A DNA stretch of 31,651 nucleotides. Source: an uncultured bacterium (GTDB lineage: Bacteria > Hydrothermota > UBA3072). This document shows, one piece after another, positions 1 through 31,651 of this stretch. Positions within the stretch are counted from its first letter, which is position 1. The number at the start of each line of letters is the position of its first letter. The notes under the pieces are model-generated. The model searched no databases and was not told the DNA's origin. It saw only the letters and a list, made by a program, of their open reading frames with translations. The stretch is taken from NCBI GenBank assembly GCA_964422805.1, contig CAYRCN010000001.1:1-31651 (forward strand), read 5' to 3'. Made by a program: the position numbers and the translations under genes.

Positions 1-83
1 CCTGGAAACATCACGTGGTAAGTAGAACAAGACACGTTAAGATCGATAAAACCGCCACAGGCATCACGGTTGTTTTTAAATAG
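1..83 (+). CDS. Possible 3' end of a CDS entering from the left (WKHHVVSRTRHVKIDKTATGITVVFK*)
   Basis: Frame 3 is open from the window edge to TAG at 81-83. It converges on argR across a repeat hairpin. Too short to assign a family. Confidence 0.3.
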   Translation, partial: WKHHVVSRTRHVKIDKTATGITVVFK

Positions 84-95
84 TATTTATATTAA

Positions 96-202
96 GCTTT
101 TTGCTTTTCGCATTTAGCTATCAGCTTTAGAAGTTTAGAAAAAATTAATTTGGATTCGTTAAGACTTGGTGAGCCAAGAGCCACCGGCTAAAAGCGAAGA
201 GT
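96..202. repeat. Inverted pair of period-7 GC-phased arrays (imperfect hairpin)
   Basis: Left arm 96-130: gcttttt gcttttc gcattta gctatca gctttag. Right arm 175-202: caagagc caccggc taaaagc gaagagt, roughly complementary to the left arm. Confidence 0.75.
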
Positions 203-210
203 GTAGTTTT

Positions 211-657
211 TTATCCTATATATTTTTTTAGTTCTGTTACAACGCGTGCGGCAACAGCTTTGTTGGTTGCCAGAGCAAAAATAGTGTCGTCTCCGGCGAG
301 TGTGCCGGCAATCCCATCTATTCTGGCATGGTCTATAGCAGTACAGACTGCTTGGGCGTTGCCGGTTTTCGTTTTTATTACAATAATGTTGTTGACATGA
401 GAGAGTTCGACAAGGCCCAATCTAAAAAGAAGATCAAGCCGTTCTTCTCCTCCTTCCACTTTGATTATTCTGTAAGTTCCGTCGCCGATAGGAGCTCTTA
501 TGTAACCAAGTTCTTTCAGGTCTCGAGAAAGCGTAGATTGGGAAATTCTTACACTACACTCTTTCAATCTCTCTTTCAATTCGACTTGTGAATGTATTTT
601 GTTCTCGTTTAAAATGCTTCTTACTACTTCTAATCGCTTATTTTTACTTTTAGACAT
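211..657 (-). CDS. argR: Arginine repressor ArgR
   Basis: 148 aa; winged-helix motif SQSTLSRDLKELG; C-terminal arginine-binding motif GTLAGDDTIF; downstream of argGH. Confidence 0.96.
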   Translation of the reverse strand: MSKSKNKRLEVVRSILNENKIHSQVELKERLKECSVRISQSTLSRDLKELGYIRAPIGDGTYRIIKVEGGEERLDLLFRLGLVELSHVNNIIVIKTKTGNAQAVCTAIDHARIDGIAGTLAGDDTIFALATNKAVAARVVTELKKYIG

Positions 658-675
658 TGTTGTATCCTCGCATAA

Positions 676-2070
676 CTAAAGTTTGGCCATGGAACTTTTT
701 ATAATCTTGCTCGCTCTTTTTATTTGCTCCTTCACGGATTTTTCACCTGTTCCACCGGTCAAATTGCGGCGGGAAAGAGCATTCTTAAAGCTGAGATAAT
801 CATAAATTTCTTCTTCAAACAGAGAAGAGAAATCCTTTAATTTGCTTAAGGGTACTTCATTTAAAGCAGTCTTGTTTTCCTTTGCCCACTTAACAATATT
901 TCCTGTTATTTCATGAGCTGTTCTAAAAGGGATTCCTTTTTCCGTGAGATAGTCTGCTATCTCAGTGGCGAGAAGGGCTGATGAAAGAGCTCGAGCAATT
1001 CTTTCTTTATTTACTTTCAGGGTTTTTAAAACACCGGAGAATATCTCTAGAGAACCTTTAGCAATTCCAACAATTTCGAAAATATGTTTTTTATCTTCCT
1101 GTAAATCCCGATTGTACGAATGCGGAAGTCCTTGACACAGAGACAGGAGAGCTGTGAGATGCCCTATGGCTGAAGCAGCTTTTCCTCTTATAAGCTCTAA
1201 GCTGTCGGGATTTTTCTTTTGAGGCATAATGCTGCTGCCTGTGGCATATTTATCGTCTATTTCTACGAAACCGAACTCATCGGTTGACCAGAGTATAAGA
1301 TCAGATGCATAGCGACTCAAATGTGAAGTTATCATTGTCAGAGTAAAGCTAATAGATATCGGAATATCACGGTGTGCTGTTATATCCAAACTGTTATTGC
1401 TTACCGTGTTGAAACCTAAGTCCCGGGCAAGAATTTGTAGGTCGATAGGGAATCCCGTTCCTGCAAGAGCCGCTGAGCCTAAAGGCATAATACCGCAATG
1501 CTTTAAACCCAGCAGCAGGGATTCTTTATCTCGTTCTATAAGCCAGAAAAGAGAGAGCAGGTAATGGGAGAAAAGAATTGGTTGAGCTTGCTGAAGATGA
1601 GTATAACCGGGTATTATCAAATCTAATTCGTCCTTTGCCATGTCGACGACATTTTTTTCGAGTCCTACAATGTGCCCCAGAACCTCTGAAAGTTCCTTTT
1701 TCAGATAGAGAAGTAAATCTGTCATTACCTGGTCATTACGACTTCGTCCCGTATGGATTTTTTCGCCGACATCTCCTGTGATTTCTGTCAGTCTGCGTTC
1801 TATTGCGCTGTGAATGTCTTCATCGTCCGGTTGTATAGCAAAATTATGGCTCGTAAATTCCTCTTTTATAACTTCAAGAGCGGTTAAAATTTCTTTCGTT
1901 TCTTTGTTTGATAGAATGCCAATCTTATTTAGACCTTGAGCCCAGGCTTTATTTACAGCAATATCTTCGGAGAACAGAATCTTATCTGTCTCTATTGAAT
2001 GACTGAATTTTTCCATTTCTACGGCTGTTTCTTTAGAAAAACGGCCTTTCCAGATTTTTCCTTTTCCCAT
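676..2070 (-). CDS. argH: Argininosuccinate lyase
   Basis: 464 aa; N-terminal WKGRF, HTGRSRNDQ, GYTHLQ, signature GSSIMPQKKNPD, YNRDLQEDK. Confidence 0.97.
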   Translation of the reverse strand: MGKGKIWKGRFSKETAVEMEKFSHSIETDKILFSEDIAVNKAWAQGLNKIGILSNKETKEILTALEVIKEEFTSHNFAIQPDDEDIHSAIERRLTEITGDVGEKIHTGRSRNDQVMTDLLLYLKKELSEVLGHIVGLEKNVVDMAKDELDLIIPGYTHLQQAQPILFSHYLLSLFWLIERDKESLLLGLKHCGIMPLGSAALAGTGFPIDLQILARDLGFNTVSNNSLDITAHRDIPISISFTLTMITSHLSRYASDLILWSTDEFGFVEIDDKYATGSSIMPQKKNPDSLELIRGKAASAIGHLTALLSLCQGLPHSYNRDLQEDKKHIFEIVGIAKGSLEIFSGVLKTLKVNKERIARALSSALLATEIADYLTEKGIPFRTAHEITGNIVKWAKENKTALNEVPLSKLKDFSSLFEEEIYDYLSFKNALSRRNLTGGTGEKSVKEQIKRASKIIKSSMAKL

Positions 2071-2079
2071 TTTTTTTTG

Positions 2080-3300
2080 CTAAAGCTTCCCTTCTTCTTC
2101 GAGCTTTTTTAGCCCTCGTATCGTTAATTGCAAGCCAAAGAGATTAATAAATCCCTCTGCGTCTTTCTGATTGTAAATCTGATCTTCTCCGAACGTAGCG
2201 AAGTCCTCTCTGTACGTAGAAAACTTTGACTTTCGACCTAAAGTAATTATGTTACCTTTATAAAGCTTTAACCGCACAACTCCGCTCACTTTTTCCTGAG
2301 TTTTATCTATAAAAGCATCTAAGGCTTCCTTTAATTCAGAAAACCATAAGCCGTAGTAAACTAACCGTGAATAAAGGTTCGCAACGTCCATTTTATGATG
2401 GAGGGTATTTGCATCAAGTATTATGCTTTCTAATTGTTTATGAGCCTCATAAAGTATAGTCCCTCCGGGAGTTTCATAAACGCCGCGGGATTTAATTCCC
2501 ACAAGACGGTTTTCAACCATGTCAACCATACCGACACCGTGTTTTTTGCCTAATTTGTTTAGTTCGGTAAGCAAACCTACCGGAGATAATTTTTCGCCGT
2601 TGACCGCTACCGGAATTCCTTGCTCAAATTTTATTTCTACGGTTTCGGATTCGTCGGGAGCATCCTCTGGTGATTTGGTAAACCCATAAGCATTCTTGGG
2701 GAATTCATTCCACGGGTCTTCCAGGATTCCTCCCTCTGTACTTCTATGCCATAGATTGGTATCGTTGCTGTAAATTTTTTCCTTTGTAATCGTCGTAGTT
2801 AGTCCGTGCTTCTTCGCATAATCTATTTCGTCTTCTCTGGACTTCAAATCCCACTCTCTCCATGGAGCAATTATCTTTAGTTTGGGATTTAAAGCCTTAT
2901 ACGTTAATTCGAAACGTACCTGGTCGTTGCCTTTCCCGGTACATCCGTGGGCAACCGCGTCTGCTCCCTCTTTTTCTGCTATTTTGACCTGTTCTTTTGC
3001 CGCTATTGGACGCGCAAAAGAGGTTCCCAACAGATAAGTTCCTTCATATATTGCCCCGGCTTTTAGAACAGGGAAAACATAATCCGTGATAAATTCTTCT
3101 TTTAAGTCCACCACATAAGCTTTATCGGCTCCCGAAGAAATAGCTTTCTCTTCAAGCCCTTCTAATTCGTCTTCTTGACCAAGGTCCGCGGTGAACGTAA
3201 TTACCTTGCAATTGTAGTTCTCCTTAAGCCAGTGTAGGATTACGGTTGTGTCCAGCCCTCCAGAGTATGCAAGAACTACTTTTTTTACTTCTTTTTTCAT
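2080..3300 (-). CDS. argG: Argininosuccinate synthase
   Basis: 406 aa; [43 protein letters not shown]; AGGAGG SD. Confidence 0.97.
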
Positions 3301-3330
3301 TTTACCCTCCTAAATAATCGGCAGTGTTTT

Positions 3331-3358
3331 ATAATACCTTATTTTTTTTAATTGTCAA
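3331..3358 (-). promoter_or_regulatory. Sigma70-type promoter for argGHR (TTGACA-16-TATTAT)
   Basis: Minus-strand TTGACA at 3358-3353 and TATTAT at 3336-3331. Confidence 0.65.
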
Positions 3359-3377
3359 GACGGAGTTTTCATTTTTT

Positions 3378-3395
3378 TATGAAAATTTATTCATT
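3378..3395. promoter_or_regulatory. ARG box (ArgR operator)
   Basis: TATGAAAATTTATTCATT has 1 mismatch to WNTGAATWWWWATTCANW and lies in the argG/MFS divergent region. Confidence 0.7.
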
Positions 3396-3475
3396 TGTAT
3401 TTTTTTCGCATTGACTTTTTTCTCTTTAACATTTTAATATAAAAGGATATAGGGGGTATTTATTTTGTAGGGCTT

Positions 3476-3495
3476 TTATGCAAAATTTTGCATAA
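3476..3495. promoter_or_regulatory. Perfect 20-bp palindrome, ARG-box-like (TTATGCAAAATTTTGCATAA)
   Basis: The 14-bp core TGCAA-AATT-TTGCA has ArgR/AhrC operator geometry; 77 nt upstream of the MFS start. Confidence 0.6.
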
Positions 3496-3571
3496 TTTCT
3501 TATATAAAAGGATAGGGTTAATCCTTGACTTTTTACGCATAAAATATAAGTATCTCTTTGGGAAAGAATTT

Positions 3572-4744
3572 ATGAGGCTATTTAAAGATATTCCCGGGAA
3601 CGTAAAAGCGCTGGGTTTTGTAAGCCTGTTTAACGATGCGGCAAGCGAAATGATTTATCCTCTATTGCCTATTTTTCTTACTTCTATTCTGGGGGTTGGC
3701 GCAGGAGCTTTGGGTATTATTGAAGGTATAGCGGAATCAACTGCTAGTCTTCTTAAGTTGTTTTCCGGGTGGTTTTCGGATAAGGTAAGGAAGAGAAAGG
3801 CTCTTATTTTAATTGGCTATTCACTCGCTGCGCTCGGAAGACCTATGATTGCTTTAAGCAGATACTGGTGGCATGTTGCGGTTATAAGGTTCGTAGATCG
3901 TTTGGGTAAAGGTGTGAGGACTTCTCCCAGGGATGCTCTTATTTCGCTGTCTACTCCTGAAGAGATAAAAGGAAAAGCTTTTAGTTTGCATAGAGCGATG
4001 GATCATGCTGGGGCAATAATAGGTCCGCTTTGCGCTATAATCCTCCTGAAATTTGGGATGAGTCTTAAGAGCTTGTTTGCCTGGGCTTTACTCCCCGGAA
4101 TTATAACTGTCTTTATTGTGGTTTTCTTTGTAAGAGAAAAGAAAATCGAAGCAAAAGCAAAGAGTGTAGATTTCAAGTTTTCTATACTCTCAAGAAATTT
4201 TAAAGCGTATCTCCTCGTGCTTATCTTTTTTACTCTTGGTAATTCATCCGATGCGTTCCTAATTTTGAAAGCGAAGGATGCCGGCGTTACAATTTTTCTT
4301 ATTCCGCTTCTCTGGATTGTTCTTCATTTTGTGAAGATGGCGACTTCGATTCCCGGAGGAGAGTGGTCAGATAAGGTTGGAAGACGAAAAGTGATAGTTA
4401 GCGGGTGGATCGTTTACGCGCTTATTTATCTTGGTTTTGGTTTCTCTTCCCGGATATTTCATATATGGATCTTATTTGCTCTTTACGGGATATACTTTGG
4501 GCTTACAGAGGGCGTGGAGAAAGCGTTTGTGAGCGATCTTGTGAGTAAGAAATTTCAGGGTACCGCTTTCGGCTTCTACCATCTGGCAGTTGGGGTCGCC
4601 GCATTTCCTTCAAGTGTAATTTTTGGTTTTATATGGCAAAAATTTGGTTCACTAGTGGCTTTTACGTATGGCTCAGCTCTTGCGGGTTTAGCTTCAATCT
4701 TGCTTTTTTCTTTGGTGAAGGAAAAGAAAAGGCAATTTCAATAG
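3572..4744 (+). CDS. MFS transporter (about 390 aa, about 12 TM)
   Basis: MFS motif A-like GWFSDKVRKRK and GEWSDKVGRRK; DRLGKGVRTSPRDALI. ATG 3572 is preferred over the ORF-track start 3488, which runs through the regulatory region. Confidence 0.9.
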   Translation: MRLFKDIPGNVKALGFVSLFNDAASEMIYPLLPIFLTSILGVGAGALGIIEGIAESTASLLKLFSGWFSDKVRKRKALILIGYSLAALGRPMIALSRYWWHVAVIRFVDRLGKGVRTSPRDALISLSTPEEIKGKAFSLHRAMDHAGAIIGPLCAIILLKFGMSLKSLFAWALLPGIITVFIVVFFVREKKIEAKAKSVDFKFSILSRNFKAYLLVLIFFTLGNSSDAFLILKAKDAGVTIFLIPLLWIVLHFVKMATSIPGGEWSDKVGRRKVIVSGWIVYALIYLGFGFSSRIFHIWILFALYGIYFGLTEGVEKAFVSDLVSKKFQGTAFGFYHLAVGVAAFPSSVIFGFIWQKFGSLVAFTYGSALAGLASILLFSLVKEKKRQFQ

Positions 4745-4794
4745 AAACAACTTCTTTTCTGTAAAACACTAAGCAGCTTTTTCAACACAGGGAC

Positions 4795-4822
4795 TTGACA
4801 AAATTAATCTGTTTGCAATACT
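4795..4822 (+). promoter_or_regulatory. Sigma70-type promoter for gcvT-H-PA (TTGACA-16-AATACT, preceded by TG)
   Basis: TTGACA at 4795-4800 and TGcAATACT at 4814-4822; the gcvT ATG is about 20 nt downstream of the -10. Confidence 0.55.
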
Positions 4823-4842
4823 AAATTTATTTATTAAATAAA

Positions 4843-5964
4843 ATGAAAGAAATAAAAACTCCTTTATACAGCAAACACCTCGAATTAAGTGCCTCTATGG
4901 TAAGCTTTGCCGATTACAGAATGCCGATGCAATATTCCTCTATATTTAATGAAGCAAAAGCCGTACGAAATTCTGCGGGTTTATTTGATGTGTCACATAT
5001 GGGAGAAATCGAGGTTACAGGGAGTGATGCAACAGAATTTATCAACAGCCTTGTAACATATGATATATCTTCGCTCAAGGACTTTCAGGCAAAATATACC
5101 GTGATGTTAAATGAAAAAGGGGGAATAATAGATGACATCCTGGTGTATAATCTTCCGGGGAGGTATTTTATAGTAGTTAATGCGTCAAACCGGGAAAAAG
5201 ATTTTAACTGGATCAGCGGGCACAAAAGCGGTAATGTAGAGGTACAAGATGTTAGCAAAGAAATTTTCCAGATTGCGTTACAGGGGCCGTTATCAGAAAA
5301 AATTATAAAGAGAGTCGTAAAATCCAGTCCTTCAGATTTAGAGTTTTACCATGCTAAAGAAGAAAAAATAGAGAATGGAAAAGTTTTACTTTCAAGAACA
5401 GGATATACGGGCGAGGATGGTTTCGAAATTTACGGAGAAAGCAGTGAAGCAGAAAAAATATGGGATAGAATCATGAAAGAGGGGAATCCATATGGCCTTT
5501 CTCCCTGTGGTTTAGGTGCGAGGGATTTACTTAGGCTGGAAATGGGATACTGCCTATACGGTAACGATATAACAGCGGAGACGACTCCTCTGGAAGCGAG
5601 CCTCTCTTGGGTTGTCTCTTTAGATAAGGAAAATTTTATAGGTAAAGAGGTTTTATTGAAACAAAAAAAAGAAGGAATAAAAAGGAAACTTGTTGGGATT
5701 TTGGTACCGGGCAAAAGAATTCCCAGGCATGGCTATAAAATATTGACAAAAGGAGAAAAGATCGGCACAATTACGAGCGGTAATTACTCCCCGAACGTTG
5801 GCTCTTCCATTGCAATGGGTTATATAAGTAAGCCGTATGATAAAGAGGGAACAAAGGTAGAAATTGAAATAAGGAATACGTTTACAGAGGGAGAAACTAT
5901 TAAGCTTCCGTTCTGGAAACGCGGAACAATCAAGAAGAAGAGTGTCGAAAAGAAAGACGACTGA
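4843..5964 (+). CDS. gcvT: Glycine cleavage system aminomethyltransferase T
   Basis: 373 aa; GLFDVSHMGEI, SRTGYTGEDGFEI, GLGARDLLRLEMG. Confidence 0.96.
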   Translation: MKEIKTPLYSKHLELSASMVSFADYRMPMQYSSIFNEAKAVRNSAGLFDVSHMGEIEVTGSDATEFINSLVTYDISSLKDFQAKYTVMLNEKGGIIDDILVYNLPGRYFIVVNASNREKDFNWISGHKSGNVEVQDVSKEIFQIALQGPLSEKIIKRVVKSSPSDLEFYHAKEEKIENGKVLLSRTGYTGEDGFEIYGESSEAEKIWDRIMKEGNPYGLSPCGLGARDLLRLEMGYCLYGNDITAETTPLEASLSWVVSLDKENFIGKEVLLKQKKEGIKRKLVGILVPGKRIPRHGYKILTKGEKIGTITSGNYSPNVGSSIAMGYISKPYDKEGTKVEIEIRNTFTEGETIKLPFWKRGTIKKKSVEKKDD

Positions 5965-5996
5965 ATTTATAAATCAAATATAAATATGGAGGGGAA

Positions 5997-6386
5997 ATGG
6001 AAATAAAAATACCGAAAGATCTTTTGTATACTGAAGATCACGAGTGGGCAAGAAAAGAAAACGGTGAAATTACCGAAGGCATAACGGATTTTGCGCAATC
6101 TGAACTTCAGGATATCGTCTTTATAGAATTGCCGGAAGTAGGTCAAGAAGTAGTCCAGGGAGATTCGATTGCTACAATTGAAGCCGTAAAAACGGTAACC
6201 GATCTTTACGCAGCTGTTTCCGGAGAAATTGTTAAGGTTAACAAAGAGCTGGAAAAGAAGCCGGAATTAATAAATAAGGATCCCTATGATACTGGTTGGA
6301 TAGTAAAAATAAAAGTATCTGACCCAGCCGAATTAGAAACCTTGCTTGCGCCTTCCGAATATAAAAAAGTAATTCAAGAAGAGTGA
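5997..6386 (+). CDS. gcvH: Glycine cleavage system H protein
   Basis: 129 aa; YTEDHEW, GITDFAQSELQDIVFIELP, lipoyl-Lys motif IEAVKTV, INKDPYDTGWI. Confidence 0.96.
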   Translation: MEIKIPKDLLYTEDHEWARKENGEITEGITDFAQSELQDIVFIELPEVGQEVVQGDSIATIEAVKTVTDLYAAVSGEIVKVNKELEKKPELINKDPYDTGWIVKIKVSDPAELETLLAPSEYKKVIQEE

Positions 6387-7702
6387 ATTTTATTCCAGTA
6401 AATAGAAATCAGCAGAAAGAAATGCTCAAAACCATAGGTAAGGGCATAGCTGATTTACTTTCAGCAATCCCTGAAGATTTACATTTAAAAAGACCCTTGA
6501 ATCTTCCTGCTCCGCTTTCCGAAATGGAAATAAAGGAGGAATCGCTTAAAACGGCCAAACTCAACAATGATTTAATAGTTTTTGCCGGCGGGGGAGTTTA
6601 TGATCACTATGTTCCGTCAGCTATAAGGCATCTTACCGGGAGAGCCGAGTTCTTTACCGCTTACACTCCTTATCAACCGGAGGTCTCTCAGGGTACTCTC
6701 CAGGCGATCTACGAATATCAATCGATGATTTGTGAATTAACAGGAATGGAAGTTTCAAACGCTTCTATTTACGACGGGGCAACAGCTCTCGCGGAAGCTA
6801 TATTTATGGCACTTGCAATAAACTCCGACAGAAACAAAGTAGTTGTCTCAGAAGGAATTAATCCTTATTACCTCGAAGTTATAAAAACATATCTAGGTGA
6901 AAATTATTTATTTGAAACTCTATCTCTAAAAGATGGTATTACAGATACGGAAGAGTTAGGGAAGATTGACGAGGGGACTGCTTGTATATCGATACAACAT
7001 CCTAATTTCCTGGGGAATTTTGAGGAAGTTGAAGAATTCGTAAAAGCAGCCCAAAATCTTGGTGTTATTGTAATATTAAATTTTGACCCGATATCTCTTG
7101 GGATACTAAAGACACCAGGGGAATATAGGGTAGATATTGCGACAGCAGAAGGACAGAGTCTGGGTATCCATATGAACCTTGGAGGGCCTTATCTCGGTAT
7201 ACTAACCTCGATGAAAAAACATATAAGAAATATGCCTGGAAGGATAGCCGGGAAGACAATAGACAAGAAAGGGAAAGAAGGTTATGTAATGGTTCTGCAG
7301 ACTCGCGAGCAACACATAAGAAGAGAAAAAGCTACGTCGAATATCTGTACAAACCAGCAACTTTGTGCCCTTTCGGCCGCAATATACCTTGCCCTGCACG
7401 GATGGGAAGGAATAAGAGAAACAGCAAACATAATAACTCAGAAAGCTCATTACCTCGCAGAAAAAATACAAAAGGCGGGGCTTGAACTTCCATATAAACA
7501 AAAATTTTTTAGAGAGTTTGTTGTTGAAATCCCAACGGGAGCAGAAAAAGCAATCAAAAAAGGAGTCAAAAACGGATACCTTGCAGGTATTAACCTTGGA
7601 AAATTCAAAAAAGAGTGGCAGAAACACCTTCTTGTTTCCGTAACGGAAAAAAGAACCAAAGGCGAGATGGACGAGCTCGTAAAAATTCTTTCGTCAAATT
7701 AA
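6383..7702 (+). CDS. gcvPA: Glycine dehydrogenase subunit 1 (alpha)
   Basis: 439 aa; TAYTPYQPEVSQGTLQAIYEYQS, NASIYDGATA, TREQHIRREKATSNICTNQ; GTG start overlaps the gcvH stop. Confidence 0.94.
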   Translation: MNFIPVNRNQQKEMLKTIGKGIADLLSAIPEDLHLKRPLNLPAPLSEMEIKEESLKTAKLNNDLIVFAGGGVYDHYVPSAIRHLTGRAEFFTAYTPYQPEVSQGTLQAIYEYQSMICELTGMEVSNASIYDGATALAEAIFMALAINSDRNKVVVSEGINPYYLEVIKTYLGENYLFETLSLKDGITDTEELGKIDEGTACISIQHPNFLGNFEEVEEFVKAAQNLGVIVILNFDPISLGILKTPGEYRVDIATAEGQSLGIHMNLGGPYLGILTSMKKHIRNMPGRIAGKTIDKKGKEGYVMVLQTREQHIRREKATSNICTNQQLCALSAAIYLALHGWEGIRETANIITQKAHYLAEKIQKAGLELPYKQKFFREFVVEIPTGAEKAIKKGVKNGYLAGINLGKFKKEWQKHLLVSVTEKRTKGEMDELVKILSSN

Positions 7703-7770
7703 TAAACTCCATTTTTGCCCATAGAGAATCTATCGCGGAAAAGTCACTAAAATTCAAAAATCAAATATTA

Positions 7771-8003
7771 GCACTTAGCCATGCGCTTTTGGCTGTTGGC
7801 TTTCAGCTTTTTAATAAAATTATATTGAGGCCAAAGACGAAAAGCCAATAAGCCGGGATGCGGCATTGTAAAAAAAGAAATAAGCAGTTAGAATTTAGAA
7901 TCCCAACCTACCCCAAAAAAATATTTTAACAGCCATATAATACAAAAAAGCTCATTCACTGTTTTTTAGCTAACAGCTAAAGGCTAAAAGCCAAAGGCAT
8001 AGT
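7771..8003. repeat. Cluster of period-7 arrays in both orientations
   Basis: 7771-7812: gcactta gccatgc gcttttg gctgttg gctttca gcttttt. Opposing arm at 7830-7861. 7888-7901: ttagaat x2. 7969-8003: gctaaca gctaaag gctaaaa gccaaag gcatagt. Confidence 0.8.
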
Positions 8004-8015
8004 TTAAAAAACCCC

Positions 8016-8044
8016 TTGACAAATAACATAAATTTCACTACAAT
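8016..8044 (+). promoter_or_regulatory. Sigma70-type promoter of the efflux operon (TTGACA-17-TACAAT)
   Basis: TTGACA at 8016-8021 and TACAAT at 8039-8044. Confidence 0.75.
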
Positions 8045-8047
8045 AAA

Positions 8048-8071
8048 TTTGTATTAATTCAATAATACAAA
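8048..8071. promoter_or_regulatory. Inverted repeat TTTGTATTA-N6-TAATACAAA over the predicted TSS (GntR/YtrA-like operator)
   Basis: Perfect 9-bp arms starting 4 nt after the -10 hexamer. Confidence 0.55.
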
Positions 8072-8130
8072 GTTGGTTTTGTAAATTTGTAGAAAAGAGG
8101 TTTGGTTTATGTTGAATTTTTTTGTGATAG

Positions 8131-8146
8131 TTTTGTATATACAAAA
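8131..8146. promoter_or_regulatory. Perfect 16-bp palindrome TTTTGTATATACAAAA (GntR HutC-type GTMTAKAC core)
   Basis: Self-complementary; lies in the 5' leader of the efflux operon. Confidence 0.5.
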
Positions 8147-8242
8147 AGTTGATTGATTGAAACTTTTTTGTTTACGGGGTCGTCAAACAGAAAAAGAGGT
8201 GAATTTGGCTAAAATTTTTAGATTTGTGAAGGAGGCTAAATA

Positions 8243-9301
8243 ATGTTTCGCAAGAAAAAATTTATAATTTTATCTTCGTCCATTGTGTTGGTTATATTTC
8301 TTTTGTTCGCTTTCAGCCGCGGGAATGGAAAAAATGAGCAAAATCCTGCTGTAAAAGTAACAAAAGGAAATATCAGGGATGTGGCGGTAGCGCTCGGCAC
8401 TATTGAGGTTAAGTATGAGACGAGCGTGAAATCTACTTTTTCGGGAGTAATAAAAAAAGTGTTTGTCGAAATCGGAGATGTGGTGAAGAAAGGCGATCCT
8501 ATTTTTGAAATAGACCCTGCCCCCACTCCCTTTGAGCTCGCTTCCGTTAGAAAAGAAGTCAAGGTGGGGGAAGTTCGGCTGGAAAACGCGAAAAAGGACA
8601 TCGAGAGGAAAAAGGCTCTTTTCGAAAAAGGTTTGATATCGGATAAGGAATACGAGAATATGCAGCAAGAACTCCAGGAAGAGCAGTCAATTTATGATCT
8701 GGCAAAACAGAGGTTGGATTTAATGGAAAAAGGTAAGGCGAGAGTCGGAGGGACTGCTCTCGACGCTATAATTCGTTCCCCCGTATCCGGAACAATTCTT
8801 TCGAGAGAAGTCAGTATCGGGGATCCCGTCGTGCCGCTTACTTCTTATCAGCCGGGTACAGAACTTATGAGAATTGCAAGACTCCAAGATCTATTATTTA
8901 AAGGAGTTGTTGATGAAATCGATGTCGGAAGACTGGAAGAGGGAATGAAGGCAAAGATAACAGTAGGTGCTATCCCTGATGAAGAAGTTTATGGGATAAT
9001 AGATATTATCGCTCCAAAAGCCCGGAATAAGGAAGGAGCAACAGTCTTTGATCTTGAGATAATAGTTACTGAAAAGGGGAACAAGCCCCTGCGGGTTGGG
9101 TATTCTGCAACCGCTGATATTATTATAGATGAACGAACAGATGTACTTGTAATTCCTGAGGGTGCGGTAAAATTTGAAGAGGGAAAAACATTTGTTTATC
9201 TTGCAAACGGGGAAAAGAGAGAAGTCGAAATCGGATTATCTGACGGATTAAATATAGAAGTTGTTACCGGATTAAAAGAAGGAGATGAAATTAAAAGATG
9301 A
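8243..9301 (+). CDS. Efflux periplasmic adaptor (MacA/HlyD-family membrane fusion protein)
   Basis: 352 aa; N-terminal TM, lipoyl half-motifs (VEIGDVVKKGDPIFEI; IRSPVSGTILSREVSIGD), helical hairpin; AAGGAGG SD. Confidence 0.92.
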   Translation: MFRKKKFIILSSSIVLVIFLLFAFSRGNGKNEQNPAVKVTKGNIRDVAVALGTIEVKYETSVKSTFSGVIKKVFVEIGDVVKKGDPIFEIDPAPTPFELASVRKEVKVGEVRLENAKKDIERKKALFEKGLISDKEYENMQQELQEEQSIYDLAKQRLDLMEKGKARVGGTALDAIIRSPVSGTILSREVSIGDPVVPLTSYQPGTELMRIARLQDLLFKGVVDEIDVGRLEEGMKAKITVGAIPDEEVYGIIDIIAPKARNKEGATVFDLEIIVTEKGNKPLRVGYSATADIIIDERTDVLVIPEGAVKFEEGKTFVYLANGEKREVEIGLSDGLNIEVVTGLKEGDEIKR

Positions 9302-10533
9302 GAAGGGTAATAACTCAATTGGTTCAGGATTTTAGAGCCTACAAGATGAGGTTCCTGCTGGTAATATTCGGCGTCTCATGGGGAACTACCGCCATTATTC
9401 TTAACATGGCTTTCGGGGTCGGAGTCATGCATCAGGTAAAAAAAGGCCTGAGGGGACTGGGAGAACATATAGGAATACTCTGGCCCGGACAAACAAGTAT
9501 CCCATATAAGGGCCTCGGTATAGGCAGAAATATTAGATTTGTTCCGGAAGATGCGGAACTCTTAAAAGAAAGAATTGATGTCATTGAACTAGCCTCTCCA
9601 GAGTATATTCACTGGGGACAGCCGATAAAGTACGGAGAACTGCTCCGACAGGCAAAAGTCTGCGGAGTAAATCCTTCATATGGAATAATGAGGTCTATAG
9701 AAGCCGGGAAAGGGAGATTTCTTAATAAGCTGGATATTGAAAAGAGAAGAAGAGTTATTTTTCTGGGAAACGAAGAAAAAGAAAAAATATTCGGGCAAGA
9801 AGACGCTGTTGGCAAAAGAGTCCTTTTAAACGGCATCCCTTTTACGGTTATCGGCGTAATGAAGAAAAAAATACAGACAAATTCTTACTCCGGAAGCGAT
9901 CAGAATACAGTCTTTATTCCCTACTCGACATTTAAAACAATGTACGGCTGGCTGTACATAAATAATATGGTATATAAACCCATCTCTGCAGGTCTGTCAA
10001 AAGAAGCACAGAAAGAGATTAGCAGGGTTCTTGGAGAAAAATACAAATTCGACCCGGAAGATAAAGAAGCTCTCGGAACATGGGATGTGGCAGAGCAAGA
10101 ACAATTAATGAATAAAATGACCAAGGGGATTGAATTTTTTCTATCTATGGTTGGCGCTATGACTTTGCTTATTGCCGGAGCGGCTATTGCAAATATTATG
10201 TATTTCATAGTGGATGAGAGAACGAGAGAAATAGGAATTAAACGCTCCGTAGGAGCAAAAAAAAGCGATATCCTTCATCAATTCCTCCTGGAATCACTCT
10301 TACTTTCAACAATCGGCGGAATATCCGGACTTCTTTTTAGTTTTTCGATCGTATGGCTCTGCTCTTTTATACCTGAAACGGGCATATTTGAGTTCATGGG
10401 TAAGCCTACCATGTCCTACGAGATACCCATAATAACGGTTATCGTTCTTCTTGTCATTTCGCTTTTCTCTGGATATTTCCCCGCAAAGAAAGCGGCAAAC
10501 CTAAAACCAGTGGAGTGTTTGCGCTATGAGTAA
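9298..10533 (+). CDS. ABC transporter permease (MacB/FtsX type)
   Basis: 411 aa; TM1, periplasmic MacB-PCD region, GIANIMY-like segment and ERTREIGIKRSVGAKK, C-terminal PAKKAANLKPVECLRYE. Confidence 0.92.
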   Translation: MRRVITQLVQDFRAYKMRFLLVIFGVSWGTTAIILNMAFGVGVMHQVKKGLRGLGEHIGILWPGQTSIPYKGLGIGRNIRFVPEDAELLKERIDVIELASPEYIHWGQPIKYGELLRQAKVCGVNPSYGIMRSIEAGKGRFLNKLDIEKRRRVIFLGNEEKEKIFGQEDAVGKRVLLNGIPFTVIGVMKKKIQTNSYSGSDQNTVFIPYSTFKTMYGWLYINNMVYKPISAGLSKEAQKEISRVLGEKYKFDPEDKEALGTWDVAEQEQLMNKMTKGIEFFLSMVGAMTLLIAGAAIANIMYFIVDERTREIGIKRSVGAKKSDILHQFLLESLLLSTIGGISGLLFSFSIVWLCSFIPETGIFEFMGKPTMSYEIPIITVIVLLVISLFSGYFPAKKAANLKPVECLRYE

Positions 10534-11203
10534 GTTACTAATTGAAGCAAAAAATATAAGAAAAGAATACAAAATGGGAGAAGAAAAAGTAGAAGCCATC
10601 AAGAGTATGTCTCTTAAGGTTAAGGAGGGGGAATTTATTTCCATTATAGGACCTTCCGGTTCGGGCAAATCAACTTTACTGCATATTTTGGGGTGTCTTG
10701 ATCTACCTACCAGCGGTGAATATCTGTATAGAGGTAAGGAAATATCGACTTATTCCGACGACCAGCTTTCCGCATTCAGAAACAGAGAGATAGGGTTCGT
10801 GTTCCAGTTTTTTTATTTGCTGCCCCGCGAGAACGTTCTTGAGAATGTCAAGTTACCTTTAATCTATCGTGATACGCCCGAAGAGGATAAGAATGAAATG
10901 GCTATGAAAGCTCTGAGGAAGGTTGGTATGGACAAAAGGAAGAATCATCTTCCGACTGAACTTTCAGGAGGCGAGCGCCAGAGAGTTGCTATCGCAAGGG
11001 CGCTGGTTGGCGACCCGAATCTCATTCTTGCCGACGAACCGACGGGCAACCTGGACACAAAAACGGGAGAATCCATCATATCAATTTTTGAAGAGCTATA
11101 TAAAACCGGAAAAACAATTATAATGATAACCCATGAGAAAGAACTTGCGGAGAAAGCAGAAAAAATAGTCAAAATAAGGGACGGCGAGATCGAAGGAGGT
11201 TGA
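10526..11203 (+). CDS. ABC transporter ATP-binding protein (MacB/LolD family)
   Basis: 225 aa; Walker A GPSGSGKS, signature LSGGERQRV, ADEPTGNLD, H-loop ITHE. Confidence 0.95.
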   Translation: MSKLLIEAKNIRKEYKMGEEKVEAIKSMSLKVKEGEFISIIGPSGSGKSTLLHILGCLDLPTSGEYLYRGKEISTYSDDQLSAFRNREIGFVFQFFYLLPRENVLENVKLPLIYRDTPEEDKNEMAMKALRKVGMDKRKNHLPTELSGGERQRVAIARALVGDPNLILADEPTGNLDTKTGESIISIFEELYKTGKTIIMITHEKELAEKAEKIVKIRDGEIEGG

Positions 11204-11204
11204 T

Positions 11205-12434
11205 GTGATTTTTCTATTGTTGCTGGCATTTAATTTAACATTAGAAGATGCGATAGCAATGGGATTGAAAGAAAGCCCGATATATCTAAAAGCCAAAAAA
11301 AGCTTTATAATTGAGCAAAAAACGAATTCATTCGTCTACTCCGAACTCTTACCTGAGATAAACGGAAGTTACAGCTGGATTAAAACCCAAAGCGAAACCG
11401 AGGGAGTAACTTTTTTTGACACAACCAGCGGATACAGTCTTTCTGCCAGCTGGGAGCTGGGTCCCGGAGAATTATTTAATTCTTTCGGTACTCATTACAG
11501 AAACAGTTCAGCTTATTATTCCTTTGTTGAGGTTCAAAATAGCGTAATATACGATATTGCTTTTCAATATCTCAAAACATTGATGATGCAGAAATTACTT
11601 GAAAGCAGAAAGGCGGGAGTGGAGAGAACAGAAAAGAATTTAAACTTGATAGAAGAGAAGAAAGCGCTTGGTCTGGCTTCGAACGCTGAAGTTCTAAAAG
11701 CGAAGGTCGATTACTTCCAATCGAAGATAAATCTACTTGAAACGAAAAAACAGGCGAGGGTTTCCGCCTTGATGCTAAACAATATTTTAGGCTTAACAGC
11801 AAGGGATTCGCTGGAGCTTGAAGAACCTCAGGTTGAATTTGAAATTCCCTCAAAAGACTCGATTCAATTCATGGCAATGGGAACTGACCCTCTATATAAT
11901 AAATATAAGTCGGAATACAGTGCCGCAAAATACGATCTATTAGGAGGTGCAACGGAGGATCTCTTTTCTGTTTCGATCTTCACGGATTTCCAGCATGCAG
12001 GAGAAGAATTCCCAAGTTCCTCTGTTTTAAGGGATAATTATGATTACTCGATTGGATTATCTATAACTGTACCAATATTTACCGGTTTTTCGAGATTTAA
12101 CAAATACACAATCAACAGACTGAAAAAGGATTTAGCAGATATAAATTTGCGGGATAGAGAGAGAGAACTTACCGTTGCGGTAGAAGATGAATATTTAAGC
12201 TATCGAGAAACAGTAGAAAAACTTGATCTTGCCGAAGCAACTCTTGAATTCGCCCGCGAAAGTCATGATGCCACCAACGAGAGATACACCCTTGGAGAAG
12301 CCTCAGTGATAGAATTTCTGGAAGCAGAAGAAGATTTGCTTGAAGCAGAGTACTCAATGACACAGGCCCGGTTCGACTGGTATTTATCCGTGTATAAGAT
12401 TAAAAGATTAACAGGAATATTAACAAAAGAATAA
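11205..12434 (+). CDS. TolC-family outer membrane efflux protein
   Basis: 409 aa; LTLEDAI start of the OEP fold, repeated helical halves, ERYTLGEASVIEFLEAE; GTG start with AAGGAGGT SD. Confidence 0.88.
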   Translation: MIFLLLLAFNLTLEDAIAMGLKESPIYLKAKKSFIIEQKTNSFVYSELLPEINGSYSWIKTQSETEGVTFFDTTSGYSLSASWELGPGELFNSFGTHYRNSSAYYSFVEVQNSVIYDIAFQYLKTLMMQKLLESRKAGVERTEKNLNLIEEKKALGLASNAEVLKAKVDYFQSKINLLETKKQARVSALMLNNILGLTARDSLELEEPQVEFEIPSKDSIQFMAMGTDPLYNKYKSEYSAAKYDLLGGATEDLFSVSIFTDFQHAGEEFPSSSVLRDNYDYSIGLSITVPIFTGFSRFNKYTINRLKKDLADINLRDRERELTVAVEDEYLSYRETVEKLDLAEATLEFARESHDATNERYTLGEASVIEFLEAEEDLLEAEYSMTQARFDWYLSVYKIKRLTGILTKE

Positions 12435-12452
12435 GAAGGTAAGGAGGAAGAA

Positions 12453-13391
12453 ATGAAAACAGGATTAAAAAAAGAGCCTCTTATGTTTCTAGCTCTACTG
12501 CTTGCTGCGGCTCCCTTAAGTGTAAAATGCTGTCACAGATATGAAATGGAGTTTAGAAAAACTTACGAAGTAAAACCAGGAACCAAAATCACGGTATCCA
12601 ACAGTAACGGAAAAATCGAGATAGAGAAATGGGATAGAAAAGAGGTGGAAGTTTTTGCCTCTATTGGCTCAGATAAAAGTATGGAAGAATTAACTAAAGC
12701 TAAAATCGAGGTTTCCTTAGACGAAAACATGGAAATCGCGACGATTTATTCGGGGGAAGACAAAAAAGAATCGAAGAAAAAGGAGAAAGACTTTGGCGTC
12801 TGGGATTTTATCAAATGTTTAGTGAAGGGCGAATATTCGGGAAATAAAATTAACGTAGACTACGAAATCAAGGTCCCGGATTATGTTGTTGTTTCTGAGG
12901 TGAGAACTTCAAATGGGGGAATAGATTTACAGGGAACAAAAGGACCTTCAGAGTTGATCACAACTAATGGTAAAATTGAAGTTGAAAACGTCGAGGGTGA
13001 CATAGAAGCAAAAAGCACTAATGGGAAAATAAAAATTGAGAACGTAAATGGTTTCGTGTCAGGGAGAACAACAAACGGCAAAATTGAAGTAAAAAGCGAA
13101 GGAATAAAAGATTTGACAACAACAAACGGTGGCATTGAAGCGGAAATGAAGAGTATAAAAGAAAACATCAAAATCAGAACAACAAACGGCTCAATCAAAC
13201 TCGGCTTGCCTTCTTCTCTTAATGCAATTCTGGAATTAAGCACCACTAATGGCGGAATAGATTTAAACGACATTACCCTGGAGGTTACCTCAAAGCATAA
13301 GAATAAATACATTAAAGGCAAGATGGGGAAAGGCGGACCGGAAATAAATGCGAGCACCACAAACGGAGGAATAAAATTAAGAAAATTGTAA
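12453..13391 (+). CDS. DUF4097-family beta-strand repeat (adhesin-like) exported protein
   Basis: 312 aa; N-terminal signal; 7-8 (S/T)TNG(K/G/S)I repeats; ends INASTTNGGIKLRKL. Confidence 0.8.
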   Translation: MKTGLKKEPLMFLALLLAAAPLSVKCCHRYEMEFRKTYEVKPGTKITVSNSNGKIEIEKWDRKEVEVFASIGSDKSMEELTKAKIEVSLDENMEIATIYSGEDKKESKKKEKDFGVWDFIKCLVKGEYSGNKINVDYEIKVPDYVVVSEVRTSNGGIDLQGTKGPSELITTNGKIEVENVEGDIEAKSTNGKIKIENVNGFVSGRTTNGKIEVKSEGIKDLTTTNGGIEAEMKSIKENIKIRTTNGSIKLGLPSSLNAILELSTTNGGIDLNDITLEVTSKHKNKYIKGKMGKGGPEINASTTNGGIKLRKL

Positions 13392-13536
13392 AAAAGAAGA
13401 TAGGAGTCAAAAAAACTATTTAAATAGAAAAATGCAAAACGGCCAAATTGCCCTGCCTATACCTCTTTCTTTTTTCCTGTTCGACTTTTTTTAATCTAAG
13501 CGTTTGACTTCGATTCGAAAAATTTAAAAAACACCC

Positions 13537-13564
13537 TTGACAAATTCTACATTTGTAGTACAGT
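13537..13564 (+). promoter_or_regulatory. Sigma70-type promoter for the DUF5916-blaI-blaR' unit (TTGACA-16-TACAGT)
   Basis: TTGACA at 13537-13542 and TACAGT at 13559-13564; overlapped by the BlaI operator. Confidence 0.65.
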
Positions 13565-13581
13565 ATACTACAAATGTAGAA
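13545..13581. promoter_or_regulatory. Double BlaI/MecI/CopY operator: 16-bp perfect inverted repeat containing two TACA-NN-TGTA boxes
   Basis: TTCTACATTTGTAGTA-cagta-TACTACAAATGTAGAA; boxes at 13548-13557 and 13569-13578, 21 bp apart. Confidence 0.85.
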
Positions 13582-13598
13582 GAAAAACAGGAGGTAGT

Positions 13599-15872
13599 TT
13601 GAAAGATTCCATTGTGGTTAAGTGTAAGAGTTTATTTTTTGCAAAGCTTTCCCGGTTAAGAATTTTCGTTTTGTCCATGATGTTTGCTGCCTGGTTTGTA
13701 TCTGCTTCTAACGGGGAAGCCTCGAATGACGAGAAAATTCCTTGCAGGGTTCCCAGGGTCAATTCGGAAGTAAGTGTAGACGGTTATCTTGACGAAGAAG
13801 TATGGGATCAGGCAGTTAAAATTGATGCGAATGTCGAGGTTAGTCCCGGAGAGAATATTCCCGCTCCTGTCAAAACCGAAGTATATATTGCTTACGACAA
13901 CTCCAATATATATGTTGCGTTCAAAGCCCATGACCCTGACCCCTCGCAAATCAGAGCTAATTTATGTGATAGGGATAATATTTGGGATGATGACTGGGTT
14001 CTTATTCTGTTCGATACCTTCAACGACGAGAGTAGATGCTATGATTTTGGGTGCAATCCGCTGGGGATTCAGGCAGATATAATTGAAAGCACCTCGGGCG
14101 GAGGAGGTTCTTGGGATGCTATCTGGGAATCTGATGGGCGCATTACTGAAGAAGGGTATATAGTTGAGATGGCTATACCGTTCAGTTCTTTAAAATTTCC
14201 CCGCAAAGAAGGTGATCAGATATGGGGCTTTGATGCGGTGAGAAGCTATCCCCGAAACGTACGACATCATATAGGCGCATTTCCAAGAGACAGAAATAAC
14301 AATTGTTATTTCTGCCAATTGGAAAAAATGACGGGTTTTAACGATGTAATACCGGGAAGAGACATTGAACTTGTTCCTACGTTTACTTCCCTTGTTAAGC
14401 AAGAAAGAGAAAATTGGTCTTCGGGACCATTTGGTACGGAAGATTTCTATGGAATTGGCCTCACTTCGAGCTGGGGGCTCACTACCAATCTTAAGCTGAG
14501 CGCAACAATTAATCCCGATTTCTCGACCATTGAATCTGACGTAATACAAGTAGATATAAATAATCCGTTCGAACTATGGTATCCTGAAAAACGTCCGTTT
14601 TTTCTCGAAGGAGACGATTTTTTTGAAACAAGTATCGATGCAGTCCATACAAGAATTTTAGCCGATCCAAATGTTGGAGTCAAATTGATCGGGAAAGAAG
14701 GTAAAAACACGATAGGTTTTTTTTCTGCTCAGGATGCTGTAACAAACTTAGTTATCCCCTCTCTTGAAGGGTCTACTTCTGATACCATAGAGGGGAAATC
14801 TTATGGTACGGTTATTAGATACCTGCGGGACTTCGGGCAGTCATCGAATATAGGCTTACTAATAACCGACAGAGAAGGAGGGAATTATTACAATCGGATT
14901 CTGGGGCTTGATGGCATCTTACGTATCACAAAAAGTGATCACATTAGATGGCAAGTACTTGGTTCAAGGACCTTATATCCGGATGATGTTGCATCGCAAC
15001 ACGAGCAATCTACCGGTGCATTCGGAGGAAATGGCGTTTCTGGATATTATTCTCATGATAACAAAAGTTATAATTTCTTCGGAATATATGAACAAATGAG
15101 TCCGGATTTCCGCGCAGATCTTGGTTTCGAAAATCAAACGGGGTACAGATATGGCGAAGTGGGAGGAAATTACATATGGAGAGCGGGACCGGAGCACTGG
15201 TTTACATGGATAAATATTTACCTTGGCGCAGATTTGGGAAAAGATTACAGCGGCAACACAGCGCGTAAAGAACTAAAAGCCAATGTTAACTACAACGGTC
15301 CTCTTCAGTCTTACTGTGGTGTTTATGGGCAGCTCTCAAAAGACCGCTATGAGGAACAAGAATTTAAAACAAGTTATTTGAATTATTGGATTGGGGGACA
15401 ACCTGCGAAATGGTGCAGTTTCAACTTATGGAGTGTATTCGGCGACAGAATAGATTATGACAATACTCGTCCAGGGAAAGGGTTGCAGCTGGGCGTCAGC
15501 ACGACTTTTAAAATCGGATCTCGCTTGTCGGTCAGCCTCGACCATTATTATGAACATTTAGATGTAAACGAAGGGAGGCTTTACACTGCCAACAGGGAAT
15601 ATATAAAATTAATGTATCATTTCAATGAGAGAATCTTTATACGAACGATTTTTCAATTTGCCGACTATAATAAAGACCCCGACCTTTACATCGATTATGT
15701 AGAACAAGAAGAACAGGAACTTCTAAGCCAGATTCTTCTTTCATATAAAATTAATCCGCATACCGCCTTATATTTAGGATATACAGATAATTATTACGGA
15801 GATTACGATACAGATATAATACAAACCGATAGAAGTCTTTTCGCAAAGATCGGCTACGCTTGGATGTTTTAG
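13599..15872 (+). CDS. CBM9/DOMON-like sugar-binding domain plus DUF5916 outer-membrane beta-barrel protein
   Basis: 757 aa; VDGYLDEEVW, TEVYIAYD..IYVAF, NPDFSTIESD, LWYPEKRPFFLEG; amphipathic C-terminal strands ending KIGYAWMF; TTG start with AGGAGG. Family recognised by eye. Confidence 0.72.
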   Translation: MKDSIVVKCKSLFFAKLSRLRIFVLSMMFAAWFVSASNGEASNDEKIPCRVPRVNSEVSVDGYLDEEVWDQAVKIDANVEVSPGENIPAPVKTEVYIAYDNSNIYVAFKAHDPDPSQIRANLCDRDNIWDDDWVLILFDTFNDESRCYDFGCNPLGIQADIIESTSGGGGSWDAIWESDGRITEEGYIVEMAIPFSSLKFPRKEGDQIWGFDAVRSYPRNVRHHIGAFPRDRNNNCYFCQLEKMTGFNDVIPGRDIELVPTFTSLVKQERENWSSGPFGTEDFYGIGLTSSWGLTTNLKLSATINPDFSTIESDVIQVDINNPFELWYPEKRPFFLEGDDFFETSIDAVHTRILADPNVGVKLIGKEGKNTIGFFSAQDAVTNLVIPSLEGSTSDTIEGKSYGTVIRYLRDFGQSSNIGLLITDREGGNYYNRILGLDGILRITKSDHIRWQVLGSRTLYPDDVASQHEQSTGAFGGNGVSGYYSHDNKSYNFFGIYEQMSPDFRADLGFENQTGYRYGEVGGNYIWRAGPEHWFTWINIYLGADLGKDYSGNTARKELKANVNYNGPLQSYCGVYGQLSKDRYEEQEFKTSYLNYWIGGQPAKWCSFNLWSVFGDRIDYDNTRPGKGLQLGVSTTFKIGSRLSVSLDHYYEHLDVNEGRLYTANREYIKLMYHFNERIFIRTIFQFADYNKDPDLYIDYVEQEEQELLSQILLSYKINPHTALYLGYTDNYYGDYDTDIIQTDRSLFAKIGYAWMF

Positions 15873-15889
15873 TATAAAAAGGAGGGCAT

Positions 15890-16267
15890 ACGGGTTTAAC
15901 AAAAGCCGAATGGCAAATTATGAATGCTTTATGGAAAAATTACCCGGCATCTGTCAGGGATGTAATCGGGCATCTTGATGGAGATGTGGATTGGGCATAT
16001 ACGACAGTCAAGACAATGCTGGACAGGTTGGTTATAAAGGGAATACTTAAAGTGAACAAAAACCGTAACGTGAGCATCTACGAACCAATCGTTTCTCAGG
16101 AAAAAACGCGTCAGGCAGCTATAAAATCTTTTGTCAACCAGGCTTTCGACGGGGCAATAGGCACTTTAATGCATTATATCGTTGCCGAAGAAGAGCTATC
16201 AAAAAAAGAAAGAGAAGAATTGGTACGTATTCTAAAAGAGGAAGAAAAAAATGATCGAACAAATTAA
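15890..16267 (+). CDS. blaI: BlaI/MecI/CopY family repressor (probable start ACG 15890; first ATG 15920)
   Basis: LTKAEWQIMNALW, WAYTTVKTMLDRLVIKG, FVNQAFDGAIGTLMHY..EELS. The conserved N-terminal helix lies upstream of the first ATG. Confidence 0.88.
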   Translation, partial: TGLTKAEWQIMNALWKNYPASVRDVIGHLDGDVDWAYTTVKTMLDRLVIKGILKVNKNRNVSIYEPIVSQEKTRQAAIKSFVNQAFDGAIGTLMHYIVAEEELSKKEREELVRILKEEEKNDRTN

Positions 16268-16409
16268 TGCACTAAGTATAGCCTGGTGGAGCTGGATGAG
16301 TGGAATGTTTTGGCAGGTAAGCCTTCTTATAATCCTCATAAGCGGTATCGGCTTACTCCTACGCAGGTGGGTATGGCCTCAGGTTGGGTATGCTTTGTGG
16401 TTCAATTAA
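16251..16409 (+). pseudogene. 5' remnant of a BlaR1/M56-family sensor-protease
   Basis: 52 codons: MIEQINALSIAWWSWMSGMFWQVSLLIILISGIGLLLRRWVWPQVGYALWFN*. Overlaps the blaI end by 17 nt. Matches the first TM/RYALW region of M56 proteins; no HExxH. Confidence 0.75.
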
Positions 16410-16429
16410 TTTTTGTAGTGGGGAAGGGA

Positions 16430-16471
16430 TTCTGTATTCTGTCTTCTAAATTCTTAGTTCTATTTTCTATA
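16430..16471. repeat. Six TTCT-phased heptamers
   Basis: ttctgta ttctgtc ttctaaa ttcttag ttctatt ttctata; the last unit contains the aldolase stop codon. Confidence 0.85.
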
Positions 16472-17423
16472 TCAAATCAAGACACTTTTCGTAGAAATCT
16501 CTGTAGTCCGTCTTTGATGGATCTTCATTGTTGAGTTTAAGAAACTCCATTGCATCTCTGGGATGTAAATTCAATATCCCGGCTACCATATAAGGAATAT
16601 TATATCCCCATGTAATTTCTTTCTGTAGGGGCATGATATGTTTTCCTATAACTTCCAGGATTGGCCTTATATCAAATTTCGGATTTTTGAGAAAAGACAT
16701 CAAAAGCTCCAGAGGGCAGTTACCTGCGGCTCTTCCGATTCCATAAAGCGTACCATCTACGTAGTTCGCTCCCCTTATTATACCCTGTATTGTATTGGCA
16801 AAGGCGAGCTGCTGATGATTATGACAGTGTACACCTATTTCCCTGTCTTTTATGTATTTTTTGTACTTATCATAATAAAAATCTATATCTTCACTATATA
16901 GAGCCCCAAAACTGTCTACAATATATACCGCAATTGTTTTTGTTTCTTCTTGTATTTGTTGTAACGCTTCGTCCAACTCCCAATCCACTGCGTGTGAAAT
17001 TGCCATAACGTTTATTGTCGCTTCATAACCGTTGTCGACCGCAGCATTAGCAGTTTTTATTGCCGTATCGATGTCTTTGACATAAGTAGCAACTCTGATG
17101 ATATCTACGGGGCTTCCTTCTCTTGGCATTATATCGTCTAATGTGCTCTTATGTGCATCCATCATCACTGAAAGTTTAGTTTCGGTTTCGATACCATCTA
17201 CAATTTTTTTAAGGTCTTCGTCGTTGCAGAATCTCCAGGGACCGTATTCATCCGTAGAAAACATCTCCTTACTGTTTCTATAGCCAAGCTCGACAATATC
17301 TACACCCGCTTCACATACGGCTTTGTAAACAGCCCTTACAGTTTCGAACGGGAACTTTGAATTATTCATCAGCCCCCCGTCTCTTATAGTACAATCAACA
17401 ACTGTTATTTCCGGTCTATACAT
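16467..17423 (-). CDS. HMGL-like / DRE-TIM metallolyase (aldolase catalytic domain; 4-hydroxy-2-oxovalerate aldolase / pyruvate carboxyltransferase-like)
   Basis: 318 aa; DCTIRDGG, metal-binding HCHN, DGTLYGIGRAAGN; AAGGAG SD. Confidence 0.82.
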   Translation of the reverse strand: MYRPEITVVDCTIRDGGLMNNSKFPFETVRAVYKAVCEAGVDIVELGYRNSKEMFSTDEYGPWRFCNDEDLKKIVDGIETETKLSVMMDAHKSTLDDIMPREGSPVDIIRVATYVKDIDTAIKTANAAVDNGYEATINVMAISHAVDWELDEALQQIQEETKTIAVYIVDSFGALYSEDIDFYYDKYKKYIKDREIGVHCHNHQQLAFANTIQGIIRGANYVDGTLYGIGRAAGNCPLELLMSFLKNPKFDIRPILEVIGKHIMPLQKEITWGYNIPYMVAGILNLHPRDAMEFLKLNNEDPSKTDYRDFYEKCLDLI

Positions 17424-17457
17424 AAAAAACTCCTTTTATATAAAAAATTCTTTTGAG

Positions 17458-17485
17458 AGTATACTAAAACCTTTAAATAAGTCAA
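17458..17485 (-). promoter_or_regulatory. Promoter of the aldolase gene (TTGACT-16-TATACT)
   Basis: Minus-strand hexamers at 17485-17480 and 17463-17458. Confidence 0.65.
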
Positions 17486-17588
17486 GAGTATGTTCCGGAA
17501 CAATGTTTTGGTTGGGAAAAAGATATAATTAAAAAAGGGGGGTAGCTATGTGCATTCTGTGGTAAAAATGGGGGTTGGGGTTTGCCTC

Positions 17589-17616
17589 TTGACATATGTG
17601 GTAATGAAATTATACT
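17589..17616 (+). promoter_or_regulatory. Promoter upstream of the Zn-ribbon/comM cluster (TTGACA-16-TATACT)
   Basis: Hexamers at 17589-17594 and 17611-17616. Confidence 0.7.
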
Positions 17617-17719
17617 TTATTTAAAGAAGCAATGGTTAGTCGAGGCGTAGAACACAGATAGAGTTGATTGTTGTAATAAGTAAATATTTATAGTTTAAAA
17701 CTTATAAAGGGAGGAGGAA

Positions 17720-17929
17720 GTGGATTTACCTATGGAATATCCCAAATGTCAAAAATGTAATTTTGGCGTGCTTATCCCCCTATCGGATTACGGACAGGGT
17801 GGTGCATCAATACCATACAAAGCATGGGTATGCACAAATCCGGATTGTCATTTTCACATCCGAATAGACAACGGAGAGCTCAGTTATGGTACGGGTATCG
17901 GTGTAAGCCAAAAGCAACAAAAGAGTTAA
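17720..17929 (+). CDS. Small putative Zn-ribbon protein (CxxC-N24-CxxxxC)
   Basis: 69 aa; CQKC...LIPLSDYG...YKAWVCTNPDC; strong GGAGGAGG SD before GTG (ATG 17732 is an alternative start). Confidence 0.75.
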   Translation: MDLPMEYPKCQKCNFGVLIPLSDYGQGGASIPYKAWVCTNPDCHFHIRIDNGELSYGTGIGVSQKQQKS

Positions 17930-17946
17930 AAATTTAGAAAGATATA

Positions 17947-19485
17947 TTGGAGCTTTCCAGAGTTTTTTCCTGCGCTCTTCAAGGAATTGAAGCAAAGATC
18001 GTTGAAGTCGAAGTAAGCCTTTCAAGAGGATTGCCTTCTTTTTCAATAGTCGGATTGCCGGAAGCAGCGGTAAAAGAGTCAAGAGAAAGAGTCGAATCTG
18101 CAATAAAAAGTGTGAATTTCGAATTTCCGCTAAAGAAGATTACAGTTAATCTTGCTCCTGCAGATATAAAAAAGGAAGGAACCTCTCTTGACCTTCCAAT
18201 AGCCCTCGCTATTTTATCCGCTTCAGGTCAAATTGATCCTGGTAAGTTAAAAAATGCGTTGATTGTTGGGGAGCTTGCTCTCGACGGAAGAATCAGAAGG
18301 GTAAGAGGCGTTTTATCCGCTTCCATTCTGGCCAAGGAAAACAAAATAGAACGAATGGTGGTACCTTTTTTGAATGCTGAAGAAGCAGGAGTTGTAAAAG
18401 GGGCAGCAATATATCCGGTGAACAATATAAACGAATGTATCGACACCCTCGGGGATGGCAGAAAAGAACCTTTTTTAGTGGATCTCGACGAGATTTTCAG
18501 AGAAACTTCGAAGTTTGACCTTGATTTCTCGGATGTTAAAGGTCAGGATACGGCAAAAAGAGCTCTTGAAGTTGCTGTTGCCGGCGGCCACAATGTCTTG
18601 ATGATAGGCCCTCCTGGTTCAGGTAAAACAATGCTTGCAAAAAGAATACCGACAATTTTGCCTTTAATGAATATTGAAGAAGCTATTGAAACTACAAAGA
18701 TTCATTCCGTAGTTGGAGCTTTGCCTCCAAAAGTCTCACTAATAGCAAAAAGACCTTTCCGGTCGCCTCATCACACGATTTCTTATGCAGGACTCATAGG
18801 AGGAGGTACTTATCCTCAGCCGGGAGAAGTCAGTTTGGCTCACAATGGAGTTTTGTTCTTAGACGAATTACCAGAGTTTAACAGAAATGTTCTCGAAGTG
18901 CTTCGTCAGCCACTTGAAGATGGTTTTGTAACTATTTCCAGAGCCAAAAGTACAATAGCTTATCCTGCTCGCTTTATGCTTATAGGTGCTATGAATCCAT
19001 GCCCTTGCGGATATTTTGGAGATGCTTATAGAGAATGCAATTGTACCCCTTCAAAGATAGACCGGTACCGCAGTAAGATTTCAGGGCCTCTACTTGACAG
19101 AATTGATATGCATGTTACTGTTGGTAGAGTTAAATATAATGAGATTATGGACATGAAAGAAGGAGAAAGCTCAAAATCTATCAGGAAGAGAATAGAAAAG
19201 TGCCGGAAAATACAAGAAAAAAGATACAAAGAAGAAAATTTATATTTTAATGCGCATCTTGATTCTAAAAAGATAAGAAAATATTGCCTCATCGACGAAA
19301 AAAGCAGAACTCTGCTTAACTCAGCGATGGATAAATTCGGCTTCTCCGCGAGAGCTGTAGACAGAATTTTAAAAATGGCAAGAACTATTTCCGATCTGGA
19401 AGAGGAAAAGGATATACAATCTCAACATATAGCAGAAGCAATCCAGTATAGAACTCTTGATCGTAAACTATGGTTGACGAAATAG
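17947..19485 (+). CDS. comM: YifB/ComM Mg-chelatase-like AAA+ ATPase
   Basis: 512 aa; GLPEAAVKESRERV, VNLAPADIKKEG, GPPGSGKT, RPFRSPHHT, GEVSLAHNGVLFLDE, NPCPCG, LLDRID. Confidence 0.93.
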   Translation: MELSRVFSCALQGIEAKIVEVEVSLSRGLPSFSIVGLPEAAVKESRERVESAIKSVNFEFPLKKITVNLAPADIKKEGTSLDLPIALAILSASGQIDPGKLKNALIVGELALDGRIRRVRGVLSASILAKENKIERMVVPFLNAEEAGVVKGAAIYPVNNINECIDTLGDGRKEPFLVDLDEIFRETSKFDLDFSDVKGQDTAKRALEVAVAGGHNVLMIGPPGSGKTMLAKRIPTILPLMNIEEAIETTKIHSVVGALPPKVSLIAKRPFRSPHHTISYAGLIGGGTYPQPGEVSLAHNGVLFLDELPEFNRNVLEVLRQPLEDGFVTISRAKSTIAYPARFMLIGAMNPCPCGYFGDAYRECNCTPSKIDRYRSKISGPLLDRIDMHVTVGRVKYNEIMDMKEGESSKSIRKRIEKCRKIQEKRYKEENLYFNAHLDSKKIRKYCLIDEKSRTLLNSAMDKFGFSARAVDRILKMARTISDLEEEKDIQSQHIAEAIQYRTLDRKLWLTK

Positions 19486-19585
19486 TAAGGACATGCTCCA
19501 AATGCAAGAAAAATGGAACTACCTATGTATTACATGGGTCTAATATATTGGGATTGGAATTTATGCTAAGTTCTGGTGATTAGAA

Positions 19586-20029
19586 TTGGGAAAAGATAAA
19601 GAAGAAAAAAAAAGCAATAAGGATATAGAGAAATTAAAAGACGATATCTCTCTTGAGGAAGCGGAGCCTAAAAGGAAGAGACTTCTGCAAGTATTAGTAT
19701 TATTCTTGACAGGTGGAATTATAATAACTTTAGGAATCTACTTGAGGTGGGACAAACGGATAATTGGTATAGGGGTTTTTCTTTTTGGTCTTGTATCTCA
19801 AGGCTGGTCGAGTCTGGTTTCTCTTTTGGGAGGAGTTCCTGTTGTTGGGAGTATTATTGTAAGATTCCTGGCTCTTCCTTTACTTTTCCTTGTTAATGGT
19901 ATTGGGAATCTTTTAGCTTTTATAGCGATTAAAATGGGTTATAAGAAAGAAATAATGGATACAAAGTTGCTTGCCTGGACTTTTGCGGGCGGGCTTTTAA
20001 TAGGATTCATAATAGGAGGATTAATATGA
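19586..20029 (+). CDS. Hypothetical membrane protein (3-4 TM)
   Basis: 147 aa; charged N-terminus followed by hydrophobic helices; TTG start; its TGA overlaps the next ATG. Confidence 0.7.
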   Translation: MGKDKEEKKSNKDIEKLKDDISLEEAEPKRKRLLQVLVLFLTGGIIITLGIYLRWDKRIIGIGVFLFGLVSQGWSSLVSLLGGVPVVGSIIVRFLALPLLFLVNGIGNLLAFIAIKMGYKKEIMDTKLLAWTFAGGLLIGFIIGGLI

Positions 20030-22824
20030 TTTTGTTGCTTTTCCTAACATCTCAATATCTCTTTGAGCAAAACAAAATTCAATACACTTCGCATGAATGG
20101 ATGATGCATAAAACAGAACATTTTCACATATATTACTATAAGAGTGAGAAAGTTTTAGTACCTTTTGCGGCAGATGTTTTAGAAGAAAGTTATAATAGAC
20201 TGAGAAAGAGATTTAATTATAAAGAGAGAAAAAACGAGGATGCGATCCCTGTAATACTGTACAAATCTCATCCGGACTTTCAGGGAACTAACGTAATTCT
20301 TGATAGAATACCTGAGGGCGTGGGAGGTTTCGCAGAGCTTTTCAAGAATCGTATCGTGATTCCCTTTAACGGTTCTTACTCTGACTTCAGGCATGTTCTC
20401 AACCATGAGTTAGTGCACATTTTCCAATACCGTATTCTTTACGGTACAGGAGTAAACGCTATTAAAAGGGCAATAACTTCCAGTATTCCTCTCTGGTTTA
20501 TTGAAGGTATGGCAGAATTGGAATCGCTGGGATGGGATCAGAGTGCCGAAACATATATAAGAGACGCTGTTTTAAATAATAAGCTCTTTACTATACCTCA
20601 ATTGAGTAGAATTGGCGGATATCCTATATATAAAGAAGGGCAATCGGTTCTATACTATATAAGAGAGAAATATGGCGATGAAAAAATAGGTGAAATAATG
20701 AGTAAACTTAAAATCACTAATTCTTTTGAAGGAGCTATTGTTAGCGTTCTGGGTATAGATATGGATCGTTTGAACTCTGAATGGACTAAAGAATTAAAGA
20801 AAGAGTATTGGCCAATTATTGAAGGGAAACAGTATATAAGTGAAATAGCAAGGCCTATTGTAACACATAGTGGTTTTGAGGATCTTTATAACTATGCTCC
20901 CGCTGTATCTCCCTCGGGTGATAAAATAGTATATTTTACAGATGAAGTGGGTGAAGTTCAAATCAGGCTTGTTTCTTCTCTAACTAAAGAAGATTTAGGA
21001 TTACTGGTCAAAGGCGGGCGTTCTGCCATGTATGAGTCTTTACATCTGATGGAGGGACACGTTAGCTTTTCACCCGATGGAGAAAGAATTATTTTTCCTG
21101 CTATGGTAAAGGGTAAAGACGTGCTTTATATTTTTGATATAAGAGAAAGAAGGATATTGAAAAAAATCGATTTGCAATTAGACCTGATAAGATGGCCCGA
21201 ATTCTCTCCCGACGGTACAAGAATCGCATTTGTTGGTTTAAAAAATGGGGCTTCCGATATTTACGTGTACGACCTTCAAAGCGGAACCCTTGTAAATGTA
21301 ACACATGACAGATATTCAGATAATTATCCAGCCTGGAAAGGAGATTCTTTGTTTTTCGTGAGTGACAGACCGGAGACAGAACAATGGGATTATAACACAA
21401 ACATGTTATACCTGACCGATTTAAAAGGAAATATAAAAAAGTACCTCTCATTTGGCAAACAGATTATAGCTCCTAAAGTTTATAATTCTGACGTTTACTT
21501 TATTTCTTACAGAGACGGAGGTAAAAATTTGTATGTATATAAATCCGATTCGTCGGTCGTGAAACAACTTACGGATCTTATCGGGTCAGTAGACGACTTT
21601 TCGATCTCGAATGCCGGACATATAGCTGTATCTATATATTCGGATCTCGGCTGGGATATATATTTTATTGATTCTGTAGAAGAGCTGACAGAAAAAGAAC
21701 CAAATCCTCCCAGGGAATTAAAAAAAGAAGAAGAAATTCCTGTAATTCTTGCGGAAGAAGATAAAATGAAAAAAGACAGCAGAGCTCCTTTGCATTTCGG
21801 AGTTGACTACTTTACAGGAACTCTTGGCTATTATTCAGATTACGGTGTTTATGGATATTTGGCATTAGGGATGAGTGATATGCTTGGGAATCATCAGGTT
21901 TACGCCTTATTCAATAATACAGATCTTACCGAGAGTAGTTTCTACATTATGTATTTATATCTGAAGCGGAGAGTCGACCTTGCTGCATCTTTGGTAAGAC
22001 AGAAAGGTGTTTTTTCAGTAAGCGAAGGTTACCTGGCCGGAGATATTTGGAACTTAAACACAGATGTTATATTTCCTATTGATAGGTTCAAAAGAATCGA
22101 AATGGGTTTAGGTTCTTACTATCTTGCAGGGAATTTACTTGTACCGCTTGAAGGTTATCCTGGCTGGTATGTGGAAACACGCTCGGACCTACCAGGGTTT
22201 GGTTTACTGGGAAACATATCTCTGATTCAAGATAATAGCACCTGGGGTTATATGAATCCTGTAAAAGGGTTCAGGGGCAGAATTTCTTACAGTAGACCGC
22301 TTCTTGCAGGTGAGAATCTTTGGGATATTAGTACTGTCTCGACCGATCTTAGAAAGTACTTTTATTTAAGCAGTGACTATAGCTTTGCCTTACGTTTTTT
22401 GATAATACACAGTTGGGGTAGAGATAGCTGGGATTTCGGAACTGTTGGAATCGGGGGAGGGCGTTCGGTTAGAGGATACGATTATAATACTCAAATCGGG
22501 AGCACCGCGGGCCTATTAAGTCTGGAATTGAGAATGCCTTTGATAAAGAGGTTGGATCTTGGGTTTCCTCCTATATCGTTGGGAGGTATTGAAGGAGCAC
22601 TCTTCACTGATATAGGAGTAGCGACTGATGATTACAAGGCATTACGAATCTTGACCACTGAAAATAATTGGATAAAGCTCGCCGATCCTATTATGTCATT
22701 TGGTGTGGAGTTCAGGCTCAACCTTGGAATAACGATTTTAAACTTTGATATCTCGAGAAGGACCGATTTAAACACGATCTTACCGGACTTCCATTACGAC
22801 CTTCACTTAGGGTTGCCGTTTTAG
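20026..22824 (+). CDS. Peptidase-MA-like domain + TolB/PD40 beta-propeller + Omp85/BamA-type barrel (WD40-Omp85 type)
   Basis: 932 aa; HELVH (20404-20418) with WFIEGMAE; repeats PAVSPSG, VSFSPDG, PEFSPDG; loop-6 VRGY (22468-22479); terminal LGLPF. Confidence 0.82.
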   Translation: MILLLFLTSQYLFEQNKIQYTSHEWMMHKTEHFHIYYYKSEKVLVPFAADVLEESYNRLRKRFNYKERKNEDAIPVILYKSHPDFQGTNVILDRIPEGVGGFAELFKNRIVIPFNGSYSDFRHVLNHELVHIFQYRILYGTGVNAIKRAITSSIPLWFIEGMAELESLGWDQSAETYIRDAVLNNKLFTIPQLSRIGGYPIYKEGQSVLYYIREKYGDEKIGEIMSKLKITNSFEGAIVSVLGIDMDRLNSEWTKELKKEYWPIIEGKQYISEIARPIVTHSGFEDLYNYAPAVSPSGDKIVYFTDEVGEVQIRLVSSLTKEDLGLLVKGGRSAMYESLHLMEGHVSFSPDGERIIFPAMVKGKDVLYIFDIRERRILKKIDLQLDLIRWPEFSPDGTRIAFVGLKNGASDIYVYDLQSGTLVNVTHDRYSDNYPAWKGDSLFFVSDRPETEQWDYNTNMLYLTDLKGNIKKYLSFGKQIIAPKVYNSDVYFISYRDGGKNLYVYKSDSSVVKQLTDLIGSVDDFSISNAGHIAVSIYSDLGWDIYFIDSVEELTEKEPNPPRELKKEEEIPVILAEEDKMKKDSRAPLHFGVDYFTGTLGYYSDYGVYGYLALGMSDMLGNHQVYALFNNTDLTESSFYIMYLYLKRRVDLAASLVRQKGVFSVSEGYLAGDIWNLNTDVIFPIDRFKRIEMGLGSYYLAGNLLVPLEGYPGWYVETRSDLPGFGLLGNISLIQDNSTWGYMNPVKGFRGRISYSRPLLAGENLWDISTVSTDLRKYFYLSSDYSFALRFLIIHSWGRDSWDFGTVGIGGGRSVRGYDYNTQIGSTAGLLSLELRMPLIKRLDLGFPPISLGGIEGALFTDIGVATDDYKALRILTTENNWIKLADPIMSFGVEFRLNLGITILNFDISRRTDLNTILPDFHYDLHLGLPF

Positions 22825-22897
22825 ATAAGTCCTTGATGAGCGAAATCTTTAATCGGCTCAAAACATCTGATTTAACTTTTTCTTTGGGGAACAATAT

Positions 22898-23482
22898 ATG
22901 GTTATCGGAGTAACAGGTAATACAGGTACGGGTAAAACCGTAATTTGTGAGCTTTTTAAAGAAAAAGGAGCGCATCTTATCTCCTGCGATGAGCTTGGAT
23001 GGGGAGTTTTAAAGGAGTCGCATATAATTAGTCAAATAGCGGACAACTTCAAGGAAGTAATAGAAAACGGGAACGTGAATAGAGAAAGACTTGGAGCCAT
23101 AGTTTTTGGCAATAAGGATAAACTTAAAACCTTTAATGAAATAGTTCATCCTGAACTTCTTAAACAACTTCAAAAATCAATTGAGTCGTCAAACAAAAAA
23201 ATAGTGGTAGTAGATGGGGCTCTAATATTTGAATGGAGAATTGAAAACTGGTTCGATTATATAGTCCTTTTAGTCTCGACGCTCGAAGATAAGAAAAAAA
23301 GACTAAAAGCTAAAGGATTAAGCGAGGAAATCATAATGGGCAGGCTTAATTCTCAAGGTGACAGTGATAAATTCGTTAAATTCTCGGATTTTATAATCGA
23401 AAATGACGGAGATTTAGAAAGTTTAAGAAATAATGCCAAGTGGGTATGGGATCAATTAACAAAAAGTAGAAAAAGCTCCTAA
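22898..23482 (+). CDS. coaE: Dephospho-CoA kinase
   Basis: 194 aa; VIGVTGNTGTGKT, NRERLGAIVF, LNEIVHP-like segment, DFIIENDG. Confidence 0.92.
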   Translation: MVIGVTGNTGTGKTVICELFKEKGAHLISCDELGWGVLKESHIISQIADNFKEVIENGNVNRERLGAIVFGNKDKLKTFNEIVHPELLKQLQKSIESSNKKIVVVDGALIFEWRIENWFDYIVLLVSTLEDKKKRLKAKGLSEEIIMGRLNSQGDSDKFVKFSDFIIENDGDLESLRNNAKWVWDQLTKSRKSS

Positions 23483-23486
23483 AATG

Positions 23487-24677
23487 CTATTCTGCTTGAT
23501 TTTTAAATTGTTTTTTTTCTTCTTTGATATATATGTCTCTCTGAGGAAAAGGAATTTCTATATTATTTTCTTTTAAGGTTTTCCATATCGCGTAGCGTAT
23601 TTCACTTTCAATTTCTACCTTTTTCAATGCGTTGTCTGTCCAAACTGAAACCTGAAAATTTAGAGAGCTTTCTCCGAAATTAGTAAAGTATACAGTAACT
23701 TCTGGTTTCTTCAAGATATTTTCAAGTTTCGATAGATTCTCAATCAAAATCTCTTTGACCTTAAAAGGGTCAGAAGAATAAGATACGCCAATTGGAATAT
23801 CTAACCGGATTATGGGATCAGAATGGGTGTAGTTAATTAATTCATTATTAACGAGGTTCATGTTTGGAACGATTACTTCAACATTGTTAAATGTCTTTAT
23901 TGTAGTTGTCCTGATTCCAACCGCCTCAACCCTACCAAGAAGACCGTTAACTTCGATTAGATCGTTATGAACTATAGTCTTGTCAGAAAGCAAAACAAAT
24001 CCGCTTATAAGGTTGTTCACTATTTCACGAAGACCGAACCCAATACCCACACCGAGAGCTCCAATCAATACTTTAAGGGAAGTAAAGTCTATGTTTACTA
24101 TTGCAAAAGCTACAAAGACTCCTATTGTTATTATCGCGTAACGAACCAACATTGAAATGGTATTAGTCCTCGTTGTATCGAGAAAAGGTACTTTTTCAAG
24201 GCGTGATTTTGCGGATATTTCTAATCCTTTAGACAGTCTGAATGATAAGTAGAAAATCAATATCGCTACGATAAACCCGTTCAAGCTTATTTTCTTATCT
24301 CCGATATTAATTCTGGGATTAGTAAGGAAAAATATTACGGTGTTCAGATAACCTGACTTATGAAGAACAGCCATCGCTATTACAAAAATGCCCAGTATCG
24401 TAATAAGCTTTAGATTAATTTTATTTCGCCGGAAGTTCATTAAAAGAGACAGAAAAAAAAGAAAAACGAATGTATAAAGAGAAAAGAAAGTCGTCTTTTT
24501 AAAATATTCTTCCGCAAGAAACCCTGTTTTGGAAAATATAAGACCACATAGAATTAAACAAAGAGGTAACGCCGAATAATAAACTATACTTTTGACTTCT
24601 TCTCTCTGTTTCTTAGTCAATAAAACAATTAAAGAATAAACAAATATACTTCCTGCTAATGTGTAAATCAATCCCAT
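23487..24677 (-). CDS. mscS: MscS-family mechanosensitive channel with extra N-terminal TMs
   Basis: 396 aa; LIGALGVGIGFGLREIVNNLISG, IGIRTTTI, VPN, FTNFGESSLNF, IEIPFPQRDI. Confidence 0.9.
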   Translation of the reverse strand: MGLIYTLAGSIFVYSLIVLLTKKQREEVKSIVYYSALPLCLILCGLIFSKTGFLAEEYFKKTTFFSLYTFVFLFFLSLLMNFRRNKINLKLITILGIFVIAMAVLHKSGYLNTVIFFLTNPRINIGDKKISLNGFIVAILIFYLSFRLSKGLEISAKSRLEKVPFLDTTRTNTISMLVRYAIITIGVFVAFAIVNIDFTSLKVLIGALGVGIGFGLREIVNNLISGFVLLSDKTIVHNDLIEVNGLLGRVEAVGIRTTTIKTFNNVEVIVPNMNLVNNELINYTHSDPIIRLDIPIGVSYSSDPFKVKEILIENLSKLENILKKPEVTVYFTNFGESSLNFQVSVWTDNALKKVEIESEIRYAIWKTLKENNIEIPFPQRDIYIKEEKKQFKNQAE

Positions 24678-24689
24678 TGGCTGTTTATG

Positions 24690-26339
24690 TTAACCGCTTG
24701 TAATTTTATGTAGATTTTCGGCGATTTCAGCTGTTTCCTGTGAAGTTGTAGAGAGTTCTTCGACTGAAGCCGACAACTCTTCTATAGCTGCTGATAATTC
24801 CTCGGAAGACGCGGCGTTTTCTTCTGCTATTGCCGCAATATTTTCAAGCGCTTCCGTAATTGTATTGACTTCCTCTTCTCCTCTTTTGTTGATTTCGGCA
24901 ATCTGTCTAATCCTTTTTGTTATATGATTTATCTCGGCAGCAATGTCTTTCAAAAAATCAGCGGATTTTAGAGAGGTTTCTTTGCCTTTATTTACTTCTT
25001 CCACTGTTTCCTGTGTTTTTTGTGTTACCAAATTTATCACTCCGGAGATTTCATTTGTTATCTCAGAGATTACTCTGGTAGCTTCAGAAGATTGATTTGC
25101 CAGTTTTCTTATTTCATCTGCGACCACAGCAAAACCTCTTCCTGTTTCTCCGGCTTTTGTCGCTTCTATTGTCGCGTTAAGTGCAAGGATGTTTGTTCTT
25201 TTGCTTATTTCTCGCACTTTTTCTGTTATTCCCAGTATTTCTTCCGAATACCGCGCTATGCCCTGAATTACTTCTTCCAATTCATGAATGGTGTTTGTAA
25301 CATTATCCATGGCAACCCTAACTGCTTCTGAAGATTTTTTGCCTTTTCCTGAAAGTTCAGAAATGTTCTCGGAAGAACTTAAAGTTTCCTGTGCGGAATC
25401 TAAAGATTGACGGACGACCGTTAGAGCTTTTTGGGACATTCCGGAGGCAATCTGTGATTCCTGTGCCTGTTTTTCCGAAGCGTGCGCAATTTGCTCCATA
25501 GTAGAAGAAACCTCTTCCGCAGAGGCAGTCATCTCCTCGGCAGAAGCAGAGAGTTCTTCGGCCTGGGCAGAGATCCTTTCGGCAACCTGACGAATTGAGT
25601 CCTTATCCTTCTCTAATTTATCCACGAATTGATTGAAGGAAGCAGCCAGTTCTTTGCTTTCCGCAGTAAGAAACTTTTCGGATATTCTGACATGAATATC
25701 CGCTCTTCCTTCGGCTATGTTTTTTAAATTTTCCCTCAATTTGTTTAAAGGACGGAAAAAATAATTCAATAGTTCTAAAGTTCCAAGGAGAGAAATGATA
25801 GTAATGACAAGAAGAATTTTAAGCAAAGCTGAGGAAAGTCTCTTTGTAACCGCAAAAGATTCCTGAAGTGCTATTCCTGCTCTGAAAACTCCGATTACTT
25901 TGTCTGTCCTCATTCCTCCGTAAACGGGAAAATAACAATCTAGGAGTCTCTGGTTTTCTATTTCCTTTACGGGTGCAATTTCTTCTCCTTCTTTTATTTT
26001 AGCCATAATTTCTTCCGGCAGCGTATCAGTTATTTGTATTTTGCCTATTTCGGTAAATACATTCCCGGATAAATCGTATACTTTTAAATATAAAATATCT
26101 TTTCTTTCTGAAAGCTCTGAGAGTGATGACTCAAGAAAAGAAGGATTTTTAGAATTCAAACTGAATTCTAAAGTGGCATTAATTGAACTAAGTATGTTTT
26201 CACCTCTGCTTTTTAGAAGAGTGTTGAACTCTGATTTTACTATATTATGAACTAATATTAAAGTCAGTATGTTTAACGTTAAAATTATAGCAATTAAAAG
26301 TACGGAAATCTGAACTTTTAATGAATTAAATTTTATCAT
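24690..26339 (-). CDS. Methyl-accepting chemotaxis protein
   Basis: TM-sensor-TM-HAMP-signalling architecture; [36 protein letters not shown] 26339 follows AGGAGG (the ORF-track TTG start at 26354 reads through the SD). Confidence 0.9.
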
Positions 26340-26356
26340 TAGACCTCCTAACAATA

Positions 26357-26385
26357 ATGTTACAAAAATTAGATTTGAAAGTCAA
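26357..26385 (-). promoter_or_regulatory. Probable MCP promoter (TTGACT-17-TAACAT)
   Basis: Minus-strand hexamers at 26385-26380 and 26362-26357, downstream of an intrinsic terminator. Confidence 0.5.
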
Positions 26386-26433
26386 GAGTCCAATTTATAA
26401 CTTTTGCTGTTTTTCAAAAATTTTGAGCATAAT

Positions 26434-26463
26434 AAAAAAGGGCCGGGTTTCCCCAGCCCTTTT
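26434..26463 (-). terminator. Intrinsic terminator after glyA-aminotransferase
   Basis: Minus strand GGGCUGGG-GAAA-CCCGGCCC followed by U6. Confidence 0.88.
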
Positions 26464-26481
26464 CCCATCTTGCAATTCCCC

Positions 26482-27549
26482 CTAACCGATGATGTCTTCA
26501 ATTTCTCCTAAAAGCCAATTGATTTCTTCGACAGTCAAATCTCCCATATGCGCAATTCTAAATGTTTTCTCTTTTAAGTTGCCGTATCCGTTAGAAATGT
26601 AAGCTCCTCTCTTGGATAGTTCCTCGTTAAGACCTTTAATTGAAATATCTTTGGTGTTATTTATGCAGGTTACTGTGGGCGAAAGATTGTTTTCATCTGC
26701 AAAAAGCGAAAAGTTTTCTCTTGCCCAATTTTGTACTATAGAAGCCATCTCGGAGTGTCTTTTAAAACGGTTTTCTACACCTTCTTGATTTACTATTTTC
26801 TCCAGTTGATAATTAAGAGCGGCTATCAAATTAAGAGCAGCTGTTATAGATGGCTGTTTTGCCTTATCCCAGTATTTTTTATATTGCAAGAAGTCAAAAT
26901 AGTATCCTTTGTCTTCCGCCTCGGCGGAACGCTTCATTGCTTTTTCGCTTACAGATGCAATTGCCAGTCCCGGAGGGAGAGCAAAACACTTTTGTGACGA
27001 AGCAGCGACATAATCGATACCCCAATCGTCGACTCTTATCTCTGCCCCCGCCATCGAAGACACAGCATCGACACATAAAATTACATCAGGATATTTGCTT
27101 ACTACTTCTGCAACTTCTTTAAGGGGATTCATGACACCGGTTGATGTCTCATTATGTGTTATAAATACGGTGTCAAATTTTCCGGTTTTTAGTTTTTCTT
27201 CTATATCTTCGGGGGAAATACCTTTTCCCCATTCGTATTCTAAAACTTCAAAATCTTTTTGACAGCTTTTTGATATTTCTGCCCATCTTTTACCGAAAGC
27301 TCCGCATACCGAATGAAGAGCTCCTTTTTTTACGCAATTCCTAACCGCCGCTTCCATCAAACCGGTTCCCGAACAGGTTCCTATAATAATAAAATTATCC
27401 GTAAAAAGAACTTTTTGAAGTTTTGTTATGGTTTGATCCATCAATTCCGAGGTTTCCGGCATTCTGTGACCGAACATTGGGAAATCCATCGCTTTTCTAA
27501 CGTCTTCCCTGACTTCTGTCGGGCCGGGGATAAATAATTTCCTGTACAT
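26482..27549 (-). CDS. Class-V PLP aminotransferase (alanine-glyoxylate / serine-pyruvate family)
   Basis: 355 aa; LFIPGPTEV, FGHR, THNETSTGVMN, DAVSS, PLP-Lys SSQKCFALPPG, FRIAHMG. Confidence 0.9.
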   Translation of the reverse strand: MYRKLFIPGPTEVREDVRKAMDFPMFGHRMPETSELMDQTITKLQKVLFTDNFIIIGTCSGTGLMEAAVRNCVKKGALHSVCGAFGKRWAEISKSCQKDFEVLEYEWGKGISPEDIEEKLKTGKFDTVFITHNETSTGVMNPLKEVAEVVSKYPDVILCVDAVSSMAGAEIRVDDWGIDYVAASSQKCFALPPGLAIASVSEKAMKRSAEAEDKGYYFDFLQYKKYWDKAKQPSITAALNLIAALNYQLEKIVNQEGVENRFKRHSEMASIVQNWARENFSLFADENNLSPTVTCINNTKDISIKGLNEELSKRGAYISNGYGNLKEKTFRIAHMGDLTVEEINWLLGEIEDIIG

Positions 27550-28811
27550 CAGTCCTCCTTTCTTCCTTGTCTGATTTCTGGGTATAAAGGAAATTCTTCT
27601 GCTATTTCTTTAACTTCTCCTCTTACTTCTTCTATTACTTTTTCATCGTCGATTTTTGTAAGAACTTTATCAATCAATTGTGCTATTTTCTTTATTTCTT
27701 CTTCTTTTATTCCCCTGGAAGTTAAAGCAGGGGTACCAATTCTTATACCGCTTGCTATAAATGGTTTTTCTTTATCAAAAGGAATCGTATTTTTATTTAC
27801 GGTTATTTTTGCCTTATCAAGGGCTTCCTCAGCCTGTTTGCCTGTGATGCCCTTACTTTTGACATCTACAAGGATTAAATGAGTATCAGTACCATCGGCA
27901 ACAAGCCTCCATCCTAGTCTCTTAAACTCTTGCTCGAATGCTTTAGCATTCAATTTTATCTGATGCTGGTATTTTTTGAATTCAGGAGAGAGAGCTTCCT
28001 TGAACGCAACGGCTTTTGCAGCAATCGTATGCATATGGGGTCCACCCTGCAGGCCCGGGAAAATGGCTTTATCTATAGCTTTTGCCCATTTCTCCTTGCA
28101 GAGGATTATTGCGCTTCTCGGACCTCTGAGCGTTTTATGCGTGGTGGTCGATACCGCCTCCGCATAAGGTATTGGCGAGGGATGTTCTCCGGCGACAATA
28201 AGACCTGCAATATGGGCAATATCAGCCACGAGGTATGCCCCTACCTCGTCACAAATTTCTTTGAATTTATCCCAGTGAAGTGTCCTTGGATAGGCGGACG
28301 CACCGGTCATAATCAGCTTAGGCTTTTTCTCTCTCGCCAGTTTTAGCAGTTCATCATAATTTATCTGCTCAGTTTTAGGATCTACGGTGTACTGAAAAGT
28401 TTCCCAAAAAGTGCCAGTAAAGCTCACTTTATAACCGTGTGAGAGGTGTCCGCCATGCGAAAGAGAAAGTCCGAAAAACAAATCTCCCGGTTCGAGTAGA
28501 GCCGAGTATATTGCCATGTTAGCCGGGACTCCGGAGAGAGGTTGGACATTTACGTGTTCTGCGCCAAATAGTTTCTTGGCTCTTTCGATAGCGAGATTCT
28601 CTACAACATCCATCCATGTGCAACCACCGTAGTATCGCTTGCCTGGATAGCCTTCCGCGTATTTGTTTGTCATTACCGAACCCATAGCCTCGAGCACAGC
28701 AATTGACACAAAATTCTCGGAAGCTATAAGCTCGAGATTATCGTGTTCCCTGGTGGCTTCCCCAATTATGGCTTTGTAGACTTCAGGGTCCGTTTTAAAT
28801 AGTTTATCCAT
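27549..28811 (-). CDS. glyA: Serine hydroxymethyltransferase
   Basis: 420 aa; [51 protein letters not shown]. Confidence 0.97.
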
Positions 28812-28852
28812 GTTTTAATACCCCTCTTTTTAAAATTTCAGGTTCTGCCACT

Positions 28853-28880
28853 ATTATATTTTGATAATTTTCCTTGTCAA
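28853..28880 (-). promoter_or_regulatory. glyA promoter, perfect TTGACA-16-TATAAT
   Basis: Minus strand TTGACA aggaaaattatcaaaa TATAAT. Confidence 0.85.
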
Positions 28881-28913
28881 GTCTAAAAACCCCTCCTTAC
28901 CAAAAATTAATCT

Positions 28914-28939
28914 CACACAGAGACACAGAGGACACGGAG
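28914..28939. repeat. Three degenerate ACACAGAG units (8-9 nt period)
   Basis: cacacagag acacagag gacacggag; no inverted partner seen nearby. Confidence 0.55.
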
Positions 28940-29039
28940 TCACTCCACTCTCAACCGTCTAATTTATTTTGTTTTTTAACTCCACCCCAACCAACTAAAA
29001 AGTTAAATCTGGAGTCCAAACACTTCTTAACAAACACTC

Positions 29040-29067
29040 TTGACATTAGCTTATTTTCCGCTACCAT
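29040..29067 (+). promoter_or_regulatory. pfkA promoter (TTGACA-16-TACCAT), predicted TSS at the ATG
   Basis: The -10 ends at 29067 and the ATG is at 29074; no SD. Confidence 0.75.
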
Positions 29068-29073
29068 AAATAT

Positions 29074-30045
29074 ATGAAAAAAATAGGGATCGTAACACCC
29101 GGAGGTGACGCTCCGGGGATGAATACGGCGATCGGAACTGTCTTGAGACTTTGTAGAAATGAAACGGGAGAGCTAATTGGTATTAATGACGGATACAGTG
29201 GTCTAATAAAAAAAGATTATTTCGATTTTTCCAAGACCCGTTCCGATACAATCATGGGGGTAAGTGGTACCATACTACATTCGGCAAGAATGCCCTCATT
29301 TAAGCAGGAGAAAGTTGTAAAAGAAGCAGCAGAGAATCTTTTAAAAGAAAAAATAGAAGGACTTATTGTTATCGGGGGCGACGGTTCTTTTAAAGGGGCA
29401 ACGTCTCTTAATAAACATTCGGGAGTGCCTGTGGTGGGTATACCCGCCTCGATTGATAACGACATCTATGGGACTGACGAAACAATAGGATTCGATACAG
29501 CCTGCAATACTGCTCTTGAGGCGATTAACAAAATTAAAGATACGGCTATATCTTTCGAAAGAATTTTTGTCGTCGAGGTAATGGGGAAGAAAAGAGGTTT
29601 TCTTGCACTTGAGGTAGGGATAGTTTCTGGGGCAGATGCAATTCTAATTCCCGAAGTAGAATCACCTATTTCGGAAATAGTTGAAGGACTTAAAAGAGAG
29701 AAGTTGAAAGGGCAAAATGATGCGATAATAGTTATGGCGGAAGGTGTAGAGGGGAAGGAAAAAATCCCTTCTTTGATAGAAGAAAAAACCAAGTGCTCTA
29801 CCAGAAGATCGTCTCTCGGTTATATACAAAGAGGAGGAGCGCCGACAAGAAGAAGCAGAATGCTGGCGGTCGAGTTCGCGAGTCACGCTTACGAATTAAT
29901 AAAAAACTCTCCCACGAGACCGGTAATGATTGGGCTCCATGGTGAAGAAATCACAGCAATGGACCTCGAACAGTCGGTTGACGGGCATAAAGAAATAGAT
30001 TTCGAAAGATATAAACTACATAGACTTTTATCAAACATTTACTAG
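29074..30045 (+). CDS. pfkA: ATP-dependent 6-phosphofructokinase (PfkA family)
   Basis: 323 aa; GGDAPGMN, GGDGS (Gly, ATP-type), PASIDND, GFDTA, LGYIQRGG. Confidence 0.9.
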   Translation: MKKIGIVTPGGDAPGMNTAIGTVLRLCRNETGELIGINDGYSGLIKKDYFDFSKTRSDTIMGVSGTILHSARMPSFKQEKVVKEAAENLLKEKIEGLIVIGGDGSFKGATSLNKHSGVPVVGIPASIDNDIYGTDETIGFDTACNTALEAINKIKDTAISFERIFVVEVMGKKRGFLALEVGIVSGADAILIPEVESPISEIVEGLKREKLKGQNDAIIVMAEGVEGKEKIPSLIEEKTKCSTRRSSLGYIQRGGAPTRRSRMLAVEFASHAYELIKNSPTRPVMIGLHGEEITAMDLEQSVDGHKEIDFERYKLHRLLSNIY

Positions 30046-30110
30046 ATTAGGTGTTAGGGTTAAGCCTGACTACCTCCTGCGGATGCAGAAAATTGTTTTG
30101 TTCCTACCTG

Positions 30111-30287
30111 AATATAAATTAAATATCAAAAATTAAAAAGTAAAATTACAGAGTAAAATGCAAAAATATTTCTTCCTGTGACTGTAAAGAAAAAATGTTT
30201 GTGTTATTGACATAATTTGCTGTTTTTTGATTTTATTTTTTAATTTTAATTTGTCATTTTCCATTTTGATATTTGATTTTTACATTC
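30111..30287. repeat. AT-rich inverted pair of approximately period-7 arrays (long imperfect hairpin) between convergent genes
   Basis: Left arm aaattaa atatcaa aaattaa aaagtaa...aaaatgcaaaa. Right arm ...tcatttt ccatttt gatattt gattttt acatt. An 11-nt AAATATCAAAA/TTTTGATATTT exact pairing. Confidence 0.75.
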
Positions 30288-30320
30288 CGGGGAGCTTTGT
30301 TACACCAGATAATAAATTTT

Positions 30321-31651
30321 TTAGTTTTTCATGTTAAATATCTTGTCTATCTCTTTCTCGACTTCTTCAGCTTCTTTTATCATCCCCCTTTCTTTATAAT
30401 CTCTCATTAATTTTTCATATAACATCCTGTTTTTAGGGTTCAATTCAATTGCCTCCAAAAGAAAAGATTCGGCAGTTTCTGCAGCATCCTTATTATAGAT
30501 ATTTTGTTTATACCGTTTAAAGAACTCATATTTTTTAAAGGGTAATTCCCAATCAATTGGATTGCTTTCCATAGCTCTTGAGTGAAGGTAAAAAGCAAAA
30601 GACAGATACCCAAGCAATCCTGTTTCATAAAACAGCTGTTCATTAGCTGTTGCAAGAGATGTGGAATAAGCAGGAAGGGGCCATAGAGATTCTGATAGAG
30701 AAAGATAATACAGAGCTTTTCCGTATTCTTTATTGTTGAATGCTGTTTCCCCCTTTTTTGATAAAAAATAGGCGGATAATGGTATTATATAAACAAAAGA
30801 TAATAAAACGAATATGAGTTTACCCGGTAAAGAAAAATTAATCTTATATTCTTCAGCCGATTCGTCTGCAGTGAAAAGGAGAACAATTAAAATAAGAAAA
30901 TTCGCCGGGAGGTATAGAATGTTGTCTAAAAGAGAATGAATAAAAATAACCGTAATTAAAATTCTCTCGAATTTGCCGATTTTTTTAAAATTCGTAAAAA
31001 ACACAAAGAATAAATACAGATAGGATAAAAATAAAATTATTCCGCCTTCGGCAAAACAGTGCAGGAACTCATTATGTGCGATTCTTGCCTTCCTTAAATA
31101 TTTTCCTTCAACCGGGAAATTGTACCGAAGAGAAGCCTTTTGGTAACTCCTTAATCCCCAGCCGGATAAAGGTCTATCCAGTCCTGTCTTTATTGCCTGT
31201 TTCCAGAGATTCGGACGCTGAAGAGAATATACCTCGACATGTCCAATTACCCTTTTCTTGATGGGGTTAGGAACAAAAAGGACAAGCCCAATTAGAATCG
31301 GGGCAATAAATGCGAAAATTTTACGCTCAAAAAGGAAAAGAGGCAAAACGAGAATTAAAACGAGTACGATCCTGGAGCCTGTCAGAACCGAGAACACAAA
31401 AAACAATATCATTAAGGAGTATCTTATTGCTTTGTTTCCCAGCTTAAAACTATACAGAAAGCCAAAAACGAGGGGTAATACGAAGAAATTAGCATATTCG
31501 TAAGTTCCGCTAACCCTCGCGGAGCCGATCTGAAAAAAACATACAACAAGCTCAATCAGGCAAAAAATAAAAATGCTTAACAGAAGAGCTTTTTTATCCG
31601 GTTTAATTAAAAGTAAAGCAATAAAAAAAATCAGATAAGCAAAATACTCTA
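30321..31651 (-). CDS. O-antigen ligase-family membrane protein with C-terminal TPR-like helices (5' end outside the window)
   Basis: The frame stays open to the window edge; upstream of the ORF-track ATG it reads ..RVSGTYEYANFF..; contains TGSR, W..A......PLSGWG, AHNEFLH and HSLLD. Confidence 0.85.
   Translation of the reverse strand, partial: EYFAYLIFFIALLLIKPDKKALLLSIFIFCLIELVVCFFQIGSARVSGTYEYANFFVLPLVFGFLYSFKLGNKAIRYSLMILFFVFSVLTGSRIVLVLILVLPLFLFERKIFAFIAPILIGLVLFVPNPIKKRVIGHVEVYSLQRPNLWKQAIKTGLDRPLSGWGLRSYQKASLRYNFPVEGKYLRKARIAHNEFLHCFAEGGIILFLSYLYLFFVFFTNFKKIGKFERILITVIFIHSLLDNILYLPANFLILIVLLFTADESAEEYKINFSLPGKLIFVLLSFVYIIPLSAYFLSKKGETAFNNKEYGKALYYLSLSESLWPLPAYSTSLATANEQLFYETGLLGYLSFAFYLHSRAMESNPIDWELPFKKYEFFKRYKQNIYNKDAAETAESFLLEAIELNPKNRMLYEKLMRDYKERGMIKEAEEVEKEIDKIFNMKN

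Follow-up and report, generated by a model that had tools for sequence, protein, structure and literature searches.

The window analysed here is a stretch of 31,651 nt from a genome whose relatives are MAGs of candidate division WOR-3. Arrays of degenerate heptamers, in which a short marker returns in phase every 7 nt, occur at four gene junctions (J1 to J4) and at further sites, located as follows:

83 (+) and 211 (-): ends of the two genes at J1, a 138-aa gene and argR, respectively
96-130: J1 left arm, five GC-phased T-rich heptamers, period 7 by TRF
173-207: J1 right arm, GC-phased A-rich heptamers, complement of the left arm
5965-5996: spacer between gcvT and gcvH, only a stub, TAAATCAAATAT, of the left arm of the AT-type element
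7750-7770: three AT-type heptamers, AAATTCA AAAATCA AATATTA
7771-7812: J2 array A, six GC-phased T-rich heptamers 3' of gcvPA
7829-7866: J2 array A', complement of A
7876-7903: J2, AG-phased heptamers AGAAATA AGCAGTT AGAATTT AGAATCC (AG four times)
7966-8003: J2 array A'', five GC-phased A-rich heptamers, inverted relative to A
16430-16471: J3, six TTCT-phased heptamers overlapping the stop of an HMGL-like gene (-)
17569-17603: TG-phased heptamers TGGGGGT TGGGGTT TGCCTCT TGACATA TGTGGTA (TG five times), in the divergent spacer upstream of comM, overlapping a promoter-like TTGACA
30046-30066: two to three heptamers of the TTAGG type, immediately behind the stop of pfk
30111-30292: J4, AT-type foldback of about 185 nt, arms of A-rich and T-rich heptamers at 30111-30166 and 30223-30282

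All five arrays of the original prediction, at 96-130, 7771-7812, 7969-8003, 16430-16471 and 30111-30287, were found in their places, three of its four junctions were confirmed as convergent, and the arrays at 7876 and 17569, which it had missed, were added by a scan for in-phase runs. Since the independent assemblies L161, L162 and L163 of the same population are identical over 84-210 and 30046-30320, the arrays are not assembly artefacts.

The pooled intergenic DNA of the window (3.0 kb) was compared with dinucleotide shuffles, and a period-7 excess was present with z values of 4.9, 3.8 and 3.2 at lags 7, 14 and 21, while in the same comparison the coding DNA displayed period 3 only and no lag-7 excess. 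Nine period-7 runs, defined as at least four in-phase identical non-A/T dinucleotides, were seen (mean 0.20, maximum 2 in 300 shuffles), and the control periods of 5, 6, 8, 9 and 10 gave 0-1 runs each, the sole one at period 6. The six top lag-7 windows of the whole 31.6 kb coincided exactly with the predicted arrays, and all six were intergenic. TRF reported period 7 at 95-128, 7968-7995, 16429-16447 and 30225-30280, with unit matches of 70-91% and 2-4 invariant positions per unit, thus the units are not nearly identical to each other. The possibility that the pattern is a chance or low-complexity effect of AT-rich intergenic DNA is practically negligible. The AT-rich arms of J4 do score at other lags as well (other-lag mean 12-15 of 35), but the dinucleotide-preserving shuffles never came near the observed period-7 statistics, the neighbouring periods gave nothing, and six related genomes share the lag-7 signal, which is missing from the next relatives. 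The shuffle statistics together with this lineage pattern refute such an origin.

The distribution of the arrays was followed in approx. 42 kb of the window genome and approx. 190 kb of the clade, and the counts refer to this DNA rather than to whole-genome copy numbers. In the clade DNA 20 of the 23 matches fell in 17 kb of intergenic sequence and 3 in 165 kb of coding sequence. Divergent spacers were depleted (2 matches in 5.5 kb), convergent spacers held 6 in 3.0 kb and tandem ones 12 in 8.9 kb; spacers containing a gene 3' end accounted for 18 of the 20 intergenic matches. These data support the predicted class of intergenic period-7 repeats that is biased to gene 3' ends and often arranged in inverted pairs. 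The intergenic bias and the depletion in divergent spacers mean that the location fits relaxed constraint.

The signal is restricted to one lineage. The intergenic lag-7 z value was 4.7 in the window genome, 3.8 in L001, 9.0 in L081 with L164, 3.7 in L082 with L168, 5.3 in L004 and 4.6 in L083, L084 and L086, while the next relatives had no excess (0.2 in L005, -1.3 in L006-9). It was present in every sampled subclade genome, at a GcvPA identity of at least 77%, and absent in L005 at 75%.

Within this range the arrays turn over at conserved junctions. The 3' junction of gcvPA carries the GC type in the window and L001, the AT type in L081 and L002 and another type in L004, in whose group pfk directly follows gcvPA; in L003 and L082 the junction is empty of arrays. 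The heptamers at 7750-7770 match, in 19 of 19 nt, the start of the AT-type element that lies at the same site in L081 and L002. Likewise, the spacer of gcvT and gcvH contains a full 190-nt AT-type element in L081. At the pfk/wzy junction, the window has the AT foldback and the TTAGG units, the latter orthologous to a five-unit TTAGGnn array in L165, while AGTnnnn units are found in L168 and GTCCnnn units in L004, and the junction of L164 is array-free despite a PFK that is 95% identical. Since unrelated arrays occupy one junction in sister species, the period looks to be set by the generating process rather than by shared sequence.

The arrays lie exactly where segments that distinguish related genomes begin or end. 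At J2 such indel edges lie at 7770 and 8007, and at J3 they lie at 16429 against L002 and at 16463 against L001, at or within the array ends. The predicted association with synteny breaks stands in this form, the arrays marking places of indels and rearrangements because they are repetitive and variable. The two breaks that had been named for it were not supported. The missing gcvPB was not established as a break specific to this genome; no gcvPB-sized gene was seen directly after gcvPA in L001-L005, L081-L087 or L006. Pfam gives no support to a truncated blaR1.

The arrays often come as inverted pairs. The units of the J1 left arm (GCTTTTT GCTTTTC GCATTTA GCTATCA GCTTTAG) share their 7-nt phase with the right arm (173-96 = 77), the inverted pair 104-118/187-201 is 87% complementary, and the predicted hairpin (-31 kcal/mol, fold z about -2) has a long imperfect stem followed by T6 at 207-212. 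At J2, A and A' form an imperfect 33-bp hairpin with a 16-nt loop; array A is 90% identical to L001 and the loop is 100% conserved there. A second inverted pair of this junction, 7785-7819/7964-7998, is 74% complementary, and that of J4, 30120-30168/30234-30282, is 80% complementary. The predicted usual pairing was therefore found at three loci (J1, J2 and J4) and not at 16430, where no inverted partner exists within the window; the J3 orthologue in L002 does have one.

These pairs raise the alternative that selection maintains the arrays at gene 3' ends as RNA or ssDNA hairpins, which would terminate transcription in both directions or stabilise the mRNA, and that the heptamer pattern is a by-product of how stems grow. 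We regard this as rather unlikely. The preference for spacers with a gene 3' end and the T6 behind the J1 hairpin speak for it, as do the fold z of -3.4 at J4 and the strand asymmetry of the J2 A/A' fold, which gave -2.3 in the window and -2.6 in L001 in the mRNA sense and -1.2 and -1.5 in the antisense. The J2 hairpins of the window and L001 differ by 11 substitutions (one compensatory, four of wobble type), and all 33 predicted pairs survive them. Hairpin and loop are conserved at 84 of 96 positions (87.5%), compared with about 65% identity (0.63-0.70) at the four-fold sites of the flanking genes, which suggests some constraint. On either strand the AT-type foldbacks would read as an A-rich and then a U-rich arm, arranged like a bidirectional terminator. 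However, the three AT-type copies have no compensatory changes and six broken pairs, and the copy between gcvT and gcvH in L081 folds like its shuffles (z -0.4 and -0.5) and is situated within an operon, a place where termination would do harm. In J1 and J2 the U-rich arm comes first, and no U-tract follows the J2 stem. Moreover, the arrays at 16430 and 17569 and those in L165 and L004 have no partner, an orthologous junction may be empty (L003, L164), and ordinary GC-rich terminators are also present, e.g. at about 26440-26475 (-). In a terminator scan J2 passed only as 5-6-bp sub-hairpins within array A, and J4 had no GC-rich stem. Rfam 15 gave no match at the gathering score, the best relaxed matches reaching 12-20 bits against thresholds of 39-229. 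For the proposed role as RNA hairpin or terminator, the fold z values span -1.9 to -3.4 and there is one compensatory change at J2; such a function at the 3' end is plausible, but its support is weak.

The foldback at J4 behaves differently from the other arrays. Its arms are 49-56 nt long and 71-80% complementary, with about 56-65 nt between them and no ORF. Two copies were found in L081 at non-orthologous sites, one at 9409-9601 (arm matches 9413-9595) and one at 11363-11540 (arm matches 11374-11537), the latter at the same site as in L002; both arms are 85-92% identical to J4, with E values down to 3e-21. Thus, the AT-type element at 30111-30292 belongs to a dispersed repeat family, present at three non-orthologous sites in two genomes. 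No copies beyond these three were found in 169 loci or in viral contigs. The copies differ by a 7-nt indel, and at the gcvT/gcvH site of L081 the 7-nt direct repeat AAATGGA lies on either side of 176 extra nt. The "empty" sites (5970-5981, 7757-7768) already contain the left arm's first 20-25 nt, because of which a clean insertion and a deletion look the same; the orthologous sites of J4 in the relatives are not alignable. MITE-like transposition would account for its spread, or else ectopic conversion with A-rich heptamer stubs as anchors.

The original prediction had gone further and traced every array, as a copy or a scar, to one non-autonomous mobile element or cassette that carried or removed genes at the junctions, an explanation that we hold to be unlikely. 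The dispersal of the AT-type element, its long inverted arms lacking an ORF, the direct repeat around the extra DNA in L081 and the match of array edges with indel and rearrangement edges all agree with it. MITEs and foldback transposons have long terminal inverted repeats of short tandem units, and the AT-type element resembles them in its small size (approx. 185 nt), its non-coding nature, its imperfect inverted arms and its non-orthologous sites. It departs from them in having neither a demonstrated target-site duplication nor a known partner transposase, in the occurrence of its left end at "empty" sites and in the three copies seen; this left-arm stub fits truncation or conversion equally well as insertion. 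On the other hand, no paralogous match to the GC-, TTCT- or TG-type arrays was found in the approx. 190 kb of clade DNA, and units and markers vary by locus, to the point that sister species carry unrelated arrays at one junction. Neither transposase nor integrase was found in the window, the insert of blaI and ORF82 has no flanking inverted arms there, and none of the inverted pairs has a gene between its arms; a cassette scar is not supported. A dispersed element therefore remains for the AT type only, and not as a single family, as the GC, TTCT, TG, AG and AAAAT arrays differ.

The arrays could also be landing pads for an abundant binding protein, the 7-nt register corresponding to one subunit or domain, with cold-shock, S1 or HutP-like RNA binders or a nucleoid protein as candidates. 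A fixed period, in which a short marker stays invariant while the remaining positions vary freely, is like an array of protein sites, the signal is lineage-restricted, and binders of heptamer repeats have been put forward: S1, Csp or CsrA-type proteins for the TAACTGA repeats (PMC4679880) and a protein binder for the TTTTGAA repeats of Nostoc (bioRxiv 10.1101/2022.06.06.494920). However, since the markers differ between the loci (GC, TTCT, TG, AG, AAAAT, TTAGG, AGT, GTCC), one protein could not read all the arrays; furthermore, the arrays turn over completely at one gene between sister species, and no candidate protein was found. Such a role appears very improbable.

Comparison with the known systems places the arrays as an example, in a new lineage, that matches the bacterial heptamer repeats comprising STRR, heptanucleotide long SSRs and the inverted pairs of Xanthomonas. 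The STRR heptamers are CCCCAGT, TTGGTCA (STRR2) and CAACAGT. None of them is repeated in the arrays of the window; the GGCTGTT/AACAGCC units have a loose likeness to CAACAGT only, and the TTTGTCA at 30250, which had been assigned to STRR2, is a single unit one base off TTGGTCA and was given no weight. The predicted resemblance to the cyanobacterial class as such holds: STRR are tandem 7-nt units, intergenic and present at many loci, as reported in 1990 (Mazel et al., cited in PMC4692102), and they share with the present arrays these features and, at times, the stem-loop pairing. In cyanobacteria, however, the units are defined and near-perfect, while here they are degenerate (TRF 70-80%), locus-specific and in a WOR-3-like host. 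Heptanucleotides have been described as the most abundant class of long SSRs in most genomes, with slippage as the proposed origin (Mrazek, Guo and Shah 2007, cited in PMC4679880 and PMC4692102). The prevalence of period 7 over its neighbours, the intergenic bias, the patchy phylogeny and the proposed slippage are common to both; long SSRs are near-perfect runs, whereas the arrays of the window are old or decayed, with an in-phase marker of 2-4 nt left, because of which ordinary SSR scans would miss most of them.

In Xanthomonas, 70-75 cases per genome of two close GGGAATC arrays in convergent (inverted) orientation are known (PMC4692102), similar to the convergent close arrays at J1, J2, J4 and the J3 of L002. 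The GGGAATC and Nostoc GGGGA(C/T)T arrays are heterogeneous and depleted between divergent genes, a bias that Xanthomonas has in common with the present clade, and either strand is transcribed (Rehm et al. 2015, PMC4692102); they share gene contexts and show extensive variation of length and sequence in sister species (PMC4692102). Their units contain G-runs and form G-quadruplexes, whereas here the units are AT-rich and the unit itself changes between species; no GGG run is present in the GCTTTTN, TTCTNNN or AAAATCA units and therefore G4 formation is inapplicable to the arrays of the window. TAACTGA repeats occur in Beggiatoaceae, Cyanobacteria and Bacteroidetes, and long arrays of them coincide with rearrangements in some Bacteroidetes (MacGregor 2015, PMC4679880). 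They are likewise intergenic heptamer arrays, but their unit is a single, fixed one, most lie immediately in front of start codons, and they are almost never inverted. With REP/BIME elements and intrinsic terminators the arrays share the extragenic position 3' of genes, the hairpin capacity and sometimes the location between convergent genes; they differ in lacking a conserved 20-40-nt palindrome and the GTAG/CTAC head and in their long, AT-rich, imperfect stems, with a U-tract at J1 only.

In our view the best explanation, to which we give about an even chance, is a process, common to the whole lineage, by which unconstrained DNA gains and loses tandem copies of 7-nt units, for the most part immediately 3' of genes. 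The mechanism would fix the period, and the unit would be whatever local sequence was there; the period would be constant while units and markers vary by locus and species because the mechanism sets the former and the local DNA the latter. Slipped-strand duplication and deletion at replication is the most likely candidate mechanism, since there are unit-sized indels and indels flanked by direct repeats of 7-8 nt. Array A'' is 8 nt, about one unit, shorter in L001 than in the window, and a 47-nt indel between L084 and L086 is flanked by ACAGGATT. Point mutation would then decay the arrays and leave the "phase marker" of 2-4 nt, copying in inverse orientation would often produce hairpin-capable foldback pairs, and one or more of these foldbacks, among them the AT-rich element of 185 nt at 30111-30292, have also spread between unrelated loci. 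Roles of the RNA hairpins at 3' ends in termination or mRNA stabilisation would be secondary. The constraint suggested by the conserved J2 hairpin and loop counts against this explanation. The inverted pairs are not accounted for by slippage alone, and neither is the lack of signal in L005 and L006-9, which hints at a lineage-specific factor.

This factor could be, although we consider it quite unlikely, an activity making 7-bp staggered cuts or duplications, with the arrays as its footprints. A transposase or integrase would, by repeated insertion and excision at hot spots at the 3' junctions, generate tandem 7-bp target duplications; alternatively, a dedicated repeat-adding polymerase may be involved, and the AT-rich foldback would be the mobile substrate. 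If true, this would explain the fixed period with local units, the sharp phylogenetic boundary and the patchy occurrence across phyla.

The clade offers a natural experiment: sister species bear different decaying arrays at the same conserved junctions, a close lineage has no arrays, and one foldback made of arrays has moved from locus to locus. Public metagenomes allow tests of slippage through length polymorphism in steps of 7, of mobility through filled and empty sites, and of the lineage determinant through gene content, and in practical terms the arrays flag the edges of indels and rearrangements in these genomes.

Read in 7-nt register, the arrays named by the original prediction show the units described for them, and the six strongest lag-7 windows anywhere in the sequence are these same arrays, all six intergenic. 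The proposed lag-7 autocorrelation check gave pooled intergenic z-scores of 4.9, 3.8 and 3.2 at lags 7, 14 and 21 against dinucleotide-preserving shuffles, and the coding DNA of the window displayed period 3 only. The predicted invariant phase marker was assessed by counting runs of at least four identical non-A/T dinucleotides in phase: 9 such runs were present at period 7 (0.20 expected, maximum 2 in 300 shuffles), and 0-1 at periods 5, 6, 8, 9 and 10. Two further arrays (7876-7903, 17569-17603) emerged from the same count. Inverted pairing was borne out at three loci of the window. The hairpin z-scores were about -1.9 to -2.3 for J1 (arrays 96-130 and 173-207), -2.3 for the A/A' pair of J2 (7771-7812 and 7829-7866) and -3.4 for J4 (the AT-type foldback, 30111-30292). 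The string AAGC(G/A)AAGAGTGTAG is found in the J1 right arm (187-207) and inside the MFS coding region (4131-4172; conserved in L001 at 7772), which is probably a coincidence in a Lys/Arg-rich loop.

The nearest genomes to the window are candidate division WOR-3 MAGs. GcvPA identity to the window is 89% in L001, 87% in L002 and L081, 81% in L003 and L082, 77-80% in L004 and the L083-87 group, 75% in L005 and 64% in L006 (Stahlbacteria). The underlying MAGs are JAFGHJ01 for L001, CAZQNI01 for L002 and L164, CAYQMH01 for L003 and L168, CAZGHN01 for L004 and CAZSEX01 for L005. Three contigs from two JGI samples (L161, L162, L163) match the window at 99.9-100% identity, also across both junctions that they cover, so the arrays are not assembly artefacts. 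Exact look-ups with GcvPA and Wzy returned no record, probably because of differing called start codons. The G+C content of the window is 38.7% and its gene order is as follows.

Gene order of the window
First block: argR, argH, argG (minus strand), then an MFS transporter
After the MFS transporter gene: gcvT, gcvH, gcvPA
After gcvPA: HlyD/MacB/ABC/TolC efflux operon
After the efflux operon: DUF4097 protein, CBM9/DUF5916 protein, blaI
After blaI: HMGL-like gene (minus), comM, peptidase-MA/PD40/Omp85 protein
Last block: coaE, mscS (minus), MCP (minus), aminotransferase (minus), glyA (minus), pfk, Wzy-like gene (minus)

The 523-nt spacer upstream of comM contains an unannotated 69-aa ORF (17720-17929) with two CxxC pairs (zinc-ribbon-like: CQKC...CTNPDC), preceded by GGGAGGAGG.

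Heptamer periodicity is a lineage-wide property and not one of four special sites. A lag-7 intergenic excess was detected in six of six related genomes (z 3.7-9.0), the L083-86 group having lag 8-9 signals besides; it was not found in L005 or L006-9. With one fixed detector, period-7 matches in the clade amount to 2.0 per 10 kb, and any other period or group reaches at most 0.94. Intergenic DNA holds 20 of the 23 matches scored across about 190 kb from the clade, with tandem and convergent spacers enriched and divergent ones depleted. The claim that all arrays lie 3' of genes holds as a bias but not as a rule, because a further array 1 kb to the left of the window (L162 5178-5222) sits in a divergent spacer.

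At distant gcvPA loci (L010-L080) 67 period-7 matches were counted in 1.0 Mb, with lineage-specific units. These tandem arrays span many other phyla (Chlorobiaceae, Latescibacterota, Planctomycetota, Bacteroidota, Sedimentisphaerales, another WOR-3), and inverted pairs are among them (L036, GGATTTT/AAAATCC; L055). On inspection by eye, rotation brings many of the units to ACTNNNN (ACTCGTC, ACTCATC, ACTCGAT, ACTGACC, ACTTCTG, ACTTAGA), and the same presumably holds for the cyanobacterial units. A second short-repeat family, with a period of about 8-10 (CACAGAG, CGCAGAG, CACGGAT and similar units), is present in clade spacers, at times as inverted pairs (L083), and both the window and L004 have it upstream of pfk.

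Examples of distant period-7 arrays
L039: 17587
L040: 11368-11520, 17687-17810
L036: 13359/13435, 16727
L044: 8678/8731
L066: 3379-3600
L053: 3489-3600
L071: 439/8464
L043: 11495-11610

Sites of the CACAGAG-type family
Window: 28915-28943
L004: 11395-11500
L005: 11360-11530
L083: 3775-3800 and 3905-3935
L162: 5235-5285

The arrays had been attributed to a single shared element, and the orthologous junctions speak against this. After gcvPA, the window and L001 carry GC-type arrays, L002 and L081 the AT-type foldback, L004 AAATCAG-type arrays and L083-87 8-9-nt repeats; in L003 and L082 there is no array, and 57 nt lead from the stop codon to the conserved hlyD promoter. At the pfk-wzy junction the window has the AT foldback and two or three TTAGG units, L165 has TTAGGnn five times, L168 AGTnnnn and L004 GTCCnnn, while L164 has a 42-nt spacer free of arrays despite a PFK that is 95% identical. 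A constant period with units varying by locus and species is predicted by a period-setting mutational process and not by a shared element. Length changes of a size that suits such a process were also recorded. Array A'' of J2 (7966-8003) differs by 8 nt, about one unit, between the window and L001; the AT-type copies differ by a 7-nt indel, and L081 has 176 extra nt between copies of the 7-nt direct repeat AAATGGA. The near-identical genomes L084 (9830-9870) and L086 (11375-11460) differ by 47 nt within a 9-nt repeat array (GGATTAACA); this short-repeat-mediated indel has the 8-nt direct repeat ACAGGATT on either side.

The idea of a dispersed element stands for the AT-type J4 of the window, which has copies at other sites in L081, but not for the arrays as a whole. 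Two L081 elements match both arms of J4 at 85-92%, the first in the gcvT-gcvH spacer, which is only 32 nt long in the window, and the second after gcvPA, at a site shared with L002; a profile search with the AT-type element recovered these copies alone. At four-fold sites of the flanking genes the window shares only about 65% identity with L001, which is about as distant as L081; the AT-type copies must therefore have moved recently, or have been homogenised or constrained. At the "empty" sites 5970-5981 and 7757-7768 the left arm is already represented by its first 20-25 nt, thus transposition, truncation and conversion anchored in A-rich heptamers are inseparable with three copies. Selection on the structure is argued against by the zero compensatory changes and six broken pairs among the copies, and by the intra-operon copy (L081 gcvT/gcvH), which folds no better than shuffles. 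Viral contigs searched with both element types gave no matches. As a candidate recurrent recombination site, AAAATCAAATAT was rejected: its count of 3 in the window is reached by 11 of 100 shuffles and is not significant alone. Two L046 matches to it look by eye like coding DNA.

As predicted, array edges coincide with differences between related genomes. The variable segment after gcvPA extends from 7770 to about 8007 and is thus bounded by arrays A and A''. At the TTCT array J3 (16430-16471), L002 is without the blaI/ORF82 segment (right edge 16429) and L001 without the CBM9-blaI segment (right edge 16463), blaI being absent from both. In the L004 group pfk directly follows gcvPA, and 7703-29037 (21 kb) is a block with both ends in repeat-rich spacers. 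The two breaks originally named were not upheld. No gcvPB-sized gene was found directly following gcvPA in any clade member or in L006, and the supposed truncated blaR1, the 82-aa ORF82 (16286-16534), has no BlaR1 signature and no match of any kind in Pfam, even at E up to 10; it is not recognisable as BlaR1 and is probably no real gene. ORF82 follows blaI, spans the TTCT array and overlaps the 3' end of the HMGL-like gene. In blaI (15890-16267), the BlaI (Penicillinase_R) domain fits from profile position 1 only with a start at 15890 (ACG), the first ATG (15920) costing about 9 N-terminal residues; the stretch from the Shine-Dalgarno-like AAGGAGGG to 15920 offers no canonical start, and this may reflect a rare start or decay.

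Concerning the predicted RNA hairpin or terminator role, the strongest case for a functional array is the J2 A/A' hairpin, for which conservation, pairing and folding are suggestive. Between the window and L001 it is identical at 84 of 96 positions (16 of 16 in the loop), the four-fold-site identity being 0.70 for gcvPA and 0.63 for hlyD. All 33 consensus pairs are kept despite 11 substitutions (1 compensatory, 4 wobble-type), and, measured against shuffles, the sense strand has a modest folding advantage in both species. The J1 stem is followed by T6. However, the J2 comparison consists of two sequences, the whole segment being replaced in L002, and the other arrays are without U-tracts, therefore an RNA 3'-end role is taken as secondary and unproven. 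When the unit order within the arms was shuffled, J2 A/A' and J4 came out as marginal (p about 0.02), and J1, A/A'' and the two L081 copies did not reach significance. Differences in hairpin energy between the strands were discarded as evidence in the AT type, as they are largely compositional and shuffles shift equally. The organism also uses canonical intrinsic terminators, since a GC-rich one (GGGCTGGGGAAACCCGGCCC then TTTTTT) follows the aminotransferase gene at about 26440-26475 (minus strand).

Next to J2, the promoter of the hlyD operon (TTGACA-17-TACAAT, 8016-8044) is accompanied by an operator palindrome, TTTGTATTAATTCAATAATACAAA (8048-8071), which looks perfect, and by a leader of roughly 170 nt. 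The stretch 8004-8242 is 92-93% identical to L001, far above four-fold-site identity; it also aligns with L002 and L003 and in part with L005, had no Rfam match and may represent a conserved regulatory leader. The CBM9/DUF5916 gene is preceded, at 13537-13580, by a promoter-like TTGACA and then the long palindrome ACATTTGTAGTACAGTATACTACAAATGT, which is probably an operator.

Rfam gave nothing at gathering or relaxed thresholds, and the tRNA/tmRNA scan found nothing. CRISPR, iterons and integron attC sites were rejected (period too short, units unconserved, no integrase), as was REP/BIME (neither conserved palindrome nor head motif). Calothrix provided the first description of heptanucleotide repeats (Mazel 1990, as relayed in PMC4692102), and in 2007 heptanucleotides were reported to outnumber the other long-SSR classes in most genomes, with polymerase slippage offered as the explanation (Mrazek 2007, as relayed in PMC4679880; PMC4692102). 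Xanthomonas has heterogeneous intergenic GGGANTN arrays, with 70-75 cases per genome of two nearby arrays in convergent orientation; divergent gene pairs are poor in such arrays, whose length and sequence vary between sister species with the pair type kept (PMC4692102). Fixed-unit TAACTGA arrays are known in Beggiatoaceae, Cyanobacteria and Bacteroidetes (PMC4679880), and TTTTGAA arrays of Nostoc affect reporter expression (bioRxiv 10.1101/2022.06.06.494920). The window arrays resemble this class in period, location, pairing and turnover, but differ in host lineage, strong degeneracy, unit heterogeneity between loci and the inclusion of a dispersed foldback. They do not count as STRR in a strict sense and, unlike the Xanthomonas arrays, are not G4-forming. 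Overall, the observation behind the original prediction was confirmed and its interpretation supported in part. The arrays belong to a known but unexplained heptamer class, of which they are a new member, and the finding matters mainly because the clade offers a clean comparative handle on the origin of heptamer arrays.

Follow-up and report, generated by a model that had tools for sequence, protein, structure and literature searches.

A conserved nine-residue, charge-free leader on TolC-type outer-membrane factors of candidate division WOR-3 as a candidate minimal export signal

A TolC-type outer-membrane factor encoded in the window, by which we mean the whole 31,651-nt stretch of DNA analyzed here, begins with a hydrophobic leader of nine residues that carries no charged side chain, and this short, charge-free leader is conserved among its homologues, being neither an artifact nor a product of chance. 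With slightly better than even confidence, and from sequence comparison, we read the leader as a minimal Sec/SRP export signal that has been cut down to its hydrophobic core. The window, which has a G+C content of ~39%, is contained in salt-marsh metagenomes, and its nearest relatives are metagenome-assembled genomes (MAGs) labeled candidate division WOR-3.

The TolC-type protein, its operon, and its start

Positions 8243-12434 make up a tightly packed operon for a periplasmic adaptor, a permease, an ABC ATPase, and the TolC-type protein. These genes, two comparators downstream, and a second gene with a short leader are located as follows.

8243..9301, + strand: HlyD/MacA-type periplasmic adaptor (Pfam), with a classical, K-rich N-terminal anchor (MFRKKKF...)
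9298..10533, + strand: MacB-type permease (Pfam MacB_PCD and FtsX)
10526..11203, + strand: ABC ATPase (ABC_tran), with its stop 1 nt ahead of the TolC start
11205..12434, + strand: TolC-family outer-membrane factor, 409 aa (Pfam OEP, PDB profile matches, and fold match)
12453..13391, + strand: DUF4097 protein, a comparator, with a classical K-containing signal, MKTGLKKEPLMF...
13599..15872, + strand: CBM9/DUF5916 putative outer-membrane protein, a comparator, with a long K/R-rich signal, MKDSIVVKCKSLFFAKLSRLR..., and the C-terminus ...GYAWMF
20026..22824, + strand: peptidase-MA / PD40 propeller / C-terminal Omp85-barrel protein, 932 aa (domain matches)

The HlyD, MacB_PCD/FtsX, and ABC_tran genes lie directly upstream of the TolC gene, and the same partners are found in related loci. 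The DUF4097 gene follows on the same strand, 18 nt downstream, and has kept its classical signal.

Judged from its sequence and its predicted structure, the protein is a complete TolC-type outer-membrane factor, showing every OEP-family feature that was checked. It matches Pfam OEP (PF02321) with an E value of 2.4e-41 in two stretches, i.e., two OEP repeats, and a profile search of the PDB retrieved CmeC (the best match, E = 1.7e-12), TolC, and OprM. In an AlphaFold2 model built on 32 homologues (pLDDT 83.9), a strand at residues 9-11 pairs with a strand at 203-205, the first helix starts at residue 13, and further strands (51-65, 68-85, 255-265, and 281-288) and long helices (87-154 and 294-362) follow, so that the model contains the parts of a protomer: four barrel strands (for a 12-strand trimeric barrel), helical hairpins, and an equatorial domain. 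Foldseek matched the model to OprN, TolC, OprM, and CmeC with TM scores of 0.70-0.76 and E values of ~1e-19. Residues 1-8 are the sole segment with pLDDT below 50 and are modeled as disordered; because the fold begins at residue 9, at most 8-9 residues would lie outside it. Since a complete TolC-type channel is encoded in a MacAB-like operon, the protein must cross the inner membrane.

Comparison with characterized systems sets the N-terminus apart from the rest of the protein. The fold is that of E. coli TolC (Foldseek TM 0.72-0.76 to 1ek9, 5ng5, and 9tg4), and the operon partners are those of MacAB-TolC, namely a HlyD/MacA adaptor, a permease with MacB_PCD and FtsX domains, and an ABC ATPase, except that the ATPase and the permease are separate genes in the window. 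E. coli TolC is likewise not a lipoprotein, and the window protein has no N-terminal Cys. E. coli TolC, however, has a classical, Lys-containing signal peptide of ~22 residues, whereas only 8-9 uncharged residues precede the fold of the window protein, which shares ~15% identity with it. OprM, NodT, and CmeC belong to the same fold family but have a lipobox-Cys signal and a linker of ~40 residues from the acylated N-terminus to the first helix; the window protein has neither, and its position 13 aligns with CmeC chain residue 46.

The sequence features around the start of the TolC gene are the following.

11175..11177, + strand: in-frame TAA, 10 codons upstream of the GTG, bounding any N-terminal extension of the TolC reading frame
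11193..11200, + strand: Shine-Dalgarno sequence AAGGAGGT, with 5 nt from GGAGG to the start codon
11201..11208, + strand: junction TGATGTGA, in which the ATPase TGA (11201-11203), an out-of-frame ATG-TGA start-stop pair, and the TolC GTG all overlap
11205..11231, + strand: nine-codon leader M-I-F-L-L-L-L-A-F, hydrophobic, without K, R, D, or E and without Pro or Gly
11232..11255, + strand: NLTLEDAI, the start of the OEP/TolC fold, in which E14-D15 are the first charged residues

The reading frame 11205..12434 opens with GTG at 11205-11207, and its 409-aa product begins MIFLLLLAFNLTLEDAI. A first-pass annotation of the sequence had placed MIFLLLLAF directly ahead of NLTLEDAI at the start of the fold, and on this the sequence and the fold boundary of the AlphaFold2 model agree. 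The strong Shine-Dalgarno sequence that it described ahead of the GTG is present, as is the TAA 10 codons upstream; no in-frame ATG, GTG, or TTG occurs between the TAA at 11175 and the GTG at 11205. From its sequence, the junction TGATGTGA reads as translational coupling. A frameshift hiding a longer signal, which the annotation had named as one case that would overturn its reading, is contradicted by contigs from four independent salt-marsh metagenome runs, which cover 11000-11400 with single-base differences and 0 indels.

Set against the features of a signal for Sec and signal peptidase I, the leader has the hydrophobic core (~7 or more apolar residues), in the form of IFLLLLAF. It has no basic n-region, residues 1-13 being without K or R, and with 8-9 residues it falls short of the usual length. 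The first 60 residues include no Cys that could belong to a lipobox for signal peptidase II, and a twin-arginine (Tat) motif is absent, the first Arg of the protein not occurring before residue 98.

Conservation of the leader and graded lengths in distant relatives

A protein search returned 69 relatives, ~60 of which are 407-413 aa long, with identity down to 48%; among them, all full-length TolC relatives have the same kind of N-terminus. The full-length family spans 48-93% identity with 52 invariant columns, and L13 and A16 are invariant in the alignment. Leader length is fixed at exactly nine residues across ~50% sequence divergence. Positions 2-9 are free of K, R, D, and E in every full-length homologue (56 distinct N-termini), the few charged letters in the position table apparently coming from one mis-anchored fragment, and the mean Kyte-Doolittle value of residues 2-9 is 3.3 over these 56 N-termini, which reach down to 48% identity. 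Certain positions are favored: Ile is found at position 2 in 41 of the 56, Leu at position 6 in 52, Ala or Ser at position 8 in 44 (~80%) with Phe in 9 others (~16%), and Asn at position 10 in 46. Positions 3, 4, 5, and 9 vary freely among hydrophobic residues. That hydrophobic character is kept while the residues themselves vary suggests that selection acts on the leader peptide.

The same start is seen at the DNA level. In 22 related loci, translation would begin at the same position, with GTG in 20 loci and TTG in 3, and GGAGG or GGGG is kept at the same place ahead of it. The nearest in-frame stop lies 3-21 codons upstream in most of the 22 loci, often with no alternative start in between, and at -9, -3, and -1 codons in three more divergent loci. 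Over all of these loci, stops come as close as -5 codons (locus L002), -3 (L021, L022, and L026), and -1 (L027). This shared start, together with the nearby upstream stops, excludes a hidden longer signal, including one with a non-canonical start, and the earlier claim that no longer signal is encoded thus extends to the related loci. Each genome has two TolC paralogues with the same leader. Paralogue 1 follows the ABC ATPase gene, while paralogue 2 sits between a gene for a Yip1 membrane protein upstream and HlyD, MacB, and ABC genes downstream; GATGTGAT is kept in both paralogue groups despite these different upstream genes. TolC-family proteins with the short leader carry the labels WOR-3, Hydrothermae, Stahlbacteria, or TA06, the last two labels each belonging to one locus.

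More distant relatives were obtained by searching a TolC-family profile against 1.84 billion representative proteins and re-aligning the best 150 matches locally. Most of these 150 are typical in having 20-40 residues with 1-6 K/R ahead of the Asn10 equivalent and the L-T-L motif. About two dozen of the closest relatives among them have at most 17 residues and 0 K/R, with leader lengths graded as 17, 14, 11, and 8-9 residues; examples from this short series are MISAAVTVILANLAVVQ, MTLLLTICLLSQPL, MSALFLGLLTL, and MVLIFFSI. The named short-leader proteins among the best 150 are labeled WOR-3 or Hydrothermae. To judge from the sequences, the series of lengths looks like the stepwise trimming of a normal signal. 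The shortest signal peptides of E. coli K-12 have 15-16 residues, against a median of 22 (PMC5963308), and the TolC leader is roughly half as long as the shortest of them. Our search of the literature on WOR-3 signal peptides and on unusually short signals found nothing relevant, and a search for RNA runs that might provide transcript evidence found none.

A second short-leader family and the spread of the trait

The gene at 20026-22824 has a leader of the same kind.

20026..20052, + strand: mini leader of the second gene, M-I-L-L-L-F-L-T-S, with a conserved Gln right after it and AGGAGG at 20014-20019

Its product, which begins MILLLFLTSQYLFEQNK, combines Peptidase_MA_2, a PD40 propeller, and a C-terminal Omp85 barrel. 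An earlier start is impossible, and the ATG overlaps the stop (ATGA) of a small upstream reading frame for a membrane protein. WOR-3 members of this Omp85-fusion family have 9-13 K/R-free residues ahead of the conserved Gln. Across 117 homologues, the number of residues before the F-G-x-N-K motif is bimodal: 76 have at most 17 residues, 74 of them without and 2 with K/R, and the other 41 have at least 20, 39 with and 2 without K/R. The named short-leader members are WOR-3, and the named long ones include KSB1, Zixibacteria, and Glassbacteria. In the classical orthologues, a Gln follows the predicted cleavage site (...A↓QYFGKNK), and in the short ones it occupies the corresponding position (...TS↓QY...), an argument for homology between the stub and a cleaved signal peptide. 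In the closed WOR-3 genome CP070834.1, an Omp85-fusion gene with a 10-residue, K/R-free leader stands alone after a divergent gene. On sequence grounds, this unrelated outer-membrane family is an independent parallel to TolC.

The position of this Gln recalls the Q-rule, i.e., Gln at +1 after signal peptidase I cleavage, which has been reported for Bacteroidetes and not for the whole FCB group (PMC5837995). Omp85-fusion leaders and several short TolC leaders directly precede Gln (MILLLFLTS↓Q, MTLLLTICLLS↓Q, and MIFLLLCL↓Q), as do many classical signals in these loci (...SLQA↓QESG and ...PLSA↓QDT). The window TolC differs in having Asn, not Gln, after its leader.

The wider distribution was surveyed in 30 WOR-3 loci (474 kb, 398 open reading frames [ORFs]) and, as controls, in 74 loci of other lineages (990 kb, 694 ORFs), which carry the classical form of the Omp85-fusion gene. 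ORFs were called conservatively, in their longest form and with a known upstream stop required; K/R-free leaders were counted when they started within the first four residues, and three TolC orthologues, which the script had wrongly placed in its "other" bin, were removed. Outside the TolC and Omp85-fusion families, 4 leaders in WOR-3 loci were K/R-free versus 62 with K/R (~6%), and in control loci the corresponding numbers were 4-6 versus 97 (~4%). Lineage-wide shortening of signals was therefore rejected, K/R-free leaders being about as rare in the 30 WOR-3 loci as in the controls. The first-pass annotation had proposed that the lineage uses ultra-short signals; this stands for the TolC and Omp85-fusion families but not for most other exported proteins, which keep K/R-containing signals. 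In the window itself, the HlyD, DUF4097, and CBM9/DUF5916 proteins have ordinary N-termini with K/R.

Within the WOR-3 loci, outer-membrane-like families were divided into 5 with a K/R-free leader and 3 with a K/R n-region, compared with 1 and 18, respectively, for other exported or anchored families (Fisher's exact p = 0.004, from small numbers and with the loci picked via two of the five positive families). The outer-membrane-like class was defined by a C-terminal aromatic motif or TolC/Omp85 membership, which is a crude criterion. The short-leader trait is thus family-specific, and these counts are suggestive only of a bias towards outer-membrane proteins. A third WOR-3-specific family (L022:15626-16648, 340 aa, MILxxLILV-EEDIF, seven homologues) also starts with a nine-residue stub, and LILVEED is almost invariant after the Met. 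AlphaFold2 models the protein, at a pLDDT of only 49, as an all-beta meander that would fit a barrel, and its C-terminal aromatic residue is not conserved.

A minimal export signal and its alternatives

If the nine-residue TolC leader is a minimal Sec/SRP export signal, what remains would be the h-region of an ancestral signal of the classical Sec kind, from which the basic n-region and most of the polar c-region have disappeared. The block of Leu, Ile, and Phe would leave the ribosome first, be recognized by SRP and/or SecA-SecYEG, and insert at the lateral gate as a hairpin. The free alpha-amino group would then be the only positive charge on the cytoplasmic side, and the conserved acidic pair E14-D15 right after the block would provide the N-to-C charge asymmetry. 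The remaining TolC protein would be threaded through to the periplasm and, once assembled in the outer membrane, would serve the MacA/MacB-type ABC pump encoded upstream; targeting signals in the mature domain may contribute to its export.

The evidence on this reading points both ways. In its favor, the composition of the leader is conserved and its sequence is not, which is the pattern expected of an h-region, and the leader resembles classical Sec signals in its core of approximately eight Leu/Ile/Phe residues, its similar peak hydrophobicity, and the acidic residues that follow. It differs from them in lacking a basic n-region and a distinct c-region, the AlphaFold2 model leaving no polar c-region between the core and the fold; measured against the three-part signal peptide of the textbooks, it falls short on two counts. 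The fixed length of nine residues is also unusual for a signal peptide and hints at an extra constraint. Because the n-region and the usual length are missing and the c-region is ambiguous, we class the leader as a Sec signal variant and not as a standard Sec signal. In E. coli work of the early 1990s with poly-Leu cores, and with uncharged n-regions that the hydrophobic core rescued, a core of ~8-10 Leu reportedly drove export, with a basic n-region being helpful and not essential. Such engineered minimal signals are laboratory constructs that keep a c-region and a cleavage site, whereas the window leader is natural and conserved across the phylum. Very hydrophobic signals are routed to SRP (PMC5963308). 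The peak Kyte-Doolittle value over eight residues is 3.3 for the mini leaders versus 3.5 for classical signals from the same genomes, which does not support the idea that extra hydrophobicity offsets the missing n-region.

Whether the leader is processed is uncertain. Judged from the alignment, ~80% of the homologues, having Ala or Ser at position 8 and Leu at position 6, would be open to signal peptidase I cleavage after residue 8, and in the ~16% with Phe at position 8, the stub may remain attached. The N-terminus of TolC would be MIFLLLLAFNLTLEDAIAMGLK if uncleaved and FNLTLEDAIAMGLK if cut after residue 8. With only eight residues, an uncleaved stub would be too short to keep the protein membrane-bound. 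We estimate from the helix lengths of the model that the N-terminus would sit at the equatorial domain, ~50 angstroms below the outer membrane, and at this distance an uncleaved stub would not be an outer-membrane anchor.

Among the alternatives, the one that survives best, though we regard it as unlikely, is that export proceeds mainly via mature-domain signals read by SecA or by a permissive, prl-like SecY, and that the uncleaved stub has another job, e.g., packing against a neighboring protomer, the adaptor, or the cell wall at the equatorial domain. Sec substrates are documented to carry targeting signals in their mature domains too (PMC5412566), and several features would suit such a role: the strict length of nine residues, the preference for Ile at position 2 and Leu at position 6, a cleavage site that is not uniformly conserved, and the LILVEED motif of the third family, which is more sequence-specific than a typical signal peptide. 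A structural element that packs in this way is, however, hard to match with a segment that AlphaFold2 leaves outside the fold with very low confidence and in which positions 3, 4, 5, and 9 are free to vary among hydrophobic residues, and from ~50 angstroms away eight residues cannot span to the bilayer of the outer membrane. The continuous series from classical signals to stubs and the position of the Gln in the Omp85-fusion family argue, moreover, for homology with cleaved signals.

We consider it very improbable that a full signal has become dispensable because translational coupling to upstream inner-membrane genes keeps the mRNA and the ribosome near the translocon. Gene arrangement lends this idea some appeal: the window TolC starts 1 nt past the ATPase stop in an operon that also encodes membrane proteins of the HlyD and MacB types, and overlaps with an upstream stop occur both at the second TolC paralogue, which follows the polytopic Yip1 membrane protein, and at the Omp85-fusion ATG, which follows a small membrane-protein ORF. 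Nevertheless, one operon opens with a TolC homologue whose leader, 13 residues long and K/R-free, is bounded by an in-frame stop 3 codons upstream; the Omp85-fusion gene of CP070834.1, which stands alone, also has a short leader; and the DUF4097 protein, encoded only 18 nt downstream of TolC, has a classical signal.

That the TolC protein is not exported, its gene being in decay or its product having taken on a new role in the cytoplasm, is scarcely credible. Textbook criteria find no recognizable signal, yet the full-length family retains 52 invariant columns at 48-93% identity, the model is that of a complete TolC protomer with four barrel strands and long helices, the position in an adaptor-permease-ATPase operon is conserved, and each genome has two paralogues. 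Least credible of all is a longer signal hidden by a frameshift, an assembly error, or a mis-called or non-canonical start: some gene callers give longer N-termini for a few homologues (e.g., MEKSKEVDV...), and translation of the stretch from the TAA to the GTG would yield R and K, but the comparative data refute it, with four indel-free independent assemblies, a start and a Shine-Dalgarno site common to 22 loci, in-frame stops at -1 to -10 codons that no intervening start codon follows, and a seemingly conserved upstream "KEV" that is AAGGAGGT read in frame.

A wider generalization of the minimal-signal reading is offered tentatively, and we hold it to be doubtful on present sequence comparisons: WOR-3, including Hydrothermae, Stahlbacteria, and some TA06-labeled MAGs, may possess natural mini signals of 8-13 residues without an n-region, used preferentially for outer-membrane proteins (the two TolC paralogues, the Omp85-barrel fusion, and perhaps other barrel-like proteins), with classical signals kept for lipoproteins, periplasmic proteins, and T9SS cargo. 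If such a class exists, it would imply a separate recognition route, relying, e.g., on a permissive translocon or on obligate co-translational targeting by SRP, and its members would be processed atypically or not at all; outer-membrane proteins of the phylum would then be systematically missed by standard predictors.

Should the stubs be working export signals, they would achieve export at about half the shortest length known from E. coli and without the basic n-region that is standard in textbooks. They would thereby set a natural lower bound on what Sec/SRP recognition needs, and the evolved series of classical, 17-, 13-, and 9-residue leaders would help to establish which signal parts can be spared. 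A stub that instead proves to be uncleaved and structural would be a new feature of TolC-type channels. Signal-peptide predictors and localization pipelines would probably call such TolC and Omp85-type proteins cytoplasmic, and these miscalls would distort reconstructions of the envelope and the secretome for WOR-3 and related uncultured phyla.

The start of the TolC gene

The TolC gene (11205-12434, plus strand, GTG start) closes the pump operon, and the following features flank this operon in the window.

4843-7702: genes for glycine cleavage, namely T, H and the first subunit of P, located upstream of the pump operon
15920-16267: BlaI/Penicillinase_R-type repressor, after a CBM9/DUF5916 gene

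At the junction with the preceding gene (11201-11208, TGATGTGA), three elements overlap: the stop of the upstream gene, a "start-stop" pair (ATG-TGA) that is out of frame, and TolC's GTG start. When start sites were compared across relatives (loci L002-L023), GATGTGAT and the rare GTG start were found to be kept in both TolC paralogue groups, although the upstream genes of the two groups are unlike, encoding an ABC ATPase in one and Yip1 in the other. This overlapping stop/start junction may determine how strongly TolC is translated. At L026 (5955-6003), a relative's locus, the TolC homologue is the first gene of its operon: TTGACC and TATAAT are separated by a 17-nt spacer, with TATAAT ending 5 nt before the ATG, and inspection of the upstream sequence revealed no Shine-Dalgarno site before this ATG. 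Judging from these elements, the mRNA looks leaderless.

Directly after the TolC leader, N10-L11-T12 (11232-11240) forms a strongly conserved N-x-T/S sequon at the beginning of the TolC fold; counted position by position in homologue N-termini, Asn occurs in 46 of 56 and Thr/Ser in 54 of 55. In re-aligned TolC relatives with classical signals, P/K/E-L-T-L is usual at this position.

Other short leaders lacking Lys and Arg

A second outer-membrane protein in the window (20026-22824; Peptidase_MA, PD40 and an Omp85 barrel) begins with MILLLFLTS, a leader of nine residues that contains neither Lys nor Arg; the next residue is a conserved Gln, and leader length among the protein's homologues is bimodal. 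In the closed WOR-3 genome (locus L028), a 94-aa ORF (20355-20639) with the N-terminus MLWCVFFVFAFG/QDF has a K/R-free leader of 12 residues and a predicted, textbook A-x-G cleavage motif. A 340-aa family confined to WOR-3 (L022, 15626-16648) has a nearly invariant N-terminus, MILxxLILVEEDIF; a Pfam search gave no match, and the predicted model, of low confidence, is an all-beta meander.

Gln at predicted cleavage sites and putative type IX cargo

Gln frequently follows the predicted signal cleavage site directly (L009 14463, L011 10129, L028 15230 and 20355, and many homologues), as in SLQA/QESG, PLSA/QDT, ISQA/QSLN and AFG/QDF. The pattern is similar to the Q-rule of Bacteroidetes; the paper that described this rule did not find it throughout the FCB group as a whole (PMC5837995). 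Because a glycosidase of family GH3 and an M1 peptidase (L011 10129-12567 and L028 15230-17236), both with classical signals, carry Por_Secre_tail domains, the WOR-3 lineage appears to be equipped with a type IX secretion system.

Follow-up and report, generated by a model that had tools for sequence, protein, structure and literature searches.

A paired TACA-NN-TGTA palindrome at the promoter of a DUF5916-blaI operon in a WOR-3 bacterium: a candidate BlaI-type operator

Locus organization

The window, i.e. the whole stretch of 31,651 nucleotides of WOR-3 DNA that was analysed, contains an operon in which the gene for a secreted CBM9-like/DUF5916 protein is followed by a blaI-family repressor gene and the remnant of a blaR1 gene, and which is preceded by a promoter with a perfect palindrome (Table 1). 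The TTG start of the DUF5916 gene is invariant among relatives, and the N-terminus of its product is signal-peptide-like. The blaI gene begins 17 nt past the DUF5916 stop, about 2.3 kb from the palindrome, and no terminator-like site was found between the two genes in the terminator scan of the window; its placement 2.3 kb downstream in the same unit, as given in a preliminary description of this DNA, is thereby upheld. The housekeeping proteins encoded in the window belong to 90% clusters that carry the name candidate division WOR-3, and DNA near-identical to the window is present in salt-marsh and marsh sediment metagenomes.

Table 1. Features of the operon and of the adjoining upstream gene, with positions in the window
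Feature	Position	Strand	Basis and remarks
DUF4097/LiaG-like toastrack protein gene	12453..13391	+	Pfam, NCBIfam; context, outside the operon
-35 hexamer TTGACA of the operon promoter	13537..13542	+	Consensus scan; nearly invariant across 13 related loci
Candidate double operator, perfect palindrome, 37 bp	13545..13581	.	Repeat finder; 16-nt arms, 5-nt centre
Box 1, CTACATTTGTAG	13547..13558	.	Occupies the whole -35/-10 spacer and abuts the -10
-10 hexamer TACAGT	13559..13564	+	Consensus scan; palindrome centre, between the boxes
Box 2, CTACAAATGTAG	13568..13579	.	Begins 4 nt past the -10, over the predicted transcription start (~13570-13572)
Shine-Dalgarno GGAGG of the DUF5916 gene	13590..13594	+	Sequence; conserved in relatives
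First operon gene, secreted CBM9-like + DUF5916 protein, 757 aa	13599..15872	+	Pfam PF06452 and PF19313; TTG start
blaI-family repressor gene	15890..16267	+	PF03965; ACG at the start position, first in-frame ATG at 15920 (codon 11)
blaR1 remnant, 52 codons	16251..16409	+	N-terminal transmembrane part only; deletion breakpoint near 16402

The DUF5916 family was not mentioned in the literature found by our search. The AlphaFold model of the protein is of low confidence overall (mean pLDDT 54), with long beta-strands at pLDDT 70-90 in the last 350 residues, and its Foldseek matches are 22-strand outer-membrane or TonB-dependent barrels at TM scores of only 0.2-0.3. The protein ends in the aromatic sequence GYAWMF; an aromatic C-terminus is typical of outer-membrane barrels. 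As a working guess from these models, the protein may be an outer-membrane beta-barrel with a CBM9/DOMON-like head.

The toastrack protein encoded upstream of the palindrome aligns to residues 607-868 of the intact BlaR1 of a relative (locus L108) with 34% identity (E 1e-40) and, by this alignment, is a paralogue of the extracytoplasmic sensor domain of that BlaR1; the L108 region compared with the toastrack gene is 2772-5381. Directly upstream of the toastrack gene, positions 8243-12434 hold a MacAB-type efflux set (membrane-fusion protein, FtsX/MacB permease, ABC ATPase and TolC-like OEP) that is syntenic in loci L106 and L107.

Palindrome and promoter

Positions 13545-13581 read TTCTACATTTGTAGTA-CAGTA-TACTACAAATGTAGAA, i.e. 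two arms of 16 nt each (13545-13560 and 13566-13581) that are 100% complementary, with 5 nt between them (repeat finder). Each arm holds CTACA-NN-TGTAG; the TACA-NN-TGTA dyads (TACATTTGTA at 13548-13557 and TACAAATGTA at 13569-13578) are 21 bp apart, centre to centre. The perfect 16-bp arms, the dyad in each and their 21-bp spacing had been reported in the preliminary description, and all three stand as written.

The palindrome is exceptional in the window. No other perfect inverted repeat in the window with a loop of up to 10 nt reaches its 16 nt; in 60 first-order Markov resamplings, the longest such repeat had a median length of 9 nt and never exceeded 14 nt. Exact TACANNTGTA sites occur twice in the 31.6-kb window, both times in the palindrome (0.20 expected; 1 of 100 shuffles reached two), which agrees with the earlier remark that no other such boxes had been noticed. 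One further site, at 6172, appears in the window when 0-1 mismatch to CTACANNTGTAG is allowed, and window sites with up to two mismatches to the box are not above chance (13 found vs. 8.1 expected).

The consensus scan predicts a -35/-10 spacer of 16 nt. Most relatives, among them the closest one (L106), have TATAAT as their -10; the window departs from L106 there at two positions (TATAAT to TACAGT). Thus, the dyad core is present twice and, as judged from consensus prediction and conservation, overlaps promoter elements; the assignment of one box to the promoter spacer and of the other to the region of the transcription start, which rests on the consensus scan and on TATAAT in most relatives, holds as a prediction.

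The DUF5916 gene of two relatives (L015, 6220; L108, 2321) also contains an exact TACAGATGTA within its 3' end, where it codes for D-T-D-V; the window counterpart, at about 15810, reads TACAGATATA. The match probably reflects chance within coding sequence rather than an internal operator.

Conservation in related loci

Orthologous loci from many WOR-3 populations (72-91% DUF5916 identity) were collected by protein search and collection scans. The promoters of 12 blaI-containing loci (75-80% DUF5916 identity) were aligned, and L106 and L108 were compared in addition. Upstream of about -45 the 12 loci are unalignable, and from AAAACACCCTTGACAAATT via both boxes to GAAG they are nearly invariant. 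Three of their 24 box columns vary, two of which are central N positions: two columns in box 1 (one a central N) and one in box 2 (a central N). The -10 between the boxes is more variable than the boxes are. L106 and L108 have the same boxes, and the 21-bp spacing is found in every blaI-containing relative.

Three loci (L003, L004 and L017) have lost blaI and blaR1 by deletion, such that the DUF5916 stop is followed directly by a convergent gene. There, box 2 can no longer be recognised and box 1 has become TTATATTTGCCG, while the promoter hexamers (TCGACA/TATAAT) persist; in L022, which shares 89% DNA identity with these three, the same boxes have decayed differently. Box 1 has decayed to TTATATTTGCCG or CTATATTTACAG in the blaI-less lineage. 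A gene for a Penicillinase_R repressor in the same locus therefore co-varies with the site, the boxes being kept in 13 distinct blaI-containing loci and decayed where blaI is missing. Across about 1 Mb of fetched loci, box pairs at 21-bp spacing (up to two mismatches) were found only at these promoters and at one more distant locus, L065. Such a conservation pattern is that to be expected of a site maintained by a cognate repressor, and would be hard to square with a hairpin or with a generic promoter feature.

It is most improbable, in our assessment, that the palindrome functions as a nucleic-acid hairpin (terminator of the upstream gene, attenuator, or end of a recombining or mobile element) and not as a protein operator. 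As RNA it would indeed form a 16-bp stem of -19.8 to -22.9 kcal/mol (z = -6). However, it is not followed by a T-run and is not called by the terminator scan, and with a predicted start at about 13571 only one arm would be transcribed from its own promoter. Moreover, each arm contains a TACA-NN-TGTA dyad of its own, for which a hairpin has no need, the element sits in one copy per locus at a fixed place relative to the -35 and -10 in all relatives, and it is lost together with blaI. A hairpin or terminator was rejected on the missing T-run, the promoter-fixed site and the dyads inside the arms, and a mobile or dispersed repeat on the single copy per locus, always at the same promoter.

Both blaI and the boxes are missing from 78 of 80 more distant DUF5916 loci (29-51% identity, mostly Acidobacteriota); linkage to blaI is thus not general to the DUF5916 family. 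In L065, an uncultured bacterium MAG (37% DUF5916 identity), TACATATGTA and TATACCTGTA (4893-4926) lie exactly 21 bp apart, about 90-110 nt upstream of the DUF5916 gene, with no blaI within 12 kb. A gammaproteobacterial MAG (L071, 1465-7229) has the gene order blaI, blaR1 (M56 with ankyrin repeats and an M23 peptidase) and DUF5916, and palindromes of another type (CTAA-N4-TTAG) upstream of blaI. These two loci hint that DUF5916 proteins are recurrent targets of BlaI/BlaR1-type systems.

Two further variations were observed in the promoter region of relatives. In L107 (5640-5705; 82% DUF5916 identity), whose contig ends before showing the blaI status, the operator is rearranged: TACA-N6-TGTA takes the position of box 1, and box 2 is a perfect CTACAATTGTAG. 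An intergenic motif that recurs as CTTTGTGTCTTGGTGACTTAGTGGCTA or variants of it lies about 60-30 nt upstream of the -35 in L004-L007, L011, L022 and L026, and is absent from the window at that site; motifs of this type also occur at loose contig ends near window positions 13528 and 16419-16463 and at several intergenic sites in relatives, and may represent a dispersed repeat.

The repressor and its start codon

The blaI product belongs to the Penicillinase_R family in the broad sense, with the winged-helix domain at the N-terminus and the dimerisation helices at the C-terminus. It scores 110.7 bits against PF03965 when read from 15890 and 95.6 bits when read from the ATG at 15920 (cut-off 22.6), and it aligns ungapped across 114 residues to the structures of MecI (E 3e-17) and S. 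aureus BlaI (E 4e-13), and across 68 residues to the DNA-binding domain of B. licheniformis BlaI. The scores against the NCBIfam subfamilies of BlaI/MecI/CopY stay below the cut-offs (NF012168, 102 vs. 180; NF000243, 63 vs. 250; NF000186, 54 vs. 250; TIGR02698, 77 vs. 122); as judged by these profiles, the repressor is a distant member of the superfamily and falls in none of the named subfamilies. Its sequence contains no cysteine, hence no CxC metal site, and it is therefore not a metal sensor of the CopY type.

In an NMR study of B. licheniformis BlaI, helix H3 was found to contact the TACA/TGTA bases through T43, T46 and R50, and W39 and K54 were described as anchors (PMC1935004). The equivalent residues in the window repressor, with an offset of +4, are T39, T42, R46, W35 and K50; these base-contacting and anchor residues are invariant in 13 loci, as is the helix, DWAYTTVKTMLDRL.

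The start codon of blaI is ATG in 11 relatives and GTG in L108, and the protein continues as G-L-T-K-A-E-W-Q-I-M in the relatives; the window has ACG (15890-15892) at this ancestral start, preceded by AGGAGGG. The sole canonical in-frame start in the window gene is codon 11 (15920), which has no Shine-Dalgarno sequence of its own. Helix H1 spans residues 9-20 in B. licheniformis BlaI (PMC1935004), and a BlaI initiated at Met11 would, on this alignment, be without half of it. Because of the ACG, production of the repressor in the window genome is in doubt.

An assembly error behind the ACG or behind the blaR1 stub was ruled out by contigs from independent 2025 marsh runs, which are identical to the window across 13450-14655 and show, over 15309-16550, two unrelated differences only, with both the ACG and the stub present; runs with dates of 2019 and of 2025 contain the same haplotype. 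L106, the closest relative at 91% protein identity, retains ATG and a TATAAT -10, so that the ACG and the two -10 changes are recent. Relaxed selection on the window blaI was also considered and found to have left no sign: the frame is intact over 125 codons, and the three singleton changes at otherwise invariant columns are not above the number in other lineages.

The sensor and its loss

The blaR1 stub, MIEQINALSIAWWSW...ALWFN followed by a stop codon, matches only the N-terminus of the relatives' BlaR1, and its frame enters a convergent HMGL-like gene at the 3' end of the latter; the contigs of relatives go on beyond the equivalent of 16402 into intact blaR1. No M56 protein was found elsewhere in the window. 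A complete BlaI-BlaR1 system with an adjacent intact Peptidase_M56 is thus missing from the window and present in L108 and L011, the only relatives with an intact BlaR1 (820-869 aa, Peptidase_M56). In L108, the order is operator, DUF5916, blaI, blaR1 (869 aa) and a 301-aa ORF, and BlaR1 consists of an M56 protease domain, a coiled coil and a C-terminal DUF4097/LiaX-like toastrack domain. With a coiled coil and a toastrack in this position, the intact relative has no PBP-like, beta-lactam-binding sensor domain; the toastrack domain suggests that the input is likely an envelope cue and not a beta-lactam.

The proposal of autoregulated repression of DUF5916-blaI-blaR, made in the preliminary description, can therefore be retained in one part only. 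The boxes over the DUF5916-blaI promoter are strongly supported by comparative footprinting, by the loss of boxes together with blaI, and by the contact residues; the blaR part is a 52-codon stub. The reading of a blaI-blaR pair was also incomplete in that blaI starts with ACG, and in that the sensor, where intact, is toastrack/LiaX-like and not of the beta-lactam type.

The stub of the window is one of several. Within the clade, blaR1 has been cut at at least five different breakpoints (L005-L016, L024, L026 and the window), leaving stubs or deletions; in L005, L015 and L019, exactly the M56 domain was removed in frame, and in L024 blaI is itself a stub of 15 codons. The dN/dS of blaI is 0.04-0.17 among L008, L010, L016 and L026, which have one blaR1 deletion in common, and 0.05-0.25 in other pairs. 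To judge from these ratios, blaI is under strong purifying selection despite the repeated loss of BlaR1, and this constraint suggests that repressor and operator are useful without the cognate protease.

It is quite unlikely, in our view, that a paralogous BlaI-family repressor, encoded elsewhere and receiving its signal from its own BlaR1, is the main protein on the boxes, with the local blaI being redundant. Such an arrangement would accommodate the five or more separate deletions of BlaR1 with retention of blaI and boxes, and also the 21-bp double box of L065 upstream of a DUF5916 gene that has no blaI close by. Yet decay of the boxes coincides exactly with loss of the local blaI, strong purifying selection acts on this gene also in lineages without blaR1, and neither the window nor any of the clade loci that were fetched contains a paralogue.

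Regulatory model

Taken together, the palindrome is very probably, on sequence evidence, the binding site of the BlaI-type repressor from the same operon, and we hold it highly likely that it is a BlaI operator by origin and design. The repressor would be a dimeric winged-helix protein of the BlaI/MecI/CopY family, for which the palindrome would provide paired binding sites, with one BlaI dimer on box 1 and a second on box 2. At a spacing of 21 bp, i.e. about two helical turns, the dimers would lie on the same face of the DNA; they would bracket the -10 and exclude RNA polymerase from the promoter, with BlaI binding and the transcription start placed as we infer them here. Since blaI is in the same transcript as the DUF5916 gene, the repression would amount to negative autoregulation. 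In the ancestral operon, as represented by L108 and L011, an M56 BlaR1 with an outward toastrack domain would presumably sense an envelope signal and inactivate BlaI by proteolysis, and the operon would then be induced; we infer both the proteolytic induction and the nature of the signal from the genes.

In the window genome, the blaR1 stub, which leaves no cognate inducer in cis, the ACG start and the weakened -10 mean that the switch may be locked, leaky or newly defunct. That the operator still regulates there appears to us only somewhat more likely than not. A possible but doubtful reading is that it is a relic of BlaI-operator origin that regulates nothing now, BlaI not being made and BlaR1 being deleted; the promoter would be constitutive, and the two -10 down-mutations (TATAAT to TACAGT) would partly compensate. 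The ACG start and the stub are real and are seen only in the window lineage, the -10 is off by two positions from that of L106, a sister lineage is already without blaI and boxes, and the blaI of L024 is reduced to 15 codons, all of which is consistent with a relic. On the other hand, neither box has departed from its perfect sequence, the blaI frame of 125 codons remains intact with only three singleton changes, and the haplotype occurs in both the 2019 and the 2025 runs. Non-canonical start codons allow low but non-zero initiation, and weak initiation at the ACG behind the strong AGGAGGG is conceivable.

More tentatively, BlaI may act as an orphan in this WOR-3 clade, the control of DUF5916 being no longer dependent on a cognate BlaR1. 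BlaI could then be a signal-independent, negative-feedback governor of the operon, or it could be inactivated non-cognately, by a protease in trans or by an unknown ligand; the ACG and the weakened -10 of the window would represent a snapshot of further retuning of the circuit.

To our knowledge, candidate division WOR-3 is a phylum without cultured representatives and without genetics. The locus provides a precise, testable pair of cis-element and repressor for WOR-3, and it ties the uncharacterised DUF5916/CBM9 family to envelope signalling of the BlaI/BlaR1 type, within the WOR-3 clade and, separately, at two loci outside it (L071 and L065). The range of loci, from intact through stub-bearing to fully deleted, represents a natural experiment on the decay of a repressor-sensor switch. 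The practical impact is modest, i.e. a regulatory annotation and not a new mechanism.

Comparison with known systems

The core TACANNTGTA is common to the operators of BlaI/MecI and of CopY, and is often paired (PMC1935004; PMC7253601). A blastn search with positions 13537-13590 against 72,556 plasmids (7.3 Gb) returned five weak matches, three of them in the staphylococcal mecR1-mecA intergenic region; with E = 0.3, the match to the mec operator is meaningful only through its location. Matches in Priestia plasmids (E 0.09) lie inside a TetR gene, and a literal search of papers for the box sequences gave unrelated matches only.

The mecR1-mecA intergenic region of S. aureus pRM27 (L109, 2490-2565) reads TTGACATAAATACTACATTTGTAATATACTACAAATGTAGTCTTATATAAGGAGG. 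As in the window, two TACA-NN-TGTA dyads lie in one long palindrome, in equal order and orientation: box 1 is TACATTTGTA (shared stretch CTACATTTGTA), and box 2, TACTACAAATGTAG, is identical in the mecA-proximal operator. A TTGACA -35 lies just upstream of box 1 in the same relative place, and a GGAGG follows downstream. The band-shift oligonucleotide OPmecA, which is bound by MecI with a sub-nanomolar dimer-operator constant (PMC1935004), is the reverse complement of box 2 of this mec region. MecI is of the same repressor fold family, with the base-contact residues conserved. In contrast, the mec boxes are 16 bp apart vs. 21 bp in the window, where the additional 5 bp contain the -10; divergent genes flank the mec operator, whereas the window operon is one-directional (target, blaI, blaR1), and its target is a CBM9/DUF5916 protein and not a PBP or beta-lactamase. 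The window repressor is also distant from MecI (63 bits vs. the NCBIfam cut-off of 250), and the host is a WOR-3 bacterium and not a Firmicute.

The bla operators of B. licheniformis and S. aureus likewise consist of paired dyads with the TACANNTGTA core that overlap promoter elements, and in the bla systems the repressor is autoregulated and induction proceeds via an M56 membrane protease (PMC1935004). Unlike in these systems, the sensor of the intact WOR-3 relative is toastrack/LiaX-like and not penicillin-binding, and BlaR1 is gone from the window; where S. aureus BlaI has N-F at its cleavage site, the aligned residues of the window repressor are H-Y.

The cop-box operators of CopY/CopR also comprise two TACANNTGTA boxes upstream of an autoregulated operon, of which one was proposed to block recognition of the -35 and the other to block the polymerase; for CopY, the 10-bp core is necessary, not sufficient (PMC7253601). 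The window repressor differs from CopY by the missing CxC metal site and by its score (77 bits vs. the TIGR02698 cut-off of 122). The extended cop consensus, RNYKACANNTGTMRNY, has a purine at position 1, whereas both window boxes start with T, and the box spacing in cop operons is mostly 24-39 bp vs. 21 bp in the window.

Descriptions of atypical BlaI/BlaR systems that have no relation to beta-lactams are already appearing, e.g. of P. aeruginosa PvmSR (bioRxiv 10.64898/2026.08.03.742534). PvmSR resembles the ancestral WOR-3 system as a BlaI/BlaR1-type pair that, in a diderm, controls genes outside beta-lactam resistance, and differs from it in phylum, target and sensor domain.

The window palindrome is hence an ordinary, very clean member of a well-known operator class, and it is the host, the target and the sensor that are unusual. 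The most unexpected features are the repeated loss of BlaR1 with BlaI kept, and the agreement with the mec operator, nearly base for base, between different phyla: the code by which staphylococcal BlaI/MecI recognise TACA-NN-TGTA would appear to reach, with hardly a base changed, into a very distant diderm lineage.

Follow-up and report, generated by a model that had tools for sequence, protein, structure and literature searches.

Introduction

TACA/TGTA is the operator motif of the repressors BlaI, MecI and CopY, and typically two operators are found per promoter (PMC7253601). In MRSA, deletions of the delta-mecR1 type are known for the sensor gene and nonsense as well as ribosome-binding-site (RBS) mutations are known for mecI, with derepression of the regulated genes as the proposed outcome (PMC3149077). 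For the codon that is at issue here, quantitative data exist from E. coli. In a CAT reporter, ACG as start codon gave 48-78 units compared to 7314-7838 units for AUG, i.e. 0.7-1%, whereas CUG, AUA, AUU and AUC gave 238-906 units, so that ACG was the least active among the tested codons differing from AUG by one base (PMC3643588). A survey of 64 codons in E. coli likewise assigned ACG to the class with 0.01-1% of the AUG level, and the protein initiated at ACG mostly began with Met (10.1101/063800).

Here we describe a blaI-like gene in a stretch of 31,651 nucleotides of DNA from an uncultured bacterium (in the following called the window), which carries ACG where its relatives have their start codon and which has lost the neighbouring sensor gene.

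The start region of blaI

The following features define the start region and the reading frame of blaI:

15890..16267, plus strand: blaI-like ORF of 125 codons, from ACG to the stop codon TAA at 16265-67
15880..15885, plus strand: Shine-Dalgarno (SD) sequence AGGAGG, 4 nt 5' of the ACG
15890..15892, plus strand: ACG at the ancestral start-codon site, with T>C at 15891
15920..15922, plus strand: first canonical in-frame ATG (Met11, within helix 1), which is the gene-caller start and gives the 115-aa form

In the frame of blaI, a TAA (15875-77) is followed by AGGAGG (15880-85), the spacer gcat (15886-89) and ACG (15890-92), after which the codons GGT TTA ACA AAA GCC GAA TGG CAA ATT lead to the ATG at 15920. 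Translated from the in-frame TAA onwards, the sequence reads *KGGH-TGLTKAEWQIMNALW... and runs to the TAA at 16265-67. Because no ATG, GTG or TTG exists in this frame between the TAA at 15875-77 and position 15920, the ORF listing of the window contains blaI solely as the 115-aa form, and the same form is found as entry P0001 in the public protein database.

The initial annotation had described AGGAGG-gcat-ACG as leading into the BlaI reading frame, had excluded upstream starts on account of the in-frame TAA at 15875-77, and had pointed to the same 4-nt SD spacing at the DUF5916 and aminotransferase genes; all this is borne out by the sequence, and there is no canonical start before Met11. The motif GGAGG plus 4 nt indeed precedes the TTG start of the DUF5916 gene at 13599 as well as the start of the class-V aminotransferase gene (26482-27549, minus strand), and a spacing of 4-5 nt is modal: of the 10 genes in the window with a full GGAGG, 8 show it. 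An SD-like purine run is absent upstream of the ATG at 15920. The predicted mRNA structure around the blaI start revealed nothing special (MFE of -16.7 kcal/mol, z = 0.69 versus shuffled sequences), and unusual tRNAs were not found in the window. The region around the start is AT-rich.

Other ways to read the region were also considered. An upstream start or a start in another frame was ruled out, given the in-frame TAA at 15875 and the frame beginning with ATA at 15888, which continues as ATA CGG GTT TAA. A readthrough or fusion product of DUF5916 and blaI is impossible, because the two frames differ and DUF5916 ends at the TAG at 15870. At the other end of the gene, codon 123 (16256-58) is CGA compared to the stop codon TGA in the relatives, which adds the residues RTN. 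This T>C exchange at 16256 is silent in the blaR frame that overlaps here (ATT>ATC), T is present at this position in one related strain, and the resulting C-terminal extension of BlaI is probably harmless.

The encoded protein

Profile, predicted fold and operator motif all place the window ORF in the BlaI/MecI/CopY repressor family. The Pfam profile PF03965 (Penicillinase_R) matches with 110.7 bits (cut-off 22.6), whereby profile positions 1-115 of 115 cover the residues 3-117 counted from the ACG. Crystal-structure sequences of MecI and BlaI match the blaI product with E values of 3e-17 to 4e-13, and residues 8-121 of MecI (1sd6/1okr) align with residues 3-116 counted from the ACG. All invariant residues of the family are present in the window BlaI, among them Trp8 (W8), which is invariant among 48 homologues, and the homologues also show almost no variation at Met11, which is internal in them.

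An AlphaFold model of BlaI predicts helices at residues 5-16, 22-27, 37-49, 70-85, 91-100 and 105-123 and strands at 53-58 and 61-66, with pLDDT values of 80-95 in the N-terminal domain and 52-71 in the C-terminal part. The modelled fold corresponds to an N-terminal winged helix, composed of three helices and a beta-hairpin wing, followed by C-terminal dimerisation helices, in which helix 1 comprises the residues 5-16. Hence, the statement that the conserved BlaI N-terminus begins at the ACG codon is supported by the profile, the MecI alignment and the relatives alike. As to the related statement that a start at the ATG 15920 deletes helix 1, a start at Met11 would, according to the model, remove half of the helix together with W8. 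MecI and BlaI are cleaved at an Asn-Phe pair (N101-F102) in the dimerisation domain. An N-F pair was not found at the MecI-aligned site, where MecI has LVLNFVEKE, the window protein LMHYIVAEE and its relatives LMHHLVAEE; if proteins of this clade are cleaved at all, the site would probably be a different one.

The ACG codon among relatives and in populations

For approximately 20 distinct alleles, which came from GTDB MAGs and JGI contigs, the start codon was read at the DNA level. The closest relatives share 75-89% aa identity, are 117-122 aa long and display the N-terminus M(G/D/S)LTKAEWQIM, in which the Met is aligned to the ACG codon. The start layout is GGAGG or GGGGG plus 4 nt plus ATG at the same place as the ACG in the window. 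ATG was found at the aligned codon in L001, L002, L004-L008, L019, L021-L023 and L025-L031, the exceptions being L024, which has TTG, and L032, which has GTG behind a weaker SD (GAAGG), while ACG is limited to the window lineage among the approximately 20 distinct alleles. Since ATG is found in the relatives throughout, with GTG and TTG once each, the ACG is on this comparison a derived, lineage-specific T>C transition in an ancestral ATG, in agreement with the ATG>ACG change suggested in the initial annotation. The same annotation had named a conserved 115-aa form as an observation that would speak against its view; the relatives are all 117-125 aa long and start with M(G/D/S)LTKAEWQIM. Established non-canonical start codons, such as the AUU of infC, are conserved across orthologues, and by this measure of a functional non-canonical start the ACG of blaI fails.

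An assembly error at 15891, a possibility raised at the outset, is refuted, because C is present at this position in near-identical contigs from 11 Logan run assemblies (X1-X4, X6, X7, X9, X10, X11, X13 and X15) and also in 3 further JGI contigs, L033 (identical to L020), L034 and L035. The Logan runs carrying ACG are marsh, salt-marsh and marine-sediment metagenomes from several studies and from the years 2015, 2019 and 2025. A variant with ATG at 96% identity or more was not found in 12 runs. The haplotypes carrying ACG are 0-3 SNPs apart per 1.5 kb, including one SNP in blaI. This sole blaI polymorphism in the ACG lineage, A>G at 16101, affects a variable position of the protein (E71G) and defines a second haplotype, which was found in the 2025 runs. 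The ACG allele has been sampled over 10 years, is geographically spread, sits on mosaic flanks and is fixed in the population. The near identity of the ACG haplotypes indicates that the change is young, and consequently the intact ORF says nothing on the present function of the gene.

Operon, predicted promoter and putative operator

Upstream of blaI, the following features were assigned:

13537..13564, plus strand: predicted sigma-70-type promoter, TTGACA at 13537-42, spacer of 16 nt, TACAGT at 13559-64 (10/12 matches)
13545..13581, no strand assigned: putative BlaI operator, formed by a perfect inverted repeat whose 16-nt arms, at 13545-60 and 13566-81, are 100% complementary
13599..15872, plus strand: first gene of the operon, encoding a CBM9 plus DUF5916 protein of 757 aa, with GGAGG-tagt-TTG start (Pfam CBM9_1, DUF5916)

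The putative operator contains two TACAnnTGTA dyads, CTACATTTGTAG (13547-58) and CTACAAATGTAG (13568-79), and overlaps the spacer between the -35 and -10 boxes as well as the region of the transcription start. These two are the only exact CTACANNTGTAG sites in the 31.6-kb window, where 0.37 sites would be expected by chance if up to one mismatch is counted. A one-mismatch operator-like site exists at 6172. The operator element is conserved in at least 11 related loci and was present in all relatives that include the region. The promoters of the relatives read TTGACA-16-TATAAT in 7 alleles and TTGATA-16-TATAAT in 1, and the -10 box is TACAAT in another 2 alleles and CATATT in another one; the -10 box TACAGT was found only in the window lineage.

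The stop codon TAG of the DUF5916 gene (15870-72) sits 17 nt before the ACG of blaI, which leaves no room for a separate blaI promoter. Translational coupling to this stop codon could alter the efficiency of the ACG, which might also differ in this phylum from that in E. coli. The conserved gene order comprises OEP, DUF4097, DUF5916/CBM9, blaI, blaR (M56), a convergent HMGL-like gene, a small ORF and comM; the DUF5916 gene is found in the same order in L001, L002, L032 and L033, and insertions exist in L001 only, namely an S9 peptidase gene before blaI and a 289-aa gene after blaR. This organization suggests that blaI is the second gene of a DUF5916-blaI(-blaR) transcript, which BlaI would autorepress via the putative operator. 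With a predicted promoter and a putative operator located at 13537-13581, the idea of derepression becomes concrete.

The blaR remnant and the decay of the module

Downstream of blaI, only a part of the sensor gene is left next to a convergent gene:

16251..16409, plus strand: remnant of a sensor-protease gene (M56, blaR1/mecR1-like), of which the initial 52 codons (TM1) are left before a stop
16467..17423, minus strand: convergent HMGL-like gene (Pfam HMGL-like; in synteny with L001 and L002), which abuts the blaR stump and forms the right border of the deletion

The BLAST homology of the remnant to the intact blaR genes of L001 and L002 ends at approximately 16402, and an IS element is not visible at the deletion junction. 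The intact orthologues encode 869 aa (L001), 863 aa (L002) and 820 aa (L026), and a Peptidase_M56 domain is found in the proteins of L001 and L002. With 52 codons left and an adjacent intact M56 sensor-protease gene missing in the window, the earlier view that the sensor was lost proved right; the locus is no longer an inducible BlaI-BlaR system, because its sensor is missing. In related strains present in runs X4 and X15, the sequence runs past 16402 into blaR-like sequence. One strain of approximately 94% identity has an intact blaR; its contig is seen only from 16195 onward and the start codon of blaI lies outside it.

Across the species-level lineages of the clade, blaR is intact in L001, L002 and L026, cut to 17 codons in L004, L007, L021 and L025, cut to 47 codons in L006 and L032, and cut to approximately 50 codons in L008 and L027, while in L005, L019 and L022 an unrelated ORF takes the place of blaR after about 4 codons. 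Including the window, five different truncation junctions were found. Moreover, contigs of a strain with approximately 90% identity join 15871 to 16463/16468, with 109 nt between the joined positions in one contig, and both blaI and the blaR stump are wholly absent there.

Selection on blaI

Orphan blaI alleles that share the same blaR truncation have diverged from each other. In the group with 17 blaR codons, dN/dS is 0.04-0.09 at dS 0.09-0.37; it is 0.064 at dS 0.86 for L008 versus L027 and 0.067 for L006 versus L032. Judged from these ratios, orphan blaI is clearly under strong purifying selection in the sister lineages after the loss of blaR, which indicates that an orphan BlaI is still useful there. 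Furthermore, at least four other lineages without blaR have kept both ATG and selection; hence, the loss of the sensor alone does not make blaI useless or harmful, which qualifies the suggestion of the initial annotation that the mutation relieves a permanent repression after this loss.

For the window blaI, pairwise dN/dS values are 0.045-0.11, and the changes unique to it comprise 8 synonymous and 3 non-synonymous ones. However, dS between the window and all relatives is 0.9-2.1 and thus saturated, and the diversity within the lineage is approximately 0.2%, which makes a branch-specific dN/dS uninformative. As the ACG haplotypes are nearly identical, almost all of the window blaI branch probably predates the ACG mutation, and the low dN/dS is likewise no guide to the present state of the gene. 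Among the usual signs of a pseudogene, the canonical start is lost, and neither a frameshift nor an internal stop was found.

Possible explanations for the ACG codon

We lean, with slightly better than an even chance, towards the explanation that the ACG allele of blaI is a start-codon lesion, strongly hypomorphic or near-null in effect, by which the operon becomes derepressed. In the ancestral state, BlaI would have acted as autorepressor of the DUF5916-blaI operon and would have been paired with the BlaR sensor-protease. In the present state the SD sequence and its spacing are intact, but with ACG in the P-site the synthesis of BlaI would be expected to amount to no more than about 1% of that from ATG, a size of the translational defect that is carried over from the E. 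coli data. The low amount of BlaI would then lead to constitutive derepression of the DUF5916-blaI operon, and blaI would represent a strong hypomorph or nascent pseudogene as one stage in the stepwise decay of the module in this clade. In a toy steady-state model, a start efficiency reduced to 0.01 lowers the repressor 2.6-20-fold and raises the transcription of the operon, and with it the DUF5916 protein, 5-38-fold, to 15-100% of its maximum. Derepression of DUF5916 is the main predicted phenotype, regardless of whether the mutation is seen as a lesion or as a new set-point. The locus was found in none of the public RNA runs that were searched for it.

The lesion is suggested by the very weak start activity of ACG in E. 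coli, by the derived nature of the codon and its restriction to one lineage, by the decay of the module in the clade including the approximately 90%-identical strain without blaI, and by two further changes that are confined to the window lineage, in the -10 box (TACAGT) and in the blaI stop codon (CGA). In addition, a product started at the internal ATG (Met11), which lacks an SD, would be devoid of W8, and comparable lesions are already known in this family from MRSA, in the form of nonsense and RBS mutations of mecI and deletions of mecR1. Nevertheless, some findings speak against it. Orphan blaI is under purifying selection in the sister lineages, in which case a null allele should be costly, and yet the ACG is fixed. 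The SD, its spacing and the operator are fully preserved, as are all invariant residues, and the ratio of synonymous to non-synonymous unique changes does not make a relaxed constraint apparent. The same findings can be read in favour of ACG as a functional, selectively retained start of low efficiency with BlaI as a still working, selected protein, which we regard as possible but rather doubtful. The intact ORF, the selection on orphan blaI in the sister lineages and the spread of the fixed allele on mosaic flanks would all fit, as would the strong SD at the modal 4-nt spacing, the E. coli finding that ACG yields mostly Met-initiated protein (10.1101/063800) and the toy model, in which a start 100-fold less efficient causes only a 2.6-20-fold drop in repressor. 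The more specific proposal, that the mutation is a selected change of the set-point, is unlikely: here, autorepression would buffer the weak start and keep BlaI working, while the transcription of DUF5916 would rise many-fold and replace the lost induction by BlaR. Milder weakening of the start (TTG in L024; GTG plus weak SD in L032) is found only in alleles without blaR, but the numbers of non-ATG starts, 3 of approximately 13 blaR-less alleles versus 0 of 3 alleles with intact blaR, are too small to be statistically meaningful. The case for a retained ACG start, which the initial annotation had called deliberate low-level initiation, is further weakened by the absence of the codon from all other alleles, by its rank as the weakest single-base variant of AUG measured (PMC3643588), by the little divergence since the change, which makes the intactness of the gene uninformative, and by the near relative that does without blaI altogether.

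Translation could instead begin at the internal ATG 15920 (or at the ATT 15917), so that the real product is a truncated BlaI of 115-116 aa. Within the frame, no canonical start precedes ATG 15920, and in this AT-rich and not unusually structured region (z 0.69) some SD-independent initiation is conceivable. We consider this very unlikely, however, because no SD precedes this ATG, the relatives are all 117-125 aa long with the N-terminal MGLTKAEWQIM, the Pfam match begins as early as residue 3, and the winged helix of the product would be missing half of its helix 1 along with the invariant W8. Still less probable is a sequencing or assembly artefact at 15891 or a C-to-U editing of the RNA. 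The same base was obtained in independent assemblies of 11 public runs and in 3 JGI assemblies, and C-to-U editing of mRNA is, to our knowledge, not an established mechanism in bacteria.

If the preferred explanation of a start-codon lesion holds, the locus would represent a natural lesion of this kind in an autorepressor, fixed in an environmental population, within a clade that shows every stage of BlaI-BlaR decay. If the ACG is used, it would be a rare natural ACG start in bacteria and an example of an operon tuned through the initiation codon of the repressor that it encodes. The 115-aa BlaI of the gene callers would be wrong under either of these two explanations. In any case, the clade provides a natural experiment on a repressor without its sensor, which is selected in several lineages, weakened in one and deleted in another.

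Comparison with known systems

In E. coli, the weak AUU start codon of infC sets the expression of its own product, IF3, by feedback. If the ACG is used, blaI would resemble infC as a regulator whose weak non-canonical start sets expression. In contrast to blaI, the AUU of infC is conserved and the feedback acts via start-codon discrimination, whereas the ACG of blaI is unique to one lineage and its feedback, if any, would be transcriptional. The ACG reporters of E. coli share the SD-positioned ACG with blaI and give low but detectable amounts of Met-initiated protein; however, they were engineered, and a natural bacterial gene relying on ACG was not shown in these studies (10.1101/063800; PMC3643588).

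With pseudogenes that arise from the loss of the start codon, blaI has in common that one transition removed the start after the partner had been deleted and that a near relative lacks the gene. Unlike such pseudogenes, it contains no frameshifts or stops, its dN/dS is not raised and its SD is intact. Hence, it would be premature to regard blaI as dead.

Among known systems, the decay of mecI-mecR1 in MRSA comes closest to the present locus. As in mecI-mecR1 and blaI-blaR1 of S. aureus SCCmec, the same repressor and sensor-protease families are involved, the sensor is truncated by deletion, the repressor is probably weakened by a point mutation, and TACA/TGTA operators occur twice per promoter. 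The differences concern the lesion, which lies here in the start codon itself, the host, which is an uncultured sediment bacterium and probably belongs to candidate division WOR-3, as the SHMT of the window shares 82-86% identity with proteins named after this division, and the sister lineages, in which the repressors stay under purifying selection without the sensor. Furthermore, the regulated gene encodes a CBM9/DUF5916 protein and not a beta-lactamase or PBP. The locus thereby ties signalling of the BlaI/BlaR type to a CBM9/DUF5916 envelope protein, for which beta-lactam resistance is an unlikely role.

Recurrent loss of blaR beside an orphan blaI

The gene 3' of blaI, where a blaR1/mecR1-like sensor-protease gene (blaR) stands in full only in some relatives, was compared between the window (16251-16409) and eleven related loci (L004-L008, L019, L021, L022, L025, L027 and L032), and blaR was found to be truncated or replaced at five distinct junctions across related species-level lineages, namely after about 4, 17, 47, about 50 and 52 codons. 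Full-length blaR is kept in the related loci L001, L002 and L026. The orphan blaI of the related lineages with lost blaR shows dN/dS values of 0.04-0.09, i.e. strong purifying selection, which indicates that the repressor works without a neighbouring sensor, or perhaps together with a sensor encoded elsewhere.

In L005 (5185-5766), L019 and L022, an ORF of 128-193 aa follows blaI in place of blaR. Its opening codons (MIEQ/MVEQ) are the first few of blaR, and the rest comprises a transmembrane segment and coiled-coil-like sequence. Its product could be an alternative partner of BlaI.

Moreover, several relatives carry a similar short motif (..TCTTTGTGTCTT..GTGTCTTTGTGTGAGA..) immediately 3' of the junction left by the blaR deletion, for example:

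L004, about 5055-5110: short junction motif
L007, about 5420-5467: short junction motif

This motif may represent a small repeat element or a common terminator, and it could be connected with the recurrent blaR deletions. Metagenomic contigs from the runs X2, X3 and X4 have loose ends at window positions 16419 and 16463.

Variation of the locus among strains and relatives

Both blaI and the blaR stump are absent from a strain of approximately 90% identity (compared over the DUF5916 3' end), in which window position 15871 is fused to 16463/16468, as seen in the Logan contigs of X1 (record 2) and X3 (record 15); in one contig of this strain, 109 unrelated nucleotides separate DUF5916 from the HMGL-like gene. 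Furthermore, contigs that match the window identically over blaI become strongly divergent within short blocks of the flanks: L033 differs by about 16% from window 12921-13358 (DUF4097 gene block), and L035 as well as run X10 carry 13 SNPs in 160 nt compared to window 15511-15671 (DUF5916 3' end). This pattern points either to homologous recombination among strains or to assemblies that are strain chimeras.

Two genes of L001 are found neither in the window nor in L002; therefore, the gene content of the operon is variable:

L001, 4006-5949: gene for an S9-family peptidase, lying 3' of DUF5916 and 5' of blaI
L001, 8965-9834: 289-aa gene, 3' of blaR

Promoter region of the DUF5916 gene

We compared window 13537-13581 with the matching region of L001, L004-L007, L022, L024-L027, L029 and L032. 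Conserved 5' of the DUF5916 gene are a near-consensus sigma-70 promoter (TTGACA-16-TATAAT) and two TACAnnTGTA dyads that overlap it. Among the compared promoters, the -10 box TACAGT is restricted to the window lineage. In L032, both inner half-sites are changed symmetrically (TGCA...TGCA) and the large palindrome is preserved.

Other genes and homologues

In the 932-aa protein encoded at window 20026-22824, Peptidase_MA_2 occurs together with PD40/DPPIV-type beta-propeller repeats and, at the C-terminus, an Omp85-like domain, an unusual architecture. A 69-aa ORF (window 17720-17929) with two CxxC pairs appears zinc-ribbon-like and gave no Pfam match; its place 5' of comM is conserved in L001 and L002. 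SHMT (window 27549-28811) shares 82-86% identity with proteins named candidate division WOR-3, and a WOR-3 bacterium living in salt-marsh sediment is the probable source of the window. The nearest named BlaI homologues, with about 50-56% identity, originate from Planctomycetota MAGs.
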